Position numbers and translations under genes: made by a program
Origin: an uncultured Actinomycetota bacterium
Lineage (GTDB): Bacteria; Actinomycetota; Actinomycetes; Mycobacteriales; CADCTP01
Length of the DNA stretch: 64,000 bases
NCBI GenBank assembly: GCA_963714145.1
Contig: OY970235.1
Coordinates: 6,737,722-6,801,721 of the forward strand
Reading direction: 5' to 3'
Notes under the pieces: generated by a model
What the model was told of the DNA's origin: nothing
Databases searched by the model: none
The model's input: the letters and a program-made list of their open reading frames with translations, nothing else
In this document: piece by piece, positions 1-64,000 of the stretch
Position numbering within the stretch: position 1 is the stretch's first letter
How the letters are laid out: every line of letters begins with the position of its first letter

Positions 1-1
1 G

Positions 2-259
2 GTGTACGCCGGGGTGATGGTGCTGGCCAGCGCGGCGATGGCGGCCCGGATCGCGGCCACCATCCCGGACATCGAGATCCCGGCCGATCTGGTCGAGCGG
101 GTCGCCGCCGACCGGATGGCCGGGGTGGACGCGGCCTGCGCGCAGATCCTCGCGCTGCGCGACACCGGCGCCTTCGACGGCGTGCACCTGGTCCCGGTCG
201 CCCGCTACCGCGAGGTCGCCGCCCAACTGGAATCGGCCAGCCGCAACCCGACCAGCTGA
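2..259 (+). CDS. C-terminal fragment of a methylenetetrahydrofolate reductase-like protein (5' end outside window)
   Basis: ORF open to the window edge. The tail ...FDGVHLVPVARYREVAAQLE resembles actinobacterial MetF-like proteins; recognised from memory only. Confidence 0.35.
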   Translation: MYAGVMVLASAAMAARIAATIPDIEIPADLVERVAADRMAGVDAACAQILALRDTGAFDGVHLVPVARYREVAAQLESASRNPTS

Positions 260-282
260 CCGCCCGGCCGGCGGCGGTCCGG

Positions 283-1875
283 TCAGTAGGTGAAAGTACT
301 GACCAGCCGGCGCATCTCGGCGGCCAGGCCGGCCAGGTCACGCGCCGCTTCCTCGGTCTTCGCGACACCGTCGGTGGTCTTCGCGGCGGCCTCGCTCGCC
401 GCGCTGACCCCGTCGGCGATCTCGGCCGAGCCGGTGGCCGCCCGCGCGACCCCGCGGCGCATCTCGGCGGTGGTCGCGGTCTGCTCCTCGACCGCGGTCG
501 CGATCGTGGTCTGGGTGTCGCTGATCTCGGCGACGATCTCGCTGATCTGACCGATCGCGCTGACCGCTGCCGCCGACTCCGTCTGGATCGCCTCGATCCG
601 CTGGGTGATCGCCCCGGTGGCCCGGGCGGTCTCCTGGGCCAGATCCTTGACCTCGCTGGCGACCACCGCGAAGCCCTTGCCGGCGGCGCCGGCCCGGGCT
701 GCCTCGATGGTCGCGTTCAGGGCGAGCAGGTTGGTCTGCTCGGCGATCGAGCTGATCATGCGCACCACGTCGCCGATCTCGCCGGACGAGGCGCTGAGCC
801 GCGCCACGGTCGCGTGGGTGTCGGCGGCGACCCGGACGGCCGTCGCGGCCACGGTCGCCGCGTGGCCCGCGTTGCGGGCGATCCCGTCGATCGCGGCGCC
901 CATCTCCTCGGCACCGGCGGCTACCGTGGCGACGTCGTCGGAAACCTGGGCCGCCGTACCGGACACCGCCTGGTTCTGCCGGGCGGCGTCCTGCGCGGTG
1001 CCGCCCATCTCGTTGCTGATGTCCAGCAGCCGCTCCGCCGAGGAACCGAGTGTCTCGGCGGTGACCCCGATACCGCCGATGCTGCGGCGCAGGTCGTGCA
1101 GGAACTCCCGCAGACCCAGGCCCATCCGGCCGATCTCGTCCTGGCCGGTGACGGTGATCTCCTGGGTCAGGTCGCCGCGACCGGCCGCCTCGACGACGGC
1201 GAGGATCTGGCCGGTCTGATTGACGGTCCGGTTGACCGCCCGCCGGATCAGCAGGCCCACCGCCCCGATGCAGAACCCGGTCAGCACGATCAGGATGGCC
1301 ATCAGCCGGCGCGAATCGGCACCCGACTTGTTGGCCAGCGCGGTGTAGCTGTCCCCGAAGTCGCCGATCGCGGCGGTCAACTCGTCGAACCGCTTGTCGA
1401 ACGCCTCCTGCGCCGCCACCACCGCGGCGAGGTCCTTCGTGCCCACCGCCGCCCCGCCCGACGACACCGCCTCGACCGCCTTGCCGGCCTGGATGTACGC
1501 GGCCAGCACGGGCGCGATGTTGGCGAACGCCTGCGTCACCGCCGGCCCGGCACCGAGACCGGCCAGCAGCCGCTGGTTCTCGGCGGTCGCCTCGGTCAGC
1601 GTGAGCAGCCGCTCGTCAAGATCCGCGGTGGCCGCCTTCCGTTCCTCTGCACTGTCCGAAGTGGACAGCAGCAGGGTGTCATAGGCGATGGCGTGGTTGG
1701 CGCCGTCGGTCTCGCCCTGGTTGTAGAGCGCCTGATTGATCACGTTCATGTCCAACACCGTCTGTTGCTGACCGGCGATCGCGTTCCAGCCGATCGCGCC
1801 CACCCCGGCCGAGACGAGCACCGCGAACACGGTGAGCGCCAAGATCTTGGCGCTGATCGACCCGAGCAGTTTCAT
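283..1875 (-). CDS. methyl-accepting chemotaxis protein
   Basis: 530 aa. N-terminal TM helix, second TM followed by a HAMP-like segment. C-terminal MCP signalling hairpin: [35 protein letters not shown]. Confidence 0.9.
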
Positions 1876-2046
1876 CCGTGGCTCCGTTCTGGTGTCCCGC
1901 GGTCGCCCAGCAGGTCGATTCGGCGACCCGGCTCGGCAACTGAGGACAATGTGGACTCGTCCGGTCCGCCGCTACGCATTACTGCGTACCGCGCTTACCG
2001 CCGGGAGCGGACGAGCGGCGCCGCCCGAGCGCCTAATCTCGACGGC

Positions 2047-3252
2047 ATGGACCTGCCGACGCGGATCAGCCGAGCCGCGGTGGCCGACGCGCTACTGGCG
2101 CTGGCCACCGCGGTCGTGATCCTGTTCGGCACCCCGCATGCCGCCGAACTGCAGGTGCCGGAGCGGGTAGCCGTGGACCGGGTCGGCTACCTGTTGCTGG
2201 CCATCGCGGTGGCCGGTCTGCTGCCCCGCCGGCGGGCCCCGCTGGTCGCGCTCGGGATCACCGCCGGCGCCACCTCGGTCTACCTCGCGATCGGCTACCC
2301 GTACGGGCCGGTGCTCTTCACGGTCGGGCTGGCCACGTACGCGGTGGCCAGCCGGCTGCCGTTGCTGCGCTCGCTGGCGGCCTGCCTGGCCGCGCTGGCC
2401 GTCGCGCTGCCGGTGGTGATCTACTCCGGGTTGAGCCGGCCGACCCCGCACGCAACCGGTTGGCTGGTGGCCTGGTCGGGTTGGCTGCTGGTGCCCTGGA
2501 CGGCTGGCACCGTGGTCCGGCTGCGCCGGGACGCGGTCGCCCGGGCCAGGGCCGACGACCTGCGCCGGGCCGCGTACGAGGAACGGCTGCGGGTGGCCCG
2601 GGAGGTGCACGACGTGGTTGGGCACGGACTGGCGGTGATCAACATGCAGGCCGGCATCGCCCTGCACGTGCTGGACCGGCGCCCGGAGCAGGCCCGGGTC
2701 GCGCTGGCCGCGGTCAAGCAGACCAGCAAGGACGCCCTGGCCGAGCTCCGCGCCGCGCTCGCCGTCTTCCGCGAACCGGCGGACGGCCCGGACCGACCCG
2801 GTCCGGTCGGCGGCGGGGCCGGCCGGCCGGGCGGCGGGCTGGACGGCGCTGTCCAGGCACGGCAGCCGGTCCCCGGCCTCGGTCAGCTCGACACCCTGCT
2901 CGGTGCCATGCGGGACGCCGGCCTGCCGGTGGAGCTGACCCGTACCGGCGAGCCGGCCGACCTGCCCGCGGTGGTCGACCACGCCGCCTACCGGATCGTG
3001 CAGGAATCGCTGACCAACGTGCTGCGGCACGCGGTACCGGCCCGGGCCAGGGTCTGGCTTGGCTACCAGCCGGCCGAGCTGACCGTGCGGGTGACCGATG
3101 ACGGCGCGCCGGTCGCGGCCGTCCAGCCGGGGCACGGCATCGCCGGGATGCGCGAGCGCGCGGTCGCGGTCGGCGGCACGCTCGCGGCCGGCCCGCTGCC
3201 CGGCCGCGGCTTCCAGGTCAGCGCCCAGCTACCGGTCGGGGACGACGCGTGA
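2047..3252 (+). CDS. sensor histidine kinase, NarL/DesK-type (HisKA_3 + HATPase)
   Basis: In-frame ATG at 2047 (MDLPTRISRAAV...), followed by several TM helices. H-box REVHDVVGHGL; ATPase motifs GHGIAGMRERA and GG..AAGP. The upstream part of track ORF 814-3252 is antisense to the MCP gene and low complexity. Confidence 0.85.
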   Translation: MDLPTRISRAAVADALLALATAVVILFGTPHAAELQVPERVAVDRVGYLLLAIAVAGLLPRRRAPLVALGITAGATSVYLAIGYPYGPVLFTVGLATYAVASRLPLLRSLAACLAALAVALPVVIYSGLSRPTPHATGWLVAWSGWLLVPWTAGTVVRLRRDAVARARADDLRRAAYEERLRVAREVHDVVGHGLAVINMQAGIALHVLDRRPEQARVALAAVKQTSKDALAELRAALAVFREPADGPDRPGPVGGGAGRPGGGLDGAVQARQPVPGLGQLDTLLGAMRDAGLPVELTRTGEPADLPAVVDHAAYRIVQESLTNVLRHAVPARARVWLGYQPAELTVRVTDDGAPVAAVQPGHGIAGMRERAVAVGGTLAAGPLPGRGFQVSAQLPVGDDA

Positions 3253-3899
3253 TCCGGGTGGTCGTGGCCGACGACCAGGCGCTGGTCCGGGTCGGGCTGA
3301 AGGTGCTCCTGGATACCGAGGACGACCTGGAACTGGTCGGCGAGGCGGAGAACGGGCAGGTCGCGGTCGAGGTGGTCCGGCGCACCCGGCCGGACGTGGT
3401 GCTGATGGACGTCCGGATGCCGGTGCTGGACGGGATCGGGGCGCTCCGCCAGATCGTCGCCGACCCGGCGCTGGCGCACACCCGGGTCGTCGTGCTGACC
3501 ACGTTCGAGCTGGACGAGTACGTGTTCGAGGCGCTGCGCGGCGGCGCCAGCGGCTTCCTGATCAAGGACACCGAGCCGGCCGAACTGCTCCGCGCGGTCC
3601 GGGTGGTGGCCGCCGGCGAGTCGCTGCTGTCGCCGTCGGTGACCCGCCGGGTGATCGGCGAGCTGGCCGCCCGCGCGTCCCGGACGACCACCCCGCACCC
3701 GGAGCTGGGCCGGCTCACCGACCGGGAACGGGAGATCGTCGGCCTCGTCGCGGCCGGTCTGTCCAATGAGGACATTGCCCGGCAACTCGTGCTCAGCCCG
3801 GCCACCGTCCGCACCCACGTCAGCCGGGCGATGGTCAAGCTGCACGCTCGCGACCGGGCCCAGCTCGTCGTCTTCGCGGTCCAGTCCGGCCTGTCCTGA
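3249..3899 (+). CDS. LuxR/NarL-family response regulator
   Basis: GTGA overlap with the kinase stop. REC domain (VVVADDQALVR...DVVLMDVRMP). C-terminal LuxR HTH (LTDREREIVGLVAAGLSNEDIARQLVLSPATVRTHV). Confidence 0.92.
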   Translation: MIRVVVADDQALVRVGLKVLLDTEDDLELVGEAENGQVAVEVVRRTRPDVVLMDVRMPVLDGIGALRQIVADPALAHTRVVVLTTFELDEYVFEALRGGASGFLIKDTEPAELLRAVRVVAAGESLLSPSVTRRVIGELAARASRTTTPHPELGRLTDREREIVGLVAAGLSNEDIARQLVLSPATVRTHVSRAMVKLHARDRAQLVVFAVQSGLS

Positions 3900-4349
3900 T
3901 CGACCGTCCGGACCGTCCGAGCTGACCGAACCTGACCGGACCCGTCCGGATCGGATCGTGCGGACGGGACGGATCGGACGGACCGGACCCGCGGCTCCAG
4001 CCCGGAACCGGACGAGCCGGTCCGGTTCGCCGCCGACCCGGGTCCGCTGCCGGCCCGGCGCGGTCGATCGAGGGCAAGACGGACGACACCCGGCTAGCCG
4101 GCGGGCAGCCGAACGCGCCGGACCTCGTCCCGTCCTACCGTGGCAGCACACCCCGGCTCGGGGTGTCCTGGACCGGCGCCCCGGCTCGGTCCACCTGGGT
4201 TTCCGCGCCGGTACGGCGGTCGACGTGTTCGGCCCGCCGTTTGCTGGCGGCCCCGGTCGCGCAGACATCCGGGGCCAGCCGGCACCGCGTCGCGCCGGAA
4301 CCCAACAGCACCACCGGCAGGAGGCTGATCATGGCAGTGAGCCACGTCC

Positions 4350-4847
4350 TTGCGAACCCGTGACCCCATGGCCGACCCGTCGCCGGCCGGCGGCCGGGTA
4401 CCGATCCCGGACCCGACGCTGCTCACCACGGAGGCGCTGCAACGGGAGATCGCGCACCTCCGCGAGCTGCTGACCGCCCAGATCGACGACGTGCGGCGGC
4501 AGATCAACGAGGCCGACCTGCGGTACCAGCAGCGGTACGAGGCGCAGACGAAGGCGCTGGACGCCGCTCGGGTGGCCGCGGACACGGCCATGCAGGCGGC
4601 CCTGGCGGCGGCGGAGAAGGCGGTCTCGAAGGCCGAGGCCGCCGCCGAGAAGCGGTTCGACGCCGTGTCCGCGCGGGTCGACGACCTGAAGGAGGACTCG
4701 GCACACACGTTTGCCGGCATCCAGGTCCAGCTGGCCGGGTCGGTCGGCCGCGGGGCGGGGCTGAGCGCCGGCTGGGGGTACCTGGTCGCCGGGGTCGGGC
4801 TGGTCGCCGCCATAGTCGCGATCGTGCTGGCGGTGCTGCCACAGTGA
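4350..4847 (+). CDS. hypothetical coiled-coil protein with C-terminal TM anchor
   Basis: 165 aa ORF with an Ala/Glu-rich helical middle and the hydrophobic tail GWGYLVAGVGLVAAIVAIVLAVL. An alternative ATG start lies at 4368. Confidence 0.5.
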   Translation: MRTRDPMADPSPAGGRVPIPDPTLLTTEALQREIAHLRELLTAQIDDVRRQINEADLRYQQRYEAQTKALDAARVAADTAMQAALAAAEKAVSKAEAAAEKRFDAVSARVDDLKEDSAHTFAGIQVQLAGSVGRGAGLSAGWGYLVAGVGLVAAIVAIVLAVLPQ

Positions 4848-4924
4848 CCCAGCGCGTACCAACCCCGGCGCCGAGCTCCCGCGGCCCGGGACCGTCCAGA
4901 TCGGACTGAGTCCGATGTGGACGG

Positions 4925-6043
4925 TCAGCCGGGCGGCTCGGCCGCGACCGCTTCGGCGATCTCGACGGTGTTCAGCGCGGCGCCCTTGCGCAGGTTGTCG
5001 CCGACCAGGAACAGCTCGAGCGTGTTCGGAAAGTCCAGTGCCTGCCGGATCCGGCCGACGTAGGTGGCGTCCGTGCCGACAGCGTCCGCCGGGGTGGGGA
5101 AGATGCCTGCCGCGGCGTCGTCCAGCACGACCACGCTGGGCACCGCCGCCAGCGCGGCCCGGGCCGCCTCGACGCTGACCGGACGATCGAACGTCGCGTG
5201 CACGGCGACCGAGTGCGTGGTGACCACCGGCACCCGGACGCAGGTCGCCGACACCGCCAGGCCGGGGATGCCGAGGATCTTCCGCGATTCGTTGCGGATC
5301 TTCAGCTCCTCCGAGGACCAGCCGGCGTCGCGCGCCGAGCCGGCCCAGGGCACCACGTTCAGCGCCAGCGGCGCCGGGAACGGCGACTCGTCCGGCAGCC
5401 CGGCCGAGGCCAGCGCCTTGCGCACATCGCCGGCCACCTGGCCGACGGAGGAGTCGCCACCGACCGCGGCCAGCTCCGCGTACAGCCGGTCGACGCCGGC
5501 CTGACCGGCCCCGGAAGCGGCCTGGTACGACGCCGCCACCAGCGCGGTCAGCCCGAAGCCGCGGTGCAGCGCGCCGAGCGCGACCACCATGGCCAGGGTC
5601 GTGCAGTTCGGGTTGGCGATGATGCCGCGCGGCCGGTTCCGGATCGCGTCCGGGTTCACCTCGGGTACCACCAGCGGCACGTCCGGGTCCATCCGGAATG
5701 CGCCGGAGTTGTCCACCACCACCGCGCCGCGGGCGGCCGCGATCGGCGCCCACTGCGCCGAGACCTCGTCCGGGACGTCGAACATGGCGACGTCCACGCC
5801 GTCGAACACGTCCGCGGCGAGTGCCTGTACCGGGACCTCGACGCCGCGTACCGGCAGCAACCGACCGGCCGAGCGCGGCGAGGCGATCAGCCGCACCTCA
5901 CCCCACGGGTCCGGCCGGACCGCGGCCCGCTCGGTCAGGATGGACAGCAGCACGCTGCCGACCGCGCCGGTGGCGCCCACCACCGCGAGGGTCGGCCGGC
6001 GGGCCGCCGCCTGCCCCGCGGCCCCCGGCCGCGGCCCGGTCAC
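4925..6043 (-). CDS. asd: aspartate-semialdehyde dehydrogenase
   Basis: [17 protein letters not shown]-binding motif, IIANPNCTT active-site region, full-length family similarity. Proposed GTG start makes a GTGA overlap with the ask stop. The track ORF extends further 5' inside ask and that part is rejected. Confidence 0.9.
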
Positions 6044-6558
6044 CGCCCGGTCCCGGCGTAGACGGTGGCCTCCACGTCGCCGCCGAGGTCGAACGCGTCG
6101 TGCACAGCGTTCACCGCCGACCGCACGTCCGAGTCGCGGCAGACGATCGAGATCCGGATCTCCGACGTGGAGATGATCTCGACGTTCACCCCCGCGTCGG
6201 CCAGCGCGCCGAAGAACTTCGCCGATACCCCGGGGTGCGAGCGCATCCCGGCACCGATCAGCGAAACCTTGCCGATGTGGTCGTCGTACAGCAGCGAGTC
6301 GAAGCCGACCGAGCCCTGCACCTTCTGCAGCGCGGCCATCGCGGTCGGACCGTCGGTCTTCGGCAGCGTGAACGAGATGTCGGTGCGCGAGGTGGCCGCC
6401 GCCGACACGTTCTGCACGATCATGTCGATGTTGATCTCGGCGTCGGCCAGGCAGCGGAAGATCGCCGCGGCCTCGCCCGGCTTGTCCGGCACGCCGACCA
6501 CCGTGACCTTGGCCTCGCTGCGGTCGTGCGCGACACCGGTGATGATGGCCTGTTCCAC
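6040..6558 (-). CDS. possible in-frame aspartokinase beta subunit (internal start)
   Basis: Internal GTG at 6558 (V250, [20 protein letters not shown]) is preceded by GAGGA about 7 nt upstream. Corynebacterial and mycobacterial lysC encode a nested beta subunit at this position. This is inference. Confidence 0.4.
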
Positions 6559-7305
6559 GGGCAGATCCTCCGTCGAGCCGATGACCAGCGTGCCGTCCTG
6601 CTGGGTGAAGGACGAGCGGACGTGCACCGGGATGCCGTACCGCCGGGCGTACTCCACGCAGCGCAGCATCAGCACCTTCGCGCCGCATGCCGCCATTTCC
6701 AGCATTTCCTCGTAGGTGATCCGGTCCAGCCGGCGGGCCCGGGGCACTATCCGCGGGTCGGCGGTGTAGACCCCGGCCACGTCGGTGTAGATCTCGCAGA
6801 CGTCCGCGCCGAGCGCGGCGCCCAGGGCCACCGCGGTGGTGTCCGAACCGCCCCGGCCCAGCGTAGTTATGTCCTTTGTGGACTGTGAGACGCCCTGGAA
6901 ACCGGCCACGATGGCGATCGCGCCGCCGTCCAGCGCGGCGCGGATGCGGCCGGGCGTGATGTCGATGATCCGGGCCTTGCCATGCGTGCTGTCGGTGATC
7001 ACACCGGCCTGCGAGCCGGTGAACGAACGCGCCTCGAAGCCGAGCGTCGAGATCGCCATCGCCAGCAGCGCCATCGAGATCCGCTCGCCGGCGGTGAGCA
7101 GCATGTCCAACTCGCGCCCGGACGGCAGCGGCGAGACGTGTTTGGCCAGGTCCAGCAGTTCGTCGGTGGTGTCTCCCATGGCCGATACCACGACGACCAC
7201 CTCGTGCCCCAGACGCCGGGTAGCGACGATGCGCTCGGCCACCCGCTTGATCCGCTCTGCGTCCGCGACCGACGAGCCGCCGTACTTCTGTACGACGAGC
7301 CCCAC
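6040..7305 (-). CDS. lysC: aspartokinase (alpha subunit reading frame)
   Basis: 421 aa. [44 protein letters not shown], and two C-terminal ACT domains. Classical ask-asd operon order. Confidence 0.95.
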
Positions 7306-7590
7306 CCGGACCCTCCTCGTTCGTCCTGACCAGATGCCGTCGCCAGCCTACCGGCCGGGTCGGAACCGCCCGACTCGTTAAGCCGGCCGGAGTCGGGCCG
7401 GAACCTGGGGGCGGGCGGCAACATCGCAGGGTCCGACGACGTCATTCCACCGACCAGCGGACCCGGCACCGAGCCCGAACGGCGGTGTCGCGGCAGGAGG
7501 ATAGGTTGTGCCGATGACCGTGCCGCCCGGCGGCCTCCTCCGCTACTGGTCGCTGGGGCTCGCTGCGATGCTCACTCCGGAGGCCACCTC

Positions 7591-8574
7591 ATGACTGAGC
7601 CGGACGTTCTCGGCAGTGAGCCGGCGGCCGACGCGCCGCCACCCGGGGCAGCGCAACCGGGGGTGTGGGCCAGAGGGGTGCGCCGGTCGTTCGGCCCGGT
7701 GCACGCCGTGCAGGGCGTCGATCTGGACGCGCCACCCGGCCAGGTGACCGCGCTGGTCGGCCCGAACGGCTCCGGCAAGACGACGCTGCTGCTGGTGCTG
7801 GCCACGTTGCTGAGGCCGGACGCCGGCGACGTCCGGGTGGCCGGCTTCGACCCGATGACCCAGTCCGACCAGGTGCGGGCCCGGATGGGCTGGTCGCCGG
7901 ACGTCTTCGGGCTCTACGACAACCTCACCGCCCGGGAGTACCTGGAGGTGATGGCCGCCGCGTACCGGGTACCGGTGGCCGCCCGGACCGAACGCGCGGA
8001 CTACCTGCTGCAACTGGCCCGGCTGCCGGAGAAGGCGGACATGCCGGTACACAGCCTGTCCCGCGGGCAGAAACAGCGGCTCGGCCTGGTCCGCGCGCTG
8101 GTGCATGACCCGACCGTGCTGCTGCTGGACGAGCCCGCCTCCGGGTTGGACCCGCGCAGCCGGTCCGAACTGCGCGACCTGCTGCGACAACTGGCCGGCG
8201 AGGGCCGCACCGTGGTCGTTTCCAGCCACATCCTGTCCGACCTGGAGGAGGTCGCCGACCGGGTGGTGTTCGTGGACGCCGGGCGCACCGTCGGGCAGCA
8301 CGACATCGACGACCTGCCGGCCAGTCAGGCGGTCCGCACCTACCGGCTGCGCGCGCTGGACCTGCCCGGGATGCGGTCCGCGCTGGAACGCTCCGGCTGG
8401 CCGTGCTCCGACGCCGGCCAGGCCGGGCTGGACGTACAGGTCACCGGCGGCGAGCCGGAGGCGGCCCGGCTACTGGCCAGCCTGGTCACCGCCGGCGTCC
8501 CGGTCACCGCGTTCGCGCCCCTCGGCGGCGCGCTGGAAGCCACCTACCTCAACCTGATGGAGGGCCGGTCATGA
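7591..8574 (+). CDS. ABC transporter ATP-binding protein
   Basis: Walker A GPNGSGKTT, signature LSRGQKQRL, Walker B LLLLDEP, H-loop SSHIL. Confidence 0.92.
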   Translation: MTEPDVLGSEPAADAPPPGAAQPGVWARGVRRSFGPVHAVQGVDLDAPPGQVTALVGPNGSGKTTLLLVLATLLRPDAGDVRVAGFDPMTQSDQVRARMGWSPDVFGLYDNLTAREYLEVMAAAYRVPVAARTERADYLLQLARLPEKADMPVHSLSRGQKQRLGLVRALVHDPTVLLLDEPASGLDPRSRSELRDLLRQLAGEGRTVVVSSHILSDLEEVADRVVFVDAGRTVGQHDIDDLPASQAVRTYRLRALDLPGMRSALERSGWPCSDAGQAGLDVQVTGGEPEAARLLASLVTAGVPVTAFAPLGGALEATYLNLMEGRS

Positions 8575-9644
8575 GGACCGCGCTGGCTGGGGTGATGACC
8601 GTGGCCCGGCTGGAGTTCCGGCTGCGGATCAGGGCCGGGCGGTGGCGCTGGCTGGTGGCCGCCTGGTTCGTGCTGCTGCTGGCGATCACCGCGCTGGTCC
8701 GGGCGTCGCTGACCGAGCGGAACCTGTCCACCGAGCAGGTCGAGGCCCGCGGCGCGGTCATGTTCGGGGTTGTGATGATCATTGTGCTGGCGCTGGCGCT
8801 GCTGGTCAGCCCGGCGCTGGCGGCCCAGTCGGTGAACGGCGACCGGGAACGCGGCACGCTGGCCACCTTGCAGGTGACCCGGCTGCGTCCGGGCGAGATC
8901 GCGGTCGGCAAGCTGCTCGCGTCCTGGAGCACCGCGCTGGTGTTCCTCGGCGTCACGCTGCCGCTGGCGCTCTGGTGCTTCGCCGAGGGCGGTCTGTCGG
9001 TGCTGCGGGTGTTCGGCGTCTACCTGGTGACCGCGCTGCTGCTCGGGGTGATCTGTGCGCTGGCACTGGCCTTGTCCGCGCTGCTGGCCCGCAGCACCAC
9101 GTCCGGCGTGCTGGCCTACCTGACCGTGTTCGCCCTGTCGGTCGGCACGTTCATCGCGTTCGGCCTGGCCACCGTGCTCACCCAGGAACACGCCAAGGCC
9201 AGCACGGTCGGCTGCGCGTACGACGAGACCGGCAACGAGGTGCCCGGGTCGTGCGTGCCGCAGGAGTACGAGACCTCGGTGCCGCGGACCGACCGCACCT
9301 GGTGGCTGCTGGCCCCGAACCCGTTCGCGGTGCTGGCCGACTCGGCGCCGGCCGGCCCGACCCGCGAGGTCCGGGCGCCGGACGGCCGGTTGGTCCGGGA
9401 GGGGGTCTCGCTCGACCCGCTCGGCGCGATGTCCCGCGCGCTGCACCAGATCCGGGTCAAGCCGACGATCCAGGACAGCGGCATGGGCACCTTCTACGAC
9501 GTCCCGGACGGCGTGGTCGGCAGCTCGGTCTGGCCGACCGGCCTGATCATCGACCTGCTGCTGGGCATCGGCGCGGTCTGGCTGACCGCCCGCCGGCTGC
9601 GCACCCCGACGTACAAGCTCGCCCGCGGCCAGCGGATCGCCTGA
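8571..9644 (+). CDS. ABC-2-type transporter permease-like membrane protein
   Basis: ATGA overlap with the ATPase stop (ATG 8571, MRTALAGVMTVARLEF...). About six hydrophobic helices with a large extracytoplasmic loop. Confidence 0.7.
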   Translation: MRTALAGVMTVARLEFRLRIRAGRWRWLVAAWFVLLLAITALVRASLTERNLSTEQVEARGAVMFGVVMIIVLALALLVSPALAAQSVNGDRERGTLATLQVTRLRPGEIAVGKLLASWSTALVFLGVTLPLALWCFAEGGLSVLRVFGVYLVTALLLGVICALALALSALLARSTTSGVLAYLTVFALSVGTFIAFGLATVLTQEHAKASTVGCAYDETGNEVPGSCVPQEYETSVPRTDRTWWLLAPNPFAVLADSAPAGPTREVRAPDGRLVREGVSLDPLGAMSRALHQIRVKPTIQDSGMGTFYDVPDGVVGSSVWPTGLIIDLLLGIGAVWLTARRLRTPTYKLARGQRIA

Positions 9645-9763
9645 GCCCGGCTCGCCTGATCCGGCTCGCCTGATCCGGGGGCCTGACCGGGGGCTGGCGT
9701 GGGTTTCCCGGCGGGGCGGTGCGTCAGGTTTGAAGCTAAGTGTTCGCTGGTAAGGTAACGGCG

Positions 9764-9808
9764 ATGTCACGTGGCCTCCTGCTTATGGGCCGCGGCGGGG
9801 GCCCGTAG
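9764..9808 (+). promoter_or_regulatory. candidate leuA leader peptide ORF (MSRGLLLMGRGGGP*) with three consecutive Leu codons
   Basis: ATG at 9764, codons CTC CTG CTT at positions 5-7, stop at 9806-9808. GC-rich self-complementary segments follow before the leuA start at 9916. Confidence 0.45.
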
Positions 9809-9885
9809 CGGGCTGGCTCCCCTGCCGCGGGTAATCGCGGTGCGCGCCGGCCCACGGTCCTGGACGACCTAACCGATCCAGTTGA

Positions 9886-11643
<1,758 letters not shown>

Positions 11644-11837
11644 CAGCCCGACTGAGCCTGAACGACCGGATTGAGGCCACTCACCGTCACCACGCCCTGC
11701 CGTCCGGCGGCCAGTCGGGCGAATCACCGAGCGTGAGCGGACACGTGCTCTCAGGCGCGCTAGGCTCCTCAGCGCTGGCGGATCTGGTCACCGAGCGCGA
11801 TGCGCATCCGCCGTCCTTAGTCGTGTTGCTTCCCTGG

Positions 11838-11873
11838 CGGGAGTGGGTGGTCAATGAAGACCACCCACTCCCG
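11838..11873. terminator. perfect 14-15 bp stem-loop between convergent leuA and recR
   Basis: cGGGAGTGGGTGGTC-aatgaa-GACCACCCACTCCCg, read directly. No T-tract, as is usual in high-GC actinobacteria. Confidence 0.55.
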
Positions 11874-11969
11874 CGGCCCAATTCTGGGGCCCTTATACCC
11901 GTCGTGACCGGGAACGCGTCGTGACCGGGAGCCCGCTGTGACCGGGACCGTCGTGACCGGGACGGGGCG

Positions 11970-12569
11970 TCACACGTCGAGCAGCCGGCGGCCGGAGAAG
12001 GCGCGACCCAGCGTGATCTCGTCCGCGTACTCCAGATCGCCGCCCACCGGCAGCCCGCTGGCCAGCCGGGTCACCCGCAGCCCCATCGGTTTGACCAGCC
12101 GGGCCAGGTAGGTCGCGGTGGCCTCGCCCTCCAGGTTCGGGTCGGTGGCCAGGATCAGCTCGGTGACCGTGCCGTCCTGCAGCCGCACCATCAGCTCGCG
12201 GACCCGCAGGTCGTCCGGCCCGACCCCCTCGATCGGACTGATCGCGCCGCCGAGCACGTGGTAGCGGCCGCGGAACTCGCGGGTGCGCTCGATCGCCACC
12301 ACGTCCTTCGGCTCCTCGACCACGCAGATCACCGCCTGGTCGCGCCGGGCGTCCAGGCAGATCCGGCACTGCTCGGCCTCGGCGACGTTCCCGCAGGTAC
12401 GGCAGAACCGCACCTCGTCCTTCACCCGCTGCAGCGCCGACTGCAGCCGGACGACATCCGCCGGCTCGGCGGCCAGCAGGTGGAAGGCGATCCGCTGCGC
12501 GCTCTTCGGCCCGACCCCGGGCAGCCGGCCGAGCTCGTCGATGAGGTCCTGTACGGGACCCTCGTACAT
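11970..12569 (-). CDS. recR: recombination protein RecR
   Basis: 199 aa. [17 protein letters not shown] HhH motif, zinc finger CRTCGN..C.IC, Toprim [14 protein letters not shown]. Confidence 0.95.
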
Positions 12570-12575
12570 GCGCCC

Positions 12576-12911
12576 CTACATTCCCGGCAGGCCCAGGCCG
12601 CCGAGACCACCGGTGACCGGGCCCATCTTCTCGTTGGCCAACTGTTGAGCCGCGCGGGCCGCGTCCCGCACCGCGGCGACCACCAGGTCCTGCAGGGTCT
12701 CCGCGTCCTCCGGGTCGATCACGCTCGGGTCGATCACCAGGTTCTGCAGCTCGCCGGACCCGTTGACGGTCGCGGTGACCAGGCCACCACCGGCCGTCCC
12801 GGTGACTTCGGCGCTGGCCAGTTCCTCCTGCGCGGCGAGCAGCTGCTGCTGCATCTTCTGCGCCTGCTTCATGAGCTGCTGCATGTTCGGGGGCTGGCCA
12901 CCGGGTCGCAC
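12576..12911 (-). CDS. ybaB: YbaB/EbfC nucleoid-associated protein
   Basis: Proposed GTG start at 12911 ([24 protein letters not shown]...) with AGGAG upstream. Conserved dnaX-ybaB-recR order. The track ORF extends 5' into a low-complexity region, which is rejected. Confidence 0.85.
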
Positions 12912-13026
12912 GGGAACTCCTGTTATCTGGTGGGCGGGACGGCTTGAGGGTATCCGCCGGCACCGACAACCTGCCGCGCACGGCTCCCCGGCGCGCCTTT
13001 CCGGCCGGCCTGGCACCCTATGGGAC

Positions 13027-13959
13027 ATGACCGGCCGCGATCGCCCCCCGGCCCCCGCCGCGGCGCTGGCCCGGCTCGGTCTGGCGGCCGCGGCGGTGTG
13101 CCTGCTGGTCGGCTGCGCCGGGCCGGCGACCCGGGTGCCGCAGGCGGTCGCGCAGGCACCGCCCACCCCGACCGCCACCCCGACACCCCCGATCCCGGCC
13201 CGCCCGGTGGCCGGGACCCGGCCGGTCACCGGCGCGCCACGGCGGGCGTCCCCGTCCCAGCCGCCCGGTGCCCCGTCCTCCGTCCGGCCGGCGCCGCCAC
13301 CCGGGCTGGTCGTGGTGCTCGACCCGGGCCACAACGGCGGCAACGCCGACCACCCGGAGATCATCAACAAGCCGGTGGACGCCGGTCTCGGCCAGCGGAA
13401 GGCGTGCAACACGGTCGGCGCCGAGACCGTCGATGGCTACCCGGAACACGCCTTCAACTTCGACGTCGCGCTGCGGGTCGAGCGGCTGCTCACCGGGCAC
13501 GGCGTCACCGTGCTGCTGACCAGGCCGGACGACACCGGGGTCGGCCCGTGCGTGGACGTCCGGGCCGAGTTCGGCAACAGCCGCGAGGCAGACGCCGTGA
13601 TCTCCATCCACGCCGACGGCGCCCCGCCCAGCGGGACCGGCTTCCACGTGATCGAGGCGGCCGGCGCACCCGGCGGCGCCGCGGTGGCCGCCGCCACCCA
13701 GCACCTGGCCCTGCGGGTCCGCGCCGCGATGCTGGCCGAGTCCGGCTTCGGCTACGCCACCTACGTCGCCGGCGGCGGGGGCCTCGACCACCGCTCCGAC
13801 CTCGGCGGCCTCAACCTCGCCACCCGCCCGTCGATCATGGTCGAGTGCGGCAACATGCGGAACCCGGCCGACGCCGCCCGGATGACCTCCCCGGCCGGCC
13901 GGCAGCGGGTCGCCACGGCTCTCGCCGACGGCATCCTGGCCGCGCTCAGCCCGGGCTGA
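13027..13959 (+). CDS. N-acetylmuramoyl-L-alanine amidase (Amidase_3), lipoprotein
   Basis: ATG at 13027. Lipobox [23 protein letters not shown] and VECGNM amidase_3 motifs. Confidence 0.85.
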
Positions 13960-14113
13960 GCCTCAGCGCCGCTGGCCGGCCCGGGTGACCAGGCCGGGTG
14001 ACCGGCCCGGGTGACCGGGCCGGCTGGCCGGTCCGGCTGGCCGGTCCGGCTGGCCGGTCCGCGCGGGCCGGTCCGGGTGGCCGCGAGGGTGAGCTCAGCG
14101 GTTGAGCGGTGGG

Positions 14114-16138
14114 TCAGCCGGTGGGGTCGATCCGGCGGGCGCCGAGGGTGGATTCGAGCAGCGAGATCGCGGCCTGCTCCGGGTCGGCGCGCGGCGGCGG
14201 GCTGGCCGCCGGTGCGCCGGGCTGGTAGCCGGGGTCGTCGTCCCGGGGGTCGTCGGGGGGCGGCTCGGCCGCGCCGGCGCGCCCACCGCCGGCCGCCGTG
14301 CCGCCGTCCACCTGGACCTTGACCCGCCAGTCGACGCCGAGCACGTCCCGCACCGCGCCGCGTACGCACTCGAGGTTGAGCTCCTCGCCGAGCAGCCGGG
14401 ACAGCGGCTCGGACGAGATCGCCAACGTGAGCAGCCCGCCGCCGACCGACTGCACCGACACGTTCATCAGCAGCGCGTGCGTGGTGCGGCGACGGCGCTT
14501 GACCGCCTCCAGCACCTCCGGCCAGATCCGCCGGACCGCCGCCGCGTCGATCTCCCCCGCCGGCACCGGCGCCGGGCGCTGCGGCGCCGCCGGCTGCGCT
14601 GGACGGGCCGCGCCCTGGTCTGCTGCCGGACCACGGCCGGTGGCCCCGTCCGAAGCGCGACCCGGGCCGTCCGGAACCTGCCCCGGGCGACCGCCGGCGG
14701 CCCGACTCGAACCATCCTCCGGTTGGCCAGGCGCGCCGCCCGACGGTTGGCCCGACGCGGCGTCCGCGGCCCGGCCCGGCGCGTTGCCGCCGGCCCGGCC
14801 CGGCCCGCCACCCGAGGCGGCCCGACCGGCGGCGGACCGCGCGGCGGGCTCGGCCGGCCGCTCCGTCGCCGCGGCGTCTGCCGGCGCCCGCCGGTCGTCG
14901 CCGGCCGGGGCGGCCCGCGGCCCGGCCGGGGCAGCCCGCGGCCCGGCCGGGGCGGCCTCGGCCGGCGTGGCGCCGGTCATCGTCAGCCGCCGCTCCAGCC
15001 GTTCCAGCCGCTGCAGCACCGCGCCATCCTCGCCGGACGCCGCCGGCAGCATCATCCGCGCACAGAGCAGTTCCAGCAGCAGCCGCGGCGAGGTGGTGCC
15101 GCGCATCTCGACCAGCCCGGTGTGCACGATGTCGGCCAGCCGGGACAGTGTCGCCGTGCCGAGCCGGGCCGCCTGGTCGGTCATCCGGTCGAACTGGTCG
15201 GCCGGCCCGTCCAGCAGGCCTTTCGTGACCGCGTCCGGCACCGCGTCCAGGATCACCAGGTCGCGCAGGCGTTCCAGCAGGTCGACGGCGAACCGGCGCG
15301 GGTCGTGCCCGGCGTCTACCACCTTGTCGACGGTCTGGTAGACGGCGGCGCGGTCACCGGCGGCCAGCGCGTCCACGATCTCGTCCAGCAGCGCCGCGTC
15401 GGTGACGCCGAGCAGGGCGACCGCGCGGGCGTACGTCACACCCTCCGCGCCGGCCCCGGCGAGCAACTGGTCCATGACCGACAGCGAGTCACGCGCCGAC
15501 CCACCACCGGCCCGGACCACCACCGGATACACCGGCGGCTCCACCTTGACCGCCTCGGCTGTGCAGATCTGCTCCAGCAGGCCGCGCATCTTGCCCGGCG
15601 GCATCAGCCGGAACGGGTAGTGATGGGTGCGGGACCGGATCGTCGGCAGCACCTTGTCCGGCTCGGTGGTGGCGAAGACGAACACGAGGAAGTCCGGCGG
15701 CTCCTCGACGAGCTTCAGCAGGGCGTTGAAGCCCTGCGTGCTCACCATGTGCGCCTCGTCCACGATGTAGACCTTGTAGCGCGAGCTCACCGGCGCGAAG
15801 AAGGCCCGCTCCCGCAGGTCACGCGCGTCGTCCACGCCGCCGTGCGAGGCCGCGTCGATCTCGATCACGTCCAGGCTGCCCGGCCCGTCCGGAGCCAGCG
15901 CCACGCAGGAGTCACAGACCCCGCACGGCTCCGGCGTCGGACCCTTCACGCAGTTCAGCGACCGCGCCAGGATCCGCGCGCTGGACGTCTTGCCACACCC
16001 GCGCGGCCCGGAGAACAGGTACGCGTGGTTGATCCGCCCCGACCGCAACGCCTGCGCGAGCGGTTCGGTGACGTGGTCTTGCCCGATCACCTCGGCGAAC
16101 GTCGCCGGACGGTACTTGCGGTACAGCGCGAGAGCCAC
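14114..16138 (-). CDS. dnaX: DNA polymerase III subunits gamma/tau
   Basis: Proposed GTG start at 16138 (VALALYRKYRPATFAEVIGQ). Walker A GPRGCGKTS. Long Pro/Ala/Gly-rich linker typical of actinobacterial tau. Confidence 0.92.
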   Translation of the reverse strand: MALALYRKYRPATFAEVIGQDHVTEPLAQALRSGRINHAYLFSGPRGCGKTSSARILARSLNCVKGPTPEPCGVCDSCVALAPDGPGSLDVIEIDAASHGGVDDARDLRERAFFAPVSSRYKVYIVDEAHMVSTQGFNALLKLVEEPPDFLVFVFATTEPDKVLPTIRSRTHHYPFRLMPPGKMRGLLEQICTAEAVKVEPPVYPVVVRAGGGSARDSLSVMDQLLAGAGAEGVTYARAVALLGVTDAALLDEIVDALAAGDRAAVYQTVDKVVDAGHDPRRFAVDLLERLRDLVILDAVPDAVTKGLLDGPADQFDRMTDQAARLGTATLSRLADIVHTGLVEMRGTTSPRLLLELLCARMMLPAASGEDGAVLQRLERLERRLTMTGATPAEAAPAGPRAAPAGPRAAPAGDDRRAPADAAATERPAEPAARSAAGRAASGGGPGRAGGNAPGRAADAASGQPSGGAPGQPEDGSSRAAGGRPGQVPDGPGRASDGATGRGPAADQGAARPAQPAAPQRPAPVPAGEIDAAAVRRIWPEVLEAVKRRRRTTHALLMNVSVQSVGGGLLTLAISSEPLSRLLGEELNLECVRGAVRDVLGVDWRVKVQVDGGTAAGGGRAGAAEPPPDDPRDDDPGYQPGAPAASPPPRADPEQAAISLLESTLGARRIDPTG

Positions 16139-16171
16139 GAGCGGCAACCCTAGTCGCAACCACCGACAGGA

Positions 16172-16266
16172 AGGACCCCCCGTGCACCCGCCAGAGCTCG
16201 CTTACCCTTGCTGCCTTCCGGCCCTGGGGGAGTTCACAAGGTGGACGCCGCACGAGGGGTCCCAGG
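16172..16266 (-). ncRNA. ffs: signal recognition particle RNA (small bacterial SRP / 4.5S)
   Basis: The minus strand reads ...CCUCGUGCGGCGUCCACCUUGUGAACUCCCCCAGGGCCGGAAGGCAGCAAGGGUAAGCGAGCUCUGGCGGGUGCACGGGGGG. It contains the conserved domain IV GGAAGGCAGCA motif and pairing ends. Its position upstream of dnaX is the conserved actinobacterial arrangement. Ends are approximate. Confidence 0.8.
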
Positions 16267-16316
16267 CCACTGTACTGCCACGCGCCCCACCCCGACCGCC
16301 CGGTACACTCCCGCCC

Positions 16317-16401
16317 GGAGGATTCGCCTAGTGGCCTAGGGCGCACGCTTGGAAAGCGTGTTGGGGGCAACCCCTCAAGAGTTCGAATCTCTTATCCTCC
16401 G
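16317..16401 (+). tRNA. tRNA-Ser (anticodon GGA)
   Basis: Acceptor GGAGGAT/ATCCTCC, anticodon stem CACGC/GCGTG with loop TTGGAAA, long variable arm TTGGGGGCAACCCCTC, T-arm AAGAG-TTCGAAT-CTCTT. CCA is not encoded. Confidence 0.93.
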
Positions 16402-16407
16402 CGTCTC
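16348..16407 (+). repeat. attL core: 60 bp of tRNA-Ser(GGA), from the anticodon loop to 6 bp past the 3' end, identical to 32920-32979
   Basis: cttggaaagcgtgttgggggcaacccctcaagagttcgaatctcttatcctccgcgtctc was read at both positions. Confidence 0.85.
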
Positions 16408-16562
16408 TGACCAGGGCAAACGCCGGCCGTGTGGGGTACGCCGTGTCCCACGGGTGCCGGGTCCGTCTCAGTTCCCGTCTCAGTCGGAGGTTGGGTGCCT
16501 AGACCGTCCAGCCTCGCTGTGGCCGGCCGCAGGGTCGGAGCACCGTCCCGGCGGAGGCCAGG

Positions 16563-17381
16563 ATGAACCGTCAGATCGAAGCAGCACCGCCAGTCGACTG
16601 GCGTGACCTTGAGGAGAGGGCGGCGCGGATCCTCGCGGACTGCGGCATGGAGACCCTGCGTGCGCACAAGATGGCGACGGTCCGCGGCGAAGTCGTGGTC
16701 GACGTACACGCTGTAGATCCGACCACTACTCCTCAGACAACCATCATCGTGGAGTGCAAGAATTGGCGAAAGCGGGTGCCGAAGACAGTCGTCCACGCTT
16801 TCCGGACTGTCCTTGGTGACACTGGCGTCAACTTAGGACTCCTGCTCTCGGCAGCCGGGTTTCAGAGTGGAGCCCTAGAAGCCGCGGCGCACAGCAACAT
16901 TCGCCTACTCGACTGGCGAGCGTTCGAAGAGATGTTCGTCGAGCGGTGGAGACGAGATTGCATGGTACCGAAGGTCCTAGACCAGGCGGAGCCACTGTTG
17001 GAGTACACCGAGCCGGTCAACTTCCGCATCTTTCCGCACCTTGAGGCGCTTCCCCCGACGAAACAGGCCAGATTCTCGGCGCTCCAGGACAAGCACCTTG
17101 CCTTGGCCTATCTCCTGACACCATGGTCTGTCGCGCGATTTCTGAGCCTGCGTCCGACCTCGCGGGTGCCATCGCCGGACCGGCAGCTTGAAGCACTAAC
17201 ACTACCTCTGCGCGAGTATTTGCCAGTCGCTTGGGTAGGCGCTGACGGCGACCGACTCGTGCAGGGCCTGCCAGAGGAAGTTCTCGACGCGAACGCACTC
17301 AGACCCTTGCTGGACGCGCTCCTCGCTAGCATTCGGGCGGCCATAGCTGAATTCGACGAGGTATTCGGAGGGCGTGCCTAA
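16563..17381 (+). CDS. Mrr-like (PD-(D/E)xK) restriction endonuclease domain protein with unknown C-terminal half
   Basis: N-terminal WRDLEERAARILADCGMET...VVVDVHAVD...TIIVECKNWRKRVPKTVVHAFRTVLGDTGVNLGLLLSAAGFQSGALEAA matches the Mrr_cat pattern (D...ExK, then a v..l.g segment, then s.gF). About 150 aa at the C-terminus are unassigned. GC is visibly lower than the core genome. Confidence 0.7.
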   Translation: MNRQIEAAPPVDWRDLEERAARILADCGMETLRAHKMATVRGEVVVDVHAVDPTTTPQTTIIVECKNWRKRVPKTVVHAFRTVLGDTGVNLGLLLSAAGFQSGALEAAAHSNIRLLDWRAFEEMFVERWRRDCMVPKVLDQAEPLLEYTEPVNFRIFPHLEALPPTKQARFSALQDKHLALAYLLTPWSVARFLSLRPTSRVPSPDRQLEALTLPLREYLPVAWVGADGDRLVQGLPEEVLDANALRPLLDALLASIRAAIAEFDEVFGGRA

Positions 17382-17404
17382 CGTCCGCTGTCCGGAGCCG
17401 CGTC

Positions 17405-17795
17405 CAGAATATTTCTCCGACCTGAGCCGCGATGACGCACCGGATCTTGCTGGTCACATGTCGGTAGGGCTTGCCATGCCGGTGTCGGCCCAGCGTATGA
17501 GGGGCATGACGGTGCACTCGGGGACACCGACGACCAGGGAGGACGGTAGCGGCGTTGTGGCGAACGTCGCGCAGGCGGGGCGGCGCGGGACTCGGGTCGT
17601 GCGGAGGAGTCGTTTTCTAGTCGTGGTAGTCGGTGCTGGGGCCGACCGCTTGGCCGGTGGGTGAGGTGATGACCCAGTCGCTTTCGCACCAGAGCGGGGC
17701 GACGGGCTGACGCTCGCGGTCCTGCGCGACGCGGTGGGCGCGCAGAACCTCGCCAGCTCGTCAGGTAGGCCGACGACGCGGCGGCCATTGCCGGA
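17405..17795 (-). pseudogene. remnant of a second tyrosine integrase (C-terminal catalytic part only, frameshifted)
   Basis: About 360 nt align by eye at roughly 70-75% identity with 18480-18850 of the intact int gene (e.g. tcgtggtagtcggtgct, ccggtgggtgaggtga, gctcgcggtcctg). The coding sense is split between two track frames (17454-17957 and 17378-17788). Confidence 0.75.
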
Positions 17796-17822
17796 GGCCG
17801 ACGGTCGAGCGAGTATCAGCAA

Positions 17823-18377
17823 ATGTCGGCGAAGTGTCCCCGTGCGCCCGCTGAGCTCGCTATTGTGATCGGCATGGGCTACAGAATGACTGGCTTCAGC
17901 GCCTTCGGCCTTGGCGTCGAGTGGGAGAAGGTTCCAGGCGACGAAAAGGTGGCACACCGCGTGATCGCCTACCTTGAAAATCGACGGCTATTGTTCGGAT
18001 CGCGCCATTCCAAAGATCAGGACCACTGCGTCGCCTCGGCGATCGAGATTCGCAACTATCTGACGACCGAGCTTGGCTTGACCAAGCAAGGCAGCAGCCT
18101 GTCCATGAGTCTGCGCGCGATTCGGGCGGCCTGCCGGCAGTTCGTGGAGGCAGGTGGGCCGCGCGGACGGAACTTCCTCGGAGACGCGCCCTGGGACGCT
18201 GGGCCCTTTGGTCTCGCTCTCGGCGACCTCCGGACTCTCGTTGGTTGGCAGGTGGCCACGATCGCAGGCGAGTACGAGATCGAGGTCGAGCCCGAACTCG
18301 CCGCGATCATGCCGCCTTCGTTGGACTCTGACGAGGATGACCCGTCGTGGCTACCGGGCTTCGAGGACCAGACGTGA
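17823..18377 (+). CDS. hypothetical protein (no recognisable domain)
   Basis: 184 aa ORF; the start is more likely the ATG at 17874 (MGYRMTGFSAFGLGVEWEKV). Its stop lies 1 nt from the convergent int stop. Acidic C-terminal tail. Confidence 0.5.
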   Translation: MSAKCPRAPAELAIVIGMGYRMTGFSAFGLGVEWEKVPGDEKVAHRVIAYLENRRLLFGSRHSKDQDHCVASAIEIRNYLTTELGLTKQGSSLSMSLRAIRAACRQFVEAGGPRGRNFLGDAPWDAGPFGLALGDLRTLVGWQVATIAGEYEIEVEPELAAIMPPSLDSDEDDPSWLPGFEDQT

Positions 18378-18378
18378 C

Positions 18379-19659
18379 TTAGCTGTCATCGCTTGCACCC
18401 TCTTCTCCGTCGGCTGCGTCTTGAGCCTTGTCGTCCTTCACCGGCCTGGGTGCCCATAGGAGCCCGCCGACCTGCCCCGCGATGTCGTGTCGGACTTGGC
18501 TCGTGATGTGCTGGTAGCGCTTGGCCAGGCCGGTGTCTGCCCAGCCCATCAGTGCCATGACCGCCCGCTCAGGTACACCGAGGATCAGCAGGACCGTGGC
18601 GGCGGTGTGGCGGGCGTCGTGCAGGCGAGCGTCGCGGACTCCGGCGACGCGGAGAAGCCGTTTCCAATCGTGGTAGTCGGTGCTCGGGTTGACCGGCCGG
18701 CCGGTGGGTGAGGTGAAGATCCAGTCGCCGTCGTGCCAGAGCTGGCCGGCGAGCTGGCGCTCGCGGTCCTGTTCGTCGCGGTGGATGCCCAAGAGCTTCA
18801 CCAGCTCCTCGGGTAGACCGATGGCGCGGCGGCCGTTGGCCGATTTCGTGTTGCCGGCTTCCGACCGGATGAGCCGGCGAGCTGGGCAGTAGCCGGCGCG
18901 GTCCCGGTCGCACTTCCCGTCGCAGCCGTGCTCGTACTTCGGACGGTTGCGGCTCCGGCGGACGAAGAGCGACGCGTCGTCGAGGTCGACGTCCGGCCAG
19001 CGGAGGCCGAGCGCCTCGCCCTGACGGAGGCCGAGCGCGAGCGCGACCGCCCAGCGGACACCGTTTCGCCGCTCCGCGGCGGCGGCCAGGATGCGCTGAA
19101 CCTCGTCGACCGTGTACGGCTCGACCTCGGTCTCGGTCAGCCGAGGCGGCTTCGCCAGCTCGGCTGGGTTGATCGTGATATGGCCACGACGGACCGCTTC
19201 GCCGAGCGCGGTACGGATTGTGCGGTGCGCCTGATGGGCCGTGGCCGGCGAGCTGCCCTTGGCCTGCATTCGCTTGTAGAGCTTTTCGAGGTGTTCCGGC
19301 TGGAGCTTGTCGAGGCGGTGCGCGCCCACGCCGGGGATGAGGTGGACGCGGACGGCGACCCGATAGCCAGCGAGCGTGTTCTCCGAGATGGACGGCGCGG
19401 CGATCTCCTCGACCCAGTGGTTCAGCCACTGCTCGACGGTCGAGGGGCGGCCGGGTTTGCGTACGTGGCCGGAGTCGCGCTGCTTCTCCAGCTCGCGCAC
19501 CTTGCGGTACACCTCGGTCCGTGTCTTCGCTTCGACGTGCCGACGGTCCGGCTTGCCGTCGTCGCGCGTTCCCATCGTGACCCGGCCGTGCCACTTGCCG
19601 TCCTTGCCGAGGTAGATCGAAGATGCGCCGTTCGGAGCGCGGCCCTTGTCGCTAGGCAT
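18379..19659 (-). CDS. int: tyrosine-type site-specific integrase
   Basis: 426 aa. N-terminal SAM-like/core-binding domain. Catalytic region LALGLRQGEALGLRW...HDARHTAATVLL...VMALMGWADTGLAKRYQH contains the R..HxxR..Y elements. Confidence 0.92.
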   Translation of the reverse strand: MPSDKGRAPNGASSIYLGKDGKWHGRVTMGTRDDGKPDRRHVEAKTRTEVYRKVRELEKQRDSGHVRKPGRPSTVEQWLNHWVEEIAAPSISENTLAGYRVAVRVHLIPGVGAHRLDKLQPEHLEKLYKRMQAKGSSPATAHQAHRTIRTALGEAVRRGHITINPAELAKPPRLTETEVEPYTVDEVQRILAAAAERRNGVRWAVALALGLRQGEALGLRWPDVDLDDASLFVRRSRNRPKYEHGCDGKCDRDRAGYCPARRLIRSEAGNTKSANGRRAIGLPEELVKLLGIHRDEQDRERQLAGQLWHDGDWIFTSPTGRPVNPSTDYHDWKRLLRVAGVRDARLHDARHTAATVLLILGVPERAVMALMGWADTGLAKRYQHITSQVRHDIAGQVGGLLWAPRPVKDDKAQDAADGEEGASDDS

Positions 19660-19670
19660 GGGGCGGCTCC

Positions 19671-19898
19671 TCAGGCGGCCGGCCGGTCGGCGGCCAGGCC
19701 GCGGAGCCGGTCGAGGAAGGCGGGTAGGGCGTCGGCTGGGATGCGGCGGAGCCGTCCAATTTGGACGGACTCGACTTCGCCGGCCTTGACGAGTGCGTAG
19801 ACGAGGGTGCGGCCGATGCCGAGTTGGTCGGCGGCTTCCTCAATGGTGAGCAGGAGCCGAGCGGGAACGGTGGTGGGCTGGTCGGGGTGCTGGAACAT
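19671..19898 (-). CDS. xis: excisionase-family helix-turn-helix DNA-binding protein
   Basis: 75 aa. LLTIEEAADQLGIGRTLVYALVKAGEVESVQIGRLRRIP is the excisionase/MerR-like HTH_17 pattern. Located directly upstream of int. Confidence 0.85.
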   Translation of the reverse strand: MFQHPDQPTTVPARLLLTIEEAADQLGIGRTLVYALVKAGEVESVQIGRLRRIPADALPAFLDRLRGLAADRPAA

Positions 19899-20144
19899 GG
19901 CGAGCCTTTCGAGGCGGGGTTTGGGTGGGCCGGCGGCGGGGCCGAGCGGGCGGGAGAACGCCGGATCGGTCCGGGCGGAGGTCGAGGACTGGGCCGCGGT
20001 CGGCGACCGGTGGCGGGCCTCTGGGGGATCCCTGTACGGGCCATAGAGCGCCGTTCTCGGGCCGGCCGGTGTGAGGGACCGGGGCGGCGGCCGAGGCCGT
20101 CACGGCGGGGCGCCGCACAGAACTCGCGGAACCCACAGAAGGGG

Positions 20145-21722
20145 TCATCGCCGGCCTCCGGCGGGCGGTTCTGTGGGTTGTGTGGGTTCTGTGCAGGCGG
20201 GGTGGACCTCGTAGGCCGGCGACGGCGGTCGGCCGCCTTGCGGCGTCGATGCCGGCGGCGGGACGGGCCGGATGTGGCCGTGGTCGACCAGCAGCCCGAG
20301 TGCCGGGTCGAGGTCGGTGACCTTGCGGTACCGGGTACCGCGTAATGCGGCGAATGCGTCGCGGCGGGTGAATCGGTCGGCGCCGGTGCGGGCGATCCAG
20401 TCGAGGACGGCGCGGCCGTCGTCGACGAGGGGATCGGCGCCCATGTGGTCGAAGACTGCGAGCGCGTGGGCGAGGTAGTAGTGGCCGAGCCGGGCGGCGG
20501 CGTCCACTGTGGACGCGGGCACCGGCCTGTTCCAGCCGCTGTCGTGGTGGGTTGCGACGTGCAGGAGTCCGGCGATGCGGACGGTTGCGCCGGTGAGTTT
20601 GGATGCCCAGTCGGCGAGGTGGCCGAGGTCGCCGGTGCCGGCGGCGAGGCGGGGTTCGATGGCGGTTTCGAGGTCGAGGACACGGGCGTCGGCGTCGGGC
20701 GCGAGCGGGAGGACGGCGGGGTCGGTCCAGTCGGCGAGCGCGAGGACCAGGGCGCGGAGGTTGTCCGCGTAGCCGGCGGTCACGGCGGCGGGCGGCGGCG
20801 GGGTGCCGATGCGGCGGCGGCCGACGGTGTTGGCCGGCAGCGAGTAGAGGATGCGGGCGAGCAGTCCGCGGCCGCGGAAGCCGGGCATGCGTGCGATGTC
20901 GACCAGGACTTCGGGTTGGACGGCGAGGCCGAGGGTGAGGGCGGGTTGTTCGACGTGCTCGGCGGGCCGGCCTTTGCGGTCGACGCGGAGCATGTCTCCG
21001 GCGTGGCCCTTGAGGAACACTTCGAGGTTCGGCGCGCCGGAGTAGCGGCCGGCCAGTGTGGTGAAGATGCCGGCCTCGGCCGACAGGACGGCGAGCCGGC
21101 CGCCCTGCTCGGCCAGCAGCGACGCCGCGGCCTCGGGGGTGACGTCGTCGGCGACCAGCCGAGGCAGCACCGGGACATTGATCTCGTCGGCGGCGAGCGC
21201 GGCCGAGGATGCGTCGGCGAACGCGGTCATGCGCGCGTCAGTGGTTGCGGCGTTCTCGGCGGCCTTCGCGGTCCGCTCGGCCCGTGCCCGGGCGACCCGG
21301 GCGGCGAGCTCGGCCTCGACGACCTGCGGGCGGGCCAGCTCGACGAGCGCGGCCTCGGCTGCCAGTAGTGGTGCGGTCATGGCGGCGAAGACCGCCGACT
21401 TGCGGGAGCCGGGCGGCATCGCTACCGCGGTGAACAGGTTGACCGGCTCCCGCCAGCCGGGCCGAACCTCGACCACGGCCCGGCCGCCGGCCGCGGTCGA
21501 AATCGCGGCGAGTGCGATGCAGCCGGCGAGGTCGGCCGGGGTCTGGGTGAACTCGGCGACCGCGGCGACCTGGTCGCCGAGCCAGCCCGGTAGCGCGTCG
21601 ACCGGGAACGGCGGGAGCAGCCGACGAGCGGACAGCGGCACCGGCTCGCCGTCCCATCCAGTGCCGGCCAGCACCCGCAGCGGCCGGCCGGGATCGGCTC
21701 CGGCAGGGTCAAGGGCAGTCAT
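20145..21722 (-). CDS. DUF3987 (YfjI-like) protein, putative replication helicase/loader partner of prim-pol
   Basis: ATG at 21722 (MTALDPAGADPG...) makes an ATGA overlap with the upstream stop. PPFPVDALPGWLGDQVAAVAEFTQTPADLAG...AMPPGSRKSAVF is the DUF3987 signature as I recall it. The 5' part of the track ORF is low complexity and rejected. Confidence 0.7.
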   Translation of the reverse strand: MTALDPAGADPGRPLRVLAGTGWDGEPVPLSARRLLPPFPVDALPGWLGDQVAAVAEFTQTPADLAGCIALAAISTAAGGRAVVEVRPGWREPVNLFTAVAMPPGSRKSAVFAAMTAPLLAAEAALVELARPQVVEAELAARVARARAERTAKAAENAATTDARMTAFADASSAALAADEINVPVLPRLVADDVTPEAAASLLAEQGGRLAVLSAEAGIFTTLAGRYSGAPNLEVFLKGHAGDMLRVDRKGRPAEHVEQPALTLGLAVQPEVLVDIARMPGFRGRGLLARILYSLPANTVGRRRIGTPPPPAAVTAGYADNLRALVLALADWTDPAVLPLAPDADARVLDLETAIEPRLAAGTGDLGHLADWASKLTGATVRIAGLLHVATHHDSGWNRPVPASTVDAAARLGHYYLAHALAVFDHMGADPLVDDGRAVLDWIARTGADRFTRRDAFAALRGTRYRKVTDLDPALGLLVDHGHIRPVPPPASTPQGGRPPSPAYEVHPACTEPTQPTEPPAGGRR

Positions 21723-22930
21723 GCTGCGGCCTGGCCGGGACGGCGCGGCCGGCGGCCACCGGCACGCAGCCCGGACCGGATGGTGCTGGCCGCCTCGGCC
21801 TGGCCCAGCCCGATCCCGACGGCAGCCTGTTCCAGCTCGGCCGTGACGAGGTCGGCGGGCAGAGCGCCACCGGCGACGAGCTGGCCGAGGGCTACCGCGG
21901 CGGTGAACAGGATGCGGTTGCGGCGTCCCTCCGGCGCGGCGGCGACCACGGCGACCTCGCGGGCGACTGCGGCCCGCAGGTACGCGGGCAGCCGGCCGGC
22001 CGCCGGAGCGGGCGCCGCGGGCCGGGGTCGCGCAGCCGGTGCGGTGAGGCGGCCGGCGAGCCAGTCGGGCAGTGGCGCGGCTGGCTGGTCGAGCGCGACC
22101 GTGTACGGACGTCCGTCCACTGTGGAGCCGGAGCCCACGACGTAGCCGCCGTGGCCGCGGGTGTCGACCAGCCAGCCGAGCGCGCCCGCCGTGTTGCCCA
22201 GTCGCGTGCCGGCCGGGGCGGTGAAGTACAGGTGGGTTCCGCCCCGTCCGGTGTGGACGGTGTGGGTGGCGGCCGGGAACGGCTGCCCGGCCTGCTCGGC
22301 AAGGGCCGCGAGGACGTCGGAGCCGTCGTGCACTCCGTCGAGTCGCCACGGCTCCGGCGGGCCGTCATCGGTCTTCGGCTGGTCGAGGTCGACCACGAGC
22401 AGGCCGGACGGTCCACATGCGACTCCGATGCCGTAGCGGCGGGTCGACCAGGCACGGCGGATGCGGTCGCGGTCAGTGGTGGCGCGTGGTTCCCAGCCGG
22501 TGTGACCGTCCCGGCACCAGGGATCGGCGCGGGTGCAGCGGTCGGCGGTGTGGTCGGGGAACGCGGGCCGCTTCGCGTCGGGCCGCAGCGGGAATACGCG
22601 CCAGCCGCGGCCGGCGGCGGCGAGCGCGGCGGCCAGGGCCGGCGCGGTGTGCGGAATGTCGGCTGGCGCGTGCCGGCCAGCCGGCGGCGGCCCGGCCTCG
22701 ACCAGGCCGGCCGCCGTCCAGCCGGCGAGGAAGGCGAGTGCCCCGCCGCGGGTGATCCGCGCGGCTTCGGCGAGGCTGGCGGCGGTGACCGGGCCGCCGT
22801 CGAGGTCGACCAGCGCTCGCCAGGCGCGGTCACGAAGGACGCTCGCGTCACGCTGGGTGTTCGGCGTCGAGGGTCGGTTAGCGGTGCCGGGGCGGGGGGT
22901 CATGACGCCTCCTGAGCCTGTTTCGGGCAT
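21719..22930 (-). CDS. bifunctional DNA primase/polymerase (Prim-Pol), AICE replication protein
   Basis: RGWRVFPLRPDAKRPAF...YGIGVACGPSGLLVVDLD...GGTHLYF...VDTRGHGGYVVGSGS matches the archaeo-eukaryotic primase-like prim-pol N-terminal domain. The start could be 22930 or the GTG at 22903. Confidence 0.8.
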   Translation of the reverse strand: MPETGSGGVMTPRPGTANRPSTPNTQRDASVLRDRAWRALVDLDGGPVTAASLAEAARITRGGALAFLAGWTAAGLVEAGPPPAGRHAPADIPHTAPALAAALAAAGRGWRVFPLRPDAKRPAFPDHTADRCTRADPWCRDGHTGWEPRATTDRDRIRRAWSTRRYGIGVACGPSGLLVVDLDQPKTDDGPPEPWRLDGVHDGSDVLAALAEQAGQPFPAATHTVHTGRGGTHLYFTAPAGTRLGNTAGALGWLVDTRGHGGYVVGSGSTVDGRPYTVALDQPAAPLPDWLAGRLTAPAARPRPAAPAPAAGRLPAYLRAAVAREVAVVAAAPEGRRNRILFTAAVALGQLVAGGALPADLVTAELEQAAVGIGLGQAEAASTIRSGLRAGGRRPRRPGQAAA

Positions 22931-22942
22931 GGGTCAGGTAGG

Positions 22943-23031
22943 GGCGCTAGCGCGCTAGCGTCCTGGCCAGTCGGGTTGTTGAGGGCTAGCGGGGGCGCTA
23001 GGTCTAGCGGGGGCAGGGGCTAGACCTAGCG
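22943..23031. repeat. cluster of CTAG-centred repeats (GCTAGCG x3, GCTAGGTCTAGC / GCTAGACCTAGC inverted pair)
   Basis: Read directly in the 111-bp gap between the tra stop (23042) and the prim-pol start (22930). Confidence 0.8.
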
Positions 23032-23041
23032 GCGCCCGCGG

Positions 23042-25204
23042 TCAGCCGGCGCGCCTGCGGCGGTCACGTTCGGCGACGGCGGCGGCGACGTCCTCGCGGT
23101 GGATGCCCTTGCGGTTGGCGCCCTTGCCGGTGGTCGGGTCGGTGCCCCAGACCTGCCGGCCGGTGGTGACGGCGTGCGGGCGCAGCGCGGCGGCGAGCTG
23201 TTCGGGGCGCCAGCCGAGGTAGACGACCGGGCGCAGCTCGGCGAGCCGTTCGACCACGGTCTCCGACCAGATCTTGCCCTCGGTCACCGGGACCACGGTC
23301 AGGATGTCGTCCAGCAGCGAGGCCGCGGCGAGGTCGGCGGCCTGCTCCGGCTCCTGGCCGAGCGCGTGCCCGGACAGCGTGCCGGCCTGCTCCCGCATGA
23401 CTCGGGCGCGGGCGATGACGCGCTCGGCGGCCGGGCCGTCGATGTAGTAGGAGCGGGTGATCCGCGGGTCGTCGCCTTCCCCGGCGAGGTAGCCGATGCC
23501 GAGGTCCTTGCGGCTGAACGTGGTCGCGCGGATGCCGTTCTTGTAGGCCGAGGTGCCGAGCACCATGTCGTTGGAGAGCTGGCCCATGACCTTGAGGCAG
23601 AACCGGAGGACGGCGTTGTCGGAGATGCCGGTCGGCAGTGACTTCGCGTCCGGCCGCTGGGTGGCGAACATCGGGATGATGCCGGCGGCCGGGCCGCGCC
23701 GGACGAGGTCTTCGGCGATGGCGACCAGCTCGTCCCCGTAGGTCGGGTGCTCGAACCAGCGCTGGCACTCGTCCACCACGATGACGATCGGGTGCAGCCG
23801 GTACGCCTTCATGCCGGCCAGCTCTGGCGTGATCTTGTTCTCCGGGCAGAGGTGGCGCGGTAGGCCGCGGATCACCTTTGCCCGTCGGCGTAGTTCGGCT
23901 TGCAGCTCGCGCATGTCGGCGAGCGCGTAGGCGATGTCCTCGTCCTCGTCGCCGGACCGGTAGCGGTGCGACACCGGCTCCAATGTGGACAGGTCGCCGG
24001 TGCCTTTCAGCTCGTACGGGTGCAGCTCGGCGCGCGGGTCGAGCGCGGCGGCCAGCAGCGCGAGCCGGACGGCGAACGTCTTGCCCATCCGCGGGACCGA
24101 GCCGAACACCATCGAGGCGAACATCAACAGCAGCGTCACCGGCCGGCCACGCTGGTCGGTGCCGAACGGGATCGGCTGGAACAGGTCGGTGCGGCCCGCC
24201 TTGAGCAGCGGCCAGGCCGGCTGCTTGGTCTGCGCCATGTCCCGGTCACCCACCCACAGGACCAGCCGACCCGCGTGCGCCTCGGTCACCGGCTCCGGCC
24301 ACACGCAGCCCAGCGGACGGCGTAGCCCGGATGCGAGCTTCTCCCGCCGCTCGGCGACATCGCCAACCGTTACCCCGTAAGGGAGATCGACCTCGGCGCG
24401 CCATCCGGGGCCGTCGCGGGTGATCGGCGACGGGAACGTGATCCCGCCTCCGCCCTTGGCAAGCGCCTGGTTGATGCCAGCCAGGCCGAGCGAGCCCAGC
24501 GCCCGGACCACCACGTCGGCGGTCAGCCTCGGCGGTGCCGTGGTGACGACGGCCGGGCCGATCAGCGGCCGGTCCTGCCGCCGGCCGGCAGCGCCCAACA
24601 GCGCGACCGTGCCGGCGACGACGGCGGCATTGAGCCATCCGGGCGCGAGCGTCCACAGCGTGAGCGCGGTCGTCGTGGCGACGAGCAGTCCAAAGAGGAC
24701 TGTTCCAATCCGGGTCCGCACGCGCTCGTCCCGACGGCGCAGCAGGGCCATGTAGTCGCGCGGTTCGCCGCGCCAGGCCGAGTCACGGCGCAGCCCGGCC
24801 GACTCCGCGTCGACAGTCCACCGGGCCAGCGCGACGGTTGCTCGGCCGAGGCCGCGCGGCGACTGCCCGGCGAGCTGGGCGCAGTACAGCGGTACCCGTA
24901 CCGCGTGGAACGCCATGGTGTGCCCGGCCCGGTTGGCTGCCCACCGGGCCGCGGCCTTCCGGGTGGCGCGGTCGGTCAGCCACTGCGGCAGCACTGGCCG
25001 GCGCTCGGTCGGTCGCTCCCAGGCCGGCCCGAGGGTCGATGCCGGCAGCGGTTCGGGGTCGACCGGGACGGGCGGGGCGTCCTCGTCGCCCGGGTTGTCG
25101 ACGTCAGCCGGTTCTGCGGCCGGGCGGAAGCGGAGCACGTCGGCCGGCTCCTGGTCGGGCTGGTCGGCGCCGTCGTCATCGACCGGCATCGGGTTCTCGG
25201 TCAT
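23042..25204 (-). CDS. FtsK/SpoIIIE-family conjugal DNA translocase (TraSA/TraB-like)
   Basis: 720 aa. N-terminal TM helices, Walker A GSVPRMGKTF, Walker B IVIVVDECQ. It is the only large transfer ATPase in the element, as in Streptomyces-type dsDNA transfer. Confidence 0.88.
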   Translation of the reverse strand: MTENPMPVDDDGADQPDQEPADVLRFRPAAEPADVDNPGDEDAPPVPVDPEPLPASTLGPAWERPTERRPVLPQWLTDRATRKAAARWAANRAGHTMAFHAVRVPLYCAQLAGQSPRGLGRATVALARWTVDAESAGLRRDSAWRGEPRDYMALLRRRDERVRTRIGTVLFGLLVATTTALTLWTLAPGWLNAAVVAGTVALLGAAGRRQDRPLIGPAVVTTAPPRLTADVVVRALGSLGLAGINQALAKGGGGITFPSPITRDGPGWRAEVDLPYGVTVGDVAERREKLASGLRRPLGCVWPEPVTEAHAGRLVLWVGDRDMAQTKQPAWPLLKAGRTDLFQPIPFGTDQRGRPVTLLLMFASMVFGSVPRMGKTFAVRLALLAAALDPRAELHPYELKGTGDLSTLEPVSHRYRSGDEDEDIAYALADMRELQAELRRRAKVIRGLPRHLCPENKITPELAGMKAYRLHPIVIVVDECQRWFEHPTYGDELVAIAEDLVRRGPAAGIIPMFATQRPDAKSLPTGISDNAVLRFCLKVMGQLSNDMVLGTSAYKNGIRATTFSRKDLGIGYLAGEGDDPRITRSYYIDGPAAERVIARARVMREQAGTLSGHALGQEPEQAADLAAASLLDDILTVVPVTEGKIWSETVVERLAELRPVVYLGWRPEQLAAALRPHAVTTGRQVWGTDPTTGKGANRKGIHREDVAAAVAERDRRRRAG

Positions 25205-25222
25205 CGTTGGTCTCCTTCCGGG

Positions 25223-26023
25223 TCAGGCGGCGACCGGAGCCGGCTCGGCCGGCTGGTCCTGGTCGGTGGTCGGGGCGGTGCGGAGCAGGCCGGCGGCGGC
25301 GAGCAGTCGGCGGGCGCGGTCCGGGCCGCAGCGGGCAGCGGCGGTCGCGCGGCGGATCGGCACCGTGCCGTCCGGCTCCCGCGGCAGCGCTGCCAGTACG
25401 GCGGTCAGCTCGGCATCGGTACGGCCGGCGGTACGGGTACCGGTACGGCCTGGCCGGCGGGTACCGGTACGGCCGGCGGTACGCGGTCGGCGGGGCGTCG
25501 CCGGTGCGGTCCGCTCCCCCGGTTCGGCCGGCTCCGCGGGCGGCTCGACGACAGCCTCGACCGCGGCGGCGAGCGCGGCCCGGGCGGCCGAGGCGATCAG
25601 CGCGCCGGAGGCCATGACCATGAGCCCGTCGACCGCCAGCGGGCCGATGACTGCGGTGAGCGGGTCTTCCCGGTAGTGGGTCAGCAGGCCGGACAGGTGC
25701 CGGTACGACACCACGGCGGCGACCAGCGCGACGGGCAGCAGCCCGACGTACCGCAGCGCCACCCACCGGCGGCCGGCCGGCCACGCGGTCCGGGCGACGA
25801 TCTCGACCACCACGAACAGCGCCACCGGCCAGAACACGGCACCGATCACGGCTCCCGGCTCCGGCGCCCAGCCAGCGGCGGCCGGCGGCAGTCCGGCCGG
25901 CGGCACGAAGGAGTGCGCCACGTTGGCTGCGATCGACACGGCTCCGCCGAGGCCGGCACCGGCGTACGCCCAGCCGCGGCCCCGGCCGGCTCGGCTCGTC
26001 GTCGCCCTGGTCGTCGTGCTCAT
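25223..26023 (-). CDS. DUF2637/SpdA-like membrane protein (spread function candidate)
   Basis: ATG at 26023 (MSTTTRATTSRAG...) makes an ATGA overlap with the upstream stop. Four hydrophobic helices, then a Pro/Thr/Arg-rich tandemly repeated linker (RTAGRTGTRRPGRTGTRTAGRT). Confidence 0.6.
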   Translation of the reverse strand: MSTTTRATTSRAGRGRGWAYAGAGLGGAVSIAANVAHSFVPPAGLPPAAAGWAPEPGAVIGAVFWPVALFVVVEIVARTAWPAGRRWVALRYVGLLPVALVAAVVSYRHLSGLLTHYREDPLTAVIGPLAVDGLMVMASGALIASAARAALAAAVEAVVEPPAEPAEPGERTAPATPRRPRTAGRTGTRRPGRTGTRTAGRTDAELTAVLAALPREPDGTVPIRRATAAARCGPDRARRLLAAAGLLRTAPTTDQDQPAEPAPVAA

Positions 26024-26436
26024 GCCGCATCTCCGATCTGGTCGGGCGCGCCGGGTTCGTCGGCGCAGTCGAGGCACTCGCCGAGCGAGCGCGGGATCAC
26101 GTAGCTGGCGACCCGCCCGCAGGTCGGGCAGGTGCGGCGAGCCGAATCGGCCTTCGCCAACGCGATGAGCTGGGCCACGGTCGGCTCGCGGCGGGGCGCG
26201 GCCAGCTCGACCCGGTACAGCAGCGCGAACCGGGTCCGGGACTGCCGCCGCGGTGAGTACCGGCGCGACGTCCAGCAGACCTGCCCAGCCGCCGGCTGCC
26301 CGGCGGGCCGCAGACCTGCGGCAGCGAGCTGGCGACGGGTCATCAACCCGTCCGGCGCCATCCGCCAGGGCCACGTTGGCAGCCCGCCATGCCGGGTGCC
26401 CTCCGGGTCGTGGTGCGCCCGGTAACCGCGGCTCAC
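26020..26436 (-). CDS. RRQRL-motif-like zinc-ribbon protein common in AICEs
   Basis: GTG at 26436 makes a GTGA overlap. GLPTWPWRMAPDGLMTRRQLAAAGLRPAGQ... followed by CPTCG..(x19)..CLDC. Family name recalled from memory. Confidence 0.55.
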   Translation of the reverse strand: MSRGYRAHHDPEGTRHGGLPTWPWRMAPDGLMTRRQLAAAGLRPAGQPAAGQVCWTSRRYSPRRQSRTRFALLYRVELAAPRREPTVAQLIALAKADSARRTCPTCGRVASYVIPRSLGECLDCADEPGAPDQIGDAA

Positions 26437-26966
26437 CGCTGGCCCCCGACCGCCGGCAGGACCGCCCGGACGAGCGCGCGGACGGCGGCGTCGCGGGTGT
26501 GGAAGCCGTCGCCGTGCCCGGCGGCATCGCCCCACGTTCCCCACCGGAATCGGAGCGCGCCACGGTCGGTCCAGGTCCGTTCGACCAGGCCGAGCACGTT
26601 GCCGTCCCGGTCGGTGGCGAGCCATTGGTAGGCGTCCTCGGCCCGCCCATACAGCCACGCTTCGACGTGCACCAGCGTCCGGCCGACCCGCTCGGGCGGT
26701 ACCGAGGCCGGGTACCTGCGGGTGCCCGAGGTCGAGACGGCCAGGGCCGGCCGGTGCTCGGCCGGGACGTCGCGGGCGGTGTCGTAGCCGTGCGCGCCGG
26801 GGTCGTCGGTGGCCGGCGTCCACGCGGCCAGCTCGATGACCTGCCGGCAGGTCCAGCAGATCAGCTCGACCCGGCGGGGCCGCTGGTCGGCGAACACCGG
26901 CTGGTCGATCAGCGCCGACCAGCCCCGGCACGCAGCGTCGCGATGCTCGACGAGAGTCAGGCTCAT
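26433..26966 (-). CDS. hypothetical protein
   Basis: 177 aa. ATG at 26966 makes an ATGA overlap with the GGDEF gene stop. No motif recognised. Confidence 0.5.
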   Translation of the reverse strand: MSLTLVEHRDAACRGWSALIDQPVFADQRPRRVELICWTCRQVIELAAWTPATDDPGAHGYDTARDVPAEHRPALAVSTSGTRRYPASVPPERVGRTLVHVEAWLYGRAEDAYQWLATDRDGNVLGLVERTWTDRGALRFRWGTWGDAAGHGDGFHTRDAAVRALVRAVLPAVGGQR

Positions 26967-27688
26967 GCCGCACCGCCGACCCGGCGAGCGCCGGCCACCG
27001 GCGCTACTGCGGTGTCGCGCAGCCGGCCGGCGGGGCGCCGTGGCGGCGGGACCTGCGCCGGCTCCTGGTCGAGGTCGGGCGCGACCCGCAGCCCGCCCCC
27101 GCCGCCCTTGGCCGCGTACATCGCCACATCCGCGGCGGCCAGTGCGGCAGCCAACCCGGCCGCCGGCACGACAGCAGCGCACGGCACCGTCGCGGCACCG
27201 ACGGACGCGCCGACCGCCAACTCGACCCCACCGACCACGTACGGGGCGGCCAGGGCCGCGCTCACCCGCTCGGCGACGGCCAGCGCCGCAGCTACGGCGG
27301 CGTCCGGGTCGGCCGGCAGCCCGGGCAGCAGGACGACGAACTCGTCCCCACCGAGCCGGGCGACCGTCACCCCCGGCCGGCCGGCTGCCGACAGCCGCCG
27401 GCCTACGGCGGACAACACCTCGTCGCCCGCGGCGTGCCCGTAGCGGTCGTTGACCGGCTTGAACCGGTCCAGGTCGACCAGCAGCACGCCCACGCGGCCG
27501 GCCCGGCCGGGGCCGAACACCTCGTCCGCCGCGGCGGACAGCCCGACCCGGTTGGCCACCCCGGTCAGCGCATCCGTACGCGCGGCCCGGCCGGCGGCAG
27601 CCGCGCGCCGGACAACCGGCCACCGGCCAGCCACCCAGCCCAGCACCGGACCAGCAGCCACAGCCGCGTACGCGGCGACGGCCGTCAT
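26963..27688 (-). CDS. GGDEF-domain diguanylate cyclase (one N-terminal hydrophobic helix, no sensor domain)
   Basis: TDALTGVANR, LLVDLDRFKPVNDRYGHAAGDEVL, ARLGGDEFVVLL, ADVAMYAAK. The metal and substrate motifs are intact. No RxxD I-site was seen upstream of GGDEF. Confidence 0.88.
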   Translation of the reverse strand: MTAVAAYAAVAAGPVLGWVAGRWPVVRRAAAAGRAARTDALTGVANRVGLSAAADEVFGPGRAGRVGVLLVDLDRFKPVNDRYGHAAGDEVLSAVGRRLSAAGRPGVTVARLGGDEFVVLLPGLPADPDAAVAAALAVAERVSAALAAPYVVGGVELAVGASVGAATVPCAAVVPAAGLAAALAAADVAMYAAKGGGGGLRVAPDLDQEPAQVPPPRRPAGRLRDTAVAPVAGARRVGGAA

Positions 27689-27996
27689 GCCGCACCGCCC
27701 AACGTCTGCCCGCCGGCCGGGTCGCCGACGGTGAATGTCGGGCGCGGGTCCGGGTCGGGCGACACGAGCGCAGTGGGCCGGCCGCCGTGCATCAGGTCGT
27801 CATGGGTGCCGGCGAGCTGGCCGGCCTCGGCCGGCGGGAACGGGCCGGCGTGCAGCTCGCAGGCCGGGCAGTCGAGCACCACGAGCCGCGCCGGCCGCAG
27901 CGCCGGGCGGGGCATCACGTAGCCGGCGGCGAACCGGGGCGCCGGGTCGGCGCGTCGGGTCTGGGCGGGTGGTGGCGTGCGGAAGCGGGCAGCCAT
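27685..27996 (-). CDS. hypothetical protein
   Basis: ATG at 27996 (MAARFRTPPP...) with AAGGAAAGG upstream. Its stop overlaps the GGDEF start (ATGA). Contains a CPAC pair. Confidence 0.45.
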   Translation of the reverse strand: MAARFRTPPPAQTRRADPAPRFAAGYVMPRPALRPARLVVLDCPACELHAGPFPPAEAGQLAGTHDDLMHGGRPTALVSPDPDPRPTFTVGDPAGGQTLGGAA

Positions 27997-28104
27997 GATG
28001 GGCGCGCCTTTCCTTGGTGGGAGCCAGGAGGGGTGTTGTCGGGCCGCCCGTGTCTTCAGCACGGGCGGCCCCCAAGCGGAGGGCCGGAGCGCGGTCGCGG
28101 CGGC

Positions 28105-28320
28105 TCAGTTGCTGGCCTGCTGGAGCAGGCTGACCACGAGGTCGGTGACCCAACTGATCAGCGCGACGAGCATCCCGGCGACCTTCGCCATCGCGGCCTT
28201 CCAGGACTCCGGGTCGTTCCGCGCCCACATGACGAGGCCGACCAGGACGCCGAACAGGACCACGACCTTGATGGCGCCGGTCAGCGCGTGCACCGCGCCG
28301 CCGACCATCTTTTCGATCAT
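28105..28320 (-). CDS. small two-TM membrane protein
   Basis: 71 aa with two clear hydrophobic helices. Confidence 0.5.
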   Translation of the reverse strand: MIEKMVGGAVHALTGAIKVVVLFGVLVGLVMWARNDPESWKAAMAKVAGMLVALISWVTDLVVSLLQQASN

Positions 28321-28398
28321 GAAAGTGCCTTCCTCGCGGCCAGGCTCGTCCCGGCCCGCGGCGCCACCTCCGGACCTCCCCGGCGATGACGCGGCGGG

Positions 28399-28704
28399 TC
28401 AGGCCGCCGGCCGCTCGCGGTCCGCCCGCCGCGCCGACCGGCGCTCCTCGGCGCTGAGCCCACCGACCACGCCATGCGTGAGCAGCGGCCCGAACGTCGC
28501 CAGGCACAGCGCCGTCACCGGGCACGCCGCACAGACCGCCTTCGCCACGTCCGGCGACTGGCCCTTCTCCGGGAAGAACACCTCGGGGTCGACCTGCGAG
28601 CACAACGCCGACTCCCACACCTGCCGCACCGCGTCCGCATGCGTGCGGACCGCCGGGAACAGCGCCGCCGCGGCGGCCACCGCCCGTCCGTTCACTGCCG
28701 TCAT
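28399..28704 (-). CDS. WhiB-family transcriptional regulator
   Basis: C-x(n)-C-x2-C-x5-C cysteine pattern (ALCSQVDPEVFFPEKG...AKAVCAACPVTALCL) followed by GVVGG and a basic tail. Confidence 0.85.
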   Translation of the reverse strand: MTAVNGRAVAAAAALFPAVRTHADAVRQVWESALCSQVDPEVFFPEKGQSPDVAKAVCAACPVTALCLATFGPLLTHGVVGGLSAEERRSARRADRERPAA

Positions 28705-28725
28705 GACTCGACCCTTCGTCCCGTT

Positions 28726-28797
28726 GATCTAGATTGACCTAGGCTAACCTAGGTCAATCTAGATCACAATGATGCCGATGCCGATGACCTAGGTCAT
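28726..28797. promoter_or_regulatory. operator-like palindromes in the divergent whiB / gntR intergenic region
   Basis: Perfect 18-4-18 palindrome GATCTAGATTGACCTAGG-ctaa-CCTAGGTCAATCTAGATC at 28726-28765. A second site, ATGACCTAGGTCAT at 28784-28797, shares the core TGACCTAGGTCA. Confidence 0.7.
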
Positions 28798-28810
28798 CTA
28801 CTGTTCAGAG

Positions 28811-29182
28811 GTGGCCGTGACCCCCAACGACCCCCGACCGCCCTACCTCCAGGTCGCCGACGACCTGCGGGCCGCCATCACATCCGGCCGGTACGCGCCG
28901 GGCGAGCGGCTGCCCTCCGGCCGGGACCTCGCCCGCGAGTACGGCGTCGCCCTGATGACGATGCAGCGCGCGCTGAGCGCCCTGGCCGAGGAGGGCCACG
29001 TCGCGCTCTACAAGAGCCGCGGCGCCTTCGTCCGCTCGGCCGAGCCCGGCGACGGCGCCGAGACTCGGCCGACCCTCGCCGGCCTGGCCCGGGAGGTAAG
29101 CGACCTCCGCGCGACCGTCCAGGCTCTCGAAGGGCGGCTCGACCAGCTCGAACGACCCAAGCGCGGCCGGTCCGGTGCCTGA
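28811..29182 (+). CDS. GntR-family transcriptional regulator (KorSA-like)
   Basis: PPYLQVADDLRAAITSGRYAPGERLPSGRDLAREYGVALMTMQRALSALAEEGHV is a GntR wHTH. Short coiled C-terminal tail. Confidence 0.85.
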   Translation: MAVTPNDPRPPYLQVADDLRAAITSGRYAPGERLPSGRDLAREYGVALMTMQRALSALAEEGHVALYKSRGAFVRSAEPGDGAETRPTLAGLAREVSDLRATVQALEGRLDQLERPKRGRSGA

Positions 29183-29314
29183 CTGCCCGATCATGTCGTT
29201 CCGCCTCCCTGTCCCGGCTGCTGTGCTGGGAGCCAGTGAAGTCGGGATCGGGGCCGTCCGTGATGACCTGGCAGTGCACCCGCAGTGCACTCGGCTCGCG
29301 GAGGGGAGGCAGCC

Positions 29315-30880
29315 GTGGATGTCGTCGACACCTGGACCGGCCGGCACGCGACCGCGCTACGCCGGGCGCTGCGCCTGACGAACGAGGCACTGGCCGAGGA
29401 GCTGGGCACCGCCGTGCGCACGGTTGCCAAGTGGAACGCCGATCCCGACCTCGTCCCGGTCCCGGACATGCAACGAGCGCTCGACACGGTGCTCAGCCGG
29501 GCGCCGGAGCCAGCCCGTGCCCGGTTCACGCTGCTTCTCGCGGCCGACCTGCCAGCCTCCGCCCCGCCGGTGACCGAGGCGGCGGCGGCCGAGCTGGCCG
29601 GCGACGACAGCAGCGCCGCCGCCGCGCTCGCCTGGGTCGACCAGGCCGCCGGCTGGCAGCCGGAGACGGCGTCGCGGCTGCTGGCCGAGCGCGCGGCATT
29701 GACCGACCGTCGGCGCATCCGGCAGGTTGCCGCCGCGCGTGCCCGGGTCGGCCGTGACGACCTGGCCGCCGCGCTCGCCGCGTACTACGGCACCGACGAC
29801 GAGCACGGCGTCTACCGGGGCGTCTGCGCCGGGCAACGGCTGACCACCAGCGTCCTGACCCGGCCGTCCTGGCTCGACCTGCGGCTCCCGCTCGGTGCTG
29901 GCCGGGAACACCTACGCCTGTCGCCCGGGCCGGCCGCGCCGATCGCCGTCGACCAGCTCGGCGCCGCCGCGGCGGTCGACCGCATCGCCACCGGCCTGCA
30001 AGCCGACCTGCGCATGGTCAACGCGCCCATCTACTCCCTGACCGACGTGACCGTGTCGGCCGGCGGCATCGCCGGCATGGTCAGCCTGGCCGGCTTCTTC
30101 GACTACGCCCTCACCCTCGACCTGCTCGAAGCCGAGCTGACGGACGCGATCGGCGCTGGCCTGCCACCGGCACGCGGACACCTGCCACTGCGCGACCGCT
30201 ACCTACCCGACCTCGCCAGCGTGCTCAACGTCGCCGGCCGGCTCTGCGCCGGCGGCCCGCCCGCCCTCTGCGCCATCGCCCGGCCCGCCACCCGCAACCG
30301 CGGCCCGGACTACCTCCTGCTCATCCAAGAGCGCTCCGGCCGGGTCCTCAACTCCGCCCGCCGGCTCGCGGTCATCCCGAAGTCGTTCCACGGGCCGCTC
30401 GTCGACTACGCCGAAGACGCACAGATTCACCGCTCGGTCGAACGCGAGATGGAAGAGGAACTGTTCGGCCGGGACGACGTCGACTCGGTCCTGTCCGGCC
30501 AGCGCAGCGCCGACCCGATGCACCGAAGCCGCCTGTCCGTCCCGATGCGGTCGCTGATGGACCGGCCCGACGACGGTTCCTGGCGGATGGAGTGCACCGG
30601 CTACGGCTACAACCTCCTGACCGGAAACTACGAATTCGCCACCCTCATAGCTGTCCACGACGAGACCTGGTGGGCCGAGTACGGCGGCCACATCGAAGCC
30701 AACTGGGAATCCGCCAGCCTCCGCCGCTACTCCACCCGCGACCGCGACGCCATCACCGCACTAGCCTTCGACCCAGCCTGGAGCAACGAAGGACTCTTCG
30801 CCCTCCTCCAAGGACTACGCCGCCTCGCCGAGATCGACAGCGACCGCACCGACCTACCTGCAATCGACTGGGAGACCTGA
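29315..30880 (+). CDS. XRE-type HTH protein with C-terminal Nudix-like region (Pif-like)
   Basis: GTG at 29315 is preceded by GGAGGGGAGG. N-terminal HTH LRLTNEALAEELGTAVRTVAKWN. The C-terminal SVEREMEEELFG resembles, but does not exactly fit, the Nudix box REUxEExGU. Confidence 0.55.
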   Translation: MDVVDTWTGRHATALRRALRLTNEALAEELGTAVRTVAKWNADPDLVPVPDMQRALDTVLSRAPEPARARFTLLLAADLPASAPPVTEAAAAELAGDDSSAAAALAWVDQAAGWQPETASRLLAERAALTDRRRIRQVAAARARVGRDDLAAALAAYYGTDDEHGVYRGVCAGQRLTTSVLTRPSWLDLRLPLGAGREHLRLSPGPAAPIAVDQLGAAAAVDRIATGLQADLRMVNAPIYSLTDVTVSAGGIAGMVSLAGFFDYALTLDLLEAELTDAIGAGLPPARGHLPLRDRYLPDLASVLNVAGRLCAGGPPALCAIARPATRNRGPDYLLLIQERSGRVLNSARRLAVIPKSFHGPLVDYAEDAQIHRSVEREMEEELFGRDDVDSVLSGQRSADPMHRSRLSVPMRSLMDRPDDGSWRMECTGYGYNLLTGNYEFATLIAVHDETWWAEYGGHIEANWESASLRRYSTRDRDAITALAFDPAWSNEGLFALLQGLRRLAEIDSDRTDLPAIDWET

Positions 30881-30881
30881 T

Positions 30882-31238
30882 ATGGCAGACAACTGGTACC
30901 AGGGCAACGCCGCCGCCGAGAACGACCAGCACCGCGGCTGGTTGCTCGGCCACTTCATCGACGGCGAGGACGCCACCATTCGCAAGACCAACGCCCTCGA
31001 AGTCAAATGGGGAATCCACAAGGCCGGCGAGGAACGCCCCGAATGGACCACCGGCGAAGACCGCACAACCCTCTTCATGCTCATCAGCGGCAAGTGGCGC
31101 CTAGACCTCACCGTCGGCACCTTCACCCTTGACCGCCCCGGCGACTATATCGTCTGGGGACCCGGCATCGACCACTCCTGGCAAGCCCAGGCCGACAGTA
31201 CCGTCCTAACTATCCGCTGGCCTTCGAGCCAACTGTAA
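30882..31238 (+). CDS. small cupin-like protein
   Basis: 118 aa starting 2 nt after the preceding stop. A beta-rich sequence with G.Y...GPG..H.W; cupin assignment from pattern only. Confidence 0.45.
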   Translation: MADNWYQGNAAAENDQHRGWLLGHFIDGEDATIRKTNALEVKWGIHKAGEERPEWTTGEDRTTLFMLISGKWRLDLTVGTFTLDRPGDYIVWGPGIDHSWQAQADSTVLTIRWPSSQL

Positions 31239-31330
31239 CGCAGCGTGGACGACAGAACTACTGACATGTCAGCCAATGAACACACATCAGAGGTCCGGCG
31301 AGGTAATTGCGCTTCGCTATGAAGACTGAC

Positions 31331-32575
31331 CTACTGTCCGCCATGCGACACGACATAAGGAGGCCGCGCTTGGGTTCGGCCATACGGGTAGCGATCCGCG
31401 ACCGTTGACAGATACCGATCGACCGCTTCGATGTCTCGGAAGTGCTCGTGCTTATAGTTCGGAAAGTTGTCCACTCGCGGCTTCTTTGTAACACTCAGTC
31501 GAACATCCTGAAACGGAATGGGATCTGAAGGCAGTGGCCCCGCACCGGAGAGAACGAGGCACATCACCTGCTGGGCGTCGGTTCGTGTTGTCAAATTGTA
31601 TATTCGATGCATCCCATCAATTATCACCAATGTACCATCGGGCTGCCGTTCAACAATTGGCGGCAGAACCACCGTGCGATTGCCGCTGCCCTCAACTCGA
31701 CACGGCTCAAAGAACTCTAATCCGAACCGTTCATATCCCTCAAGGAGAGGGGAACCCTTAGCAACGTTCGCGGCCTTTACGGTGCGACAACATGAGTATA
31801 GCGACGCACAAGAAACCATTTCGATAGAGATCGAATTTGTAGTCAAGCGACTGTAGTGCGGAATTCGCGACAGAATATGACGGACTTCGTCCGCATCCAA
31901 TACCAAGCGATCCAAGATCACTCCCGGCGGGAGAGTCTCCCAGACTGAATCGAAAAGCTGGTGCAACATGGCGATGTAGCTCATGTCCCGCCCAGGGAGG
32001 TAGCGGCGAGCATGATAGTCAAATAGGCTGTCCGTGCCGGCCTCTCCTTCAATTAGAGCAATGCGCTGCTTCGGGTGCTTGGTCACGGTAAGCGCAGTTC
32101 CATTGTCAAGGCTAGTCTTCGTGTCGACGACCAGACCCCGCAGCTTTACCATATCTCCGGTGTAGTACTTCACCTGCACGCCGGCCCCGAAAAGAACCCG
32201 AACCTGCTCTAGCAGAATAGGCGTAGAAGGCCACCTACAAAGAACGCGAATTACTACCCCTAGCTGAGTCCGCTCAAGAATCGGATTCTTACTACTCTCC
32301 GCCCAGGAAACATCACCGGCAAAGACCGCCACGGATGAATCCGCCCGGGTGAGGAGCGCGCGCCAAGCCAAGTCGACCGTTCGCTTGCCGTTAAACACGT
32401 TTGCGTCACGGTGGAAAATCTGCACGAAGACCAGCACAGCAAAGGCCGCGAAAGAAATACCGATAAGCAGATAGGACACGGTCGACTGAACGTTGACCAA
32501 CTTGTCAAAAGACATTCCAGTAATACCGATAACAATGCTCGCCCATTGGATGATGTTGGCAACCTTACGGGTCAT
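31331..32575 (-). CDS. low-GC cargo protein: N-terminal 2 TM helices, unassigned central domain, C-terminal ParB/Srx-like (DGxHR) domain
   Basis: ATG at 32575 (MTRKVANIIQW...) with GGAAGG upstream; the track ORF allows a start at 32668. TM helices IIQWASIVIGITGMSF and VSYLLIGISFAAFAVLVFVQIF. C-terminal PPIVERQPDGTLVIIDGMHRIYNL. Composition is clearly A/T-richer than everything around it. Confidence 0.7.
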   Translation of the reverse strand: MTRKVANIIQWASIVIGITGMSFDKLVNVQSTVSYLLIGISFAAFAVLVFVQIFHRDANVFNGKRTVDLAWRALLTRADSSVAVFAGDVSWAESSKNPILERTQLGVVIRVLCRWPSTPILLEQVRVLFGAGVQVKYYTGDMVKLRGLVVDTKTSLDNGTALTVTKHPKQRIALIEGEAGTDSLFDYHARRYLPGRDMSYIAMLHQLFDSVWETLPPGVILDRLVLDADEVRHILSRIPHYSRLTTNSISIEMVSCASLYSCCRTVKAANVAKGSPLLEGYERFGLEFFEPCRVEGSGNRTVVLPPIVERQPDGTLVIIDGMHRIYNLTTRTDAQQVMCLVLSGAGPLPSDPIPFQDVRLSVTKKPRVDNFPNYKHEHFRDIEAVDRYLSTVADRYPYGRTQARPPYVVSHGGQ

Positions 32576-32919
32576 CAGCCTTCCACTTCTCAGCATGCCA
32601 TGAACCAGCCCAAGCCAGGATTCACCCTCATCAAGGTGATCGAACCGAACCCCCGTTCGCCGCCACACCCTTGGACCTGGGTGACTCTAGCGTCAGTTCT
32701 GCTACCTCGTCGGTCGCCCTCACCTGATCAGCCCGAGCGATGGGGGGATCGTCGGCGTCTCCAACGCTGCTCGCCTGCCACCTACGCCACACCTCGTCGG
32801 CCGGTCCGTCTCAGTTCCCGTCTCGTTCGTCTCAGTCCACTGGCGGCCGGACAGGACCGCGGTTGGCCGGCCAGCGCTTGCCAGCACGAGACGGACCGCC
32901 ACGGACGGCGCGGAGCAGA

Positions 32920-32979
32920 CTTGGAAAGCGTGTTGGGGGCAACCCCTCAAGAGTTCGAATCTCTTATCCTCCGCGTCTC
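32920..32979 (+). repeat. attR core (exact 60-bp copy of the tRNA-Ser(GGA) 3' part; no tRNA 5' half)
   Basis: Identical to 16348-16407. Confidence 0.85.
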
Positions 32980-33279
32980 CGATCAGGCACGATGCTCAAT
33001 CCTTGGACCGCTGCGATCCTTGGAGCGCGAGCCCGTCTCAGTTGAGCCGACGGCACACCAGCAGTCTCGACGTGCTCGGCACTCGTGACCCGCGGGCGTC
33101 ACGGCCGGCTAGCGGCGGTGTCGGTGGCGGGCCGATGACCTGCCGCCGAGTGCCAGCGTCCGGTCGTCGCCGTCGACTGGTGCTCCACCCGGCCGCTCTA
33201 TCCCGGTTTGCGAGGTTGTGCTGGCGGCCCGGCGCGGCCGGGCTGTCGTCAGCGCGAGCCGGTGAGGCATCCTGGGTGG

Positions 33280-33597
33280 GTGAGTCGGTATGCGGAGGCG
33301 AAGCCATACGCGGTGCCGAGGTCGCTGTCCGACCTGACCGGGCCGACTGGCGGCACCGTCGTGCTGCCCCGACACATCGATTGGGGCCCCGCATATGTGT
33401 ACGACCTCGCAGATGAGTCAGATCTGGCTCTTCTCTACGAGCGGGTGATCCGGGAGGCCCAGACCCCTGATGATCTCACCGCCTTCCTGGACGGGGCGAC
33501 GCTGCGCCGGCTGTGGCCCACGCTGATCGTTCCCCGGCCGGCCCGCGCCAGGTGGGAGGCACGTTTCGAGGAACTGGCCCACCAAGCGGTCGCGTAG
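33280..33597 (+). CDS. putative antitoxin partner of the AbiEii-like nucleotidyltransferase
   Basis: GTG at 33280 (VSRYAEAKPYAVPRSL...). Its TAG stop overlaps the GTG of the downstream gene (TAGTG). No domain recognised; the call is by position only. Confidence 0.4.
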   Translation: MSRYAEAKPYAVPRSLSDLTGPTGGTVVLPRHIDWGPAYVYDLADESDLALLYERVIREAQTPDDLTAFLDGATLRRLWPTLIVPRPARARWEARFEELAHQAVA

Positions 33598-34253
33598 TGG
33601 ACGAGTTCCATCAACGCCTGATCCGGATCGGCTTGGACGCACTGGCCGTTGACGACGGCTACGCGCTGGCCGGCGGCTACGCCGTCCAGGCACACCACTT
33701 CATCGACCGCCTCAGCGACGACGTTGACCTGTTCGTGCCCATAGAACGCAAGCATGAGATGCCGACCGCGACTGCTCGAATCATCGCAGCATACGACCAG
33801 GCCGGGCTTCGGGCGCAGATTCGCCAGCACGCCGATACCTATGTACGCCTCGATGTCACCGATCCGGCGATCGGCCGTACCGTCAAGGTCGAACTCGTCG
33901 CAGAATTCCTCATGAATCCACCCGTCCCGTCCGATCTCGGCCCCGTCCTGCACCCAGACGACGTTGCCGCTGGAAAGCTTGAAGCGCTGTTCACCCGCGC
34001 CGAGGTCCGTGATTTCATCGACGTGGACGCCCTACTGCGGGGCGGATACAACCGGAGCCAGCTCATCGAGCTGGCTAAACGGCGCGACGCGGGCTTCGAT
34101 GAATCAGTCCTCGCGGACATGTTTGCGAGCCTGTACCGTCTCAACGATCGCCAGTTCGCCGTCTACGGGATAGACGCAGCCGCCATCCAGGAGATCCGCG
34201 ACCAATTCAAGAGCTGGCAACAAGATATCCGCGACCGACTCAAGAACAGTTGA
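33597..34253 (+). CDS. nucleotidyltransferase AbiEii/AbiGii-family toxin (DUF1814)
   Basis: 218 aa. ALAGGYAVQAHHFIDRLSDDVDLFV (NTase G..(x)n..DxD) and the C-terminal helical region are typical of type IV TA toxins. Confidence 0.75.
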   Translation: MDEFHQRLIRIGLDALAVDDGYALAGGYAVQAHHFIDRLSDDVDLFVPIERKHEMPTATARIIAAYDQAGLRAQIRQHADTYVRLDVTDPAIGRTVKVELVAEFLMNPPVPSDLGPVLHPDDVAAGKLEALFTRAEVRDFIDVDALLRGGYNRSQLIELAKRRDAGFDESVLADMFASLYRLNDRQFAVYGIDAAAIQEIRDQFKSWQQDIRDRLKNS

Positions 34254-34424
34254 CGACCAGCCATCGCTCCTGCGGCGATGCGGAGTGCGGGCGCGAGCGG
34301 CAACCGCGTGCGTCTCGTTTGCCGTCTTGTTCACGGCCGTTCAGACGGGTGCCGGCGGGTACGTCCGGGGCGCCGCAACGAACCAACGGGCCCAGCCGAA
34401 CCGGGCGGAACGGACACCGGCAGA

Positions 34425-34482
34425 CTTGGAAAGCGTGTTGGGGGCAACCCCTCAAGAGCTCGAATCTCTTTTCCCCGCTCCC
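34425..34482 (+). repeat. decayed third copy of the tRNA-Ser(GGA) 3' part
   Basis: cttggaaagcgtgttgggggcaacccctcaagagCtcgaatctcttTtccCcgc; a few substitutions relative to 16348-16407. Confidence 0.8.
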
Positions 34483-34566
34483 CTGACCAGCACGAACGCC
34501 GAGAGCCGGCCGCCGAGCGGGTAGTTTGAATCGCATGTACATCGCCCACAGGGAGCTGCGATAACC

Positions 34567-34782
34567 GTGACGCAGATTGATCTTGATGACGACGCGCTCA
34601 GCGAAGCGATGCGGCTCTCCGGCGCGAAGAGCAAGAAGGAGACGGTGAATCTCGCACTGCGGGAGTACTCCGCTCGGCACCGCCGCATCGCGGCACTTGA
34701 TCACTACGCCACTGTCGCCAAGGGCTGGGACTACGAGGGCTGGCGGGAGTTGCGAGGCGAGGGCAAGGCACCCATTGCGTGA
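34567..34782 (+). CDS. vapB: type II antitoxin, VapB-like (DUF2191 type)
   Basis: 71 aa. TQIDLDDDALSEAMRLSGAKSKKETVNLALREY is the typical pattern. Overlaps the downstream PIN gene. Confidence 0.75.
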   Translation: MTQIDLDDDALSEAMRLSGAKSKKETVNLALREYSARHRRIAALDHYATVAKGWDYEGWRELRGEGKAPIA

Positions 34783-35201
34783 TGCATTACCTGGCCGACT
34801 CGTCGGCCCTCTGGCGTGTTTTGCGCGACCCCGACGTACGGGCTGGCTGGAATGAGGTGATCTCCAGCCACGCGATCGGGTCGTGCCAGCCGCAGCGCAC
34901 CGAGTTTCGCCGCTCAGCTCGCAATCTCGACGAGTACGAGCAGATGACCGCGATGTTTGTCGATCTGTACCCCGATTTCCCGGTGCCGAACGCGGCCTGG
35001 CAGTGGGTCGAGTCGGCCCAGTACCGACTACTGCGGGTTGGGGCGCACCGAGCGCTGTCCTGTGTGGATCTGCTCGCCTGCGCCTGTGCGGCCATCCGGG
35101 GACTCGTGATTCTGCATGACGACAATGACTTCGTCGTGGCCGTGCAGCACCTGCCGGATCTCGCCGAGCGGCGGATACAAGCGCTCCCCGGGTCCGCATG
35201 A
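34779..35201 (+). CDS. vapC: PIN-domain toxin VapC
   Basis: YLADSSALWRV (first acidic residue), E at about position 43, and C-terminal ILHDDNDF. GTGATG overlap with vapB. Confidence 0.8.
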   Translation: MMHYLADSSALWRVLRDPDVRAGWNEVISSHAIGSCQPQRTEFRRSARNLDEYEQMTAMFVDLYPDFPVPNAAWQWVESAQYRLLRVGAHRALSCVDLLACACAAIRGLVILHDDNDFVVAVQHLPDLAERRIQALPGSA

Positions 35202-35290
35202 CCTGCACGACCGCGGGCGCCGGCGTGACGAGCCCGGCGCGCCACCACTAGCCAACTCGATGCCCGCTCGTGCAGTCCGCGCGGTCCCGC

Positions 35291-35325
35291 CTGCTCCGCT
35301 CCCTGACCAGGACAAACGCGGGCGG
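35291..35325 (+). repeat. possible further att/tRNA-trailer remnant
   Basis: ctgctccgctccctgaccaggacaaacgcgggcgg versus atcctccgcgtctctgaccagggcaaacgccggcc at 16394-16428; about 27 of 32 positions by eye. Confidence 0.45.
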
Positions 35326-35450
35326 CGGCTGCCCGCCCACCCGGCGTTCAGGCTGTTCGTCATTTCGGCCGCCTCGGTCTCAGCTCGGCCTCGTGTGATC
35401 CGGTCGGCGAGGTCCGTCCGCCTGGCTCGGCCGCGACTACACTGCACTAC

Positions 35451-35873
35451 ATGTCATCCCCACTGTCGATCAGGTTCGACCCGGCGCTGTTGGCTCGACT
35501 GCGGCGACGGGCGGAGGCGGCGGCCGGCGGCAGTGTGTCGACGCTGGCGCAGACGCTGATCGATGAAGGACTGCGGATGGCCGAGCACCCGGGGATCGTC
35601 TTCAAGTCAGGGCCGAGCGGCCGGCGGGCAGCGCTGTCGAACGGCCCCGATGTCTGGGAGATGATCAAGTTCCTGCATGAGATCGATGAGCGTGGCCAAG
35701 CAGCGGTGGCCGCCGCGGCCGAGGTGTTCGGTCTGCCCGAGGCCCGGGTGCGCACAGCGATGAGGTACTACACCGACTACGACGCCGATATCGAGGGTGA
35801 GATCGCGCTCGCCGACGCCGAGTCGGCTGCGGCCGAGGCCGCCTGGATCACCGAGCAGCGCCTGCTCGCGTGA
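35451..35873 (+). CDS. DUF433-like antitoxin candidate
   Basis: 140 aa with an RHH-like N-terminus and GIVFKSGPSGRRAALSNGPDVWEMI. Its stop overlaps the downstream gene. Confidence 0.55.
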   Translation: MSSPLSIRFDPALLARLRRRAEAAAGGSVSTLAQTLIDEGLRMAEHPGIVFKSGPSGRRAALSNGPDVWEMIKFLHEIDERGQAAVAAAAEVFGLPEARVRTAMRYYTDYDADIEGEIALADAESAAAEAAWITEQRLLA

Positions 35874-36262
35874 CGCCACCGTCGGACCCGATCACCGTCC
35901 CGCTCCTACTGGATGAGATGTTTGCCCCGATCGTCGCAGAAGCCCTGCGAGACAAGGGTTATGACGTTATCGCGATCGTGGCCGACTCCGGTCTACGAGC
36001 GCTGAGCGATGACGAGGTGTATGCCTGGGCAGCTGCCCAGCGACGGTGCCTCGTCACCGAGAACGTGAAGGATTTCCGGCCCATCCTCACCCGCGCTGAG
36101 GAAGCCGGCAGCCCGGTCGCCGCCCTGTTGTTCACCAGCAGCCGCACCTTCCCCCGCAGCCGGCGCAACCCGGGGCCCCTCATCGACGCCTTGGACACCT
36201 GGCTTCGAGCGGCCGGCCCGACGCCGGCGAGCGTGGAGCAGTGGCTACAGCCCGGAAAATAG
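35870..36262 (+). CDS. DUF5615 / Mut7-C PIN-like toxin candidate
   Basis: 130 aa. LLLDEMFAPIVAEALRDKGYDVIAI...LVTENVKDF. The usual partner of DUF433 proteins. Confidence 0.55.
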   Translation: MTPPSDPITVPLLLDEMFAPIVAEALRDKGYDVIAIVADSGLRALSDDEVYAWAAAQRRCLVTENVKDFRPILTRAEEAGSPVAALLFTSSRTFPRSRRNPGPLIDALDTWLRAAGPTPASVEQWLQPGK

Positions 36263-36344
36263 CGCGTGGACTGCCACGGACGGCCATGAACGGGGCCCTC
36301 AGCAGGCTTGGTAACCCGGACGTACCTTCGCGTGTACCGGCACG

Positions 36345-36388
36345 CAGACCCGGGAAAGCGTTGGGGCGACCCCTCGGGGTTCGGCGGG
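36345..36388 (+). repeat. strongly decayed fourth copy of the tRNA-Ser(GGA) 3' part
   Basis: cagacccgggaaagcgttggggcgacccctcggggttcggcgg versus cagacttggaaagcgtgttgggggcaacccctcaagagttcgaatc. Confidence 0.55.
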
Positions 36389-36402
36389 CGGATTCGCCCG
36401 AA

Positions 36403-36432
36403 GCGCGGGTGGGCTCCGCTGCCCACCCGCGC
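36403..36432. terminator. perfect 12-bp stem-loop between convergent operons
   Basis: GCGCGGGTGGGC-tccgct-GCCCACCCGCGC. Confidence 0.55.
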
Positions 36433-36492
36433 CGCTGGATCCCTACCGGAGCCGCGGGGATTCGTCCCCGCAAAGCTCGTAGGGTCGATGTG

Positions 36493-38097
36493 TTACGGGC
36501 AGTTGCCGATGTCGCTTTCGGACGAGGCCACGGTGATGTGGACGGCGGCCAATCCGAGGGTGTTGACGTCAATGCGGATGGCGTTGACGGTGAGGCCCTT
36601 GTCCGGCGTGCTGAAGGGGATCTGCTGGTTGAGGATCAGCGCGACCACGCCCACGTTGACCCCGGTGTTCGGGGCTATCTGAGTGGGCTGGGAGATGACC
36701 ACGGTGTTGCCGACCTTGAGGAAGGCGATCGTGGTGCTACCGGTGGATCCCGCGCAGTTGGTCGTCGAGGACGACTGGACGGCGGTCAGGGTGATCGCGG
36801 GGATTCCGAGGATTGCCACGCCGGCGTCGGCTACTGACGCGGTGGCCGTCGATCTACCCGGGCCGGTCGCGGTGGTGACGTTGGCGCAGAGCACGTGCGC
36901 GGCGATCGCTCCGTTCAGGGTCGCGACACACGGCGTCGAGGTGGTCGATGGTGACGTGGTGGAAATCGGGCCGGTGTCGGGTGTGCGCGGAATGGTGAGG
37001 AGGGGAAGGCCGAGCAGGGTGGCGTTCGCCTTCAGGCCGTACGCCCGGCCGGTCAGCGTCTGGGCGGTGACGACGACCCGCTCACTCCCGCACGGCGAGG
37101 TGACCGGGCTGTTGTTCGCGTCGCCGCTGTAGGTGGCCACCCAGTTGTAGGTGCCCGCGGTGCTGGCCGGGACGTTGCCGGAGGCGGCGTTGCCGCCACT
37201 CAGGACGCCGGTTCTGGTGGCTATCGGTGTCGCACAGGCGTTGTCGCCCGGCCCGAACAGGGCGAAGACCACCGTCCCGGTCGGGGCCGCTCCACCGGTC
37301 AGGTGCGCGGAGTCCGAGATGTTGCCACCGGCTGGTACCGAACCCGAGGGCGTGGTGGTGATCGCGGGGCTGGCCTTGCCGCCGGCGCCCGCGCAGGTGC
37401 TGACGTTGTTGCTGTCCATCGTCACCGCACCGGTGTGCGCGTACAGGCTGCCGGTGCTGGTGGCGCCGGCGTTGAAGGTGATCGACGTGTTCGCCAGGAT
37501 GTTGCCGACGAAACTGGAGCCGGTGCCGACGGTGGCACTGCTGCCGACCTGCCAGGTGACGTTGTTGTTGTTACACGGGGTCGCCCCGTTGACGAGCACG
37601 ACGGCCGAATTGCTCGCCGTGGTGAGGGAGCTGGTGACCTGGAAGAGCCAGGCGGCGTTGGGATTTCCCTGCGCGTCCAGGCTCAGGGTGCCGGTCAACT
37701 GCGCCGACGAATTGAAGCAGTAGACGCCGGGCGGCAACGTCATGCCGCCCAGATCCTGACCGCTGAGGTTCTGGTCGCACGGCTCGCCGGCGGCAAAGGC
37801 GTAGGCCGTGGCGACATCACCCTGCGCCTGGGTCGCCGCCGGATCGCCGGCGTGGATCGTCCCGGTCACCTGGCCCGGCGGGAATCCGGCCACCGCGGTG
37901 CCGGGGCTGACGCCCAGGTCCCCGGTCACGACGCTCGGACCGGTATTGGTCACAGTCGAGGCCCCCAGCACGGCAAAGCCCGCGGCGGCGCCCAACGGTG
38001 GCGTGGTGGCCACGGCGTGCGCCGCGGGCTGAGCGAGGAGAGCCATGCCCAGGGCCAGGACGGTCGTCCCGACACATGCTTGAACTGTACGTCTCAC
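36493..38097 (-). CDS. secreted DUF3494 (ice-binding-like fold) protein with C-terminal Ig-like / choice-of-anchor-type domains
   Basis: Signal peptide ...ALLAQPAAHA. LGAAAGFAVLGASTVTNTGPSVVTGDLGVSPG...PGVYCF... are the DUF3494 beta-solenoid motifs. Confidence 0.7.
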   Translation of the reverse strand: MRRTVQACVGTTVLALGMALLAQPAAHAVATTPPLGAAAGFAVLGASTVTNTGPSVVTGDLGVSPGTAVAGFPPGQVTGTIHAGDPAATQAQGDVATAYAFAAGEPCDQNLSGQDLGGMTLPPGVYCFNSSAQLTGTLSLDAQGNPNAAWLFQVTSSLTTASNSAVVLVNGATPCNNNNVTWQVGSSATVGTGSSFVGNILANTSITFNAGATSTGSLYAHTGAVTMDSNNVSTCAGAGGKASPAITTTPSGSVPAGGNISDSAHLTGGAAPTGTVVFALFGPGDNACATPIATRTGVLSGGNAASGNVPASTAGTYNWVATYSGDANNSPVTSPCGSERVVVTAQTLTGRAYGLKANATLLGLPLLTIPRTPDTGPISTTSPSTTSTPCVATLNGAIAAHVLCANVTTATGPGRSTATASVADAGVAILGIPAITLTAVQSSSTTNCAGSTGSTTIAFLKVGNTVVISQPTQIAPNTGVNVGVVALILNQQIPFSTPDKGLTVNAIRIDVNTLGLAAVHITVASSESDIGNCP

Positions 38098-38354
38098 GAC
38101 GTCACCTTCTTGGAGCGATAATCACGCGGCTACGGCGCGGCCGTGGGGATCCACGACGCCGACAAGTGCCATGATGCGGACAAATGAAATTCGGTTGACC
38201 GCAGGTCGAAGCGCGCGCTTACCACGCTGGCGTTGCCCGCTGCCGGGTGAATTCGATCCACCGGGCCCGTTTCCCCGCTATTCCATCGTCTGGGGATTAC
38301 CTACCCAGCCGGCGTTGTATCACTCGTGAATCAACACACCAGACATCGTGAATA

Positions 38355-38819
38355 TCACGGGTTTGAACCGCGGCGGCAGGACGGGATTCCGCCGGCCGGT
38401 TCGGGCAGGAGCTGGTGGGTGTGGCGGGTGAGGGTGAGCAGCCGCAGCGCGGGCCGGCTCACGTCTTCGACCACGAGCCTGCCGCCCGCGCGGTCGAGCC
38501 GGTGCTGCAGCCCGACGAGAGCGCCGAGGGCGGCGCAGTCGAGGAACGTCACGCGTGCGAGCTGGAGGAGGACGACGCGGTCGGTGTTGCTGGTGCCGGC
38601 GGCGGCGAACAGCAGCCGGTCGGCGGTCGCGGTGATCGCCAGGGCGGCGACGACGTCGATCTCGCCGGCAAGGACGAGAGCCGGCGGCCGGCCGGGTTCG
38701 GTCCGGACATCCACCCGGAATCCCGCGGCATCCCCGTCCGGACCTGCCGCGACGGGTGCGCTGGGCTGGTCGAGACCCAGGCTGTCGAAGGACGGACGGG
38801 AGAGTTGACCGGTGGCCAT
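38355..38819 (-). CDS. STAS-domain anti-sigma-factor antagonist-like protein
   Basis: ATG at 38819 with GGGAG upstream. LVLAGEIDVVAA...VLLQLARVTFLDCAALGALV is the STAS pattern. Confidence 0.7.
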   Translation of the reverse strand: MATGQLSRPSFDSLGLDQPSAPVAAGPDGDAAGFRVDVRTEPGRPPALVLAGEIDVVAALAITATADRLLFAAAGTSNTDRVVLLQLARVTFLDCAALGALVGLQHRLDRAGGRLVVEDVSRPALRLLTLTRHTHQLLPEPAGGIPSCRRGSNP

Positions 38820-38956
38820 TGCGGCTCCCAAGCGGGAAGACGCGGTACTCGGCGTCGCCTTTGCTCACTGCCCGCGCTCGGCGGGGGGACGCAAGTGGCT
38901 CGGCCGGCTGCTGTTTGCTCAGCTACCTGCAGCGTAGGGGCTTTTGGTCAGCTCCG

Positions 38957-39544
38957 CTATGGCGTGCCCGTCGGATCCGGCCAGCGGGGCACGGAGCCGG
39001 CGGCGGCGACCACCTCGCCGGCGGCCGCAGCGGCGGTCTGGGGCTTCGCGCTGGCCAGCGCACGCAGCCGGGCGCTGGCGTGCTCGCGCGAGCCGCCGTG
39101 GCGGTGCATCAGCACCCCGATGGCCTGGTTCCGCAGTCCCTCCGCCGCGAACGGGTCCGCCGGTCCCCGGTCCTGGCCGCCGGCCGCGGCGGGCACCCGG
39201 ACGACCCCCGCGTCGGGGATCGGCTCGGAGCCGATGCCGGCACGCAGCGGATCGAGGGCGAGCGGTGTGCTCGCGTCCAGCCGCAGCACGACCGTGTGGC
39301 CACCGGCTGCGGCCAGCGGTATCGACAGTGAACTAGCGCCGGCTGACCGGTCCACGGCGTCGGTGAGGACGAGAGCCGGGCTGTCGTCATCGGGCTGGAC
39401 GGTGATGGAGACGGTGACGGGGGCATCGACCGCGACGCGCCAACCCGCCACCACGAGCCCGAAGCCGGCGCGAAGATCGACATCGTCATCGAGGGCAGCC
39501 GAGAGGTCGTCAAGCAGCCGAGCGATCTCGGCGCTGTGCGCCAT
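38957..39544 (-). CDS. ANTAR-domain RNA-binding regulator
   Basis: ATG at 39544 with AGGAG upstream. C-terminal NQAIGVLMHRHGGSREHASARLRALA is an ANTAR motif. Confidence 0.7.
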   Translation of the reverse strand: MAHSAEIARLLDDLSAALDDDVDLRAGFGLVVAGWRVAVDAPVTVSITVQPDDDSPALVLTDAVDRSAGASSLSIPLAAAGGHTVVLRLDASTPLALDPLRAGIGSEPIPDAGVVRVPAAAGGQDRGPADPFAAEGLRNQAIGVLMHRHGGSREHASARLRALASAKPQTAAAAAGEVVAAAGSVPRWPDPTGTP

Positions 39545-39674
39545 GGTGGCTCCTGACACGGCGTCCGGCCCGCATTCCCGGCTGGACCCCGCCTTGGCCC
39601 GGTGCACCTGCTGCTGGCTCAGCGGTGGTCTGTGCTTACCCGGCCGGCCGACCGGCTAGCCGGGTATGAGCTAT

Positions 39675-40484
39675 TTACTTGGCCGGTGGGCGGCGGGCGA
39701 TCTCGGTGACCATGTCGTGGGCGACGTCCCGCAGTTTGCGGTGGCTGCTCTGGCTGGCCTCCCGCAGCAGCGCGAACGCCTGGTCGGCGTCACAGCCGTG
39801 CACGGCCATCAGGATCCCCTTGGCCTGATCGATCACGGCCCGGCCGCGCAGCGCCTCGCCGAGATGCTCGGCCAGCTGGCGACTGTCGGCCAGGATCTGC
39901 GCGGTGGCCGCGGTCACCGCGGCCGGGCCGGCGAACAGCTCACCGATGCGGACCGCCGGCAGATCGAAGCTGCCTTCGGTCCGGGAGTACACGTTCAACG
40001 CCCCCCGGGTCACGCCCCGCACCTGCAGCGGCAACGACAACACCGACAGCACCCCGTGCTCGACCGCCCGGGCGGCGAACCTCGGCCAACGCCGATCCGC
40101 GTGCACCGACCGGACGACGTGCGTGCGCCCCGAATCCAGCGCCGCCACACACGGGCCCTCCCGCAGCGAGTACTGCGCATCGTCCAGCGACCGCACGAAC
40201 TCCGCTGAAGCGACGACGTTGGCCGGGCCACGGTTCTCCAGCAACGTCACACCGGCGCCGTCCGCCCCGGGAATCGCCGCCACCGTGTAGTCCGCGACCT
40301 GGCGCAGCGTGTCCTGCAACGGCTGGCCGTCGACCAGCAGCGCACCGAGATCGGCGAGGCTGGACTCCAGATCCAGCTCAGCCTGCCGCCCCGCCCAGTC
40401 ACCGATCCGCTCCCCGAACGACGATGGAGCCGCCGGCCGCGCGGAAGCGGCTGTGGTCTCCTGCACCCGGTGCCCTTCGCTCAT
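39675..40484 (-). CDS. GAF + ANTAR domain regulator
   Basis: ATG at 40484 (MSEGHRVQ). GAF region GADGAGVTLL...REGPCVAAL. ANTAR RAVIDQAKGILMAVHGCDADQAFALLREASQSSHRKLRDVA. Confidence 0.8.
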   Translation of the reverse strand: MSEGHRVQETTAASARPAAPSSFGERIGDWAGRQAELDLESSLADLGALLVDGQPLQDTLRQVADYTVAAIPGADGAGVTLLENRGPANVVASAEFVRSLDDAQYSLREGPCVAALDSGRTHVVRSVHADRRWPRFAARAVEHGVLSVLSLPLQVRGVTRGALNVYSRTEGSFDLPAVRIGELFAGPAAVTAATAQILADSRQLAEHLGEALRGRAVIDQAKGILMAVHGCDADQAFALLREASQSSHRKLRDVAHDMVTEIARRPPAK

Positions 40485-40797
40485 CGAAACCGCTCTCCCG
40501 CGACATCCGCCGCAACCCGGGGAAACCGGCGTAACTGTACTTAGCCGTGCACTGCCGCGAACAGCGCTCGACCGACCGTCGTCGTCGCCACCCCGGTGGT
40601 GAGTGGAAACGCTCGCGCGGGCGCGGCAGCACGTGCGGCGGCTGGAGGCCAGGGCGGCAATTGCCCAGCGACCCGACGCTACGCCGGATGCGGCCGATCG
40701 GGGCACGGCGAGGCGTACGGTGGAACTACCGAGGACATCTCGCACGCTGACAGTCAGGTCTCCGTCGCCCCCGGCGAGCGCTGGTGAGAAGGTCGTC

Positions 40798-41706
40798 GTG
40801 AACACAGGGGTAACCGTCGCACTCATTGTCGTGGCCGGGCTCGCGCTGCTCACGCTGATGCTGTCGGTGCGGGTGGTGCAGCAGTACGAGCGGGGAGTGG
40901 TGTTCCGCCTCGGCCGGGTCCGGCGGGTGGTCCGGGAACCGGGGCTGCGGCTGATCGTCCCGATCGTCGACCGGATGCGGAAGGTGAACCTGCAGATCAC
41001 CACCTTCAGCGTGCCCGGGCAGGACTGCATCACCCGGGACAACGTCAGCGTGCGGGTCGACGCGGTCGTGTACTTCCGGGTGATCGACCCGGTCAAGGCG
41101 CTGGTCAACGTGCGCGACTACCTGTTCGCCACCTCGCAGGTGGCGCAGACGTCGCTGCGCGCGGTGATCGGCCGCGCCGACCTCGACGAGCTGCTGTCCA
41201 ACCGGGACAAGCTCAACGCGGAGCTGACCGGCATCATCGACACCCCGACCGAGGACCCGTGGGGCGTCAAGGTCGAGCGGGTCGAGGTGAAGGACGTCGC
41301 CCTGCCCGACTCGATGAAGCGGTCGATGTCCCGCCAGGCCGAGGCCGAGCGGGAGCGCCGGGCCCGGGTCATCGCCGCTGACGGCGAGTTCCAGGCATCC
41401 AAGAAGCTCGCCCAGGCCGCCGCCGCAATGGCCGCCGACCCCGCCGCGCTGCAACTACGCCTGCTGCAGACGGTGGTCGAGGTCGCCGCCGAGAAGAACA
41501 GCACGCTGGTCATGCCGTTCCCGGTCGAACTCCTGCGCTTCCTCGACCACGCCACGCAGCCCGCAACCGCTCGCGAGCCCGCCCGGCCGGCGCCCGAGCC
41601 CGACAGCACCACGCCGGACGATGGCGCCATCGAACCCGCGAGCACCAGCCTGACCCCGGCTACCCTCCCAGCCGGCCCGAACGGCACGACAACCCGCACC
41701 GGCTGA
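40798..41706 (+). CDS. SPFH/band-7 (stomatin-like) membrane protein
   Basis: GTG at 40798, a TM helix, then VVQQYERGVVFRLGR...TRDNVSVRVDAVVYFRV...AEAERERRA. Confidence 0.85.
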   Translation: MNTGVTVALIVVAGLALLTLMLSVRVVQQYERGVVFRLGRVRRVVREPGLRLIVPIVDRMRKVNLQITTFSVPGQDCITRDNVSVRVDAVVYFRVIDPVKALVNVRDYLFATSQVAQTSLRAVIGRADLDELLSNRDKLNAELTGIIDTPTEDPWGVKVERVEVKDVALPDSMKRSMSRQAEAERERRARVIAADGEFQASKKLAQAAAAMAADPAALQLRLLQTVVEVAAEKNSTLVMPFPVELLRFLDHATQPATAREPARPAPEPDSTTPDDGAIEPASTSLTPATLPAGPNGTTTRTG

Positions 41707-41805
41707 GATCCCCGGGCTGGCCGGCGCCGGCGGCCGGCGCCCCCGGCCGCCTCGGCGGTCGGCCAGCCGCCCGGGCCGTTCCGGCGCGGAGGCGCTGCCG
41801 GCTCC

Positions 41806-42357
41806 TCAGCTCGGATTCAGCGTCCGGGTGCCCAGGTGCGCGGCGATCGCGGCCAGGACGCCGGCGAGGGCATCCCGGACGGCGGGGTCGGCGATGAGGC
41901 CATCGGCGCCGACCGTGTCGCGGGCGACGAAGATCCGGGTGCAGGCGGCCTCGATGATCTCCGCGGCGACGTAGCCGAGCACGACCCGCAGGGTGGCCTC
42001 GGCGCCCGCACCCCGGCCCGGCGCGGCGACGTTGATGAACGCGACCGGCTTCCCGTAGAGCTCGCCGGTGCCGACCGTCCAGTCGAGCAGATTCTTGAAG
42101 CTGCCCGGCAGCGTGCCCGCGTACTCGGGGGTGCAGAACAGGACCGCGTCCGCCCCGGCCAGTTGTCCACGCAGCGCCGCGACTGCCGGCCCCTGCTCCC
42201 CGTCCGGCACGAACGCCGGCAGCTGCGTCAGCCCCGGATAGAAGACGGCCCGGACGCCGTCGGGCGCCACCACCGCGGCCGTGCGCAGCGCGGCCGTGTT
42301 CCCCGACCCGGCCCGGGTGCTGCCCGAGACCAGTGCGACCGTCCACGGCGGGGTCAT
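41806..42357 (-). CDS. NADPH-dependent FMN reductase
   Basis: ATG at 42357. VALVSGSTRAGSGNTAAL...LFCTPEYAGTLPGSFKNLLDW. Confidence 0.8.
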   Translation of the reverse strand: MTPPWTVALVSGSTRAGSGNTAALRTAAVVAPDGVRAVFYPGLTQLPAFVPDGEQGPAVAALRGQLAGADAVLFCTPEYAGTLPGSFKNLLDWTVGTGELYGKPVAFINVAAPGRGAGAEATLRVVLGYVAAEIIEAACTRIFVARDTVGADGLIADPAVRDALAGVLAAIAAHLGTRTLNPS

Positions 42358-42452
42358 CCCGTTGTCGTCCACGTCAAGCCGGCAACCGCGGCGGCTGCCG
42401 ACCTGTTCCCAGCAACTTGACACAGGTCGGTTAGCCAGTACTAACGTTAGGC

Positions 42453-42776
42453 GTGGCTAACGTTGCGGCGGCGATCGCGGCGTTGGGGGATCCGACCCGG
42501 CGCGCGGTGTTCGAGCGGTTGCGGGACGGCCCGCGCGCGGTCGGCGAACTGGCGGACGGGTTGCCGGTGACCCGCTCGGCGGTGTCGCAGCACCTGCGGG
42601 TGTTGGGCGAGGCCGGGCTGGTCAGCCAGACCCGGGTTGGGACGCGGCGGCTGTACCGGGTGGAGCCGGACGGGCTAGCCGCGGTACGGGCGTACTTCGA
42701 CGATCTCTGGGGGTCGGCGCTGGGCGCTATGAGAGACCTCGCCGAGGCCGATGAGTCCGATGTGGAGGATCCATGA
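42453..42776 (+). CDS. ArsR/SmtB-family transcriptional regulator
   Basis: LGDPTRRAVFERL....VGELADGLPVTRSAVSQHLRVL. Confidence 0.85.
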   Translation: MANVAAAIAALGDPTRRAVFERLRDGPRAVGELADGLPVTRSAVSQHLRVLGEAGLVSQTRVGTRRLYRVEPDGLAAVRAYFDDLWGSALGAMRDLAEADESDVEDP

Positions 42777-43216
42777 CCACGGTGCCGGTCCTCGCCGCGG
42801 TACACGTGCGGCGGTCGCCAGAAGCCGCATTCCGGACGTTCACCGAACGCATCAGCGATTGGTGGCCGCTGCGGACGCACGGCGTCTACGGCGAAGCAGC
42901 CGTCGGACTGGACATTGTGGACGGTCAACTGGTGGAGCGGTCGGCGCATGGCGAGACCAGTGTCTGGGGCGAGGTGGTGCGCTGGGAGCCGCCGCACCGG
43001 TTCGCCTGCACCTGGCACCCGGGCCGCGCCCAGGACGGCGTGCACACGCTGATCGAGGTGGAGTTCCAGCCGGACGAGGACGGCACCCGGGTCGAACTCA
43101 CCCACTCCGGCTGGGAGATCTACGGCGACGAGGCGGAGCAGCGACGCGCTCCGTACCAGGCGCCCGACGCCTGGAACCACGTGCTCGGGCTGTTCGCCCG
43201 GGCTGGCAGCGATTGA
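42773..43216 (+). CDS. SRPBCC/Aha1-domain protein
   Basis: Typical ArsR-adjacent partner. FTERISDWWPL...GEVVRWEPPHRFACTW. Confidence 0.7.
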   Translation: MTTVPVLAAVHVRRSPEAAFRTFTERISDWWPLRTHGVYGEAAVGLDIVDGQLVERSAHGETSVWGEVVRWEPPHRFACTWHPGRAQDGVHTLIEVEFQPDEDGTRVELTHSGWEIYGDEAEQRRAPYQAPDAWNHVLGLFARAGSD

Positions 43217-43225
43217 GGGGAAGCC

Positions 43226-43708
43226 GTGCAGACCGAGCAACTGGAAGCCGCGTACCAGGCGTTCATCGCCGAGGCGAAAGCCGGCAGGTTCGGGCCACCG
43301 CCGCCCGGCGAGTGGACCGCCCGCCAACTGGTCGCGCACATCGCGGTGAACGACGAACTGCTCGCCTCGGCGGCCGAACAGGTCATCGCCGGCGAGCCCG
43401 CCCGGTTCGACAACACGAACGCCGTCGACTGGGCGAAGGTGAGCGCGTTCGCCGACGAGCACGGCAGCCTGGCCGGCGGGATCGAAGCGGTGCGGGCGTC
43501 CGGGGAGCGGGTCTGCGCGGTCGCCGGCCGGATCACCGACGAGCATGCCGCGACCAGCCTCGACGTGCACATCCTGGACGGCACCGAGGTCGCGATGGAC
43601 CAGCCGATGCCGCTCGGCCAACTGCTCGGCCTCCAGGCGTCGTTCCACCTGCCGGCCCACGCCGACCAACTCCGCGCACTGCGCGCCGGGGGTGGCCCCG
43701 CGTCGTAG
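43226..43708 (+). CDS. DinB/MDMPI_N-like four-helix-bundle protein
   Basis: WTARQLVAHIAVNDELLA pattern; weak assignment. Confidence 0.5.
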   Translation: MQTEQLEAAYQAFIAEAKAGRFGPPPPGEWTARQLVAHIAVNDELLASAAEQVIAGEPARFDNTNAVDWAKVSAFADEHGSLAGGIEAVRASGERVCAVAGRITDEHAATSLDVHILDGTEVAMDQPMPLGQLLGLQASFHLPAHADQLRALRAGGGPAS

Positions 43709-43717
43709 GCTCGCCAG

Positions 43718-44983
43718 GTGAGCAACCGGGGGGCGGACGAGCGCATCGTGGTCGAGGCCGCGCCGCGGGACGATCTGGACGGGCGGCGCTACGACGTCGC
43801 GGTCATCGGCGGCGGCATCGTCGGCCTCGTCACCGCGTACCAGCTGACCCGGCAGCGGCCGGGCATCCGGGTGGTGGTGCTGGAGAAGGAACACCGCTGG
43901 GCCAGCCACCAGACCGGCCACAACAGCGGCGTGATCCACAGCGGCATCTACTACACGCCGGGCAGCCGCAAGGCGCGGTACGCGGTCCAGGGCGCCCGAC
44001 AGATGGTCGAGTTCTGCCAGGAACACGACCTGCCGTACGAGGTCACCGGCAAGGTGATCGTGGCGACCGGCGACGCGGAACTGTCCCAATTGGACAGGCT
44101 GCACGACCGTGGCACCGCCAACGGGGTCCGGGTGCGGCGGCTGGACCGGGCCGGCCTGCTGGAGTACGAGCCGCACACCAGCGGCATCGCCGCGCTGCAC
44201 GTCGCCGACACCGGCATCTGCGACTACGTCGCGGTCGCCCGCACCTACGCGAAGCTGGCCGAGGCGGCCGGCGCGGACCTGCGGGTCGCCACCACGGTCA
44301 CCGCGCTGCGGCCGGACGGCCGGGGCGTGCTCGTCCACACCGGACGCGGCGAGGTCCGGGCGGCGACCGTGGTGAACTGCGCCGGGCTGCACTGCGACCG
44401 GGTTGCGGCGCTGTCCGGCGGGCCGGTGCCGGCCCGGATCGTGCCGTTCCGCGGCGAGTACTACGAACTGCCGGCCGATCGGCGGCACCTGGTCCGCAAC
44501 CTCATCTACCCGGTACCCAACCCGGATTTCCCTTTCCTCGGCGTACATTTCACCCGCATGATCGATGGCTCCGTCCATATCGGACCCAACGCCGTGCTCG
44601 CGCTGCGCCGGGAGGGCTACCGCTGGGCCTCGGCCAGCCCGCGCGACCTGGCCCAGACCCTCGGCTACCCGGGTTTCTGGAAGCTGGCCCGGGCCAACTG
44701 GCGGGAAGGCGCCGCCGAGATGCGCCGATCGCTGTCCCGACGGCAGTTCGCCGCCGCCGCCCGCCGCCTGATCCCCGACCTCGCCGACACCGACCTGATC
44801 CGTTCCGGCGCCGGCGTCCGCGCCCAGGCCATCACACCCGAGGGCCGCCTGGTCGACGACTTTCTCCTGGTCGAGCGCGGCCCACTGGTACACGTCCTGA
44901 ACGCGCCCTCGCCCGCCGCCACCGCCTCCCTCCCGATCGGCGCCGAAATAGCCACCCGCGTCACCGCCCACCTCCCCGACTGA
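43718..44983 (+). CDS. lhgO: L-2-hydroxyglutarate oxidase (FAD-dependent)
   Basis: YDVAVIGGGIVGL...LEKEHRWASHQTGHNSGVIHSGIYYTPGS. Confidence 0.8.
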   Translation: MSNRGADERIVVEAAPRDDLDGRRYDVAVIGGGIVGLVTAYQLTRQRPGIRVVVLEKEHRWASHQTGHNSGVIHSGIYYTPGSRKARYAVQGARQMVEFCQEHDLPYEVTGKVIVATGDAELSQLDRLHDRGTANGVRVRRLDRAGLLEYEPHTSGIAALHVADTGICDYVAVARTYAKLAEAAGADLRVATTVTALRPDGRGVLVHTGRGEVRAATVVNCAGLHCDRVAALSGGPVPARIVPFRGEYYELPADRRHLVRNLIYPVPNPDFPFLGVHFTRMIDGSVHIGPNAVLALRREGYRWASASPRDLAQTLGYPGFWKLARANWREGAAEMRRSLSRRQFAAAARRLIPDLADTDLIRSGAGVRAQAITPEGRLVDDFLLVERGPLVHVLNAPSPAATASLPIGAEIATRVTAHLPD

Positions 44984-45281
44984 ACCGGGCTCCGTCCCGG
45001 CGGCGGTAGCGCCCGAACCGGCGCGACCGACCTGCCGCGCCGCCCGCAGGCTGACAGCGGCGCCCCCGGTGACGTCTTCCGCCGAGCGGTGACGGCCTCG
45101 CTCCGCCAGTGACGCCCACCCGCCGTCACCCCAGCCACCAATCCATCACCCGGGGACGGACGCCGTCACCTCGCGCCGGAACCCGTCACCGGGACCTGTC
45201 CGGGCCCGCGCGGCCCATCGCCGGCGCGGCCGCGCGGATATGCGGCGGGAGCACGGCGGGCCATCCCGTACACTCGCGGAC

Positions 45282-45369
45282 GGTGGAGTCGCCTAGTGGC
45301 CGAGGGCGCACGCCTCGAAAGCGTGTGAAGTGCAAGCTTCCGTGGGTTCAAATCCCACCTCCACCGCCA
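45282..45369 (+). tRNA. tRNA-Ser (anticodon CGA), CCA encoded
   Basis: Acceptor GGTGGAG/CTCCACC, anticodon stem CACGC/GCGTG with loop CTCGAAA, long variable arm, T-loop GGTTCAAATCC, 3' GCCA. Confidence 0.92.
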
Positions 45370-45459
45370 CCCTGACCAGCGGAAACGCCGGCCGGCCCAC
45401 CCCGGGCCGACCGGCGTTCGCGCGTCTGGTCTCAGTTTCAGCATGGCTTCCGGCCGGCC

Positions 45460-46263
45460 TCATGACGGACATGCGCCGCCCGTGACAGGGCAAAGCATGA
45501 CGTCGTACGGTTCGGAGAACCGGTCCAACAGCCGCCGATGGTCAGGCCAGTCATGTCGACACCAGCGCGCCACGCAGAGCACGGTGACCTTCGCTGCTCC
45601 CGCGGTACGAACCGCCAATGCCGCCGACTGCGCCTTGCAGCCTGACGTCCATGTGTCGTCCACCAGGAGAACGCTCTTGCCCCGGATCCGTTCGGCCTGC
45701 CCTGATGCGACGACGAAGCGGTCGGCGAGGACCGCCCGGCCGTCCTGTTGCAGGCGCAGGCCGCATTCAATCAGGAATCGCTGCTCGGGCGTCATTCCCC
45801 ATACATTCCTAGCAAGTTGAGCAACCGGGTGGTTCGGCCCAGGCCAGGTCGCGGATGGGACGAAGCTGACGGCGGTCCACGGCGTGCCGAGAGCTCGCGC
45901 CGCGCACGCCGCATGAACCCCAGTCGCCGCCAACACCATGAGAGCCAAGTCCGCGGCCGCCTTCTCGGATGGCGGCTGCGCCTTGTAAGCACGCATCGTA
46001 AACGCGGACTGGTGGTAGCCAGGCGCGTTTCCACGTGCGTACGCAAGCGTCAGCGCAAGATCAGCCAGTCGCGGCCCGAATTGGTCGGACTGTTGCTGGC
46101 ATTGCGGACAGAGGTGCCGGTCTGCCGGCCCTCGACAGCCGGCACATGACAACCCCGGCACGAAGTTTGTGTTGTGGAAGAAACCGCCGACGCGATCACG
46201 TAGCAAGATGCGAAGATCCGATTGCGCCTCGTCGGAAATCACTGCTTCGCCAGGGTCAGCCAC
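45460..46263 (-). CDS. ComF-like phosphoribosyltransferase (zinc ribbon + PRTase)
   Basis: N-terminal CAGC...CPQC ribbon. C-terminal PRPP-binding loop SVLLVDDTWTSGCKAQSAA. Overlaps the upstream DprA-like gene by 25 nt. Confidence 0.8.
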   Translation of the reverse strand: MADPGEAVISDEAQSDLRILLRDRVGGFFHNTNFVPGLSCAGCRGPADRHLCPQCQQQSDQFGPRLADLALTLAYARGNAPGYHQSAFTMRAYKAQPPSEKAAADLALMVLAATGVHAACAARALGTPWTAVSFVPSATWPGPNHPVAQLARNVWGMTPEQRFLIECGLRLQQDGRAVLADRFVVASGQAERIRGKSVLLVDDTWTSGCKAQSAALAVRTAGAAKVTVLCVARWCRHDWPDHRRLLDRFSEPYDVMLCPVTGGACPS

Positions 46264-47246
46264 CGATCGACCTGTGCCTCCGATTCCAGAATCTCGGCGA
46301 CGGCATCCAGCGCATGCTCGGCGGTCCGAATGACGCTCACACCGGGATTGCCGACCATTGCCCGTCCCCAGCTCGTCGAGTCGACCACGGTCTGGGAAAG
46401 CAACACGGGACGGCCGTGCTCGACCGCCAGGCGGGCCTGGATCCGGGCTCCGCTAGTCTCCCCTGCTTCTACGACGATCGTTGCCCGGCCGTACGCGCTC
46501 ATCACGGCATTGCGCATGGGAAACGAGTGTTTGGTCGGCGGAGCGGACGGCCAGAACTGCGACAGCACGAGACCATCCTCGCCAATTCGATGCTGGAGCG
46601 ATGCGTTCGCCGCTGGATAGCAACGTTCGATACCGGTGCCGATCACGGCTACCGTGCGGCCACCCGCCTCCATCGCTGCGCGATGGGCGGCAGTGTCGAT
46701 GCCTAGCGCCAAACCCGACACGACCGACAATGAGCGTTCAGCCAGTCCTCTGCTGATGTCGGTCGCGAGCGCCACCCCTCGATCAGAGGCATCCCGTGAG
46801 CCGACAACGCAGACACCGACATCGTCGCCCGTGAATCTGCCGTAGCTGAACACCACTGGCGGCATCTGATGGACGTCGCGAAGACGGGAAGGATAGCGGG
46901 CGTCCATGAACGTCAGGAAGTCAAACGACGCGCTCTCCCAGCGACAGACATCCGCCCGGGCCTCTACCAGCACAGGGTGATCATCAGCGATAGGATCGAA
47001 GAGGTCACCCGTCACGGTGCGGGACCAGACCTCACGCGCACTGCCCGCCTCGGCGACCAGGGCCGTGATCTCCGGCCAACTGAGGCGCTCGGGACGTGCC
47101 CGCAGCAACGCAACCAGCGCTGCCCGCTCCTCGCCGTCCCGATCGGCACCCACGGCGCCCAGCCTACGGTCTCCACCCCACGAACGACTGACGACGGCGC
47201 CCGGTGACCAGGGATCCGTCGAACGGGCTGCCCGACTGCCTGCCAT
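46239..47246 (-). CDS. DprA/Smf-like Rossmann (SLOG-type) protein
   Basis: VCVVGSRDASDRGVALATDISRGLAERSLSVVSGLALGIDTAAHRAAMEAGGRTVAVIGTGIERCYPAAN...FPMRNAVMSAYGRATIVVEAGETSGA is the DprA core. Confidence 0.85.
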   Translation of the reverse strand: MAGSRAARSTDPWSPGAVVSRSWGGDRRLGAVGADRDGEERAALVALLRARPERLSWPEITALVAEAGSAREVWSRTVTGDLFDPIADDHPVLVEARADVCRWESASFDFLTFMDARYPSRLRDVHQMPPVVFSYGRFTGDDVGVCVVGSRDASDRGVALATDISRGLAERSLSVVSGLALGIDTAAHRAAMEAGGRTVAVIGTGIERCYPAANASLQHRIGEDGLVLSQFWPSAPPTKHSFPMRNAVMSAYGRATIVVEAGETSGARIQARLAVEHGRPVLLSQTVVDSTSWGRAMVGNPGVSVIRTAEHALDAVAEILESEAQVDRWLTLAKQ

Positions 47247-47266
47247 CGCGACACCACCCTCGAACT

Positions 47267-47282
47267 TCGAACGTATGTTCGA
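47267..47282. promoter_or_regulatory. LexA (SOS) box, actinobacterial type TCGAAC-N4-GTTCGA
   Basis: TCGAACGTATGTTCGA, both hexamers perfect, 21 nt upstream of the DprA-like ATG (47246). An extra TCGAAC half-site lies at 47260-47265. Confidence 0.7.
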
Positions 47283-47585
47283 TTATACCTTGGCGAATCG
47301 ACCGACAGCAGTGGCGCACCTCGCGGCGCCCCCACCGTCTGGTTGCCCCTCCTGGACGATCTCGCTCAAGCCCGCCGTCGTGGTCACGCAGACCGGTGCC
47401 GACTGGCCGCCCTGCGTGGTGTACCGAGGCGGTCGGCGGCTGTGCATTCGGCCGGGGTCGGGATCCGCCGCCGGCCGGTTAGCTACTGCTTCACCCAGAA
47501 ACGTGACATCGTGATCGGGCCGGTTGCCGGTCGTACGACGGCCGGAATAATTGGCCAACGTCGCTTGACGCGGCAATAGCTGGGT

Positions 47586-48353
47586 TTGTCGAAGCCGCTC
47601 GCCTGGGTAGCGACCCGGGGCGGGGCGGCGGGATCTGACATGGTGGTCGGTATGGTGGATTCCGGCCCGGCTCGGCCCGCGCTGTCCAGGTCTGGGCATG
47701 ATCTTGATGTTGGCGGCACCGGGCCCGGTGCCGCTGGTTGGCTGGCGGTCACCGCGACGGCATACGTTCTGCTCCATCATGTCGGCACCGCCCTCGGCTG
47801 GCTCGGCAGCGTTGGTCTCACCCGATGGGCGGACTGGGTGGATCTCGGCACGCCGTACGCCGTGGTGCTGTCCGCCGGAATTGGCCTGGCCCGCTCCGGG
47901 CGGGCCGGTGCGTGGGTGTGGGGCGTCTATGCGGTCGGGGCGGTGACCTACGTCGAGGGGCACGGAATCCATCTGGCCGCGAACTCGATCGGCAATGTCG
48001 CACCTGGGCCGGCTGCGCATTTCTGGGACGAGACGGCCGGCCATTACCTTTGGCAGGCCGGCTGGATCCTGGTGCTCGCCGCGTTGACCGCGGTGTTCGC
48101 CGGCCGTCCCGCACCGCGGGGGCCCTGGCCCTATTGTCTGGCGGCCGCGTTAGGCGTGACGGCCGCGACAAATACGCTGGAAGGTGGCACGGCAGCGCTC
48201 GGCCTCTTGTCGGCTCTCGCCTTTGTCGCAGCCGGCTGGATGACACGTCGCGGAACCGGGCGCCTGCTCCTGTTGGCGTACGGGCTCAGCTTGTTGATCC
48301 TGGTCGGCTACGGGCTCTGGCAGCAGGGCTTCCCGCAACCCTCGCAGCTGTAG
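47586..48353 (+). CDS. hypothetical polytopic membrane protein
   Basis: About 7 hydrophobic helices; no motif recognised. The start may be at 47640. Confidence 0.5.
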   Translation: MSKPLAWVATRGGAAGSDMVVGMVDSGPARPALSRSGHDLDVGGTGPGAAGWLAVTATAYVLLHHVGTALGWLGSVGLTRWADWVDLGTPYAVVLSAGIGLARSGRAGAWVWGVYAVGAVTYVEGHGIHLAANSIGNVAPGPAAHFWDETAGHYLWQAGWILVLAALTAVFAGRPAPRGPWPYCLAAALGVTAATNTLEGGTAALGLLSALAFVAAGWMTRRGTGRLLLLAYGLSLLILVGYGLWQQGFPQPSQL

Positions 48354-48391
48354 CTGGCCTTGCCCGGCCGGCGGCGAAGCCCGGCTGGTGG

Positions 48392-48868
48392 TCACGGCCG
48401 GTGCTGGTCGAAGAACTCGCGGAGCAGGGCGGCGCATTCGGTTTCCAGGATGCCGGGGATGACCTCGGGGCGGTGGTTCAGGCGGCGGTCGCGGACGACG
48501 TCCCAGAGGGAGCCCACGGCGCCGGCCTTGGGGTCGGTGGCGCCGTAGATGAGGCGGTCGACGCGGGCCAGGACCAGGGCGCCGGCGCACATCGTGCAGG
48601 GCTCCAGCGTGACCACCAGGGTGCAGCCGGTCAGCCGCCATGACCCGACGGCGAGGGCGGCCCGGCGCAGGGCGAGGATCTCGGCGTGCGCGGTCGGATC
48701 GGCGGCGCGCTCCCGCTCGTTGGCGGCCTCGGCCAGCACGGCGCCGGACGGTCCGATGACCACCGCGCCCACCGGCACGTCCCCCGCCGCGCCGCCGGCA
48801 TCCGCCTGGGCGACGGCCAGCGCCAGGCGCATCCAGTCGCGGTAGCGGGCCGGGGCGGGAGCGGTCAC
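48392..48868 (-). CDS. tadA: tRNA-specific adenosine deaminase
   Basis: GTG at 48868 with GGAGG upstream. HAEILALR...TLEPCTMCAGAL CDA zinc motifs. Confidence 0.9.
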   Translation of the reverse strand: MTAPAPARYRDWMRLALAVAQADAGGAAGDVPVGAVVIGPSGAVLAEAANERERAADPTAHAEILALRRAALAVGSWRLTGCTLVVTLEPCTMCAGALVLARVDRLIYGATDPKAGAVGSLWDVVRDRRLNHRPEVIPGILETECAALLREFFDQHRP

Positions 48869-48941
48869 GAGCCGGCCCTCCTGCGCGCGGAGCGTTTCCG
48901 TGCGGTGCCGCGGAGCGCGGCGGGCCGCCGGGCTGGCCGGG

Positions 48942-49430
48942 TCACACGCCGAGCCGGAGAGCTTCGAGTTCGTCCAGGCAGCCGGCACGCTCGCAGAGCT
49001 CGGTGATCACGTCGGCGGGCAGGTTGCCCTCGTGCGCGCACAGGGCGAGCAGTGCCCGGGCCGGGGTGCCCAGGTCGGCGAGCAGGTCGGGGGCGCCGAG
49101 CGGTTCGGCGTCGTAGCCGAGGTCGGAGTCCGAGTCGGGGTCGGGGTCGGCTGTTCCGGCCGCGGCCGCCAGCATGGCCACGGTCAGGTAGTCGGCGGCG
49201 GCGCGGCGATCGGAGACGAAGACGCGCGGCTCCTCGGCGCCCGCGTCGACCCGGACGATCGCCACGTACTCGTCGTCCTCCTCGACGAACAGCACCGTGC
49301 TGCTGGCGTCCGGGTCGACGTCCCGGATCAGTTCGGCGAGGTCGTCGAGGTCGTCCACGCCGTCGAGGTCGACCTCGTGGGCGGCCCATCCATCGGGTGT
49401 GCGGGCGAGAGCGGCGGCAAAGTAGGCCAC
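48942..49430 (-). CDS. tRNA adenosine deaminase-associated protein
   Basis: Acidic 162 aa protein directly upstream of tadA. Matches the actinobacterial family as recalled (AYFAAALARTPDGW...VLFVEEDDEYVAIVR). Confidence 0.6.
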   Translation of the reverse strand: MAYFAAALARTPDGWAAHEVDLDGVDDLDDLAELIRDVDPDASSTVLFVEEDDEYVAIVRVDAGAEEPRVFVSDRRAAADYLTVAMLAAAAGTADPDPDSDSDLGYDAEPLGAPDLLADLGTPARALLALCAHEGNLPADVITELCERAGCLDELEALRLGV

Positions 49431-49547
49431 GTCCTTCCTCCGGCTGATCGGCGGGCGGGCAATCGGCGGGTAGCGGGACAGGTAGGCGGCGGGACAGGTC
49501 GGCGGCGGGAGCGGTGGGCACCGGATCGGGTCGGCCCGGCGGGACGG

Positions 49548-50027
49548 TCAGGCGGGAGCGTCGACGACCTTCGCGTACTCGTCGCCGACCCCGATCCGGC
49601 GGGCGATCAGGGTCAGCATCTCGTCCGCGTAGAGGTCCAGGTCGTCGAGGATCATGCCGAGGTCGCGTTCGTCCAGGCCGAGGTCGGCGAACATGCCCAG
49701 ATCCCCGGCCGGCCATACTTCGTCAAGTTCCTCGTCGGCGGGCACGTCCTCACCGAGGAGTTCGACCGCCTGCCGGGCCAGGTCCCAGTCGACCGCCGCG
49801 GTCGCGTCGGACAGCAGCACCCGCAGTTCCCCGGTCGGGGCCAGCCGCAGCGCGACGAAGAACTCGTCATCGACGTCGAGCAGCGCGAACGGGCCGCCCT
49901 CCTTGGGCTGCTGGCGCAGTGCCGCCACGCAGTGGTCCAGGTCGCTGAGTACCGCCGGCGGCAGCAACGCGCACTGCCAGCGTTCTCCCTCGCGGTACAC
50001 CGTTACCGCGAAGCCGTCCTCCGCCAT
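49548..50027 (-). CDS. paralogue of the tRNA adenosine deaminase-associated protein
   Basis: ATG at 50027. Same layout (FAVTVYREGERWQCALLP...ALLDVDDEFFVALR...LGMILDD) as the neighbouring gene. Confidence 0.55.
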   Translation of the reverse strand: MAEDGFAVTVYREGERWQCALLPPAVLSDLDHCVAALRQQPKEGGPFALLDVDDEFFVALRLAPTGELRVLLSDATAAVDWDLARQAVELLGEDVPADEELDEVWPAGDLGMFADLGLDERDLGMILDDLDLYADEMLTLIARRIGVGDEYAKVVDAPA

Positions 50028-50331
50028 CCGGAACCCTCGCAATCTCCACGCGGATCGTGGCAGACCGGCGACCACCCGGCATAGGGGAGTTCCCCGGTCG
50101 CGTGCCACCCCTAACCCGCTGACCACTGCGCGCAACAGTCAGTGACTGTACGTGTTCCACTCGTCCGAGGTGCCGTTGACATTCCGTGCCGGGCCGGCCA
50201 AGCATCGTAGCTACCGCCTGTCCCGCAGGGGGGTGCGGCACCGAGCGAGCGGACGGGTCCGTGGCGCGACCGGGCAGCACACCGGCGCCGGAACCCGGAG
50301 ACGACGACGCGCTGCCGGGAGGAGCAAGGCA

Positions 50332-51446
50332 ATGAGCACCAGCGAGAAGTACGTCATTCCGGTGGAACTGCGGACCTGGGACATAGCGGCCACCGGCGCC
50401 GCCCGCTTCAACTGGGACTACGACGACGGCCGCGACCAGCTCCTCAGCCTTTACCAGAAGGGCAAGGACAAGCAGTGGGACGCGATCCACCGGATCGACT
50501 GGGAGCTCGACGTCGACCCGGACGACCCGTTGGGCATGCCCCCGCTGGCCAACCCGATCGCCACCTCCCGCACCTGGGAGCGGATCCAGGACGACCCGAA
50601 GGCGGTCGGCGAACTGCGCCAGCACCAGGCGGCCTGGCAGTTCAGCCAGTTCCTGCACGGCGAGCAGGGCGCGATGATCTGCTCGGCCCGGATCGTGGAG
50701 TCGGTGCCCGACCTCGACGCCAAGTTCTACGCGGCCACCCAGACGATGGACGAGGCCCGGCACGCCGAGACCTACGCGCGGTTCCTGCAGGAGAAGATCG
50801 GCCTGGTCTACCCGATCAACCCGGACCTGAAGGCGCTGCTCGGACGACACCCTGTCCGACTCCCGCTGGGACATGCCCTACCTCGGCATGCAGGTGCTGA
50901 TCGAAGGGCTGGCGCTGGCCGCCTTCGGCGTGCTGCGGGACATGACGACCACGCCGCTGCCCAAGCAGATCCTGGCGTACGTGATGCAGGACGAGGCCCG
51001 GCATGTCGCGTTCGGACGGATCGCGCTGCGGGACTACTACCGCGAGCTGACCGACGGCGGAGCGGCGACGAGCGCGAGGAGTTCGTCGTCGAGGGCTGCT
51101 ACCTGATGCGGGACCGGTTCCGCGGCCAGGAGATCTGGGACCTGCTCGGCTACGACCGGGCCGACTGCGAGGAGGCGGTCCGCACCTCGCCGTTCATGCA
51201 GGCGTACCAGGCGCTGCTGTTCAGCCGGATCGTGCCGTGCGTGCAAGGACATCGGCCTGTGGGGCCCGAAGGTCCAGCAGGCGTACGTGGACATGGGCGT
51301 GCTGGACATGGCCGGGGTCAACCTGGACGAGCTGATGGCCGCAGGACGAGAGCCTGGCCGAGCAGGTGGACGCGGAGAAGCGGGAGTTGGCCGGCCGCCG
51401 GGCCGAGGTGGACAAGGTGATCTCCATCGGCGACGCCGCTGGCTGA
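50332..51446 (+). pseudogene. ferritin-like diiron-carboxylate protein gene, interrupted by about 5 single-base indels at 4 sites
   Basis: The coherent protein sense (QFLHGEQGAM, MDEARHAETYARF, MPYLGMQVLIEGLALAAF, MQDEARHVAFG, EREEFVVEGCYLMRDRF, KDIGLWGPKVQQAYVDMGV, AEQVDAEKRELAG) hops between frames at about 50842, 51056-51066, 51244 and 51344. Confidence 0.7.
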
Positions 51447-51592
51447 CCCGGACCGGCCGGGCCGGGCGTCGCGCTCCCCCCGCCACCAGCCGGCTAGCAC
51501 CCAGTCGGGAGGACGGGTAGCCGGGTAGCCGGGTGGCCCGTCCGCCCAGCACACTGACCCGCACCCGGTCGACCAGTCACTCAGTGCACTCA

Positions 51593-51652
51593 GATCCATT
51601 CGGACGGTTACCAACCGTCAGGTGGAATGGATCACAGCGGCGCGCCGTGATC
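51593..51652. promoter_or_regulatory. nested and overlapping palindromes upstream of hpnC
   Basis: GATCCATTC-g-GACGGTT-acc-AACCGTC-aggtg-GAATGGATC (51593-51633), overlapping GATCAC-agcggcgcgcc-GTGATC (51630-51652). Located 70-130 nt upstream of the hpnC ATG at 51722. Confidence 0.5.
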
Positions 51653-51721
51653 ATTACTGGCCACCCAGGTGTAACGTCCGCGCAGGAATATCGTTAGTGA
51701 CGGGAAGTCTTCCCTCTGGCG

Positions 51722-52639
51722 ATGGATGCCGCCTCATCGGAACCCGCTCCCGCCCCGGCACGCCGCGGCGGCGGTGACGCGCAATCCCCGTTGCGGCGCG
51801 GACCCGAGGAGATCGCGGCGCAGGCGTCCGGCGAGAACTTTCCGGTGGCGCTGAAGCTGCTCCCGAAGGACGCCCGTCGTCATCTTCAGTCGATCTATGG
51901 TTACGCACGGTTCGTCGACGACATCGGCGACGAGGCGCCCGGCGACCGGCTGCGGCTGCTCGACGCGGTTGCCGCCGACCTCGACCGGCTCTACGCGGGC
52001 CGGCCGCCCACGCTGCCGGTGCTGGCCGCGCTGGCCCCGACCGTCCGCGCGAAAGAGCTCCCGGAGCAGCCGTTCCGGGATCTCATCCAGGCGAACCGGG
52101 TCGATCAGCGGGTGACCCGCTACCAGACCTGGGCCGACCTGGTCGGCTACTGCGAGCTGTCGGCGAACCCGGTCGGCCGGCTGGTCCTGCACGTGGCCGG
52201 CCGGGCCACCCCCGGCCGGATCGCCCAGTCCGACGACGTCTGCACCGCCCTGCAGGTGATCGAGCACCTGCAGGACATCGGCGAGGACCACCGGGCCGGC
52301 CGGATCTACCTGCCCCAGCAGGATCTGGCCGAGTACGGCGTCACCGACGCCGACCTGGCCGCCGGTTCCGCCAGCCCGGCGGTACGCGGTCTCGTCGCCT
52401 ACGAGGCGCGGCGGGCCGCTCGGCTGCTCGACTCCGGCCGTCCGCTGGTCGCCAGCCTGCACGGCTGGGCCCGGCTGGCGGTCGCCGGGTACGTCGGCGG
52501 CGGGCGGGCCGCCGTAACCGGAATTGCGGGTGTGCACTTCGACACGCTGCGGCAGGCTGTACATCCGTCTCGCCGGCACGTGATCGTCGAGACGGTGCGC
52601 CTGGTCACCGCCCCGGCCAGGTTCAGGAGGCCCGCGTGA
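51722..52639 (+). CDS. hpnC: hydroxysqualene synthase / squalene synthase HpnC
   Basis: ENFPVA...YGYARFVDDIGDE...QDIGED: trans-isoprenyl diphosphate synthase head-to-head family. First gene of the hopanoid operon. Confidence 0.85.
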   Translation: MDAASSEPAPAPARRGGGDAQSPLRRGPEEIAAQASGENFPVALKLLPKDARRHLQSIYGYARFVDDIGDEAPGDRLRLLDAVAADLDRLYAGRPPTLPVLAALAPTVRAKELPEQPFRDLIQANRVDQRVTRYQTWADLVGYCELSANPVGRLVLHVAGRATPGRIAQSDDVCTALQVIEHLQDIGEDHRAGRIYLPQQDLAEYGVTDADLAAGSASPAVRGLVAYEARRAARLLDSGRPLVASLHGWARLAVAGYVGGGRAAVTGIAGVHFDTLRQAVHPSRRHVIVETVRLVTAPARFRRPA

Positions 52640-53517
52640 CATTTGCCATTCCCGGCCGCAGCAGCGTCGAGCGGGCCTACGAGCAGTGCGAGCAGATCAC
52701 CAAAGCCGAGGCGAAGAACTTCTCCTACGGCATCCGGCTGCTGCCCCGGCCCAAGCGGCGGGCGCTGTCGGCGGTCTACGCGTTCGCCCGCCGGGTGGAC
52801 GACATCGGCGACGGCACGCTGCCGGCGGCGGAGAAACTGGCCGCGCTGGACGAGGCCCGGCACGCGGTGCTGAACCCGCAGCAGCACCCGGGCGACCCGG
52901 TGCTGGTCGCGCTGGCCGACGCCGCGCAGCGGATGGCGTTGCCGCTGAAGGCGTTCACGGAGCTGGTGGACGGCTGCGAGATGGACGTCCGGGGCACCCA
53001 CTACCGGACCTTCGCCGACCTGGACCGGTACTGCCGGTGCGTGGCCGGCTCGATCGGCCGGCTCTCGCTGGCGGTCTTCTCGCCCAGCCCGGACGCCGAG
53101 GCGGTCCGGCTGGCCGACCGGCTCGGGGTGGCCCTGCAGTTGACGAACATCCTGCGGGACATCCGGGAAGACTTCCTGAACGGCCGGGTCTACCTGCCCC
53201 AGGAGGATCTGGACGACTTCGGCGTGACGCTGACCCTGGCCGAGGACGGCCGGCTGGACCCGCAGGGCGGCCGGCTGGTCGACCTGGTCCGCCGCGAGGT
53301 GGCCCGGGCCCGCGAACTCTACGACGACGGCCTGGGGCTGCTGCCGCTGCTGGACCGGCGCAGCGCGGCCTGCTGCGGCGCGATGGCCGGCATCTACCGG
53401 CAACTGCTGGACGTGATCGACGCCGACCCGGAACGGATCTGCCTGGGCCGGACCTCGCTGAGCCGGGAGGCGAAGCTGGCCGTCGCGGCCCGCGCGCTGC
53501 TGCGGCGGTCCGCATGA
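52636..53517 (+). CDS. hpnD: presqualene diphosphate synthase HpnD
   Basis: GTGA overlap with hpnC. KNFSYGIRLLP...YAFARRVDDIGDG...NILRDIRED. Confidence 0.85.
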   Translation: MTFAIPGRSSVERAYEQCEQITKAEAKNFSYGIRLLPRPKRRALSAVYAFARRVDDIGDGTLPAAEKLAALDEARHAVLNPQQHPGDPVLVALADAAQRMALPLKAFTELVDGCEMDVRGTHYRTFADLDRYCRCVAGSIGRLSLAVFSPSPDAEAVRLADRLGVALQLTNILRDIREDFLNGRVYLPQEDLDDFGVTLTLAEDGRLDPQGGRLVDLVRREVARARELYDDGLGLLPLLDRRSAACCGAMAGIYRQLLDVIDADPERICLGRTSLSREAKLAVAARALLRRSA

Positions 53518-55046
53518 CGACGACCGATTCGGCCCCGCCGGCAGGCGCGCCGACCACCCCCCGCCCGGTCGAGCCCCGCTCCGGTCAGCCCCGCGCCGCC
53601 GAAGCTCGCGCCGCCGAACCCCGCGCCGCCGAGCCGCGGGCCGCCGAGCCCGGGCACGGCGCGGACCGGCGCCGGCCGCACGCGGTGGTGATCGGCGGCG
53701 GGCTGGCCGGGATCACCGCGGCGCTCGGCCTGGCCGACGCGGCCGTCCCGACCACGCTGCTGGAGCGGCGGCCCCGCCTCGGCGGGGCGACCACCTCGTT
53801 CCAGCACGGCGAGCTGACCGTCGACAATGGACAGCACGTCTTCCTGCGCTGCTGCACGGAGTACCGCGCGCTGCTGCGCCGGCTCGGCGTGGCCGGCCAG
53901 GTAACCCTGCAGGACCGGCTGGATGTGACCGTGCTGGCGCCCGGCGGGGTGCGCGCCCGGCTGCGCCGTGACCCGCTGCCGGCGCCGGCGCACCTGACCT
54001 CCGCGCTGGCCGGCTACCGGCACCTGACCCCGCTGCAGCGGGCGAAGGTGGTGCGCGGCGCGCTGGCGCTGCGCCGCCTGGACCCGGCCGACCGCTCGCT
54101 GGACACCCGGACGCTGGGCGATTTCCTCGCCGCGCACGGGCAGAGCGAGCAGATGCTGGCCGCCTTCTGGGACGTGTTCGCGATCGCCACGCTGAACCTG
54201 CCGGCCCGGCAGGCCTCGCTGCAGACGGCGGCCAAGGTGTTCCGCACCGGCCTGCTGGACACCGCGGACGCCGGTGACATCGGCTGGTCCGCGGTCCCGC
54301 TGGGCGACCTGCACGGCACCGCCGGGCTGCGCGCGCTGACCGCGGCCGGGGTGGCCACCCGCACCCACGCCGTGGTCCGCGGGGTCGAACCGACCGGCGA
54401 CGGCTGGCTGGTGCACACCGAGGCCGACGGTCCGATCCGGGCCGACACGGTGGTGCTCGCGGTCCCGGCGGCGGACGCGGAGAAGCTGCTGCCGCCCGGC
54501 GCGCTGCCGGCGCCGGAACGGCTGGCCGCGCTGGGCGCCTCGCCGATCGTGAACGTGCACGTGATCTACGACCGGCCGGTGCTGCCGGTACCGCTCGCGG
54601 CCGCCGTCCGGTCGCCGGTGCAGTGGGTGTTCGACCGGACCGGACCGTCCGGCCTCACCGACGGGCAGTACCTCGCGGTCTCGGTGTCCGCGGCGGACGG
54701 CTGGATCGACCGGCCGACCGCGGAGATCCGGGAGACGTTCCTGCCCGCGCTGGCCGGCGTACTGCCGGGCGCCCGGCACGCGCGGATCCGGGAGTTCTTC
54801 GTGACCCGCGAGCGGCGGGCCACGTTCCGGCAGCGGGTGGGCAGCGCGGCCCTCCGGCCCGGGCCGGCCACCGCGCTGCCTGGTCTGGTGCTGGCCGGCG
54901 CCTGGACCGACACCGGTTGGCCGGACACCATGGAGAGCGCCGTCCGAAGTGGACGGTCCGCCGTCCGGGGCGCCCTCGACCACCTCACCCGCACCTCGCC
55001 GACCCGGCGCGGCGCGGCCGACAGACGAGGGGGAAGTGCCGCATGA
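53514..55046 (+). CDS. hpnE: hydroxysqualene dehydroxylase HpnE (FAD amine-oxidase family)
   Basis: ATGA overlap with hpnD. VVIGGGLAGITAALGLAD dinucleotide fold. N-terminal in-frame repeat AAEARAAEPRAAEPRAAEP. Confidence 0.8.
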   Translation: MTTTDSAPPAGAPTTPRPVEPRSGQPRAAEARAAEPRAAEPRAAEPGHGADRRRPHAVVIGGGLAGITAALGLADAAVPTTLLERRPRLGGATTSFQHGELTVDNGQHVFLRCCTEYRALLRRLGVAGQVTLQDRLDVTVLAPGGVRARLRRDPLPAPAHLTSALAGYRHLTPLQRAKVVRGALALRRLDPADRSLDTRTLGDFLAAHGQSEQMLAAFWDVFAIATLNLPARQASLQTAAKVFRTGLLDTADAGDIGWSAVPLGDLHGTAGLRALTAAGVATRTHAVVRGVEPTGDGWLVHTEADGPIRADTVVLAVPAADAEKLLPPGALPAPERLAALGASPIVNVHVIYDRPVLPVPLAAAVRSPVQWVFDRTGPSGLTDGQYLAVSVSAADGWIDRPTAEIRETFLPALAGVLPGARHARIREFFVTRERRATFRQRVGSAALRPGPATALPGLVLAGAWTDTGWPDTMESAVRSGRSAVRGALDHLTRTSPTRRGAADRRGGSAA

Positions 55047-55107
55047 GAACACCCCACGAAAACGCTCCGCGCGCAGAGCGCACTCCACGTTTCCGTGGGG
55101 GTCCCGC

Positions 55108-56124
55108 ATGACCATCGTGCTGCCCGAGACCATTGCCCGCGCCCAGACCCTGGTCGAGCCGGTGCTGCGGCAGGCCGTCGACCGGCTGCCGGAGCGGCCC
55201 CGGCTGATCGCCGGCTACCACCGCGGCTGGTGGGACGCCGAGGGCCAGCCGGTGACCAGGGGCGCCGGCAAGGCGATCCGGCCGGCGCTGACCGTGCTGT
55301 CCGCGGAGGCCGCCGGCGGCCCGGCCGAGCTGGCGCTGCCGGCCGCGGCGGCGGTCGAGCTGGTACACGACTTCTCGCTGCTGCACGACGACGTGATGGA
55401 CGGCGACACCGAGCGCCGGCACCAGCCGGCGGCCTGGGCGGTGTACGGCACCCCGCAGGCGCTGCTGGCCGGTGACGCGGTGCTGGCGCTGGCCGTCCAG
55501 GTCGCGGCCGAGTCGCCGGCGCCGGGCCGGGACGATGCGCTGGCCGCGCTGCTGGAAGCGGTGCACCAGCTGATCCGCGGCCAGTTCGACGACCTCGCCT
55601 TCGAGCCGCGGACCGACATCGAGATGGACGCCTGCCTGCGGATGGAGGCGGACAAGACCGCCGCGCTGCTGGCCTGTGCGGCCTCGATCGGGGCCCGGGC
55701 GCTGGCCGCGCCGGCGCCGCTGGTGGCCGCGCTGCACCGGTACGGCTTCGAACTCGGCCTGGCCTTCCAGCTGATCGACGACCTGCTCGGCATCTGGGGC
55801 GAGCCGGAGGTGACCGGCAAGCCGGTGCTGGCCGACCTGCGCACCGGCAAGCGGAGCAGCCCGGTGGTGGCGGCGATGCGGTCCGGCACGGCGGCCGGCG
55901 AGGAGCTGGCCGGGCTGCTGGCCGACGGGCCGCCGGCCAACGAGGCGGACGTGGGCCGGGCCGCCGCGCTGATCGAGGAGTCCGGCGCCCGGGACTGGTG
56001 CGTGGCCGAGGCGGACCGCCGGCTGGCCGGCGCGCTGGCCGCGCTGGAGGAGACCGCGCTCGCCACCGGCTCCCGGCAGGAACTGGAAGCCGTCGCCCGG
56101 TTCGTCACCGAGCGGGACCGGTGA
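55108..56124 (+). CDS. polyprenyl diphosphate synthase (hopanoid-cluster FPP/GGPP synthase)
   Basis: ATG at 55108. First DDxxD LLHDDVMDGD, second QLIDDLLGIWG. Confidence 0.85.
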   Translation: MTIVLPETIARAQTLVEPVLRQAVDRLPERPRLIAGYHRGWWDAEGQPVTRGAGKAIRPALTVLSAEAAGGPAELALPAAAAVELVHDFSLLHDDVMDGDTERRHQPAAWAVYGTPQALLAGDAVLALAVQVAAESPAPGRDDALAALLEAVHQLIRGQFDDLAFEPRTDIEMDACLRMEADKTAALLACAASIGARALAAPAPLVAALHRYGFELGLAFQLIDDLLGIWGEPEVTGKPVLADLRTGKRSSPVVAAMRSGTAAGEELAGLLADGPPANEADVGRAAALIEESGARDWCVAEADRRLAGALAALEETALATGSRQELEAVARFVTERDR

Positions 56125-58103
56125 TGCCGGCCCGGACCGGACCGACAGCGGCTGGCCCAGCCCGGACGACGCCAGCCGACAACGGCCTGGCCGACAGCAG
56201 GCTGGCCGACAGCGGGGTGCTGTCGGCGGCGGCGGCGCTCGACCGCGGCGCGGCACACCTGCTCAGCCAGCAGGATCCGGCCGGTTGGTGGAAGGGCGAG
56301 CTGGAGACCAACGTCACCATCGAGGCGGAGGACCTGCTTCCTCCGGCACGTTCCTGGGCATCAGCGACCCGGTGCTCACCGAGCAGACCGCCCGCTGGAT
56401 CCGGTCCAAGCAGCGCGCGGACGGCAGCTGGGCGACGTTCTTCGGCGGCCCGCCGGACCTGTCCACCACGGTCGAGGCGTACGCGGCGCTGCGGCTGGCC
56501 GGCGACCCGGCCGACGCGGCCTGGATGCGCACGGCCGCGCGGTACATCCAGGGCGCCGGCGGGCTGGAGCGCACCCGGGTGTTCACCCGGGTCTGGTTCG
56601 CCATGCTCGGCCTGTGGTCCTGGGACGAGCTGCCGGCGCTGCCCCCCGAGATGATCTTCCTGCCCCGCTGGATGCCGCTGAACATGTACGACTTCGGCTG
56701 CTGGGCCCGGCAGACCGTCGTGCCGCTGACCGTGGTCGGCACGCTGCGGCCGTCCGTGCCGGTGCCGTTCGAGCTGGCCGAGCTGCGCACCGGCGCCCGG
56801 CGGCCGGAACTGGAGCCGCGCCGCGGCGTGCCCGGGCTGTTCCAGCGGCTGGACGTGCTGCTGCACCGGTACGCCCGGCACCCGATCCGGCCGCTGCGCC
56901 GGCTGGCGATGCGCCGGGCCGCCGAGTGGATCGTCGCCCGGCAGGAGTCGGACGGCTCCTGGGGCGGGATCCAGCCGCCCTGGGTGTACTCATTGCTGGC
57001 GCTGCACCTGCTCGGCTACCCGCGCGACCATCCGGTGCTGCGCGCCGGACTGGCCGGGCTGGCCGGCTTCACCGTGCTGGAGTCCACTGCGGACGGTCCG
57101 GTGCGCCGGCTGGAGGCGTGCCAGTCGCCGGTCTGGGACACCGGGCTGGCGGTGATCGCGCTGCGCGACGCCGGGCTGCCGGCGGACGCAGCCGGAGCTG
57201 ATCCGGGCGGCCGACTGGCTGGTGGCCGAGGAGATCCGGGTGCCCGGCGACTGGTCGGTGCGCCGGCCCGGCCTGGCGCCGGGCGGCTGGGCCTTCGAGT
57301 TCGCCAACGACGGCTACCCCGACATCGACGACACCGCCGAGGTGGTGCTCGCCCTGCGCCGGGTCACCGGGGGCGCCGAGGGCGCCCGCCGGGCGGCCGT
57401 CGAGCGCGGCGTCGCCTGGGTGATCGGGATGCAGTCGAAGGACGGCGGCTGGGGCGCGTTCGACGCGGACAACACCCGCCGGCTGGCCGGACGAGCCTGC
57501 CGTTCTGCGACTTCGGCGCGGTGATCGACCCGCCGTCCGCGGACGTGACCGCGCACATCGTGGAGATGCTGGCCGCCGACGGGAAGGCCGACCACCCGGC
57601 CGCCCGGCGCGGGGTGGCCTGGCTGCTGCGGCACCAGGAGCGGGACGGTTCCTGGTTCGGCCGGTGGGGCGCCAACTACCTGTACGGCACCGGCGCGGTG
57701 CTGCCGGCGCTGGTGGCGGCCGGGGTCGCGCCCGGGGTGGCGCCGATCCGGCGGGCGGTGCGCTGGCTGGAGCGGGTGCAGAACCCGGACGGCGGCTGGG
57801 GCGAGGACCTGCGCTCGTACCGGGATCCGGGCTGGATCGGCCGGGGCACCTCGACCGCCTCGCAGACCGCCTGGGCGCTGCTGGCGCTGCTGGCCGCGGG
57901 CGAGCGGTCGGCCGCGGTCACCCGCGGGGTGGACTGGCTGGTGCGCACCCAGCGCCCGGACGGCAGCTGGGACGAGCCGGAGTTCACCGGCACCGGCTTC
58001 CCCGGCGACTTCTACCTCAACTACCACCTGTACCGGCAGGTGTTCCCGGTCACGCGCGCTCGGCCGCTACCTGGGCCGGTCCGACCAGCGGGCCGCCGGG
58101 TGA
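56124..58103 (+). pseudogene. shc: squalene-hopene cyclase gene interrupted by about 6 single-base insertions
   Basis: SHC sense (WWKGELETNVTIEAEDLL / FLGISDPVLTEQTARWIRSKQRADGSW / QW motifs / PGDWSVRRPGLAPGGWAFEFANDGYPDIDDTAEV with the DxDD catalytic motif / LPFCDFGAVIDPPSADVTAH / GTGFPGDFYLNYHLYRQVFPV) switches frame at about 56340, 56350, 57188, 57489, 57496 and 58055. Confidence 0.75.
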
Positions 58104-58821
58104 CCGCCCTGGTCGTGGTGCCGCTGCTGGCCGAGCGGGTCGCGCTCGGCCGGCGGGTGCCGGCGCTGCGGGTCGGCGCCGGGCCGCGCCGGGCCGCCGC
58201 CGCGGCCGGCCGGATCCGGTCCGAACTGGACAGTGGCCGGTACGCCGGGCTGCTGATCACCGGCACCTGCGGCGGGCTGATGACCGGGATGCATCCCGGC
58301 GACCTTGTCGTCGCGTCCGAAGTGGACTGCACTCCCGGGCTGGCCCGCTCCGACCTGGCCCGCTCGGACCTGGCCGGGTCTGACCTGGCCCGGTCCGACC
58401 TCACGGGGTCCGAACCTGGCGGTCGGGTGCCGGCGGCCCGACCGGTCCGGTGCGTCGAACCTGAACAGCTGGTCGAGGAGCTGACCGAGGCGCTCCGCCG
58501 GTACGGCCACATGGTCCATATCGGACGGATGTACACCGCGGACCACCTCGTGGACGGGCCGGAGCGGGCCACCATCGCGGCCACCGGGGCGATCGCGGTG
58601 GACACCGAGTCGGCGATCCTCGCCGCGGCGGCCGGCGACCGGCCGGTGGTCGTCATCCGCGTGGTCTCCGACACCCCGGCGCAGCCGCTGCGTTCGGTCC
58701 GGATCGTCCGCAATGGACTGTCGGCGCTGCGCTCGCTGCACGCGGCGGCCCCGGTTGTCAGGAACTGTCAGTGCCGGCGAACAAGCTCGGGGCGGACGAA
58801 GCGGAAAGGGAGGTGGGCTGA
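58100..58821 (+). pseudogene. hpnG: hopanoid-associated nucleosidase/phosphorylase HpnG-like, probable -1 frameshift near the 3' end
   Basis: GTGA overlap with the reconstructed shc stop. PNP_UDP-type motifs (GTCGGL, AVDTESAILAAAA). Its frame has no stop until 59365, deep inside hpnH; shifting at about 58762 gives a stop at 58819-58821 just before the hpnH RBS. Contains an in-frame (LARSD)-like x4 repeat. Confidence 0.55.
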
Positions 58822-58823
58822 CG

Positions 58824-59834
58824 GTGGGGGTTCCCCTGCGGCAGTCTGTGAAGATCGGCATGTACATGTTCCGGCAGAAGGTGCGCGGCCGGAAGAAGTT
58901 CCCGCTCATCGTCGAGCTCGAGCCGCTGTTCGCCTGCAACCTGAAATGCGCGGGCTGCGGCAAGATCCAGCACCCGGCCAGTGTCCTCAAGCAGCGGATG
59001 CCGGTGGAGCAGGCGATCGGCGCGATCGAGGAGTCCGGCGCGCCGATGGTCTCGATCGCCGGCGGCGAGCCGCTGATGCACCCGCAGATCGACGAGATCG
59101 TCCGCCAGCTGCTGAAGCGGAAGAAGTTCGTCTACCTGTGCACCAACGCCGTGCTGCTGCCCAAGCACATCCACAAGTTCAAGCCCTCGCCGTACTTCGC
59201 CTGGGTGGTGCACATCGACGGGCTGCGCGAGCGGCACGACGAGTCGGTGGCCAAGGAGGGTGTGTTCGACGAGGCGGTGGAGGCGATCAAGCGACGCCAA
59301 GCGGCGCGGCTTCCAGGTCACCACCAACACCACCTTCTTCAACACCGACACCCCGCAGACCGTGATCGACGTCCTGGACTACCTGAACGACGAACTCGAG
59401 CGTGGACCGAGATGATGATCTCGCCGGCGTACGCGTACGAGAAGGCGCCGGACCAGGAGCACTTCCTCGGCGTCCGAGGAGACCACGTGAGCTGTTCGCC
59501 AAGGCGTTCGCCGCCGGCCGGCGGCGGCGCTGGCGGCTGAACCACTCGCCGCTGTTCCTGGACTTCCTCGAGGGCAAGGTCGACTTCCAGTGCACCGCCT
59601 GGGGCGTCCCGTCGTACTCGCTGTTCGGCTGGCAGCGGCCGTGCTACCTGATGTCGCGACGGATACACCGAGACGTACAAGGAACTGGTCGAGACGACCG
59701 ACTGGGAGAAGTACGGCCGGGGCCGGGACCCGCGCTGCAACAACTGCATGGCGCACTGCGGCTACGAGCCGTCCGCGGTGATCGCCACGGCGGGTTCGCT
59801 GCGCGAGTCGATCCGGGCCGTACGGGATCTCTAG
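58824..59834 (+). pseudogene. hpnH: adenosylhopane synthase (radical SAM) HpnH gene interrupted by about 6 single-base insertions
   Basis: GTG at 58824 after GGGAGG. The CNLKCAGC radical-SAM cluster is intact. The sense hops frames at about 59292, 59399, 59408, 59475, 59485 and 59657, and ends ...CMAHCGYEPSAVIATAGSLRESIRAVRDL*. Confidence 0.75.
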
Positions 59835-59944
59835 CGCCGCCGGCAGGCGGCGCTGCCCCGGCGGCCGCCGGGGCGGGTGGCACCGGGCGGGTGCCACCAA
59901 GCGGGTGGCGGCAGGGAGGCCGGCACCGGGGCGGGGAGGACGGG

Positions 59945-60760
59945 TTGACGAACGGGCAGGCGAGCCGGGCGCGGGGGCTGGAGGTCACCGTCGCGCCGGC
60001 CTGGCTGCGGGATCTCTGGGATGTCGGCGCCGGGCTGCTGGTGTTCAGCCTCTACCTGGTCGTCGCCGGCAACGTCGCCGGCCGGCTGGCCAGGGCCAAC
60101 GGCGTCGCCGGCAACATCGACGCCGCCGAGCGCTGGCTGCACCTGCCGTCCGAGCGGTCGATCAACGCGTGGACCTCCGGGCACAAGCTGATATCGCAGG
60201 TCGCCAACTACCACTATGCGGTGGGTTACCTCGCCACTACGCTGGGTGTGGTGCTGTGGCTGCGGTTCGCGCACCGGCCGAACTACGGCCGGCACATCGC
60301 CTCGTTGCTGGCGATCAACGTGCTGGCGATCACGTTCTTCTTCATCTGGCCGTGCACCCCGCCGCGGCTGCTGCCCGCGGCCGGCTTCGTGGACACCGTC
60401 GAGCAGCACGGCACCTGGGGCTCCTGGGGCACCGGGCTGGTCTCGTCCACGGCCAACCAGCACGCCGCGATGCCGTCCCTGCATGTGGCCTGGGCGACCT
60501 GGGTGGCGATCACGCTGATCGTGCAGCGGGCGCCCTGGTGGTTGCGCCGCACCGGGGTACTGCACATCGGCACCACCACCGCGGTGATCGTGATGACCGG
60601 CAACCACTGGATCCTGGACGCGGTGGCCGGCCTGCTGCTGACGCTGACCGTGGAGCTGGTCGCGGCCGCCGTGTTCCGGCGGGTCCGGGCCCGGGCGCGG
60701 GCCCGCGACGAGGGCGGCAGCCGGGCCGAGCTGGCCGACGCCACCGCCGGCCCGGGCTGA
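59945..60760 (+). CDS. PAP2-superfamily membrane protein (inositolphosphotransferase-like PAP2_3)
   Basis: TTG at 59945 after GGAGGA. Motifs AMPSLHVAWATW and TGNHWILDAVAG. The upstream part of track ORF 59402-60760 is the frameshifted hpnH tail. Confidence 0.65.
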   Translation: MTNGQASRARGLEVTVAPAWLRDLWDVGAGLLVFSLYLVVAGNVAGRLARANGVAGNIDAAERWLHLPSERSINAWTSGHKLISQVANYHYAVGYLATTLGVVLWLRFAHRPNYGRHIASLLAINVLAITFFFIWPCTPPRLLPAAGFVDTVEQHGTWGSWGTGLVSSTANQHAAMPSLHVAWATWVAITLIVQRAPWWLRRTGVLHIGTTTAVIVMTGNHWILDAVAGLLLTLTVELVAAAVFRRVRARARARDEGGSRAELADATAGPG

Positions 60761-60764
60761 GCCG

Positions 60765-61748
60765 GTGCTGCTCGTCGTCATCCCGCTGAGCCTGCTGGCC
60801 GCGTTCATGTTCGCGGCCTCGGCCGCGCTGCAGCAGGTCGCCGCGCACCGGACGGCCAGCCGCGCGGCGGCGGCCAAGGAGCCGGCGATGACCGCCTCGG
60901 CCCGGCACTGGACCACCTGGCTGCCGGTGGTGACGCTGCTGCACCGGCTGGTCCGGGACCGGATCTGGCTGTTCGGCTGGCTGACCAACCTGGCCGGGTT
61001 CTTCGTCCAGGCGGCCGCGCTGCACTTCGGCTCGATCTCGGTGGTGCAGCCGCTGCTGGTCGCCCAACTGCTGTTCGCGCTGCCGCTGGGCACCATGCTC
61101 AGCCACCGGCGGATGCTGCGCCGGGACTGGCTCGGCGCGGCCTCGGTCTGCGCCGGGCTGATCGTCCTGCTGTCGGTGCGCGGCGCCGCGCCGGACAGCG
61201 GCGACCCGAGCCGGCCGCACGTGCTGCTGGCCACCGCCGCCGCGATCGTGCTGGTGGTCGGCCTGGTCGCGGCCGGCCGCCGGGCGCAGGAGCAGCCCCA
61301 GGTGCGGGCCGCGCTGGTCTCGGTGGCGGCCGGGATCTGCTTCTGCATGAGCGCCGTCTTCATCACGCTCACCACCGGCGACCTGATCCACCGCGGCGTC
61401 GGCGCCACCGCGACCGACTGGCCCGGGTACGCGCTGGCCGCGTCCACCCTGCTCGGCCTGCTGCTGGAGCAGGACGCGTTCGCCGCCGGCTCGCTGCCGA
61501 CCGCGGTCGCCGCGATGACGATCACCAACCCGGTGGCCAGCTACCTGGCCGGCGTGTTCGTCTTCGACGGCATGGCCCCGGAGACACCCGGCGCGCTGGC
61601 CGGCGTCGCCTCGGCCGGCCTGCTGGTGATCGTCGGCGTGATCGCACTCGCCCAGTCGCCGAACGTGCACGACGAGTACGCGCCGACCGATGCGGCCGCC
61701 GAGCGGCCGGCGGGCGACGTGCGGGCCCGCCCTCATCCGGCCGGGTGA
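60765..61748 (+). CDS. DMT-like polytopic membrane protein
   Basis: About 9-10 hydrophobic helices; no catalytic motif. Confidence 0.55.
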   Translation: MLLVVIPLSLLAAFMFAASAALQQVAAHRTASRAAAAKEPAMTASARHWTTWLPVVTLLHRLVRDRIWLFGWLTNLAGFFVQAAALHFGSISVVQPLLVAQLLFALPLGTMLSHRRMLRRDWLGAASVCAGLIVLLSVRGAAPDSGDPSRPHVLLATAAAIVLVVGLVAAGRRAQEQPQVRAALVSVAAGICFCMSAVFITLTTGDLIHRGVGATATDWPGYALAASTLLGLLLEQDAFAAGSLPTAVAAMTITNPVASYLAGVFVFDGMAPETPGALAGVASAGLLVIVGVIALAQSPNVHDEYAPTDAAAERPAGDVRARPHPAG

Positions 61749-61803
61749 CCACGGACGGCCAAATTCGGTGGACACAGCCGAGGTGTGCATACTCAGCCCC
61801 TTG

Positions 61804-62547
61804 ATGCGGGAAGATGCACCCATGCGGGCCGGGCCCCGGTGGCGGGCCGACGAGCAAGTGCTGGCTCCTCGAGCCGGCGTCCTGGTGCGGGCCAACCTCC
61901 CGTTGGTGATCGAACTGCCGCCGCTGCGGCCGGCTCTGCTCGGCGCGATCCGGCTGCTGGCCGAGAGCGTGCTGGTGCCGACCGCGCTGTTCGGCCTGGT
62001 GTTCCACACCAGCGGCCTGCGCCCGGCCCTGGCCGCCGCGCTGAGCTGGTGTTACCTGATCGTGGTGGTGCGCTGGGTGAGCGGTCGCCGGCTGCCCGGC
62101 ACGCTGATGCTCTGCGTCGGCATGTTCACCGGGCGGGCCTGCGTGGCGCTGGTGGCGTCCAGCGCGCTGCTGTTCCTGCTGCAGCCGGTGCTCGGCTCGC
62201 TACTCATGGCCGCGCTGTTCATGGGCAGCGCGCTGGTCGGCCGGCCGGTCACCGTCCGGCTGGCCCGGGATTTCGTCTCGGTGCCCGCGCACATCCTGGG
62301 CCGCTGGCGGGTGCGCCGGATGTTCCGGAACGTGGCGATCATCTGGGGGCTGTCCCGGGTGGCCGACGCCGCGCTGAACTTCCTGTTCCTGCACCGGGGC
62401 ATCGACGCCGGGCTGCTCGCCCGCGGCCTGTTCAGCCCACTGCTGACCCTACTGACCATCGCCGTGTGCACGTTCTGGGGCTGGCGGGCGCTCAGCTCGG
62501 AGGGCATCCGGCTGCGCCGGGCCGGCTCCGCCCGCCCGGCTGACTGA
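61804..62547 (+). CDS. hypothetical polytopic membrane protein
   Basis: ATG at 61804 (alternative at 61822); 6 or more hydrophobic helices. Confidence 0.5.
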   Translation: MREDAPMRAGPRWRADEQVLAPRAGVLVRANLPLVIELPPLRPALLGAIRLLAESVLVPTALFGLVFHTSGLRPALAAALSWCYLIVVVRWVSGRRLPGTLMLCVGMFTGRACVALVASSALLFLLQPVLGSLLMAALFMGSALVGRPVTVRLARDFVSVPAHILGRWRVRRMFRNVAIIWGLSRVADAALNFLFLHRGIDAGLLARGLFSPLLTLLTIAVCTFWGWRALSSEGIRLRRAGSARPAD

Positions 62548-62645
62548 CTTCCGGGCCACCCGGCACCGCCCGGGCGGCGGGAAGGGTCGCCGGCTGGCAG
62601 AGTTGCCGCTAGCGACAACCCCCGGCTCAGCTGGAAGGAACCCGC

Positions 62646-63041
62646 ATGGCCACGCTCACGGACGACGCTAAGGACCTGCTCCGCCGACCGATCTACGCCT
62701 GGGCGACGACGCTGTACGCGGACGGCTCGCCGCACAGCACGGTCGTCTGGGTGGACGTGGACGGCGACGAGGTGGTCTTCAACACCGCGGTCGGCCGGGC
62801 CAAGGAGCGGCACCTGCGCCGCGACCCGCGGGTCACGGTCAGCGTGCTCGACCCGGACAACCCGTACCACCTGCTCAGCGTCACCGGCAGCGCCCGGCTG
62901 GACACCAGCGACGGGGACGCGGTGATCGACGCGCTGGCCAAGAAGTACCTCGGCGTGGACAGCTACCCCGGCCGCACCCCGACCGAGCAGCGGATCACCG
63001 TCCGGTTCGTCCCGGAGCGGGTGATCTACAACGGCAGCTGA
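62646..63041 (+). CDS. PPOX-class (pyridoxamine 5'-phosphate oxidase-like) probable F420-dependent oxidoreductase
   Basis: LLRRPIYAWATTLYADGSPHSTVVWVDVDGDEVVFNT...RDPRVTVSV is the split-barrel pattern. Confidence 0.7.
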   Translation: MATLTDDAKDLLRRPIYAWATTLYADGSPHSTVVWVDVDGDEVVFNTAVGRAKERHLRRDPRVTVSVLDPDNPYHLLSVTGSARLDTSDGDAVIDALAKKYLGVDSYPGRTPTEQRITVRFVPERVIYNGS

Positions 63042-63049
63042 CCCGCCGG

Positions 63050-63832
63050 TCAGCCGAGGCGGCGAGCGAGGCGCCGGTAGGTGCCGGGTAGCACGGCCCG
63101 GACCTTCGGCGCCACGCCCAGCCAGCGCGGCAGCACCACGTCCCGGTCCCGCTCGGTGGCCCGGACCACGGCCCGGGCCACCCGCCGCACGTCCAGCGGG
63201 CGGGGAAACCCCCGGTCGTACGGGGTGCCGCGGCGGGCGAAGAACCCGGTGTCGACGGCGCCGGGGCTCACCACCGCGACACCCACGCCAGACCCGGCCA
63301 CCTCCAGCCGTAGGCTCTCGGCAAACACGACCAACCCGGCCTTGGTGGCCGCGTAGACGCTCTCGGAGGCGACCCCGGTGAGGCCCGCGATCGACGCCAG
63401 CAGGGTGAGTTGCCCGGTGCCGCGGGCCAGCATGCCCGGCAGCAGCGCGCGGGCGAGCAGGATCGGGGCACGCAGGTTCAGCGCGATCAGCTCGTCCAGG
63501 GTGCCGGCGGGCATTTCGGCGAGCGGCCCGCGCCAGCCCGCGCCGGCGCTGGCGACCAGCGCGTCCACCCGGCCGTGCACCGCGAGCGCCGCCGCGGCCA
63601 GCTCGTCCGGGCCGGTCGGGGTGCCGAGATCGGCCAGCAGCGGGTGCGCGCCGGTGCGGTCGGCCACCGCGGCGGTCGCCACCGGGTCCCGGCCGGCGGC
63701 CAGCACCCGCGCACCGCGGCCGGCCAACTGGGCCGCGACCGCCGCGCCGATCCCGGCCGACGCCCCGGTGACCAGCACCACCGCACCCTCGAACCGCACG
63801 GCCGGACTGTAGGCCATGGCCCCGCCAGCCAC
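63050..63832 (-). CDS. short-chain dehydrogenase/reductase
   Basis: VLVTGASAGIGAAVA Rossmann motif, YAATKAG catalytic YxxxK. An alternative start lies at 63817. Confidence 0.85.
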   Translation of the reverse strand: MAGGAMAYSPAVRFEGAVVLVTGASAGIGAAVAAQLAGRGARVLAAGRDPVATAAVADRTGAHPLLADLGTPTGPDELAAAALAVHGRVDALVASAGAGWRGPLAEMPAGTLDELIALNLRAPILLARALLPGMLARGTGQLTLLASIAGLTGVASESVYAATKAGLVVFAESLRLEVAGSGVGVAVVSPGAVDTGFFARRGTPYDRGFPRPLDVRRVARAVVRATERDRDVVLPRWLGVAPKVRAVLPGTYRRLARRLG

Positions 63833-64000
63833 CCCGCCCCGCCCGGCCGCCCACTCCCGCCCGGCCGCCCACCCCGGTCCGGCCGCCGGCCACCGCCCGG
63901 CCGCCGGCCACCGTCCGGCCGCGTAGCCATGGCCCGTCCCCGCCTGCCGCGCCGGCCCGCGCCCGAACCGGCACCGGAGTTGGAGCCGGAGCCGGAGCCG

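Follow-up and report, generated by a model that had tools for sequence, protein, structure and literature searches.

A tRNA-Ser(GGA) gene of an uncultured soil actinomycete as a probable site of successive AICE integration and decay

In the window (the whole stretch of DNA analysed here, 64,000 nucleotides), the tRNA-Ser(GGA) gene at 16317–16402 on the plus strand was found to be intact (ARAGORN; Rfam tRNA, 53.1 bits) and is the target gene of the integrations described below. It is preceded by a conserved left flank (Table 1). The DNA comes from an uncultured soil actinomycete of Mycobacteriales type. Downstream of the tRNA lies a first compartment of 16.6 kb, which by its gene modules and att repeats is an apparently complete AICE. 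All of the modules expected of such elements were observed: a tyrosine integrase by the att site, an excisionase, a replication module, an FtsK/SpoIIIE-type translocase and direct repeats of the tRNA 3' end. The translocase was recognised by a PHROG profile only, with nothing significant in Pfam, NCBIfam and PDB; Walker A and B motifs are visible in it by eye. The excised attP junction gave 0 matches in viral_contigs, and no empty attB was found.

Table 1. Positions in the window of the genes, attachment cores and arm sequences around tRNA-Ser(GGA)
Feature	Position	Strand	Evidence or remark
dnaX	14114-16159		Conserved left flank, with ybaB and recR; Pfam (dnaX, recR)
SRP (4.5S) RNA gene	16168-16264	-	Rfam RF00169, 66.5 bits; part of conserved left flank
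att1 (attL core)	16348-16407	+	Anticodon loop to 6 bp beyond tRNA; exact 60-bp repeat with 32920-32979
P' arm of element	16407-16485	+	Trailer CTGACCAGGGCAAACGC (16407-16423) and two arm-type repeats
P' arm-type repeats GTCTCAGTT/GTCTCAGTC	16465-16473, 16477-16485	+	
Mrr_cat restriction-endonuclease-like cargo gene	16563-17381	+	Pfam PF04471, E 1.2e-12; between P' arm and int
Integrase remnant	17401-17801	-	tblastn E 1e-19; C-terminal residues ~271-403, 44% aa identity to intact Int
DUF6650 cargo gene	17823-18377	+	Pfam PF20355, E 1.1e-8; abuts int stop codon
Intact tyrosine integrase, 426 aa (int)	18379-19659	-	Pfam Phage_integrase, E 5e-21, and SAM-like N domain
Excisionase-like HTH_17 protein (xis)	19671-19898	-	Pfam PF12728, E 1.9e-11
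Replication module	20145-22930	-	Pfam DUF3987 20145-21680 (E 3.9e-111), Prim-Pol 21719-22930 (E 2.6e-44)
FtsK/SpoIIIE-like DNA translocase (TraB-type transfer protein)	23042-25204	-	PHROG 1358, E 3.1e-25
GGDEF	26963-27688	-	Pfam; AICE accessory/regulatory
WhiB	28399-28704	-	Pfam; AICE accessory/regulatory
GntR	28811-29182	+	Pfam; AICE accessory/regulatory
531-aa HTH protein	29285-30880	+	Pfam, HTH matches weak; attR-proximal
118-aa protein	30882-31238	+	attR-proximal
iHKD and ParB-CE protein	31331-32668	-	Pfam; GC 54% vs 72% for window; attR-proximal
P arm of AICE	32808-32919	+	Three arm-type repeats 32808-32837, CCAGCACGA 32881-32889, GCAGAC 32914-32919
att2 (attR of AICE)	32920-32979	+	60/60 identical to att1
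AbiE islet, 1.5 kb	32980-34424	+	Both ends kept, without int
AbiE islet, left side	32980-32995, 33035-33043		Degenerate trailer; one arm repeat (P')
129-aa ORF upstream of AbiEii	33208-33597	+	
AbiEii	33513-34253	+	Pfam E 2.1e-16; PADLOC AbiEii
AbiE islet P-arm repeats GCGTCTCGTTTGCCGTCTTGTTC	about 34310-34332		
att3	34425-34482	+	55/60 identity, then trailer CTGACCAGCACGAACGC at 34483-34499
VapB	34567-34782	+	Pfam VapB, E 1e-15
VapC-like PIN	34779-35201	+	NCBIfam VapC E 8e-8, below cut-off; PIN E 0.015
att4 stub	35294-35385	+	Final ~9 nt of tRNA region, trailer, hairpin, one arm repeat
att4 trailer CTGACCAGGACAAACGC; arm repeat GTCTCAGCT	35303-35319; 35377-35385	+	
140-aa protein and DUF5615 protein	35451-36262	+	DUF5615 Pfam E 9.6e-13; both also in sister strains
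att5	36344-36383	+	Strongly decayed: GCAGAC and CCGGGAAAGCGTTGGGGCGACCCCTCGGGGTTCG, then two strong hairpins

The modules and att repeats agreed with the original prediction of a 16.6 kb AICE, but the left end of the element proved to be composite, with an extra integrase fragment inside it. This fragment (17401–17801) is probably the relic of a further element. The distance from int to attL is 2 kb, compared with ~100 bp in relatives.

The AICE is followed by small islets. For the predicted AbiE-type islet, AbiEii was confirmed by Pfam and PADLOC and is the sole identified gene; for the AbiEi antitoxin, the 129-aa ORF upstream gave no match in Pfam, NCBIfam, PADLOC or PHROGs. Because both arms and cores are kept and int is absent, this islet (32920–34482 with its cores) fits the CIME definition, and by that definition it would be a cis-mobilisable element. 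The predicted VapBC pair was recovered next, with VapB confirmed and the VapC/PIN match weak. Its right end is truncated, and with the right arm and most of the core lost the islet can no longer move; arm repeats were sought around it and none was found. The last pair had been predicted to be DUF433/PIN-like. DUF5615 was confirmed in it, but the DUF433 label was unsupported, since the 140-aa protein gave no DUF433 match even at E ≤ 5 and showed only a weak RHH_5 match (E 0.02). No traces of replication or transfer genes were detected by tblastn in the remnant islets.

The compartments are delimited by copies of the 3' half of the tRNA, most of which had been predicted. Extension of the exact match established the 60-bp repeat of 16348–16407 at 32920–32979. 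pSAM2 is known to have a similar identity block of ~60 bp, which runs from the anticodon loop to the end of the tRNA. The near copy, att3, has its first 34 nt identical to the core and 55 identical positions among 60 aligned columns, with a blastn E value of 5e-20 when the trailer is included. Its T-loop and acceptor end are mutated, so it may be a poor substrate by now. The att4 stub, without most of the core, gave a blastn E value of 1e-3 (35294–35323) and a Smith-Waterman score of 20, compared with a maximum of 19 among 5000 shuffles of its intergenic region. The strongly decayed copy expected near 36345–36388 was also significant and was placed at 36344–36383 (att5). It is weak, aligning with gaps over 31 nt (36353–36383), and its score of 18 exceeds both the highest value among 5000 shuffles (16) and that of the best unrelated tile across the whole window (15–16). 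By blastn and shuffling, the decayed copies are thus significantly similar to the tRNA. Identity to the tRNA drops with distance, from 60/60 through 55/60 and the stub to ~35 identical positions in a gapped global alignment. Directly after the tRNA sequence, att1 and att2 read GTCTC, while att3, att4 and the attL of the sister strains read TCCC(C).

The sequences beside the cores are also repeated. The trailer CTGACCAGGnCAAACGC occurs at 16407, 34483 (2 mismatches), 35303 and 45372, against a chance expectation of 0.03 matches; the first three sites had been listed in the original prediction, but the one at 45372 had been omitted. That copy lies directly 3' of tRNA-Ser(CGA); this element family uses that gene as a second landing site. 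Arm-type repeats are present on the P' side of att1 and att4, on the P side of att3 and on both sides of att2. Of the 11 GTCTCAGTT-like matches in the window, seven lie ≤120 nt from an att copy or the end of a tRNA-Ser (binomial p ~7e-12), and trailer and arm repeats show a significant association (Fisher p 1.2e-6). As read directly from the sequences, the 19-mer CCGTCTCAGTTCCCGTCTC in the P arm of the AICE is identical to the P' arm 19-mer. The left arms of the attR-type copies have in common GCAGAC and ~30 nt of similar upstream sequence; the hexamer is found in att5 at 36344–36349 and also precedes the two better copies. The arms are not common genome-wide repeats.

The region was found to differ between strains. 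At least three contigs of sister strains, with flanks 98.4–99.1% identical, are collinear with the window through 16414 and rejoin it at 35028, so the 20 kb block is not invariant among relatives. In these strains 16415–35027 is replaced by 2491 bp of other DNA, which contains a frameshifted integrase with 71% nt identity to that of the window and has the layout P' arm, slot, frameshifted int, P arm. This relic seems to show an element partway through decay. Neither the AICE nor the AbiE islet is present, and just 35028–35201 of vapBC is retained. The right breakpoint is located inside vapC and not at an att copy, indicating that at least one boundary came from ordinary deletion rather than site-specific recombination.

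Homologous integrases occupy tRNA-Ser genes in many other actinomycetes. Of 80 genome loci, 8 have a homologue (47–71% aa identity) at tRNA-Ser(GGA)-ffs-dnaX, and several of these are truncated. Among 51 metagenome loci, 7 have Ser(GGA) as the adjacent tRNA, 3 have Ser(CGA) and 2 have Ser(TGA), and the P' layout is the same in all of these. Many loci show a tRNA-Ser beside a homologous int, followed by the same trailer and arm-repeat layout, and xis adjoins int in every case (40+ related loci). The cargo slot, which separates int from the P' arm repeats, ranges from ~100 bp to 2.1 kb across relatives.

It is very probable that related AICEs integrated repeatedly at this one tRNA-Ser(GGA) and that the older ones decayed. 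This part of the original prediction, namely successive related elements at the same attB, was supported by the arms, the sister strains and the use of tRNA-Ser across the family. Crossover by the tyrosine integrase would most likely take place inside the anticodon loop, because the identity block begins exactly at the anticodon stem/loop boundary. An incoming element would supply the tRNA 3' half and the trailer, so that the gene would be rebuilt at attL and the old 3' half displaced to attR. Since the tRNA would be regenerated in each round, later family members could re-land and push earlier ones downstream. At least five occupants may be distinguished: the relic with the int fragment and Mrr_cat at the tRNA-proximal end, the AICE, AbiE, VapBC and, as the fifth, the RHH-like/DUF5615 pair, which is followed by the most decayed att copy. 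In the older elements int, xis, replication and transfer genes would have been removed by internal deletion, with the toxin-antitoxin or defence cargo kept, perhaps by selection. Intact relatives carry their cargo in this variable slot. The predicted stratigraphy agrees with the fall of identity to the tRNA with distance, but a strict order of integration is not provable, because att remnants can also act as targets (PMC3218068).

The AICE may have arrived jointly with the AbiE islet. It is conceivable, though rather unlikely, that the two accreted in an earlier host and entered as one composite (att1–att3) by cis-mobilisation. The joint absence of both from the sister strains, the GTCTC variant common to att1 and att2 and the retention of both arms by the AbiE islet are consistent with this, and tandem AICEs are documented to excise jointly (PMC3218068; PMC9513070). 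However, a deletion in the sister strains could equally have taken out an older AbiE islet, and the mutations of att3 might impair it as a substrate.

An improbable alternative is that the small islets were never AICEs but autonomous miniature toxin-antitoxin cassettes with att sites, served in trans by a resident integrase. The AbiE islet, bounded at either end by a core and arm repeats and otherwise made up of just a putative toxin-antitoxin pair, would suit this, as would the absence of replication and transfer traces from the remnants. Yet the sister relic appears to be caught in intermediate decay, an int fragment is present in the window itself, and the VapBC islet has lost the parts needed for mobility. 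That the decayed copies reflect chance likeness or ordinary duplication of tRNA fragments is hardly credible: att5 is short and gapped and att4 consists mostly of the trailer, which tRNA-Ser(CGA) also has, but the shuffle tests, the left-arm hexamer and arm repeats in common among copies, the trailer as a P' arm feature across the family, the strain polymorphism at the attL boundary and the fact that the arms are not common genome-wide repeats all argue against it.

Successive integration and decay at one site is a real process, already described for AICEs and streptococcal ICEs, and current understanding is unchanged by this locus. Tandem AICEs and remnants at a single tRNA, with single and joint excision, have been published (PMC2440964, PMC3218068, PMC9513070). 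At the Streptomyces tRNA-Arg hotspot, AICEs and defective AICEs accrete in populations (Choufa et al. 2022, PMC9513070). As here, direct repeats lie at one tRNA (1–3 elements and an old remnant there), occupancy varies between sister strains, elements decay, one family uses different sites, and cis-mobilisation of leftovers was proposed (PMC9513070). In contrast, the present locus belongs to an uncultured Mycobacteriales-type lineage, the target is tRNA-Ser(GGA), five strata lie within 20 kb with toxin-antitoxin pairs as the older ones, and the arms are legible at nearly every junction. Successive integration into a regenerated tRNA with three direct repeats is likewise seen in S. avermitilis, where AICESav3728/AICESav3708 lie in tandem at tRNA-Arg with a 44-bp att between them (PMC2440964; PMC3218068), and in Frankia (Fean5518/Fean5534 and Fean6303; te Poele 2008, PMC2440964; Ghinet 2011, PMC3218068). 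Those tandems excise singly and jointly (PMC2440964; PMC3218068), but they are pairs of mostly intact elements, whereas here one intact element is accompanied by a graded series of relics.

The CIME/ICE accretion-mobilisation model was developed for ICESt1/ICESt3 of Streptococcus thermophilus (Pavlovic 2004, Bellanger 2011; reviewed in PMC5704250). Its three steps are the same: an element integrates, it decays to an att-bounded form that has lost int, and a new element then integrates next to it. The AbiE islet would be a candidate CIME in that model. The systems differ in phylum, in transfer (FtsK-like TraB here, a type IV secretion system there) and in target (tRNA vs fda). With the pSAM2, pSG1 and pSE211 group, the AICE has in common the order att-int-xis-rep-tra-regulator and an int directed at a tRNA, which for pSG1 is a tRNA-Ser (PMC2440964). 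Prim-Pol AICEs have been described (PMC2440964), and the Prim-Pol replication protein here resembles those of pSE211, pSE222 and AICEStrop0058. Unlike that group, the element has no RepSA and carries the 2-kb cargo slot with an int fragment between attL and int. Of the pSAM2-type regulation (KorSA GntR and Pif Nudix), the GntR is present; no Nudix (Pif-like) domain was confirmed, its 531-aa neighbour showing weak HTH matches and no Nudix match.

In this uncultured soil lineage the locus offers a clean natural case of an integration hotspot building a small defence/addiction island: five layers can be read in it, sister strains are polymorphic there, and successive stages of AICE decay stand side by side. 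For an integrase family that targets tRNA-Ser, it also defines how the attachment site is built (core, trailer motif, arm repeats and cargo slot), and this scheme could guide the annotation of elements of this type, and of their relics, in further actinomycete genomes. A speculative and unlikely extension is that the conserved gap separating int from the P' arm repeats is a landing pad dedicated to genes for defence and toxin-antitoxin systems in a widespread tRNA-Ser-specific AICE family (GGA, CGA and TGA cores), and that decay leaves exactly the slot and two arms as very small cis-mobilisable cassettes (the 1.5-kb AbiE islet would be one), able to travel with the next AICE. If so, both tRNA-Ser genes in these soil actinomycetes would act as defence islands that renew themselves and can be exchanged.

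The original prediction held that the 3' half of tRNA-Ser(GGA) recurs downstream of the gene, and this was borne out by alignment. The 60 bp of att1, the attL core within the tRNA gene, was repeated exactly in att2, the attR of an actinomycete integrative and conjugative element (AICE). The third copy, att3, matched at 55 of 60 aligned columns, with the first 34 nt identical. Because its changes were located in the T-loop and acceptor end, att3 could not act as a tRNA half. The stub att4 kept just the 3'-terminal ∼9 nt of the tRNA region and the trailer, a 17-nt motif right of the core; it was found by blastn at E 1e-3 and scored 20, compared with a maximum of 19 among 5000 shuffles of its own intergenic region. 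For att5, the gapped alignment at 36353–36383 scored 18, compared with at most 16 when the 230-nt intergenic region was shuffled 5000 times, and with 15–16 for the best unrelated tile anywhere in the window. It was preceded by GCAGAC (36344–36349), the same hexamer as before the 32920 and 34425 copies, where tRNA-Ser(GGA) reads GCACGC. The ∼30 nt upstream of att2 and of att3 also resembled each other. As a copy, att5 is weak.

Coordinates of features at the two tRNA-Ser loci
Feature	Position	Strand	Remarks
leuA-recR-ybaB-dnaX-SRP RNA	left part of window		conserved actinobacterial cluster (Pfam)
SRP RNA	16168-16264		Rfam RF00169
tRNA-Ser(GGA)	16317-16402		divergent from the leuA-to-SRP RNA cluster
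att1	16348-16407		
Trailer, att1	16407-16423		
attL-int gap			Mrr_cat gene, integrase fragment, DUF6650 gene
Second, divergent integrase fragment	17401-17801	(-)	residues ∼271-403, 44% identity, E 1e-19
int	18379-19659		between att1 and att2
HTH_17 excisionase; DUF3987; Prim-Pol	between att1 and att2		profile searches
720-aa FtsK/SpoIIIE-like protein	between att1 and att2		PHROG 1358, E 3e-25
GGDEF; WhiB; GntR; 531-aa HTH protein	between att1 and att2		
Inactive-HKD nuclease domain (iHKD) + ParB-CE gene	31331-32668	(-)	54% G+C vs 72% genome; directly beside attR
att2	32920-32979		
AbiE compartment			AbiEii + unassigned upstream ORF
att3	34425-34482		
Trailer, att3	34483-34499		
VapBC compartment			VapB + weak VapC/PIN
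att4	35294-35323		
Trailer, att4	35303-35319		
Third compartment			140-aa protein + DUF5615 protein
att5	∼36344-36383		
tRNA-Ser(CGA)	45282-45369		
Trailer, tRNA-Ser(CGA)	45372-45388		strong hairpin (z -4.55)
Arm repeat, tRNA-Ser(CGA)	45429-45437		
ShosT-like (ShosTA defence pair)	45460-46263		E 1.3e-6
ShosA/DprA-like (ShosTA defence pair)	46239-47246		E 1.6e-57
tadA	48392-48988		

The final base pair of the anticodon stem is where the identity block starts. Tyrosine integrases that target tRNA genes and cross over in the anticodon loop replace the 3' half of the tRNA, and such a layout is expected from them. We infer that crossover was in the anticodon loop here as well. According to this model, DNA right of a core would be the P' arm (the right integrase arm region) of the right-hand element, and DNA left of it the P arm of the left-hand element. 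The trailer was repeated at the att sites as claimed: CTGACCAGGnCAAACGC matched at 16407, 34483 and 35303, against a chance expectation of 0.03 matches, and the att3 trailer was CTGACCAGCACGAACGC. The sequence right of att2, CGATCAGGCACGATGC, is predicted to adjoin the tRNA once the AICE alone is lost. An arm repeat, the 9-mer GTCTCAGTT (up to one mismatch allowed), was present twice at 58–78 nt past att1, once 56 nt past att2 and once past att4. Three repeat units lay 83–112 nt before att2, two matching GTCTCAGTT and the middle one being GTCTCGTT, and a degenerate arm repeat, GCGTCTCGTTTGCCGTCTTGTTC, was seen ∼95–115 nt before att3. Of the 11 GTCTCAGTT matches in the window, seven were no farther than 120 nt from an att or tRNA-Ser end (binomial p ∼7e-12). 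The att1 P' arm and the att2 P arm had the 19-mer CCGTCTCAGTTCCCGTCTC in identical form. The copies are attachment sites, more than mere tRNA fragments. The 9-mer CCAGCACGA was observed in the P arm before att2 (32881–32889) and in the trailer after att3 (34487–34495), with five matches in the window vs ∼1 expected; its distribution hints at a trailer-like motif on both sides of the attP core.

Homologues of the integrase (47–71% aa identity) were found beside tRNA-Ser(GGA)-ffs-dnaX in 8 of 80 genome loci, in other families, several of them truncated. A metagenome scan with Int gave 51 loci; where the contig included the tRNA adjoining int, this was Ser(GGA) seven times, Ser(CGA) three times and Ser(TGA) twice. 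The tRNA-Ser 3' flanks of this family showed a CTGACCAGSnnAAACGC-type trailer, in many cases a hairpin, and a pair of arm repeats (12-nt period) at ∼+57 to +65, with the int stop codon at about +80 to +140. Over 98 distinct flanks, trailer and arm repeats were associated (odds ratio 13.8, Fisher p 1.2e-6). A reading of the trailer as a native tRNA terminator was rejected; exceptional folding was found only for the CGA trailer (z ∼-4.6) and the region after att5 (z ∼-5.0), and the motif was absent from native unoccupied tRNA-Ser genes of relatives, those of Geodermatophilaceae having neither trailer nor arm repeats. Because folding was mostly unexceptional, and trailer and arm repeats were linked family-wide and missing at unoccupied tRNA-Ser genes, the trailer was assigned to the P' arm of the element, and those at 34483 and 35303 are what is left of earlier P' arms. 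The 17-nt motif was kept in P' arms (loci L030, L043, L066, L073, L114, L117 and others) though the integrases were only 53–70% identical and the cores came from three tRNA-Ser isoacceptors; it may be a site for protein binding, or a signal for tRNA 3' processing or termination. The slot between P' arm and int varied, measuring 931 bp in locus L096 and 2088 bp in L112/L113; that of the sister strains' AICE was ∼1.1 kb and contained a 163-aa ORF.

The first compartment had been taken for an AICE, and its gene content and att repeats fit the features by which such elements were judged (PMC2440964). Sequence searches of Pfam, NCBIfam and PDB told little about the transfer protein and the 531-aa protein; a Nudix box in the latter was only a degenerate match by eye and was dropped. 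Genes for a GGDEF diguanylate cyclase and a WhiB-like regulator (26963–28704) were located among those for transfer and spread. The iHKD gene beside attR, which had no match in PADLOC, is probably recently acquired cargo, with a role that is perhaps defence-like; the G+C content of the window was 72%. Exact-protein look-ups of Int, VapC and AbiEii gave no match and by these the AICE was in no other assembly; a P-arm-plus-core attP probe for the excised form had no exact match in viral_contigs. The int end was 2 kb from attL, compared with ∼100 bp in relatives. The left end of the '16.6 kb AICE' is composite, and the integrase fragment may be a relic of a further tandem element, fused to the present one via deletion.

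Downstream, the AbiE-type and VapBC islets were recovered by profile searches as AbiEii, VapB and a weak VapC/PIN. For the supposed DUF433/PIN-like pair, the partner was identified as DUF5615, but DUF433 was not found, the 140-aa protein having no match (RHH_5 only at E 0.02). Judged from arms and gene content, the AbiE islet is a candidate cis-mobilisable element that fits the definition in PMC5704250.

In a genome scan, no species representative had a DnaX more than 79% identical to that of the window, and the nearest were from Geodermatophilaceae, Jatrophihabitantaceae and 'Mycobacteriales bacterium' MAGs. Because of this low identity, the host was considered an undescribed soil actinomycete. 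These relatives were family-level only and none had the right flank of the window, so the ancestral empty site could not be defined thereby. Exact look-up of RecR and the STAS protein led to sister strains, namely soil-metagenome contigs and one MAG (GCA_035544115.1), with flanks 98.4–99.1% identical to the window. They were collinear through 16414, followed by 2491 bp foreign to the window, and rejoined at 35028, continuing to 45434. Since this private segment replaces 16415–35027, the site is differently occupied in close relatives; an empty site was not seen among the genome relatives and sister strains compared. The segment contained, in order, an att3-type trailer, two arm repeats, an integrase, P-arm repeats and the vapC end. 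The integrase was full-length but frameshifted (71% nt identity to int); the P-arm repeats matched 32808–32838, and the last 58 codons of vapC began 22 nt later. As predicted, the attL junction forms the left boundary. At the right boundary, a deletion took out an att core together with vapB and the 5' portion of vapC. The strain split is younger than the VapBC islet, att4, the DUF5615 pair and att5, and the AICE and AbiE islet are either newer in the window strain or lost from the sisters. The statement that ordinary chromosome resumes holds at strain level, as 36.4–45.4 kb is common to the sisters.

The 3' flank of tRNA-Ser(CGA) showed the same trailer and one arm repeat, followed by the ShosTA pair. 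The sisters diverged at 45434, after which they carried an AICE with an Int 70.6% identical to that of the window and int-xis-DUF3987 DNA at 84%. This layout and the sister AICE show that either isoacceptor gene is used by related elements, their cores differing and their arms being homologous; tRNA-Ser(CGA) serves this family as another landing site. In other families (L002, L016, L019, L022, L070), tRNA-Ser(CGA) was directly downstream of a tadA homologue and had the orientation of that gene; in the window and sisters it pointed the opposite way, 3 kb from tadA, implying an old rearrangement at this hotspot (45282–48988). As a cause of the inverted tRNA-Ser(CGA), site-specific inversion involving both tRNA-Ser genes was rejected, as crossover within the cores gives the wrong arrangement.

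Site-specific accretion followed by decay best explains the locus. Related elements would integrate again and again into the regenerated tRNA-Ser(GGA), and internal deletions would strip int, xis, rep and tra, leaving arms and toxin-antitoxin or defence cargo. Two consecutive steps of decay seem to be visible: in the sister relic the P' and P arms enclose the slot and a frameshifted int, and in the AbiE islet they enclose a toxin-antitoxin pair. The proposed serial integration of related elements, the old ones decaying to addiction or defence modules, agreed with the att copies, arms and sister relic. The order of events was deduced from position and decay only. AICE accretion and decay at tRNA genes are well described, and the present locus is therefore a further case of the same phenomenon. 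In S. avermitilis, tandem AICEs at tRNA-Arg are separated by a 44-bp att (PMC2440964); in Frankia, tandem and triple-repeat AICEs are excised singly and jointly, with tRNA remnants serving as att sites (PMC3218068); and in a Streptomyces population, accretion, remnants and variation between strains were found at one tRNA-Arg (PMC9513070). Two other arrangements were observed at tRNA-Ser(GGA). Streptomyces sp. HNM0574 (L072, 8967–9614) had two complete genes 560 bp apart with identical trailers, and in an Actinomycetota MAG (L071, 371–2140), 58 nt of the tRNA 3' half were repeated at 90% identity 1.6 kb away from the gene. Each may represent another small relic at this site.

Follow-up and report, generated by a model that had tools for sequence, protein, structure and literature searches.

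More than a decade ago, a review of AICEs listed genes for GGDEF-domain proteins among those shared by pSAM2, pSE211, AICESco5349 and AICESare1562 (te Poele et al. 2008, PMC2440964). A second described system is CdgD (SCO5345, vnz19760 and ssfg_02343), a stand-alone GGDEF protein of Streptomyces that is a proven cyclase and carries no RxxD motif (PMC7911125). Overexpression of cdgD-type genes arrests development (PMC7911125), and deletion of cdgD in S. venezuelae and S. ghanaensis gave no developmental phenotype, with CdgD-FLAG being barely detectable (sources including PMC7911125). CdgD is treated in publications as a host c-di-GMP enzyme and not as a mobile-element gene; the locus number SCO5345 falls inside the span of AICESco5349, SCO5329-SCO5349. 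Outside the actinomycetes, DgcK and DgcL of the SXT/R391 ICEs are reportedly ICE-borne diguanylate cyclases, as described by Bordeleau et al. in 2010. Like the gene considered here, they and other Vibrio island-borne cyclases are element-carried, and they are said to add to the host c-di-GMP pool. They differ in belonging to Gram-negative T4SS-type ICEs, in having sensor domains, in lying as variable-region cargo uncoupled from the transfer operon, and in acting on a host network of biofilm and motility that is unrelated to signalling in the present host.

The window, i.e., the whole 64-kb stretch of high-GC actinomycete DNA that was analysed, contains a 16.6-kb element integrated in a tRNA-Ser gene. 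The integration target is tRNA-Ser(GGA) (16317..16402, plus strand, ARAGORN), the 3' part of which forms attL (repeat 16340-16415), while attR is a 76-nt copy of that 3' part at 32912..32987 (plus strand, repeat family D1, 93% identity). An exact 24-mer is common to the attL repeat and positions 32951-32974, for which the chance expectation is none. On the minus strand follow a tyrosine integrase (18379..19659; Pfam Phage_integrase, E=5e-21, with SAM-like N-terminal domains), an excisionase-type (Xis) HTH_17 protein (19671..19898; Pfam HTH_17, E=1.9e-11), and a replication module made up of a DUF3987 protein (20145..21722; Pfam DUF3987, E=4e-111) and a Prim-Pol replication protein (21719..22930; Pfam Prim-Pol, E=2.6e-44). 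The main transfer gene encodes an FtsK/SpoIIIE-like (TraB-type) DNA translocase (23042..25204, minus strand; PHROG 1358, E=3e-25) and is preceded by a strong Shine-Dalgarno sequence, GGAAGGAG. No Pfam model matches the translocase at E<=0.01. It shares 39% identity with the protein encoded directly after the DUF2637 gene in L001, by a gene that runs off the end of its contig and whose record carries no Pfam annotation.

Beyond the tract discussed below lie a small minus-strand gene from the ORF list (28105..28320; 71 aa from ATG), which is conserved in sister elements and 69% identical to the 71-aa gene of L087, a WhiB-like regulator (28399..28704, minus strand; Pfam Whib, E=1.7e-14, and PHROG WhiB) and a short GntR-family (Kor-type) regulator (28811..29182, plus strand; Pfam GntR, E=2.4e-17). 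The evident cargo of the element lies in low-GC DNA near the att sites, away from the coupled operon. By its integration site, Int/Xis pair, Prim-Pol/DUF3987 module, FtsK/TraB-like gene and GntR regulator, the element is, as judged from sequence, an AICE, which is the setting that the initial annotation had given it. That annotation's assumption of a Streptomyces-type host is weakened, since near-identical proteins (same 90%-identity clusters) are named "Mycobacteriales bacterium" and a chemotaxis receptor gene is present in the window.

Between the transfer gene and the 71-aa gene, five minus-strand genes run from 27996 to 25223 and are linked by 4-nt ATGA or GTGA overlaps. Reading of the sequence and translation of the ORFs place these overlaps at 26020-26023 (ATGA), 26433-26436 (GTGA), 26963-26966 (ATGA) and 27685-27688 (ATGA), and the DUF3987 start likewise overlaps the Prim-Pol stop in an ATGA at 21719-21722, all five exactly where they had been reported. 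The first gene, orf103 (27685..27996; GC3 0.90), has homologues with a conserved start region in L087 and L097. It is followed by the gene for a predicted short GGDEF diguanylate cyclase of 241 aa (26963..27688; Pfam GGDEF), by orf177 (26433..26966), for which family searches returned no match and whose homologues come from sibling AICEs as well as phage contexts, and by a gene for an RRQRL-motif zinc-binding protein (26020..26436; NCBIfam NF041638, E=1.8e-38), which is found together with a GGDEF gene in L002, L003, L084 and L087. The last gene, in an Spd-type position, encodes a membrane protein that is weakly DUF2637-like (25223..26023; Pfam DUF2637, E=0.0014, under the curated cutoff) and whose homologues adjoin FtsK in L001, L087, L091 and L092. 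All five ORFs show coding-type bias, with GC3 of 0.88-0.93.

The tract had originally been extended to 28062, which holds for orf103 as a GTG-extended ORF, but the ATG at 27996 is the better supported start because of the Shine-Dalgarno sequence AAGGAAAGG and the use of the same start in sister elements. Overlaps of this kind are routine in such elements, most junctions in L001, L003, L084 and L086 also being 4-nt overlaps. As our search for promoter and terminator consensus sequences found neither, the operon structure is deduced from the overlaps only. A GC-rich hairpin between the 71-aa gene and orf103 (28041..28071; inverted repeat I5, 12-bp arms, 100% complementary, 7-nt loop) is a possible terminator or attenuator; a search for a T-tract terminator found none.

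The product of the GGDEF gene matches Pfam PF00990 over residues 37-197 (E=4.4e-32; score 111.5 bits, cutoff 23.8), a match covering profile positions 2-158 of 161, as well as TIGR00254 (E=4.6e-29) and sequences in the PDB. The catalytic motifs D39xLT, N80-D81-x-x-G-H85 and G113GDEF117 are present, as are D72, K77, N80, H85, D89, R111, GGDEF 113-117 and K194, most of which are invariant in a 40-member family alignment. We take N80 and D89 to be the base-specifying positions of c-di-GMP-making enzymes, as in the work on PleD and Hypr-GGDEF proteins. The RxxD I-site is not present, positions -9 to -6 from GGDEF reading RPGV, and the motif is missing in all 40 family members. AlphaFold2 (mean pLDDT 89.8) predicts that residues 2-36 form a single helix and 37-202 a GGDEF fold, with a disordered tail behind them, which together leave no room for a sensor domain. 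This bears out the first description of the protein, drawn from the letters, as a short GGDEF protein with intact motifs, one N-terminal helix, no sensor and no RxxD. The gene is under purifying selection, with a dN/dS of 0.25 relative to the sister element L087, close to that of core genes.

Foldseek retrieved PleD, YfiN and WspR as top matches (E about 1e-14, rmsd 2.3 A), along with the stalk-plus-GGDEF enzymes SiaD and DgcB. In SiaD and DgcB, the catalytic domains are dimerised by a coiled-coil stalk. Superposed on SiaD (7e6g) and DgcB (6ttr), the predicted structure matches along about 200-210 residues, the N-terminal helix among them, with a sequence identity of only 24-26%. SiaD depends on its partner SiaC, of which the element has no homologue. 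In contrast to theirs, the helix of the present protein starts with 20 hydrophobic residues and may be a membrane anchor.

One feature departs from a canonical cyclase: in place of the phosphate-binding motif AKxxGRN the protein has AKGGGGG, and its close relatives have AKRAGGG, which leaves no equivalent of PleD R446. This glycine run in place of GRN after the conserved lysine, together with the fact that soluble S. ghanaensis CdgD was not obtained (PMC7911125), would suit a degenerate, non-catalytic GGDEF protein serving as a receptor or scaffold. We consider this very unlikely given the near-invariance of the other catalytic positions, GGDEF included, across the 40 family members, the reported cyclase activity of S. 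coelicolor CdgD (PMC7911125) and the lack of an I-site for receptor-like product binding. Our preferred reading, drawing on sequence and structure prediction, is that ORF 26963-27688 encodes a predicted catalytically competent, sensor-less c-di-GMP synthase and is a conserved yet dispensable AICE accessory gene, to which we assign a probability of roughly 60%.

A search of 5.8 billion proteins found the closest relatives to be short GGDEF-only proteins, belonging to a large family in Micromonospora, Salinispora and Streptomyces. A survey of gene contexts placed 10 of 11 sampled family members in AICEs or conjugative plasmids, pSAM2-type loci (L091, L092) and a Salinispora locus (L090) among the carriers. 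The family occurs in at least five AICE or plasmid backbones with differing integrases, replication modules and transfer modules, and the direct neighbours of the GGDEF gene vary between element types. A tail motif, RRPAGRLRD at residues 217-225 of the present protein, is invariant as RRPxxRLRD in 10/10 close relatives and is missing from the Streptomyces AICE subfamilies.

Compared by description, the element resembles pSAM2, pSE211, AICESco5349 and AICESare1562 in its small GGDEF gene, tRNA integration, Int/Xis pair, GntR regulator and FtsK/TraB-type transfer gene. It differs from the AICEs of the 2008 review in replicating by Prim-Pol/DUF3987, whereas theirs is RepSA, and in having the GGDEF gene behind WhiB and ahead of the transfer gene, whereas theirs lies between the spd genes and repSA; its protein has 241 aa with the RRPxxRLRD tail, and the Streptomyces forms are tail-less and 179-183 aa long. 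By architecture, the protein is like CdgD in being GGDEF-only, in lacking the RxxD I-site and in sharing its operon with functionally uncharacterised genes; the hosts differ, that of CdgD being Streptomyces and the present one not. As a stand-alone, I-site-less protein inside a conjugative element, it thus fits the CdgD/AICE GGDEF group by architecture and setting. Since GGDEF genes have been reported in AICEs since 2008, this gene is a new example and not a new kind, and the novelty originally attached to it largely falls away, such genes being an already described AICE component (PMC2440964, PMC7911125).

The locus also has a repeated junction sequence. Two exact copies of the 15-mer TCATGCCGCACCGCC are present in the window, one at the downstream (26963..26977) and one at the upstream (27685..27699) flank of the GGDEF gene on the minus strand, and 0 of 100 shuffles yielded a match; a related copy at 26020 agrees at 13 of 15 bases. 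The proteins upstream of these motif-bearing junctions terminate in LGGAA, VGGAA and IGDAA, and the junction at 26433 lies outside the motif, orf177 ending in GGQR. The repeat, its related copy and the ...G(G/D)AA endings are thus as first noted. Alignment of the junctions with related elements, a check that had been suggested, placed the exact 15-mer at the same flanks of the GGDEF gene in L087, L002 and L088. In the sibling element L097, the gene order is unchanged except that the GGDEF gene is missing, and a single 15-mer stands where both flanks fuse. Identities are mosaic around this fusion point, with similarity changing partner across the junction. With one 15-mer at the fused junction, the GGDEF gene behaves as a precise cassette, and its absence from L097 indicates that it is not required for the basic architecture of the element.

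The same motif looks like a translation signal. Duplexes of the four junctions with the anti-Shine-Dalgarno sequence have energies of -8.5 to -9.7 kcal/mol (background -4.6 +/- 2.8), and the motif surpasses about 90% of background positions in pairing with the 16S 3' end. As most coupled junctions of unrelated elements carry GGnGGTG-N4-5-RTGA, which gives G-G-A/V endings when read in frame, the repeat could merely be a convergent translational-coupling signal that is uninformative on gene shuffling. We regard this as somewhat unlikely: the exact 15-mer is confined in the window to the two GGDEF gene flanks, recurs at those flanks in three further elements, stands once at the fused junction of L097, and marks the place where similarity changes partner. 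The modular shuffling proposed in the initial annotation therefore gains from the L097 fusion and the mosaic identities, but part of the motif is explained as an in-frame, Shine-Dalgarno-like GGnGGTG. We read the junction, GGCGGTGCGGCATGA on the coding strand, as both a putative Shine-Dalgarno-like stop/start coupling signal and a short direct repeat for in-frame gain and loss. The GGDEF-less sibling with its single 15-mer and the junction motif doubling as a coupling signal are the two new points of this work.

Presence in some sibling elements and absence from others, and the diversity of AICE cargo (PMC9513070), would also fit an ordinary cargo gene (moron), a passenger of host benefit or simply tolerated, with no role in transfer and positioned where in-frame insertion is tolerated. 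This seems improbable to us, since the short GGDEF family spans those five or more distinct backbones, the gene resembles core genes in GC content and dN/dS, and the evident cargo sits elsewhere.

As for how the predicted cyclase may be used, the GGDEF gene is coupled into an operon running on into the FtsK/TraB-type transfer gene. The divergent region between WhiB and GntR contains a 42-bp perfect palindrome (28725..28766; inverted repeat I1, 19-nt arms, 100% complementary), a candidate operator with extra half-sites in inverted repeat I7. With the operon lying downstream of this region, transcriptional repression is likely, which weakens the earlier suggestion of a constitutively active cyclase. 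In the mechanism we propose, the long N-terminal helix would tether and/or dimerise the cyclase, and control would lie mainly at the level of transcription, exerted by the GntR/Kor-type repressor on the palindromic operator, so that the cyclase would be made alongside the functions for transfer and spread, once repression is lifted or when the element enters a recipient. Development in sporulating actinomycetes has c-di-GMP, acting with BldD, as its master switch, and conjugation is confined to vegetative mycelium. The c-di-GMP produced would feed host circuits such as the BldD-type developmental repression of mycelial actinomycetes, and its raised level would keep the mycelium vegetative, the state for conjugation and intramycelial spread. 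In this reading the element's cyclase would manipulate host development, and we consider the developmental step taken alone, from c-di-GMP through BldD-type repression to a vegetative hold, rather unlikely. The arrest caused by overexpressed cdgD-type genes speaks for the reading; the cdgD deletions with their normal development, and the failure to recognise a c-di-GMP receptor on the element, speak against it.

Alternatively, signalling could be local, the cyclase serving a partner on the element (the FtsK/TraB translocase, the WhiB or GntR regulator or the RRQRL zinc protein) or being activated through its N-terminal stalk by a small partner, much as SiaC activates SiaD, with no part in host development. 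The tight coupling within the transfer operon, the recurrence of the GGDEF gene next to RRQRL, WhiB, Lsr2 or sigma-factor genes across element types, the best full-length alignment of the helix-plus-GGDEF architecture being to SiaD/SiaC and DgcB, and the resemblance of the conserved tail to a docking or nucleotide-binding site all speak for such an arrangement, and a local c-di-GMP compartment was suggested for CdgD by the authors of the S. ghanaensis work (PMC7911125). However, no c-di-GMP receptor motif was recognised in any of the element's proteins, direct neighbours differ between element types, and the tail motif is missing from the Streptomyces AICE subfamilies. We therefore judge local signalling to be fairly unlikely.

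A wider form of the developmental reading, which we offer as an improbable speculation, is that actinomycete conjugative elements in general use short GGDEF cyclases for "host-holding". Expressed with transfer and spread genes upon de-repression or arrival in a recipient, they would raise c-di-GMP, lock BldD-type repression and delay aerial growth and sporulation, a delay long seen as pocks, thereby buying time for spreading through the mycelium; in the window-type and Micromonospora-type proteins, the invariant C-terminal tail RRPxxRLRD would stand in for the missing I-site, exerting control by binding c-di-GMP or docking a partner. At present, our analysis mainly widens an observation that was known, though neglected, to a new type of element and records a route of gene gain and loss. 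The natural pair of siblings with and without the gene, together with the in-frame cassette junction, constitutes a ready experimental design. If element-borne cyclases do act on the c-di-GMP switch, the pock phenotype would in part be explained at the molecular level, and CdgD-type "host" enzymes would be recast as mobile-element genes.

The window is GC-rich (0.62-0.78), and its minus strand carries five consecutive ORFs in head-to-tail arrangement: orf103 (27996-27685), the GGDEF gene (27688-26963), orf177 (26966-26433), a gene for an RRQRL zinc-binding protein (26436-26020, NCBIfam E=1.8e-38), and a gene for a membrane protein with a weak DUF2637 match (26023-25223). Their GC3 of 0.88-0.93 is the third-position GC excess expected for genuine genes in this genome. 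When the sequence was read and the ORFs translated, the 4-nt overlaps described in the initial annotation were found at all four internal junctions (ATGA, ATGA, GTGA, and ATGA, from the orf103 end), as was the ATGA shared by the Prim-Pol and DUF3987 genes at 21719-21722. The right end of the tract, previously placed at 28062, belongs to a GTG-extended ORF; we favor the ATG at 27996, which has the ribosome-binding sequence AAGGAAAGG and is the same start in the sister elements. The cyclase is embedded in the transfer operon of an actinomycete integrative and conjugative element (AICE) by translational coupling.

The repeated junction was also as reported: the 64 kb contain two exact copies of the 15-mer TCATGCCGCACCGCC, at 26963 and 27685 (0 matches in 100 shuffles), a related copy at 26020 shares 13 of the 15 bases, and the proteins upstream of the three junctions end in LGGAA, VGGAA, and IGDAA. 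On the coding strand the junction motif is GGCGGTGCGGC-ATGA, in which the GGnGGTG part complements the 16S 3' end. Anti-Shine-Dalgarno pairing is stronger at the four internal junctions (duplex energies of -8.5 to -9.7 kcal/mol) than in the background of this operon (-4.6 +/- 2.8), and GGnGGTG-N4-5-(A/G)TGA is present at most coupled junctions in unrelated elements. The protein endings are shared because the motif, read in frame, encodes Gly-Gly-Ala/Val.

The initial annotation had further proposed that genes are shuffled modularly at this junction, an idea now supported by a sibling element, L097 (ENA ERZ1756611 NODE_722), in which positions 4895-5793 are the counterpart of window 26433-27996 with the GGDEF gene absent. 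Gene order in the sibling matches that of the window (WhiB, a 71-aa gene, the orf103 and orf177 homologues, RRQRL, DUF2637, FtsK, and Prim-Pol, at 65-76% identity), and its orf103/orf177 junction, ctcGGCGGTGCGGCATGAgcc, contains the 15-mer a single time. The 15-mer brackets the cyclase gene in the window and in the sister AICEs L087, L002, and L088, the motif at the cassette boundary being written GGnGGTGCGGCATGA. Similarity around the GGDEF junction is mosaic: the window's orf103 matches L097 at 75% versus 54% for L087, its orf177 matches L087 at 84% versus 69% for L097, and for FtsK it is L087 and L097 that pair, at 85%. The single 15-mer of L097 and this mosaic similarity together indicate that the 722-bp GGDEF gene acts as a cassette whose gain or loss at the repeat preserves the reading frame; no direction is inferable because the three sibling elements are mosaic. 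The coupling-signal and the gene gain/loss explanations of the repeated junction both hold, and the GGDEF-less L097 shows the gene to be dispensable.

The 241-aa product matches Pfam GGDEF over residues 37-197 (E=4.4e-32) and, by sequence, cyclases of known structure, among them MorA, YfiN, and PleD. D39xLT, D72, K77, N80, H85, D89, R111, G113GDEF117, and K194 are all present, most of them invariant in a 40-member family alignment. In the AlphaFold2 model generated from the family alignment (mean pLDDT 89.8), one helix spans residues 2-36 and a standard GGDEF fold follows as far as residue 202; the remaining tail was modeled with low confidence and includes a short helix (223-226). Foldseek matched it to PleD, YfiN, and WspR, with the longest alignments to the stalk-plus-GGDEF enzymes SiaD and DgcB. 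One helix, a GGDEF fold, and a tail, with Foldseek in agreement, bear out the earlier description of the protein as sensor-less; the I-site is likewise missing, its position reading RPGV, and RxxD occurs there in no family member. The sensor-less protein is predicted to be catalytically complete. A non-catalytic role is one rival reading; the AKxxGRN motif does deviate, to AKGGGGG in the window protein and AKRAGGG in close relatives, and the catalytic residues listed here are retained. A cGAMP-type Hypr GGDEF product was rejected, as Asp89 occupies the guanine-specifying position. Residues 1-20 are hydrophobic and an Arg-rich stretch follows, features that fit a predicted membrane anchor. The tail (residues 199-241, window 26963-27094) carries a family-specific motif, RRPxxRLRD, that does not vary among the ten closest relatives; Micromonospora and Salinispora proteins have the variant RPxxR(L/M/I)RE, and Streptomyces forms lack the motif. 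It combines arginines in RxxxR- and RxxD-like patterns, and the enzyme that carries it has no canonical I-site.

The host element is integrated at a tRNA-Ser(GGA) gene (16317-16402). A 76-nt repeat (93% identity) links the 3' part of this gene (16340-16415) to 32912-32987, and a 24-mer core is exact at both, a match with no chance expectation. Between these att sites lie genes for a tyrosine integrase, Xis, DUF3987, Prim-Pol, and an FtsK/SpoIIIE-like protein (PHROG E=3e-25); the leftward set further includes orf177, the cyclase, orf103, the 71-aa gene, and WhiB, and divergent genes code for a 531-aa HTH protein and a short regulator of the GntR family. A 2008 review (PMC2440964) describes the same set of genes for AICEs. 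Transfer and replication genes are 68-88% identical between the window and its sister element L087, and the window integrase (18379-19659) is unrelated to that of L087 (14633-16006, 27% identity), a swap of the integration module. A 27-nt repeat (GGTCCGTCTCAGTTCCCGTCTC...) found close to each att site, though not in register with it (16460-16486 and 32803-32829), may provide integrase arm-type binding sites.

Low-GC cargo occupies both ends of the element. On the left, extra genes between attL and the integrase (16415-18379) encode a DUF6650 protein (17823-18377) and a 272-aa protein (16563-17381) whose D...ECK motif resembles that of restriction endonucleases; a fragment there (17614-17744) matches a stretch of the integrase gene (18661-18791) at 81% identity. 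On the right, a 445-aa protein (31331-32668, minus strand) has matches to inactive-HKD nuclease (E=3.5e-14) and ParB-CE (E=1e-4) and a very weak N-terminal likeness to SLATT_6 (E=0.3); it looks like a conflict or defense protein. Beyond it, a 1.5-kb remnant (32987-34492) ends at a third, degraded att copy (34417-34492, 71% identity) and carries a gene for an AbiEii toxin (33513-34253, E=2e-16), an arrangement that points to tandem accretion at the tRNA-Ser site.

Because a consensus scan found no sigma-70 promoter or T-tract terminator, the operon limits rest on the overlaps, a hairpin, and a palindrome. The latter, a 42-bp perfect palindrome in the WhiB/GntR divergent region (28725-28766, TGATCTAGATTGACCTAGG ctaa CCTAGGTCAATCTAGATCA; extra half-site at 28785-28794), is probably a Kor-type operator. 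The GC-rich hairpin (28041-28071), between the 71-aa gene and orf103 and just upstream of the latter, has perfect 12-bp arms and lacks a T tract; it is possibly a terminator or attenuator, which would split the leftward transcription unit.

Relatives of the cyclase were sought among 5.8 billion proteins. The closest are about ten short GGDEF-only proteins (50-81% identity), and a profile search extended these to a large GGDEF-only family of 179-247 aa, with forms of 226 aa in Micromonospora (mostly on 40-90-kb contigs), 225 aa in Salinispora, and 183 and 204-211 aa in Streptomyces. A back-translated pattern scan of a genome collection (ARLGGDEF, AAADxAMY) was too generic, its 80 loci being ordinary sensor GGDEF genes from many phyla. 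Conjugative elements account for 10 of 11 sampled contexts of the short genes. The sister AICEs L002, L087, and L088, from metagenomes and a MAG, have the window architecture. Among other metagenomic loci, L001 reads Nudix, GntR, GntR, GGDEF ... DUF2637, then a product 39% identical to the window FtsK-like protein, and L003 reads HTH_17, GGDEF, WhiB, RRQRL ... T4SS coupling protein. Two Micromonospora plasmids (L084, L086) have sigma, Lsr2, GGDEF, x, x, (RRQRL) ... T4CP, FtsK, and the Salinispora arenicola chromosome (L090) has GntR, ECF sigma, Lsr2, GGDEF ... FtsK. Two Streptomyces pSAM2-type AICEs (L091, L092) show Nudix, GntR, FtsK, DUF2637, SpdB, x, x, GGDEF, x, RepSA, Xis, Int; a Streptomyces plasmid (L085) has a relaxase, and a 5-kb contig (L089) was uninformative. 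The GGDEF protein belongs to a mobile-element-associated family. The GGDEF gene is translationally coupled behind ECF-type sigma and Lsr2 genes at L084:6758-8558, L086:6695-8558, and L090:8821-10678, and this sigma/Lsr2/GGDEF set of the Micromonospora plasmids and the Salinispora element is a distinct conserved regulatory trio. On the 42.8-kb plasmid L085 (7893-11042), the GGDEF gene precedes genes for HIT-domain, nucleoside 2-deoxyribosyltransferase-domain, and NUDIX proteins, which look like a nucleotide-metabolism cluster.

The gene could be plain cargo, and its absence from L097 is compatible with this; between the window and L087, its dN/dS of 0.25 is close to those of DUF3987 (0.23) and RRQRL (0.20), and it is kept by purifying selection. 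Phage origin was rejected: phage GGDEF proteins do exist (seven PHROGs), but phage-database matches were weak and came from Gram-negative or Bacillus phages. A further rival holds that the cyclase signals locally to a protein of the element, or that a stalk-binding partner activates it; the stalk-plus-GGDEF alignments would suit such a partner. When every element protein was scanned for BldD-, RsiG-, and PilZ-type c-di-GMP site motifs, the matches were all of low specificity and none was used. As dedicated partner or effector, orf177 was rejected, since no homologue was found in the other element types and its relatives occur in sibling AICEs and phage contexts with no GGDEF gene. Its homologues on phage-like contigs (L093:7833-8366 and L095:1061-1642, 46-54% identity) neighbor either DpdA and a methyltransferase or a phage integrase; such contexts mark orf177 as a general mobile-element gene and no cyclase partner.

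The gene class itself is already on record in AICEs. The 2008 review colors 'GGDEF-domain' genes as common to pSE211, pSAM2, AICESco5349, and AICESare1562, and places SCO5329 inside AICESco5349 (PMC2440964). CdgD, listed as SCO5345, is a stand-alone GGDEF protein with no RxxD, shares its operon with genes whose functions are unknown, and is a confirmed cyclase in S. coelicolor (PMC7911125); combining the two papers by locus number, we infer that CdgD lies within AICESco5349. A plasmid-borne GGDEF-only protein, pCdgG, is also in the literature, and in the literature searched we found no link of short GGDEF cyclases to AICE biology or pocks. The observation in the initial annotation was real and accurate; its interpretation was right in part only, and its novelty largely falls to PMC2440964 and PMC7911125, by which such genes are substantially a common, already described AICE component.

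On the developmental reading, the N-terminal helix would dimerize the cyclase, tether it to the membrane, or both, and expression would be governed by a GntR-type repressor instead of a ligand. The c-di-GMP produced might then act on host developmental control of the BldD type, so that the vegetative state would last longer while the element transfers and spreads. In S. ghanaensis, development is arrested when the cdgD orthologue is overexpressed; cdgD deletion has no morphological phenotype (PMC7911125). Against the developmental route stand these deletions, the sibling element with no GGDEF gene, and near-identical proteins (same 90%-identity clusters) named 'Mycobacteriales bacterium'. Among the flanking host genes is one for a methyl-accepting chemotaxis protein (283-1971, minus strand; MCPsignal E=2e-29, HAMP), unusual for mycelial actinomycetes, which suggests that the host is a motile-spore actinomycete. 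What is new here is the breadth of the association of short GGDEF genes with mobile elements, together with a cassette junction seen in a natural pair of siblings with and without the gene.

Follow-up and report, generated by a model that had tools for sequence, protein, structure and literature searches.

The iHKD and ParB-CE domains are reportedly domains of conflict systems, defined computationally by Nicastro, Burroughs, Iyer and Aravind in NAR in 2023. According to a later preprint by the same authors, the "CE" of the Nicastro et al. 2023 naming stands for conflict effector, and Calcineurin-CE, another "-CE" family, experimentally depletes dNTPs; by this label, the group that defined ParB-CE apparently sees it as an effector and not as a sensor. 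For the DUF262 domain of the ParB superfamily the description is that of a sensor in the antiphage systems GmrSD and SspE (PMC12065111). More generally, DUF262-type domains of defense systems (GmrSD, SspE, BrxU, DndB, Menshen NsnA) are regarded as NTP-dependent sensors that control a fused effector, and they carry the motifs QRxxxW, DGxQR and FxxxN (PMC12065111). ParB/Srx proteins that act in the conflict between conjugative plasmids are also cited in the literature (Maindola et al. 2014). Our literature search returned no experimental report on any protein that combines iHKD and ParB-CE; the term "ParB-CE" in the sense of a domain was not found, and none of the top-ranked matches used "iHKD" in such a sense. 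The combination is not mentioned in the survey of ParB CTPases PMC12704722, nor in the analyses of Dnd, BREX and Menshen and in two "modularity" preprints that we consulted.

The gene described here lies in the window, by which we mean the whole stretch of 64,000 nucleotides that was analyzed. It runs from 31331 to 32575 on the minus strand, stop codon included, and its limits are based on the ORF list, an RBS-like site, the N-termini of homologues and a public gene call. The longest version of the ORF (31331-32668, minus strand) begins with a GTG and would give a product of 445 aa; judged by the sequence, the true start is the ATG at 32575, since a GGAAGG is found 4 nt upstream of it, all homologues begin there, and the public gene call P0001 is an identical protein of 414 aa. 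Neither NCBIfam nor the public gene call holds a functional annotation for this protein, and the profile libraries of NCBIfam and PADLOC gave no match at the level of a system. From the N-terminus, the product consists of a helical hairpin (residues 1-56; 32408..32575), an inactive HKD domain with a PLD fold (residues 61-224; 31904..32395), a ParB-CE domain (residues 225-395; 31391..31903), and a short C-terminal tail (residues 396-414; 31334..31390), all on the minus strand; the tail is not conserved, and AF2 confidence falls below 50 from residue 400. The sequence motifs quoted in a first-pass annotation of this DNA, made from the letters alone, are all present in the translation.

The carrier of the gene is a 16.6-kb AICE integrated at a tRNA-Ser. 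The tRNA-Ser(gga) gene (16317-16402) and the attL core together occupy 16317..16408 on the plus strand, identified by the tRNA call and by an exact repeat; the 3' ~62 nt (16347-16408) recur exactly at 32919-32980, within the attR at 32915..32980 (plus strand), which repeats the 3' part of the tRNA gene. The body of the element, bounded at both ends by these att repeats, is thus 16409..32914, and the candidate gene starts ~340 nt inside attR, so that the early proposal of a single-gene cargo at the attR end is borne out. At the opposite end is a gene for an Mrr-type restriction nuclease (Mrr_cat, 16563-17381); a DUF6650 gene is listed between it and the tyrosine integrase (18379-19659), and the body further holds an Xis-like HTH protein (HTH_17, 19671-19898), a Prim-Pol (21719-22930), a 720-aa protein with Walker A-like and Walker B-like motifs (23042-25204), a GGDEF gene (26963-27688), a GntR gene (28811-29182) and a 531-aa protein with the REMEEE core of a Nudix box (29285-30880). 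We used as marks of an AICE att repeats at a tRNA, integrase and Xis, a Prim-Pol type Rep, an FtsK/TraB-like protein, a KorSA-like GntR and a Pif-like Nudix protein. With its att repeats, integrase, Xis-like protein, Prim-Pol and GntR, the carrier is an AICE of the pSAM2 type; the assignments of TraB to the 720-aa protein and of Pif to the 531-aa protein are putative, as the former has no Pfam match and the Nudix box of the latter is only partial. Proteins of the AICE backbone are found again in three Streptomyces elements (L001, L013 and L017), and immediately beyond attR there are genes for AbiEii and VapB.

The 339 nt that separate the gene start from the attR core (32576..32914, minus strand) are the presumed promoter region. 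Scans for promoters and terminators gave no site and no sigma-70 consensus in this region; the consensus matches that were seen are intragenic and at chance level, and Rfam gave no RNA element there or nearby. A 27-nt motif of this region (32803-32829) recurs at 16460-16486.

Within the whole window, which has a GC content of 0.720, the gene is the minimum: at 53.9% GC (GC3 0.60, as compared to 0.83-0.93 in neighboring genes) it is ~4.1 sd below the level of windows of the same size (1245 nt; mean 0.719, sd 0.044), which confirms a difference that had at first been estimated by eye. Equally, 40% of its codons end in A or T, versus 8-17% in the backbone genes of the AICE. The low-GC patch, ~31200-32700, consists of this single gene and its flanks, and a search for repeats bracketing it, as a signature of insertion, gave nothing convincing. 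The first-pass annotation had taken the composition as a sign of recent foreign origin; recent origin does not follow from it, since the homologues are low in GC too, though only ~60% identical. In every actinomycete locus the homologue is a low-GC singleton (GC 0.47-0.62, with flanks at 0.67-0.72), which suggests that a low GC content is a lasting property of this family.

The N-terminal hairpin was assigned from AF2 secondary structure and hydropathy. The two hydrophobic helices noted at first reading are indeed there, to a different degree: helix 2 (residues 31-54) is a strong transmembrane segment (KD 2.1-2.3), while helix 1 (residues 2-26, IIQWASIVIGITGMSF) is moderately hydrophobic (KD 1.0-1.1). 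Basic residues on both sides of the hairpin are compatible with an N-in/C-in topology. No significant similarity links the hairpin to SLATT or to other known 2TM effectors: the SLATT_6 profile, whose cutoff is 27, gave E 0.3 and 11 bits in one of 15 members, by which we reject a SLATT identity, and the PADLOC run that had been proposed gave, in PADLOC-DB v2, just a weak match to a generic "2TM effector" (E 0.029) and no system-specific model.

For the central region, which at first reading had been placed in no family and taken for no active PLD since it lacks an HKD motif, Pfam PF24402 (iHKD) covers residues 91-210 (31946-32305) with an E-value of 2.9e-14 and 53.3-53.6 bits, the cutoff being 27, and it matches 14 of the 15 close homologues. 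Foldseek against the PDB returned TrmBL2, with the best E-value, as well as Nuc (TM 0.75 on the target), Zucchini, NucT, FAM83 and PLD3. An active HKD/PLD enzyme would show HxK(x)4D(x)6GSxN; in the family alignment, the degenerate motif K144-L-R146-G-L-V-V-D151 (32123..32146, minus strand) has a variable residue for the catalytic His and an invariant Arg (R146) for the Lys, and keeps the Asp. The GSxN part is replaced by G-T-A-L-T, and there is no invariant His anywhere in the domain. Since HxK(x)4D has become x-x-R(x)4D and the His is lost, the domain is closer to non-catalytic PLD folds that bind ligands or act as adaptors than to nucleases. An active PLD nuclease or phosphodiesterase is ruled out by the absence of the catalytic His.

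The C-terminal part, for which a ParB/Srx domain with a DGxHR signature had been foreseen, consists of a β/α extension followed by a ParB/Srx core, and contains a PPIVE motif (31649-31663, minus strand) and the DGMHR motif (31604-31618, minus strand). The assignment to ParB-CE is based on Pfam PF24392, a domain model and Foldseek. The candidate itself scores 22.6-22.7 bits with PF24392, for which the cutoff is 23; 13 of the 15 close homologues are matched at E<=1 (best 8.3e-8), several of them reaching the cutoff, and the relatives P0040 (30.9 bits) and P0064 (28.5 bits) exceed it. In the domain model (pLDDT 89.4) a ParB/Srx fold with a phosphate-binding loop of the G-x-x-R type is present, and the top 35 Foldseek matches in the PDB are all of this fold, including Atu1540, SbnI, Noc, PadC, ParB with CDP and Srx with ATP. 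A profile of the family run against PDB sequences matched SbnI alone, aligned on viDGvHR. Most residues that are conserved in the divergent family are in this domain (P306, E309, D320, G321, H323, R324 and R380), with E309, G321 and R324 invariant in divergent relatives. In the model these residues would make up an enzyme-like pocket, in line with the fold matches to nucleotide-bound ParB, Noc, PadC, Srx and SbnI. The architecture, which had not been recognized at first, is described at the level of domains, given that PF24402 and PF24392 exist and that UniRef names one homologue "Inactive HKD-Rease domain-containing".

Over the 853 cluster representatives that a profile search returned for the family, the cassette of iHKD and ParB-CE is constant and the N-terminal slot varies. 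Relatives of ~390-450 aa have a transmembrane hairpin in the slot. Among the 62 long relatives, the slot holds a patatin in 31, a TIR of the CAP12/Pycsar type in seven and a cytidine/dCMP deaminase in seven; of the remainder, some have DUF4145 and some a weak, sub-threshold match resembling nucleoside deoxyribosyltransferases. Domains of these kinds serve as effectors in CBASS, Pycsar and Thoeris-type systems, in which a sensor is fused to them. The cassette can also be split: in two loci (L008 and L010) a gene for TIR and iHKD overlaps a gene for ParB-CE by 4 nt, and in a further form a gene for 2TM and iHKD is followed by an overlapping gene. In these split forms iHKD remains with the effector, which is compatible with a role as adaptor. 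What appears to be new here, going by sequence comparison, is this modularity, with a fixed cassette and a swapped effector slot; it may already stand in Nicastro et al. 2023.

At least three further AICE-like elements, the Streptomyces ones mentioned above, carry a homologue at an end, so that the recurrence at ICE ends that had been suggested as a check is indeed seen; in L005 the homologue adjoins an AICE-like block, in six further loci a tRNA lies 0.3-1.7 kb from it, in L018 it adjoins a tyrosine recombinase, and in L003 it sits between transposases. The mobile context is shown for a part of the loci, not including L006, L011, L012, L015 and L016; several of the compared loci are related among themselves and cannot be counted as independent, and the contigs of TIR and patatin relatives are too short to inform on context. 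No neighbor gene is conserved across the compared loci. In L001, and in no other compared locus, the homologue adjoins a gene with a PycTM domain. We considered p118 and other neighbors as partner, antitoxin or cyclase, and rejected them as none is kept across loci. No homologue was found with tblastn among PLSDB plasmids and INPHARED phages or in a pattern scan of IMG/VR, and BFVD gave matches to the fold of single domains only.

The swapping of the slot and the mobile or defense-type contexts make a role in conflict or defense, as first proposed, the best-supported reading. In its specific form, to which we give a probability of roughly 45%, the candidate would be a stand-alone conflict protein of the abortive-infection type, a single polypeptide directed against phages or mobile elements and carried by the AICE as accessory cargo, in which the cassette controls a membrane hairpin effector. 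The cytoplasmic iHKD and ParB-CE domains would form a regulatory core that stays constant. Within it, the ParB/Srx domain would bind, and probably hydrolyze, an NTP via the residues of PPIVE, DGxHR and FR, and the dead PLD-fold domain could serve as an adaptor or as a platform for dimerization or ligand binding, and so couple the cassette to the effector. That the hairpin is the effector is suggested by its position in the slot that holds a TIR, patatin or deaminase in relatives. We speculate that upon a trigger the cassette self-associates in a nucleotide-dependent manner, like ParB-type switches, that this leads to oligomerization of the hairpin in the membrane, and that membrane integrity is lost before the invader completes its cycle. 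The early idea of a membrane-anchored ParB-like NTPase or nuclease effector is thus retained as to the membrane hairpin and the ParB-like domain; the hairpin probably does more than anchor the protein, and our analysis found no evidence of a nuclease in this protein. A wider proposal, which we put forward tentatively and hold to be rather unlikely, is that the cassette represents a new class of nucleotide-gated receptor or switch, free of a cyclase, that senses nucleotides altered by infection and, through NTP-driven self-association like that of ParB, fires interchangeable effectors (2TM, TIR, patatin, deaminase), as a one-gene immunity spread by AICEs among actinomycetes. It would then be the functional equivalent of SAVED, CARF, STING or cNMP-binding domains, reading ordinary or phage-modified nucleotides directly.

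The roles of the domains could also be reversed, which we consider possible rather than probable: ParB-CE would act as catalytic effector, alone or as one of a pair, and once activated degrade free NTPs or dNTPs, iHKD would sense nucleic acid or nucleotides of the invader, and the hairpin would only localize the protein or add a second, independent insult. The conflict-effector label in the Pfam name "ParB CE" and the nucleotide depletion by its sister family Calcineurin-CE argue for this, as do the enzyme-like character of the best-conserved residues (E309, D320, G321, H323, R324 and R380) and the true enzymes among the nearest solved relatives (the SbnI/SerK kinases and Srx); in addition, a ParB-CE without iHKD is found in locus L019 downstream of a Pol-beta-type nucleotidyltransferase, i.e. 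in an "effector position" behind a gene that might make a signal. However, if ParB-CE sufficed as an effector, the regular fusion to a second lethal effector, be it TIR, patatin, deaminase or 2TM, would be left unexplained. In ParB, the Glu of the GERR box is important for CTP hydrolysis; its position is variable in this family, with DG[M/T/I/N/A/L/H/V]HR. Moreover, the DUF262 domain of GmrSD and SspE is described as a sensor (PMC12065111).

A protein in the service of the AICE itself, i.e. a membrane exclusion, fertility-inhibition or incompatibility factor that would keep competing conjugative DNA from entering or establishing itself, similar to the ParB/Srx-fold protein Osa, or one that complements the Pif/KorSA transfer control of the element, is improbable. 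In the window and in three other elements the gene does sit at the end of an AICE, and it lies next to an AICE-like block in one more locus, and a membrane location would be apt for Streptomyces-type conjugation, where dsDNA passes through an FtsK-like pore in the membrane. The role of ParB/Srx proteins in conflict between conjugative plasmids (Maindola et al. 2014) would also fit. However, AICE genes are missing from the genomes and contexts of some relatives (in Anaerolineales, in an IS-flanked deaminase form, and in Actinomadura and Lentzea loci), and such relatives outside conjugative elements disfavor the exclusion factor that had been named as an option. Nor does the gene keep to one AICE end: it is int-distal in the window but int-proximal in L017, which is expected of cargo and not of backbone; the TIR, patatin and deaminase variants suggest outputs that kill the cell, and Osa is absent from the top 50 structural matches. 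An inert or decaying passenger, or a membrane-associated metabolic or regulatory protein outside conflict, is very improbable: the atypical codon usage with one TTA codon, the missing consensus promoter and the lack of functional annotation would agree with it, but the frame is intact, the homologues, at 34-62% identity, align over the full length and share 48 invariant columns, each of the three domains is kept across phyla, and the AF2 model of the complete 414-aa protein is confident (pLDDT 84.8, pTM 0.73).

If the protein does protect against phages, a family known so far only as Pfam domain models would be placed on experimental ground. As a single gene of 414 aa it is a small and testable candidate, with W91, R146 and D151 in iHKD, E309, D320, H323 and R324 in ParB-CE, and a deletion of residues 1-56 as mutational targets. 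The question at stake is whether a ParB-fold domain in immunity acts as a switch, gated by NTP, that controls swappable effectors, or as an enzyme that destroys nucleotides. AICEs, which are chiefly known for their transfer functions, would be documented with defense cargo at both att-proximal ends, which matters for the resistance of industrial Streptomyces and related producers to phages.

Compared to known systems, the ParB-CE domain shares its fold with the N-terminal domain of the ParB, Noc and KorB CTPase clamps (~95-100 positions at 2.7-4.5 A to Noc and ParB-CDP), but has DGxHR in place of GERR, and the protein has no HTH, no C-terminal dimerization domain and no ParA/parS context; we found no Pfam match to ParBc or HTH in it and no parA gene nearby. 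The DUF262-type proteins named at the outset have the ParB/Srx fold and a phosphate-binding D-G-x-[HQ]-R motif in common with it; here only their motif II is approximated, as DGMHR, QRxxxW and FxxxN were not seen, and Pfam DUF262 gave no match at E<=1. Their partners are an HNH/DUF1524 nuclease or a DNA-binding domain, while here they are a dead PLD and a membrane hairpin. The motifs and missing profile matches rule out the identities of a canonical ParB and of a DUF262 protein. With the HKD/PLD nucleases (Nuc, NucT, Zucchini, BfiI, SauUSI) the protein shares the PLD fold without the nucleophilic His, and iHKD resembles the ligand-binding or adaptor domains among non-catalytic PLD folds (TrmB/TrmBL2, FAM83, MITD1). 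The effectors of CBASS and Pycsar (2TM-SAVED, TIR-SAVED/STING, CapV, PycTM, PycTIR) likewise combine a swappable lethal head with a constant nucleotide-binding module; here, that module is iHKD with ParB/Srx and not SAVED, STING, CARF or a cNMP-binding domain, and the gene stands alone, with no linked cyclase or CD-NTase. From proteins with PF24402 and PF24392 there is no categorical difference, as these have the same two domains, in the same order and in mobile or conflict-type contexts, with ParB-CE 0.3 bits short of its cutoff in this protein; the protein is a 2TM-headed actinomycete member of this predicted immune family and not a new type of system.

The gene encodes the 414-aa protein P0001 (31331-32575, minus strand). 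In the ORF listing of the window, the minus-strand frame runs over 445 aa (31331-32668), while the true start is the ATG at 32575: GGAAGG lies upstream of it at the right spacing, all homologues in the family alignment start at the equivalent Met, and the public gene call is the identical 414-aa protein. The strongly low GC content judged by eye in the first-pass annotation was borne out by computing windowed GC. The gene has a GC content of 0.539 (GC3 0.60) compared to 0.720 for the window, and is the global minimum of all gene-sized windows (mean 0.719, sd 0.044), about 4.1 sd low. The flanking AICE genes have a GC3 of 0.83-0.93, and codons ending in A or T make up 40% of the gene vs 8-17% of AICE backbone genes; the low-GC patch (~31200-32700) comprises this single gene and its flanks. 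The gene also holds a single TTA (Leu) codon at 31718-31720 (codon 286), a codon absent from all six neighboring genes checked. In Streptomyces-like hosts, TTA codons need the developmentally regulated bldA tRNA, and expression of the gene might therefore be growth-phase dependent.

The protein is modelled with confidence by AF2 on the basis of 15 homologues (pLDDT 84.8, pTM 0.73): the chain opens with two long helices (residues 2-26 and 31-54), which are followed by a mixed α/β middle domain and an α/β C-terminal domain. Foldseek against the PDB identifies the middle domain as a PLD/HKD fold, with matches to TrmBL2, Nuc (TM 0.75 on target), Zucchini, NucT, FAM83, PLD3 and MITD1. In place of HxK(x)4D the family alignment has x-x-R146-(x)4-D151. 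The residue standing for the His varies and no His anywhere in the domain is invariant, which makes this a dead PLD fold, in line with the earlier reading that it is not an active PLD. Accordingly named, the Pfam family iHKD ('Inactive HKD-REase', PF24402) matches at 53 bits (cutoff 27), so that profile and fold both assign the protein to it. For residues 225-414, modelled separately (pLDDT 89.4), all of the top 35 PDB structural matches are ParB/Srx folds, several of them nucleotide-bound, including Atu1540, SbnI/SerK, Noc, PadC, ParB-CDP and sulfiredoxin-ATP; a profile of this domain searched against PDB sequences found SbnI only, aligned on 'viDGvHR'. The ParB/Srx assignment made from the sequence thus holds. 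ParB-CE (PF24392) scores 22.7 bits in the 414-aa protein, 0.3 bits short of the cutoff of 23; the Pfam assignment is made at the family level and is borderline for this member. Of the two hydrophobic N-terminal helices described earlier, helix 2 is a strong transmembrane segment, while helix 1 is moderately hydrophobic only; the hairpin (residues 1-56) is thus likely, though not certainly, 2TM. SLATT membership of the hairpin was rejected, the Pfam match to SLATT_6 being at noise level. NCBIfam profiles gave no match to the protein, and PADLOC returned a weak generic 2TM match only. Considered as an active HKD nuclease, a canonical ParB, a DUF262 protein or a CBASS/Pycsar component, the protein fits none of these classes.

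Close relatives were few in a word-indexed search: it returned only 15, with full-length identities of 34-62% and named members from Lentzea, Streptomyces and Actinomadura. An exhaustive profile search extended the family to 853 cluster representatives, of which 46 reach E<=1e-30. By local domain HMMs, iHKD and ParB form a cassette that stays together as the N-terminus varies; one 496-aa relative has a cytidine/dCMP deaminase in place of the hairpin. Among 62 long relatives, a Pfam scan places outside the cassette a patatin in 31, a CAP12/Pycsar-type TIR in 7, a deaminase in 7, DUF4145 in 1 and a weakly matching adenylate/guanylate cyclase domain in 1. Weak, sub-threshold matches were to a nucleoside-deoxyribosyltransferase-like domain in a shorter relative (P0117, 328 aa) and a C-terminal CHAT-like domain in one protein (P0031); TM hairpins characterize a class of ~390-450 aa. 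Split forms also occur, one a [TIR+iHKD] gene overlapping a [ParB-CE] gene by 4 nt and another a [2TM+iHKD] gene followed by an overlapping gene, and in these iHKD remains with the effector domain. The near-invariant residues of divergent relatives lie mostly in ParB-CE (P305, P306, E309, D320, G321, H323, R324, P349, R380). A lone ParB-CE gene (177 aa, 24.6 bits) is found in a Planctomycetes bacterium (CP087563.1, locus L019), which is a different, multi-gene setting: a low-GC run of overlapping genes (9169-13423) encodes a Pol-beta/NTP_transf_2 nucleotidyltransferase, ParB-CE and then three proteins without a Pfam match, with a TraG/TraD-like gene nearby.

The gene is carried by a pSAM2-type AICE of 16.6 kb. 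At attL, the 3' ~62 nt (16347-16408) of tRNA-Ser(gga) (16317-16402) have an exact duplicate at 32919-32980 (attR), and the gene starts ~340 nt inward, which confirms its placement inside attR. The element encodes a tyrosine integrase (18379-19659), an HTH_17 Xis-like protein (19671-19898), Prim-Pol (21719-22930), a 720-aa protein with Walker A-like and Walker B-like motifs (23042-25204), a GntR regulator (28811-29182) and a 531-aa protein with a partial Nudix box (29285-30880); we infer that the 720-aa protein is TraB and the 531-aa protein Pif. At the attL, int-proximal end are genes of lower GC (0.64-0.66) for a 272-aa nuclease with an Mrr_cat restriction-endonuclease domain (16563-17381, plus strand, E 1.2e-12) and a DUF6650 protein (17823-18377, plus strand), so that defence-like accessory genes occupy both att-proximal ends. 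Inside the AICE, a 27-nt motif (GGTCCGTCTCAGTTCCCGTCTC...) with a short internal repeat (32804-32815 / 32825-32836) occurs in two copies of 93% identity, one (16460-16486) at ~58 nt from the attL core and the other (32803-32829), in the region upstream of the gene, at ~86 nt from the attR core. Both are candidates for arm-type sites of attP that the integrase would bind. The backbone also encodes a 241-aa GGDEF protein (26963-27688, minus strand) of the diguanylate-cyclase type, whose GGDEF motif, at residue 113, is intact. The protein is kept in related Streptomyces elements adjoining a DUF2637 gene (L001 2647-3291; L005 19044-19694; L013 and L017 by tblastn match) and is absent from loci without an AICE.

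Homologues recur at integrative elements, and in all actinomycete loci their GC (0.47-0.62) is below that of the flanks (0.67-0.72). In S. rhizosphaericola (L001) the homologue lies within an AICE (KilB, DUF2637, GGDEF, NUDIX, GntR), right after a PycTM-domain gene and 280 nt from a tRNA-Ser; in two Streptomyces loci (L013, L017), with a backbone akin to that in the window (Prim-Pol, AAA_25, Xis, integrase), it lies between integrase and tRNA-Arg. The S. peucetius homologue (L005) is beside a GntR/DUF2637/GGDEF/methylase block, three other actinomycete loci (L006, L007, L014) have a tRNA 0.8-1.7 kb away at most, an Anaerolineales homologue (L018) lies in a low-GC islet adjoining a tyrosine recombinase, and the deaminase form on a metagenome contig (L003) is flanked by IS110, rve and IS1595 transposases. 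With respect to int, the gene is distal in the window and proximal in L017, as expected of cargo and not of backbone. No conserved neighboring gene was found across the homologue loci, and no relatives in plasmid, phage and IMG/VR collections at the sensitivity used. Directly upstream of the L001 homologue (8274-9802) are genes for a 303-aa protein, in which a Pfam scan finds nothing, and a 181-aa PycTM-domain protein. These may form a Pycsar-like pair; if so, the L001 AICE would carry a two-system defence cargo block.

The att-site flanks in the window are rich in conflict genes, with Mrr_cat at attL and AbiEii, VapB and DUF5615 past attR. The 3' segment of tRNA-Ser is present a third time, slightly diverged, at 34420-34474, 1.5 kb past attR, and between the second and third copies is an AbiEii toxin gene (33513-34253, Pfam E 2e-16) with an overlapping upstream ORF (33208-33597) as a possible partner; 32981-34474 has the look of a remnant or mini-island that integrated in tandem at this att site. 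The stretch directly beyond the att array, 34567-36262, resembles a toxin-antitoxin cluster: a VapB antitoxin gene (E 1e-15) overlaps a 140-aa ORF (34567-35201), presumably the toxin although Pfam gives no match, and a second overlapping pair (35451-36262) has DUF5615 (E 1e-12) as its downstream gene. Further along, a second tRNA-Ser (cga, 45282-45369) is followed by a GC dip to 0.634 at 46001-47000; this region may be another integration hotspot.

Observed, then, are a constant nucleotide-binding-fold cassette, a dead PLD adaptor, a swappable immune-effector slot, a stand-alone gene and mobile settings. ParB-fold domains bind NTPs and self-associate upon binding. We suggest, with a probability of about 0.45, that the cassette is a nucleotide-gated switch: upon a trigger, it would make the hairpins oligomerise, and these would breach the membrane with an abortive-infection outcome. 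A DUF262 domain, of the ParB superfamily, is a described sensor in GmrSD and SspE (PMC12065111). The main rival, which we think rather doubtful, reverses the roles, with ParB-CE itself a nucleotide-destroying 'conflict effector', as its Pfam name implies; it is credible because the sister family Calcineurin-CE was recently validated by experiment. Less likely than either is that the gene serves the AICE in exclusion or fertility inhibition, which we consider improbable, and we hardly believe it to be an inert passenger.

Of the earlier interpretation, the absence of an active PLD, the ParB/Srx domain and the attR-end cargo stand, while the claim of an undescribed architecture has to be given up: iHKD and ParB-CE are both catalogued in Pfam, and the UniRef label of one homologue already bears the iHKD name, so that the kind is computationally predicted. 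A literature search found no experimental work on the iHKD + ParB-CE family. The gene is not categorically new, nor would it surprise a specialist in prokaryotic conflict systems; as a candidate immune gene it is compact, well delimited and open to testing. In its working, the protein would most resemble the effector-sensor fusions of CBASS and Pycsar, from which it differs in having another sensor and no cyclase.
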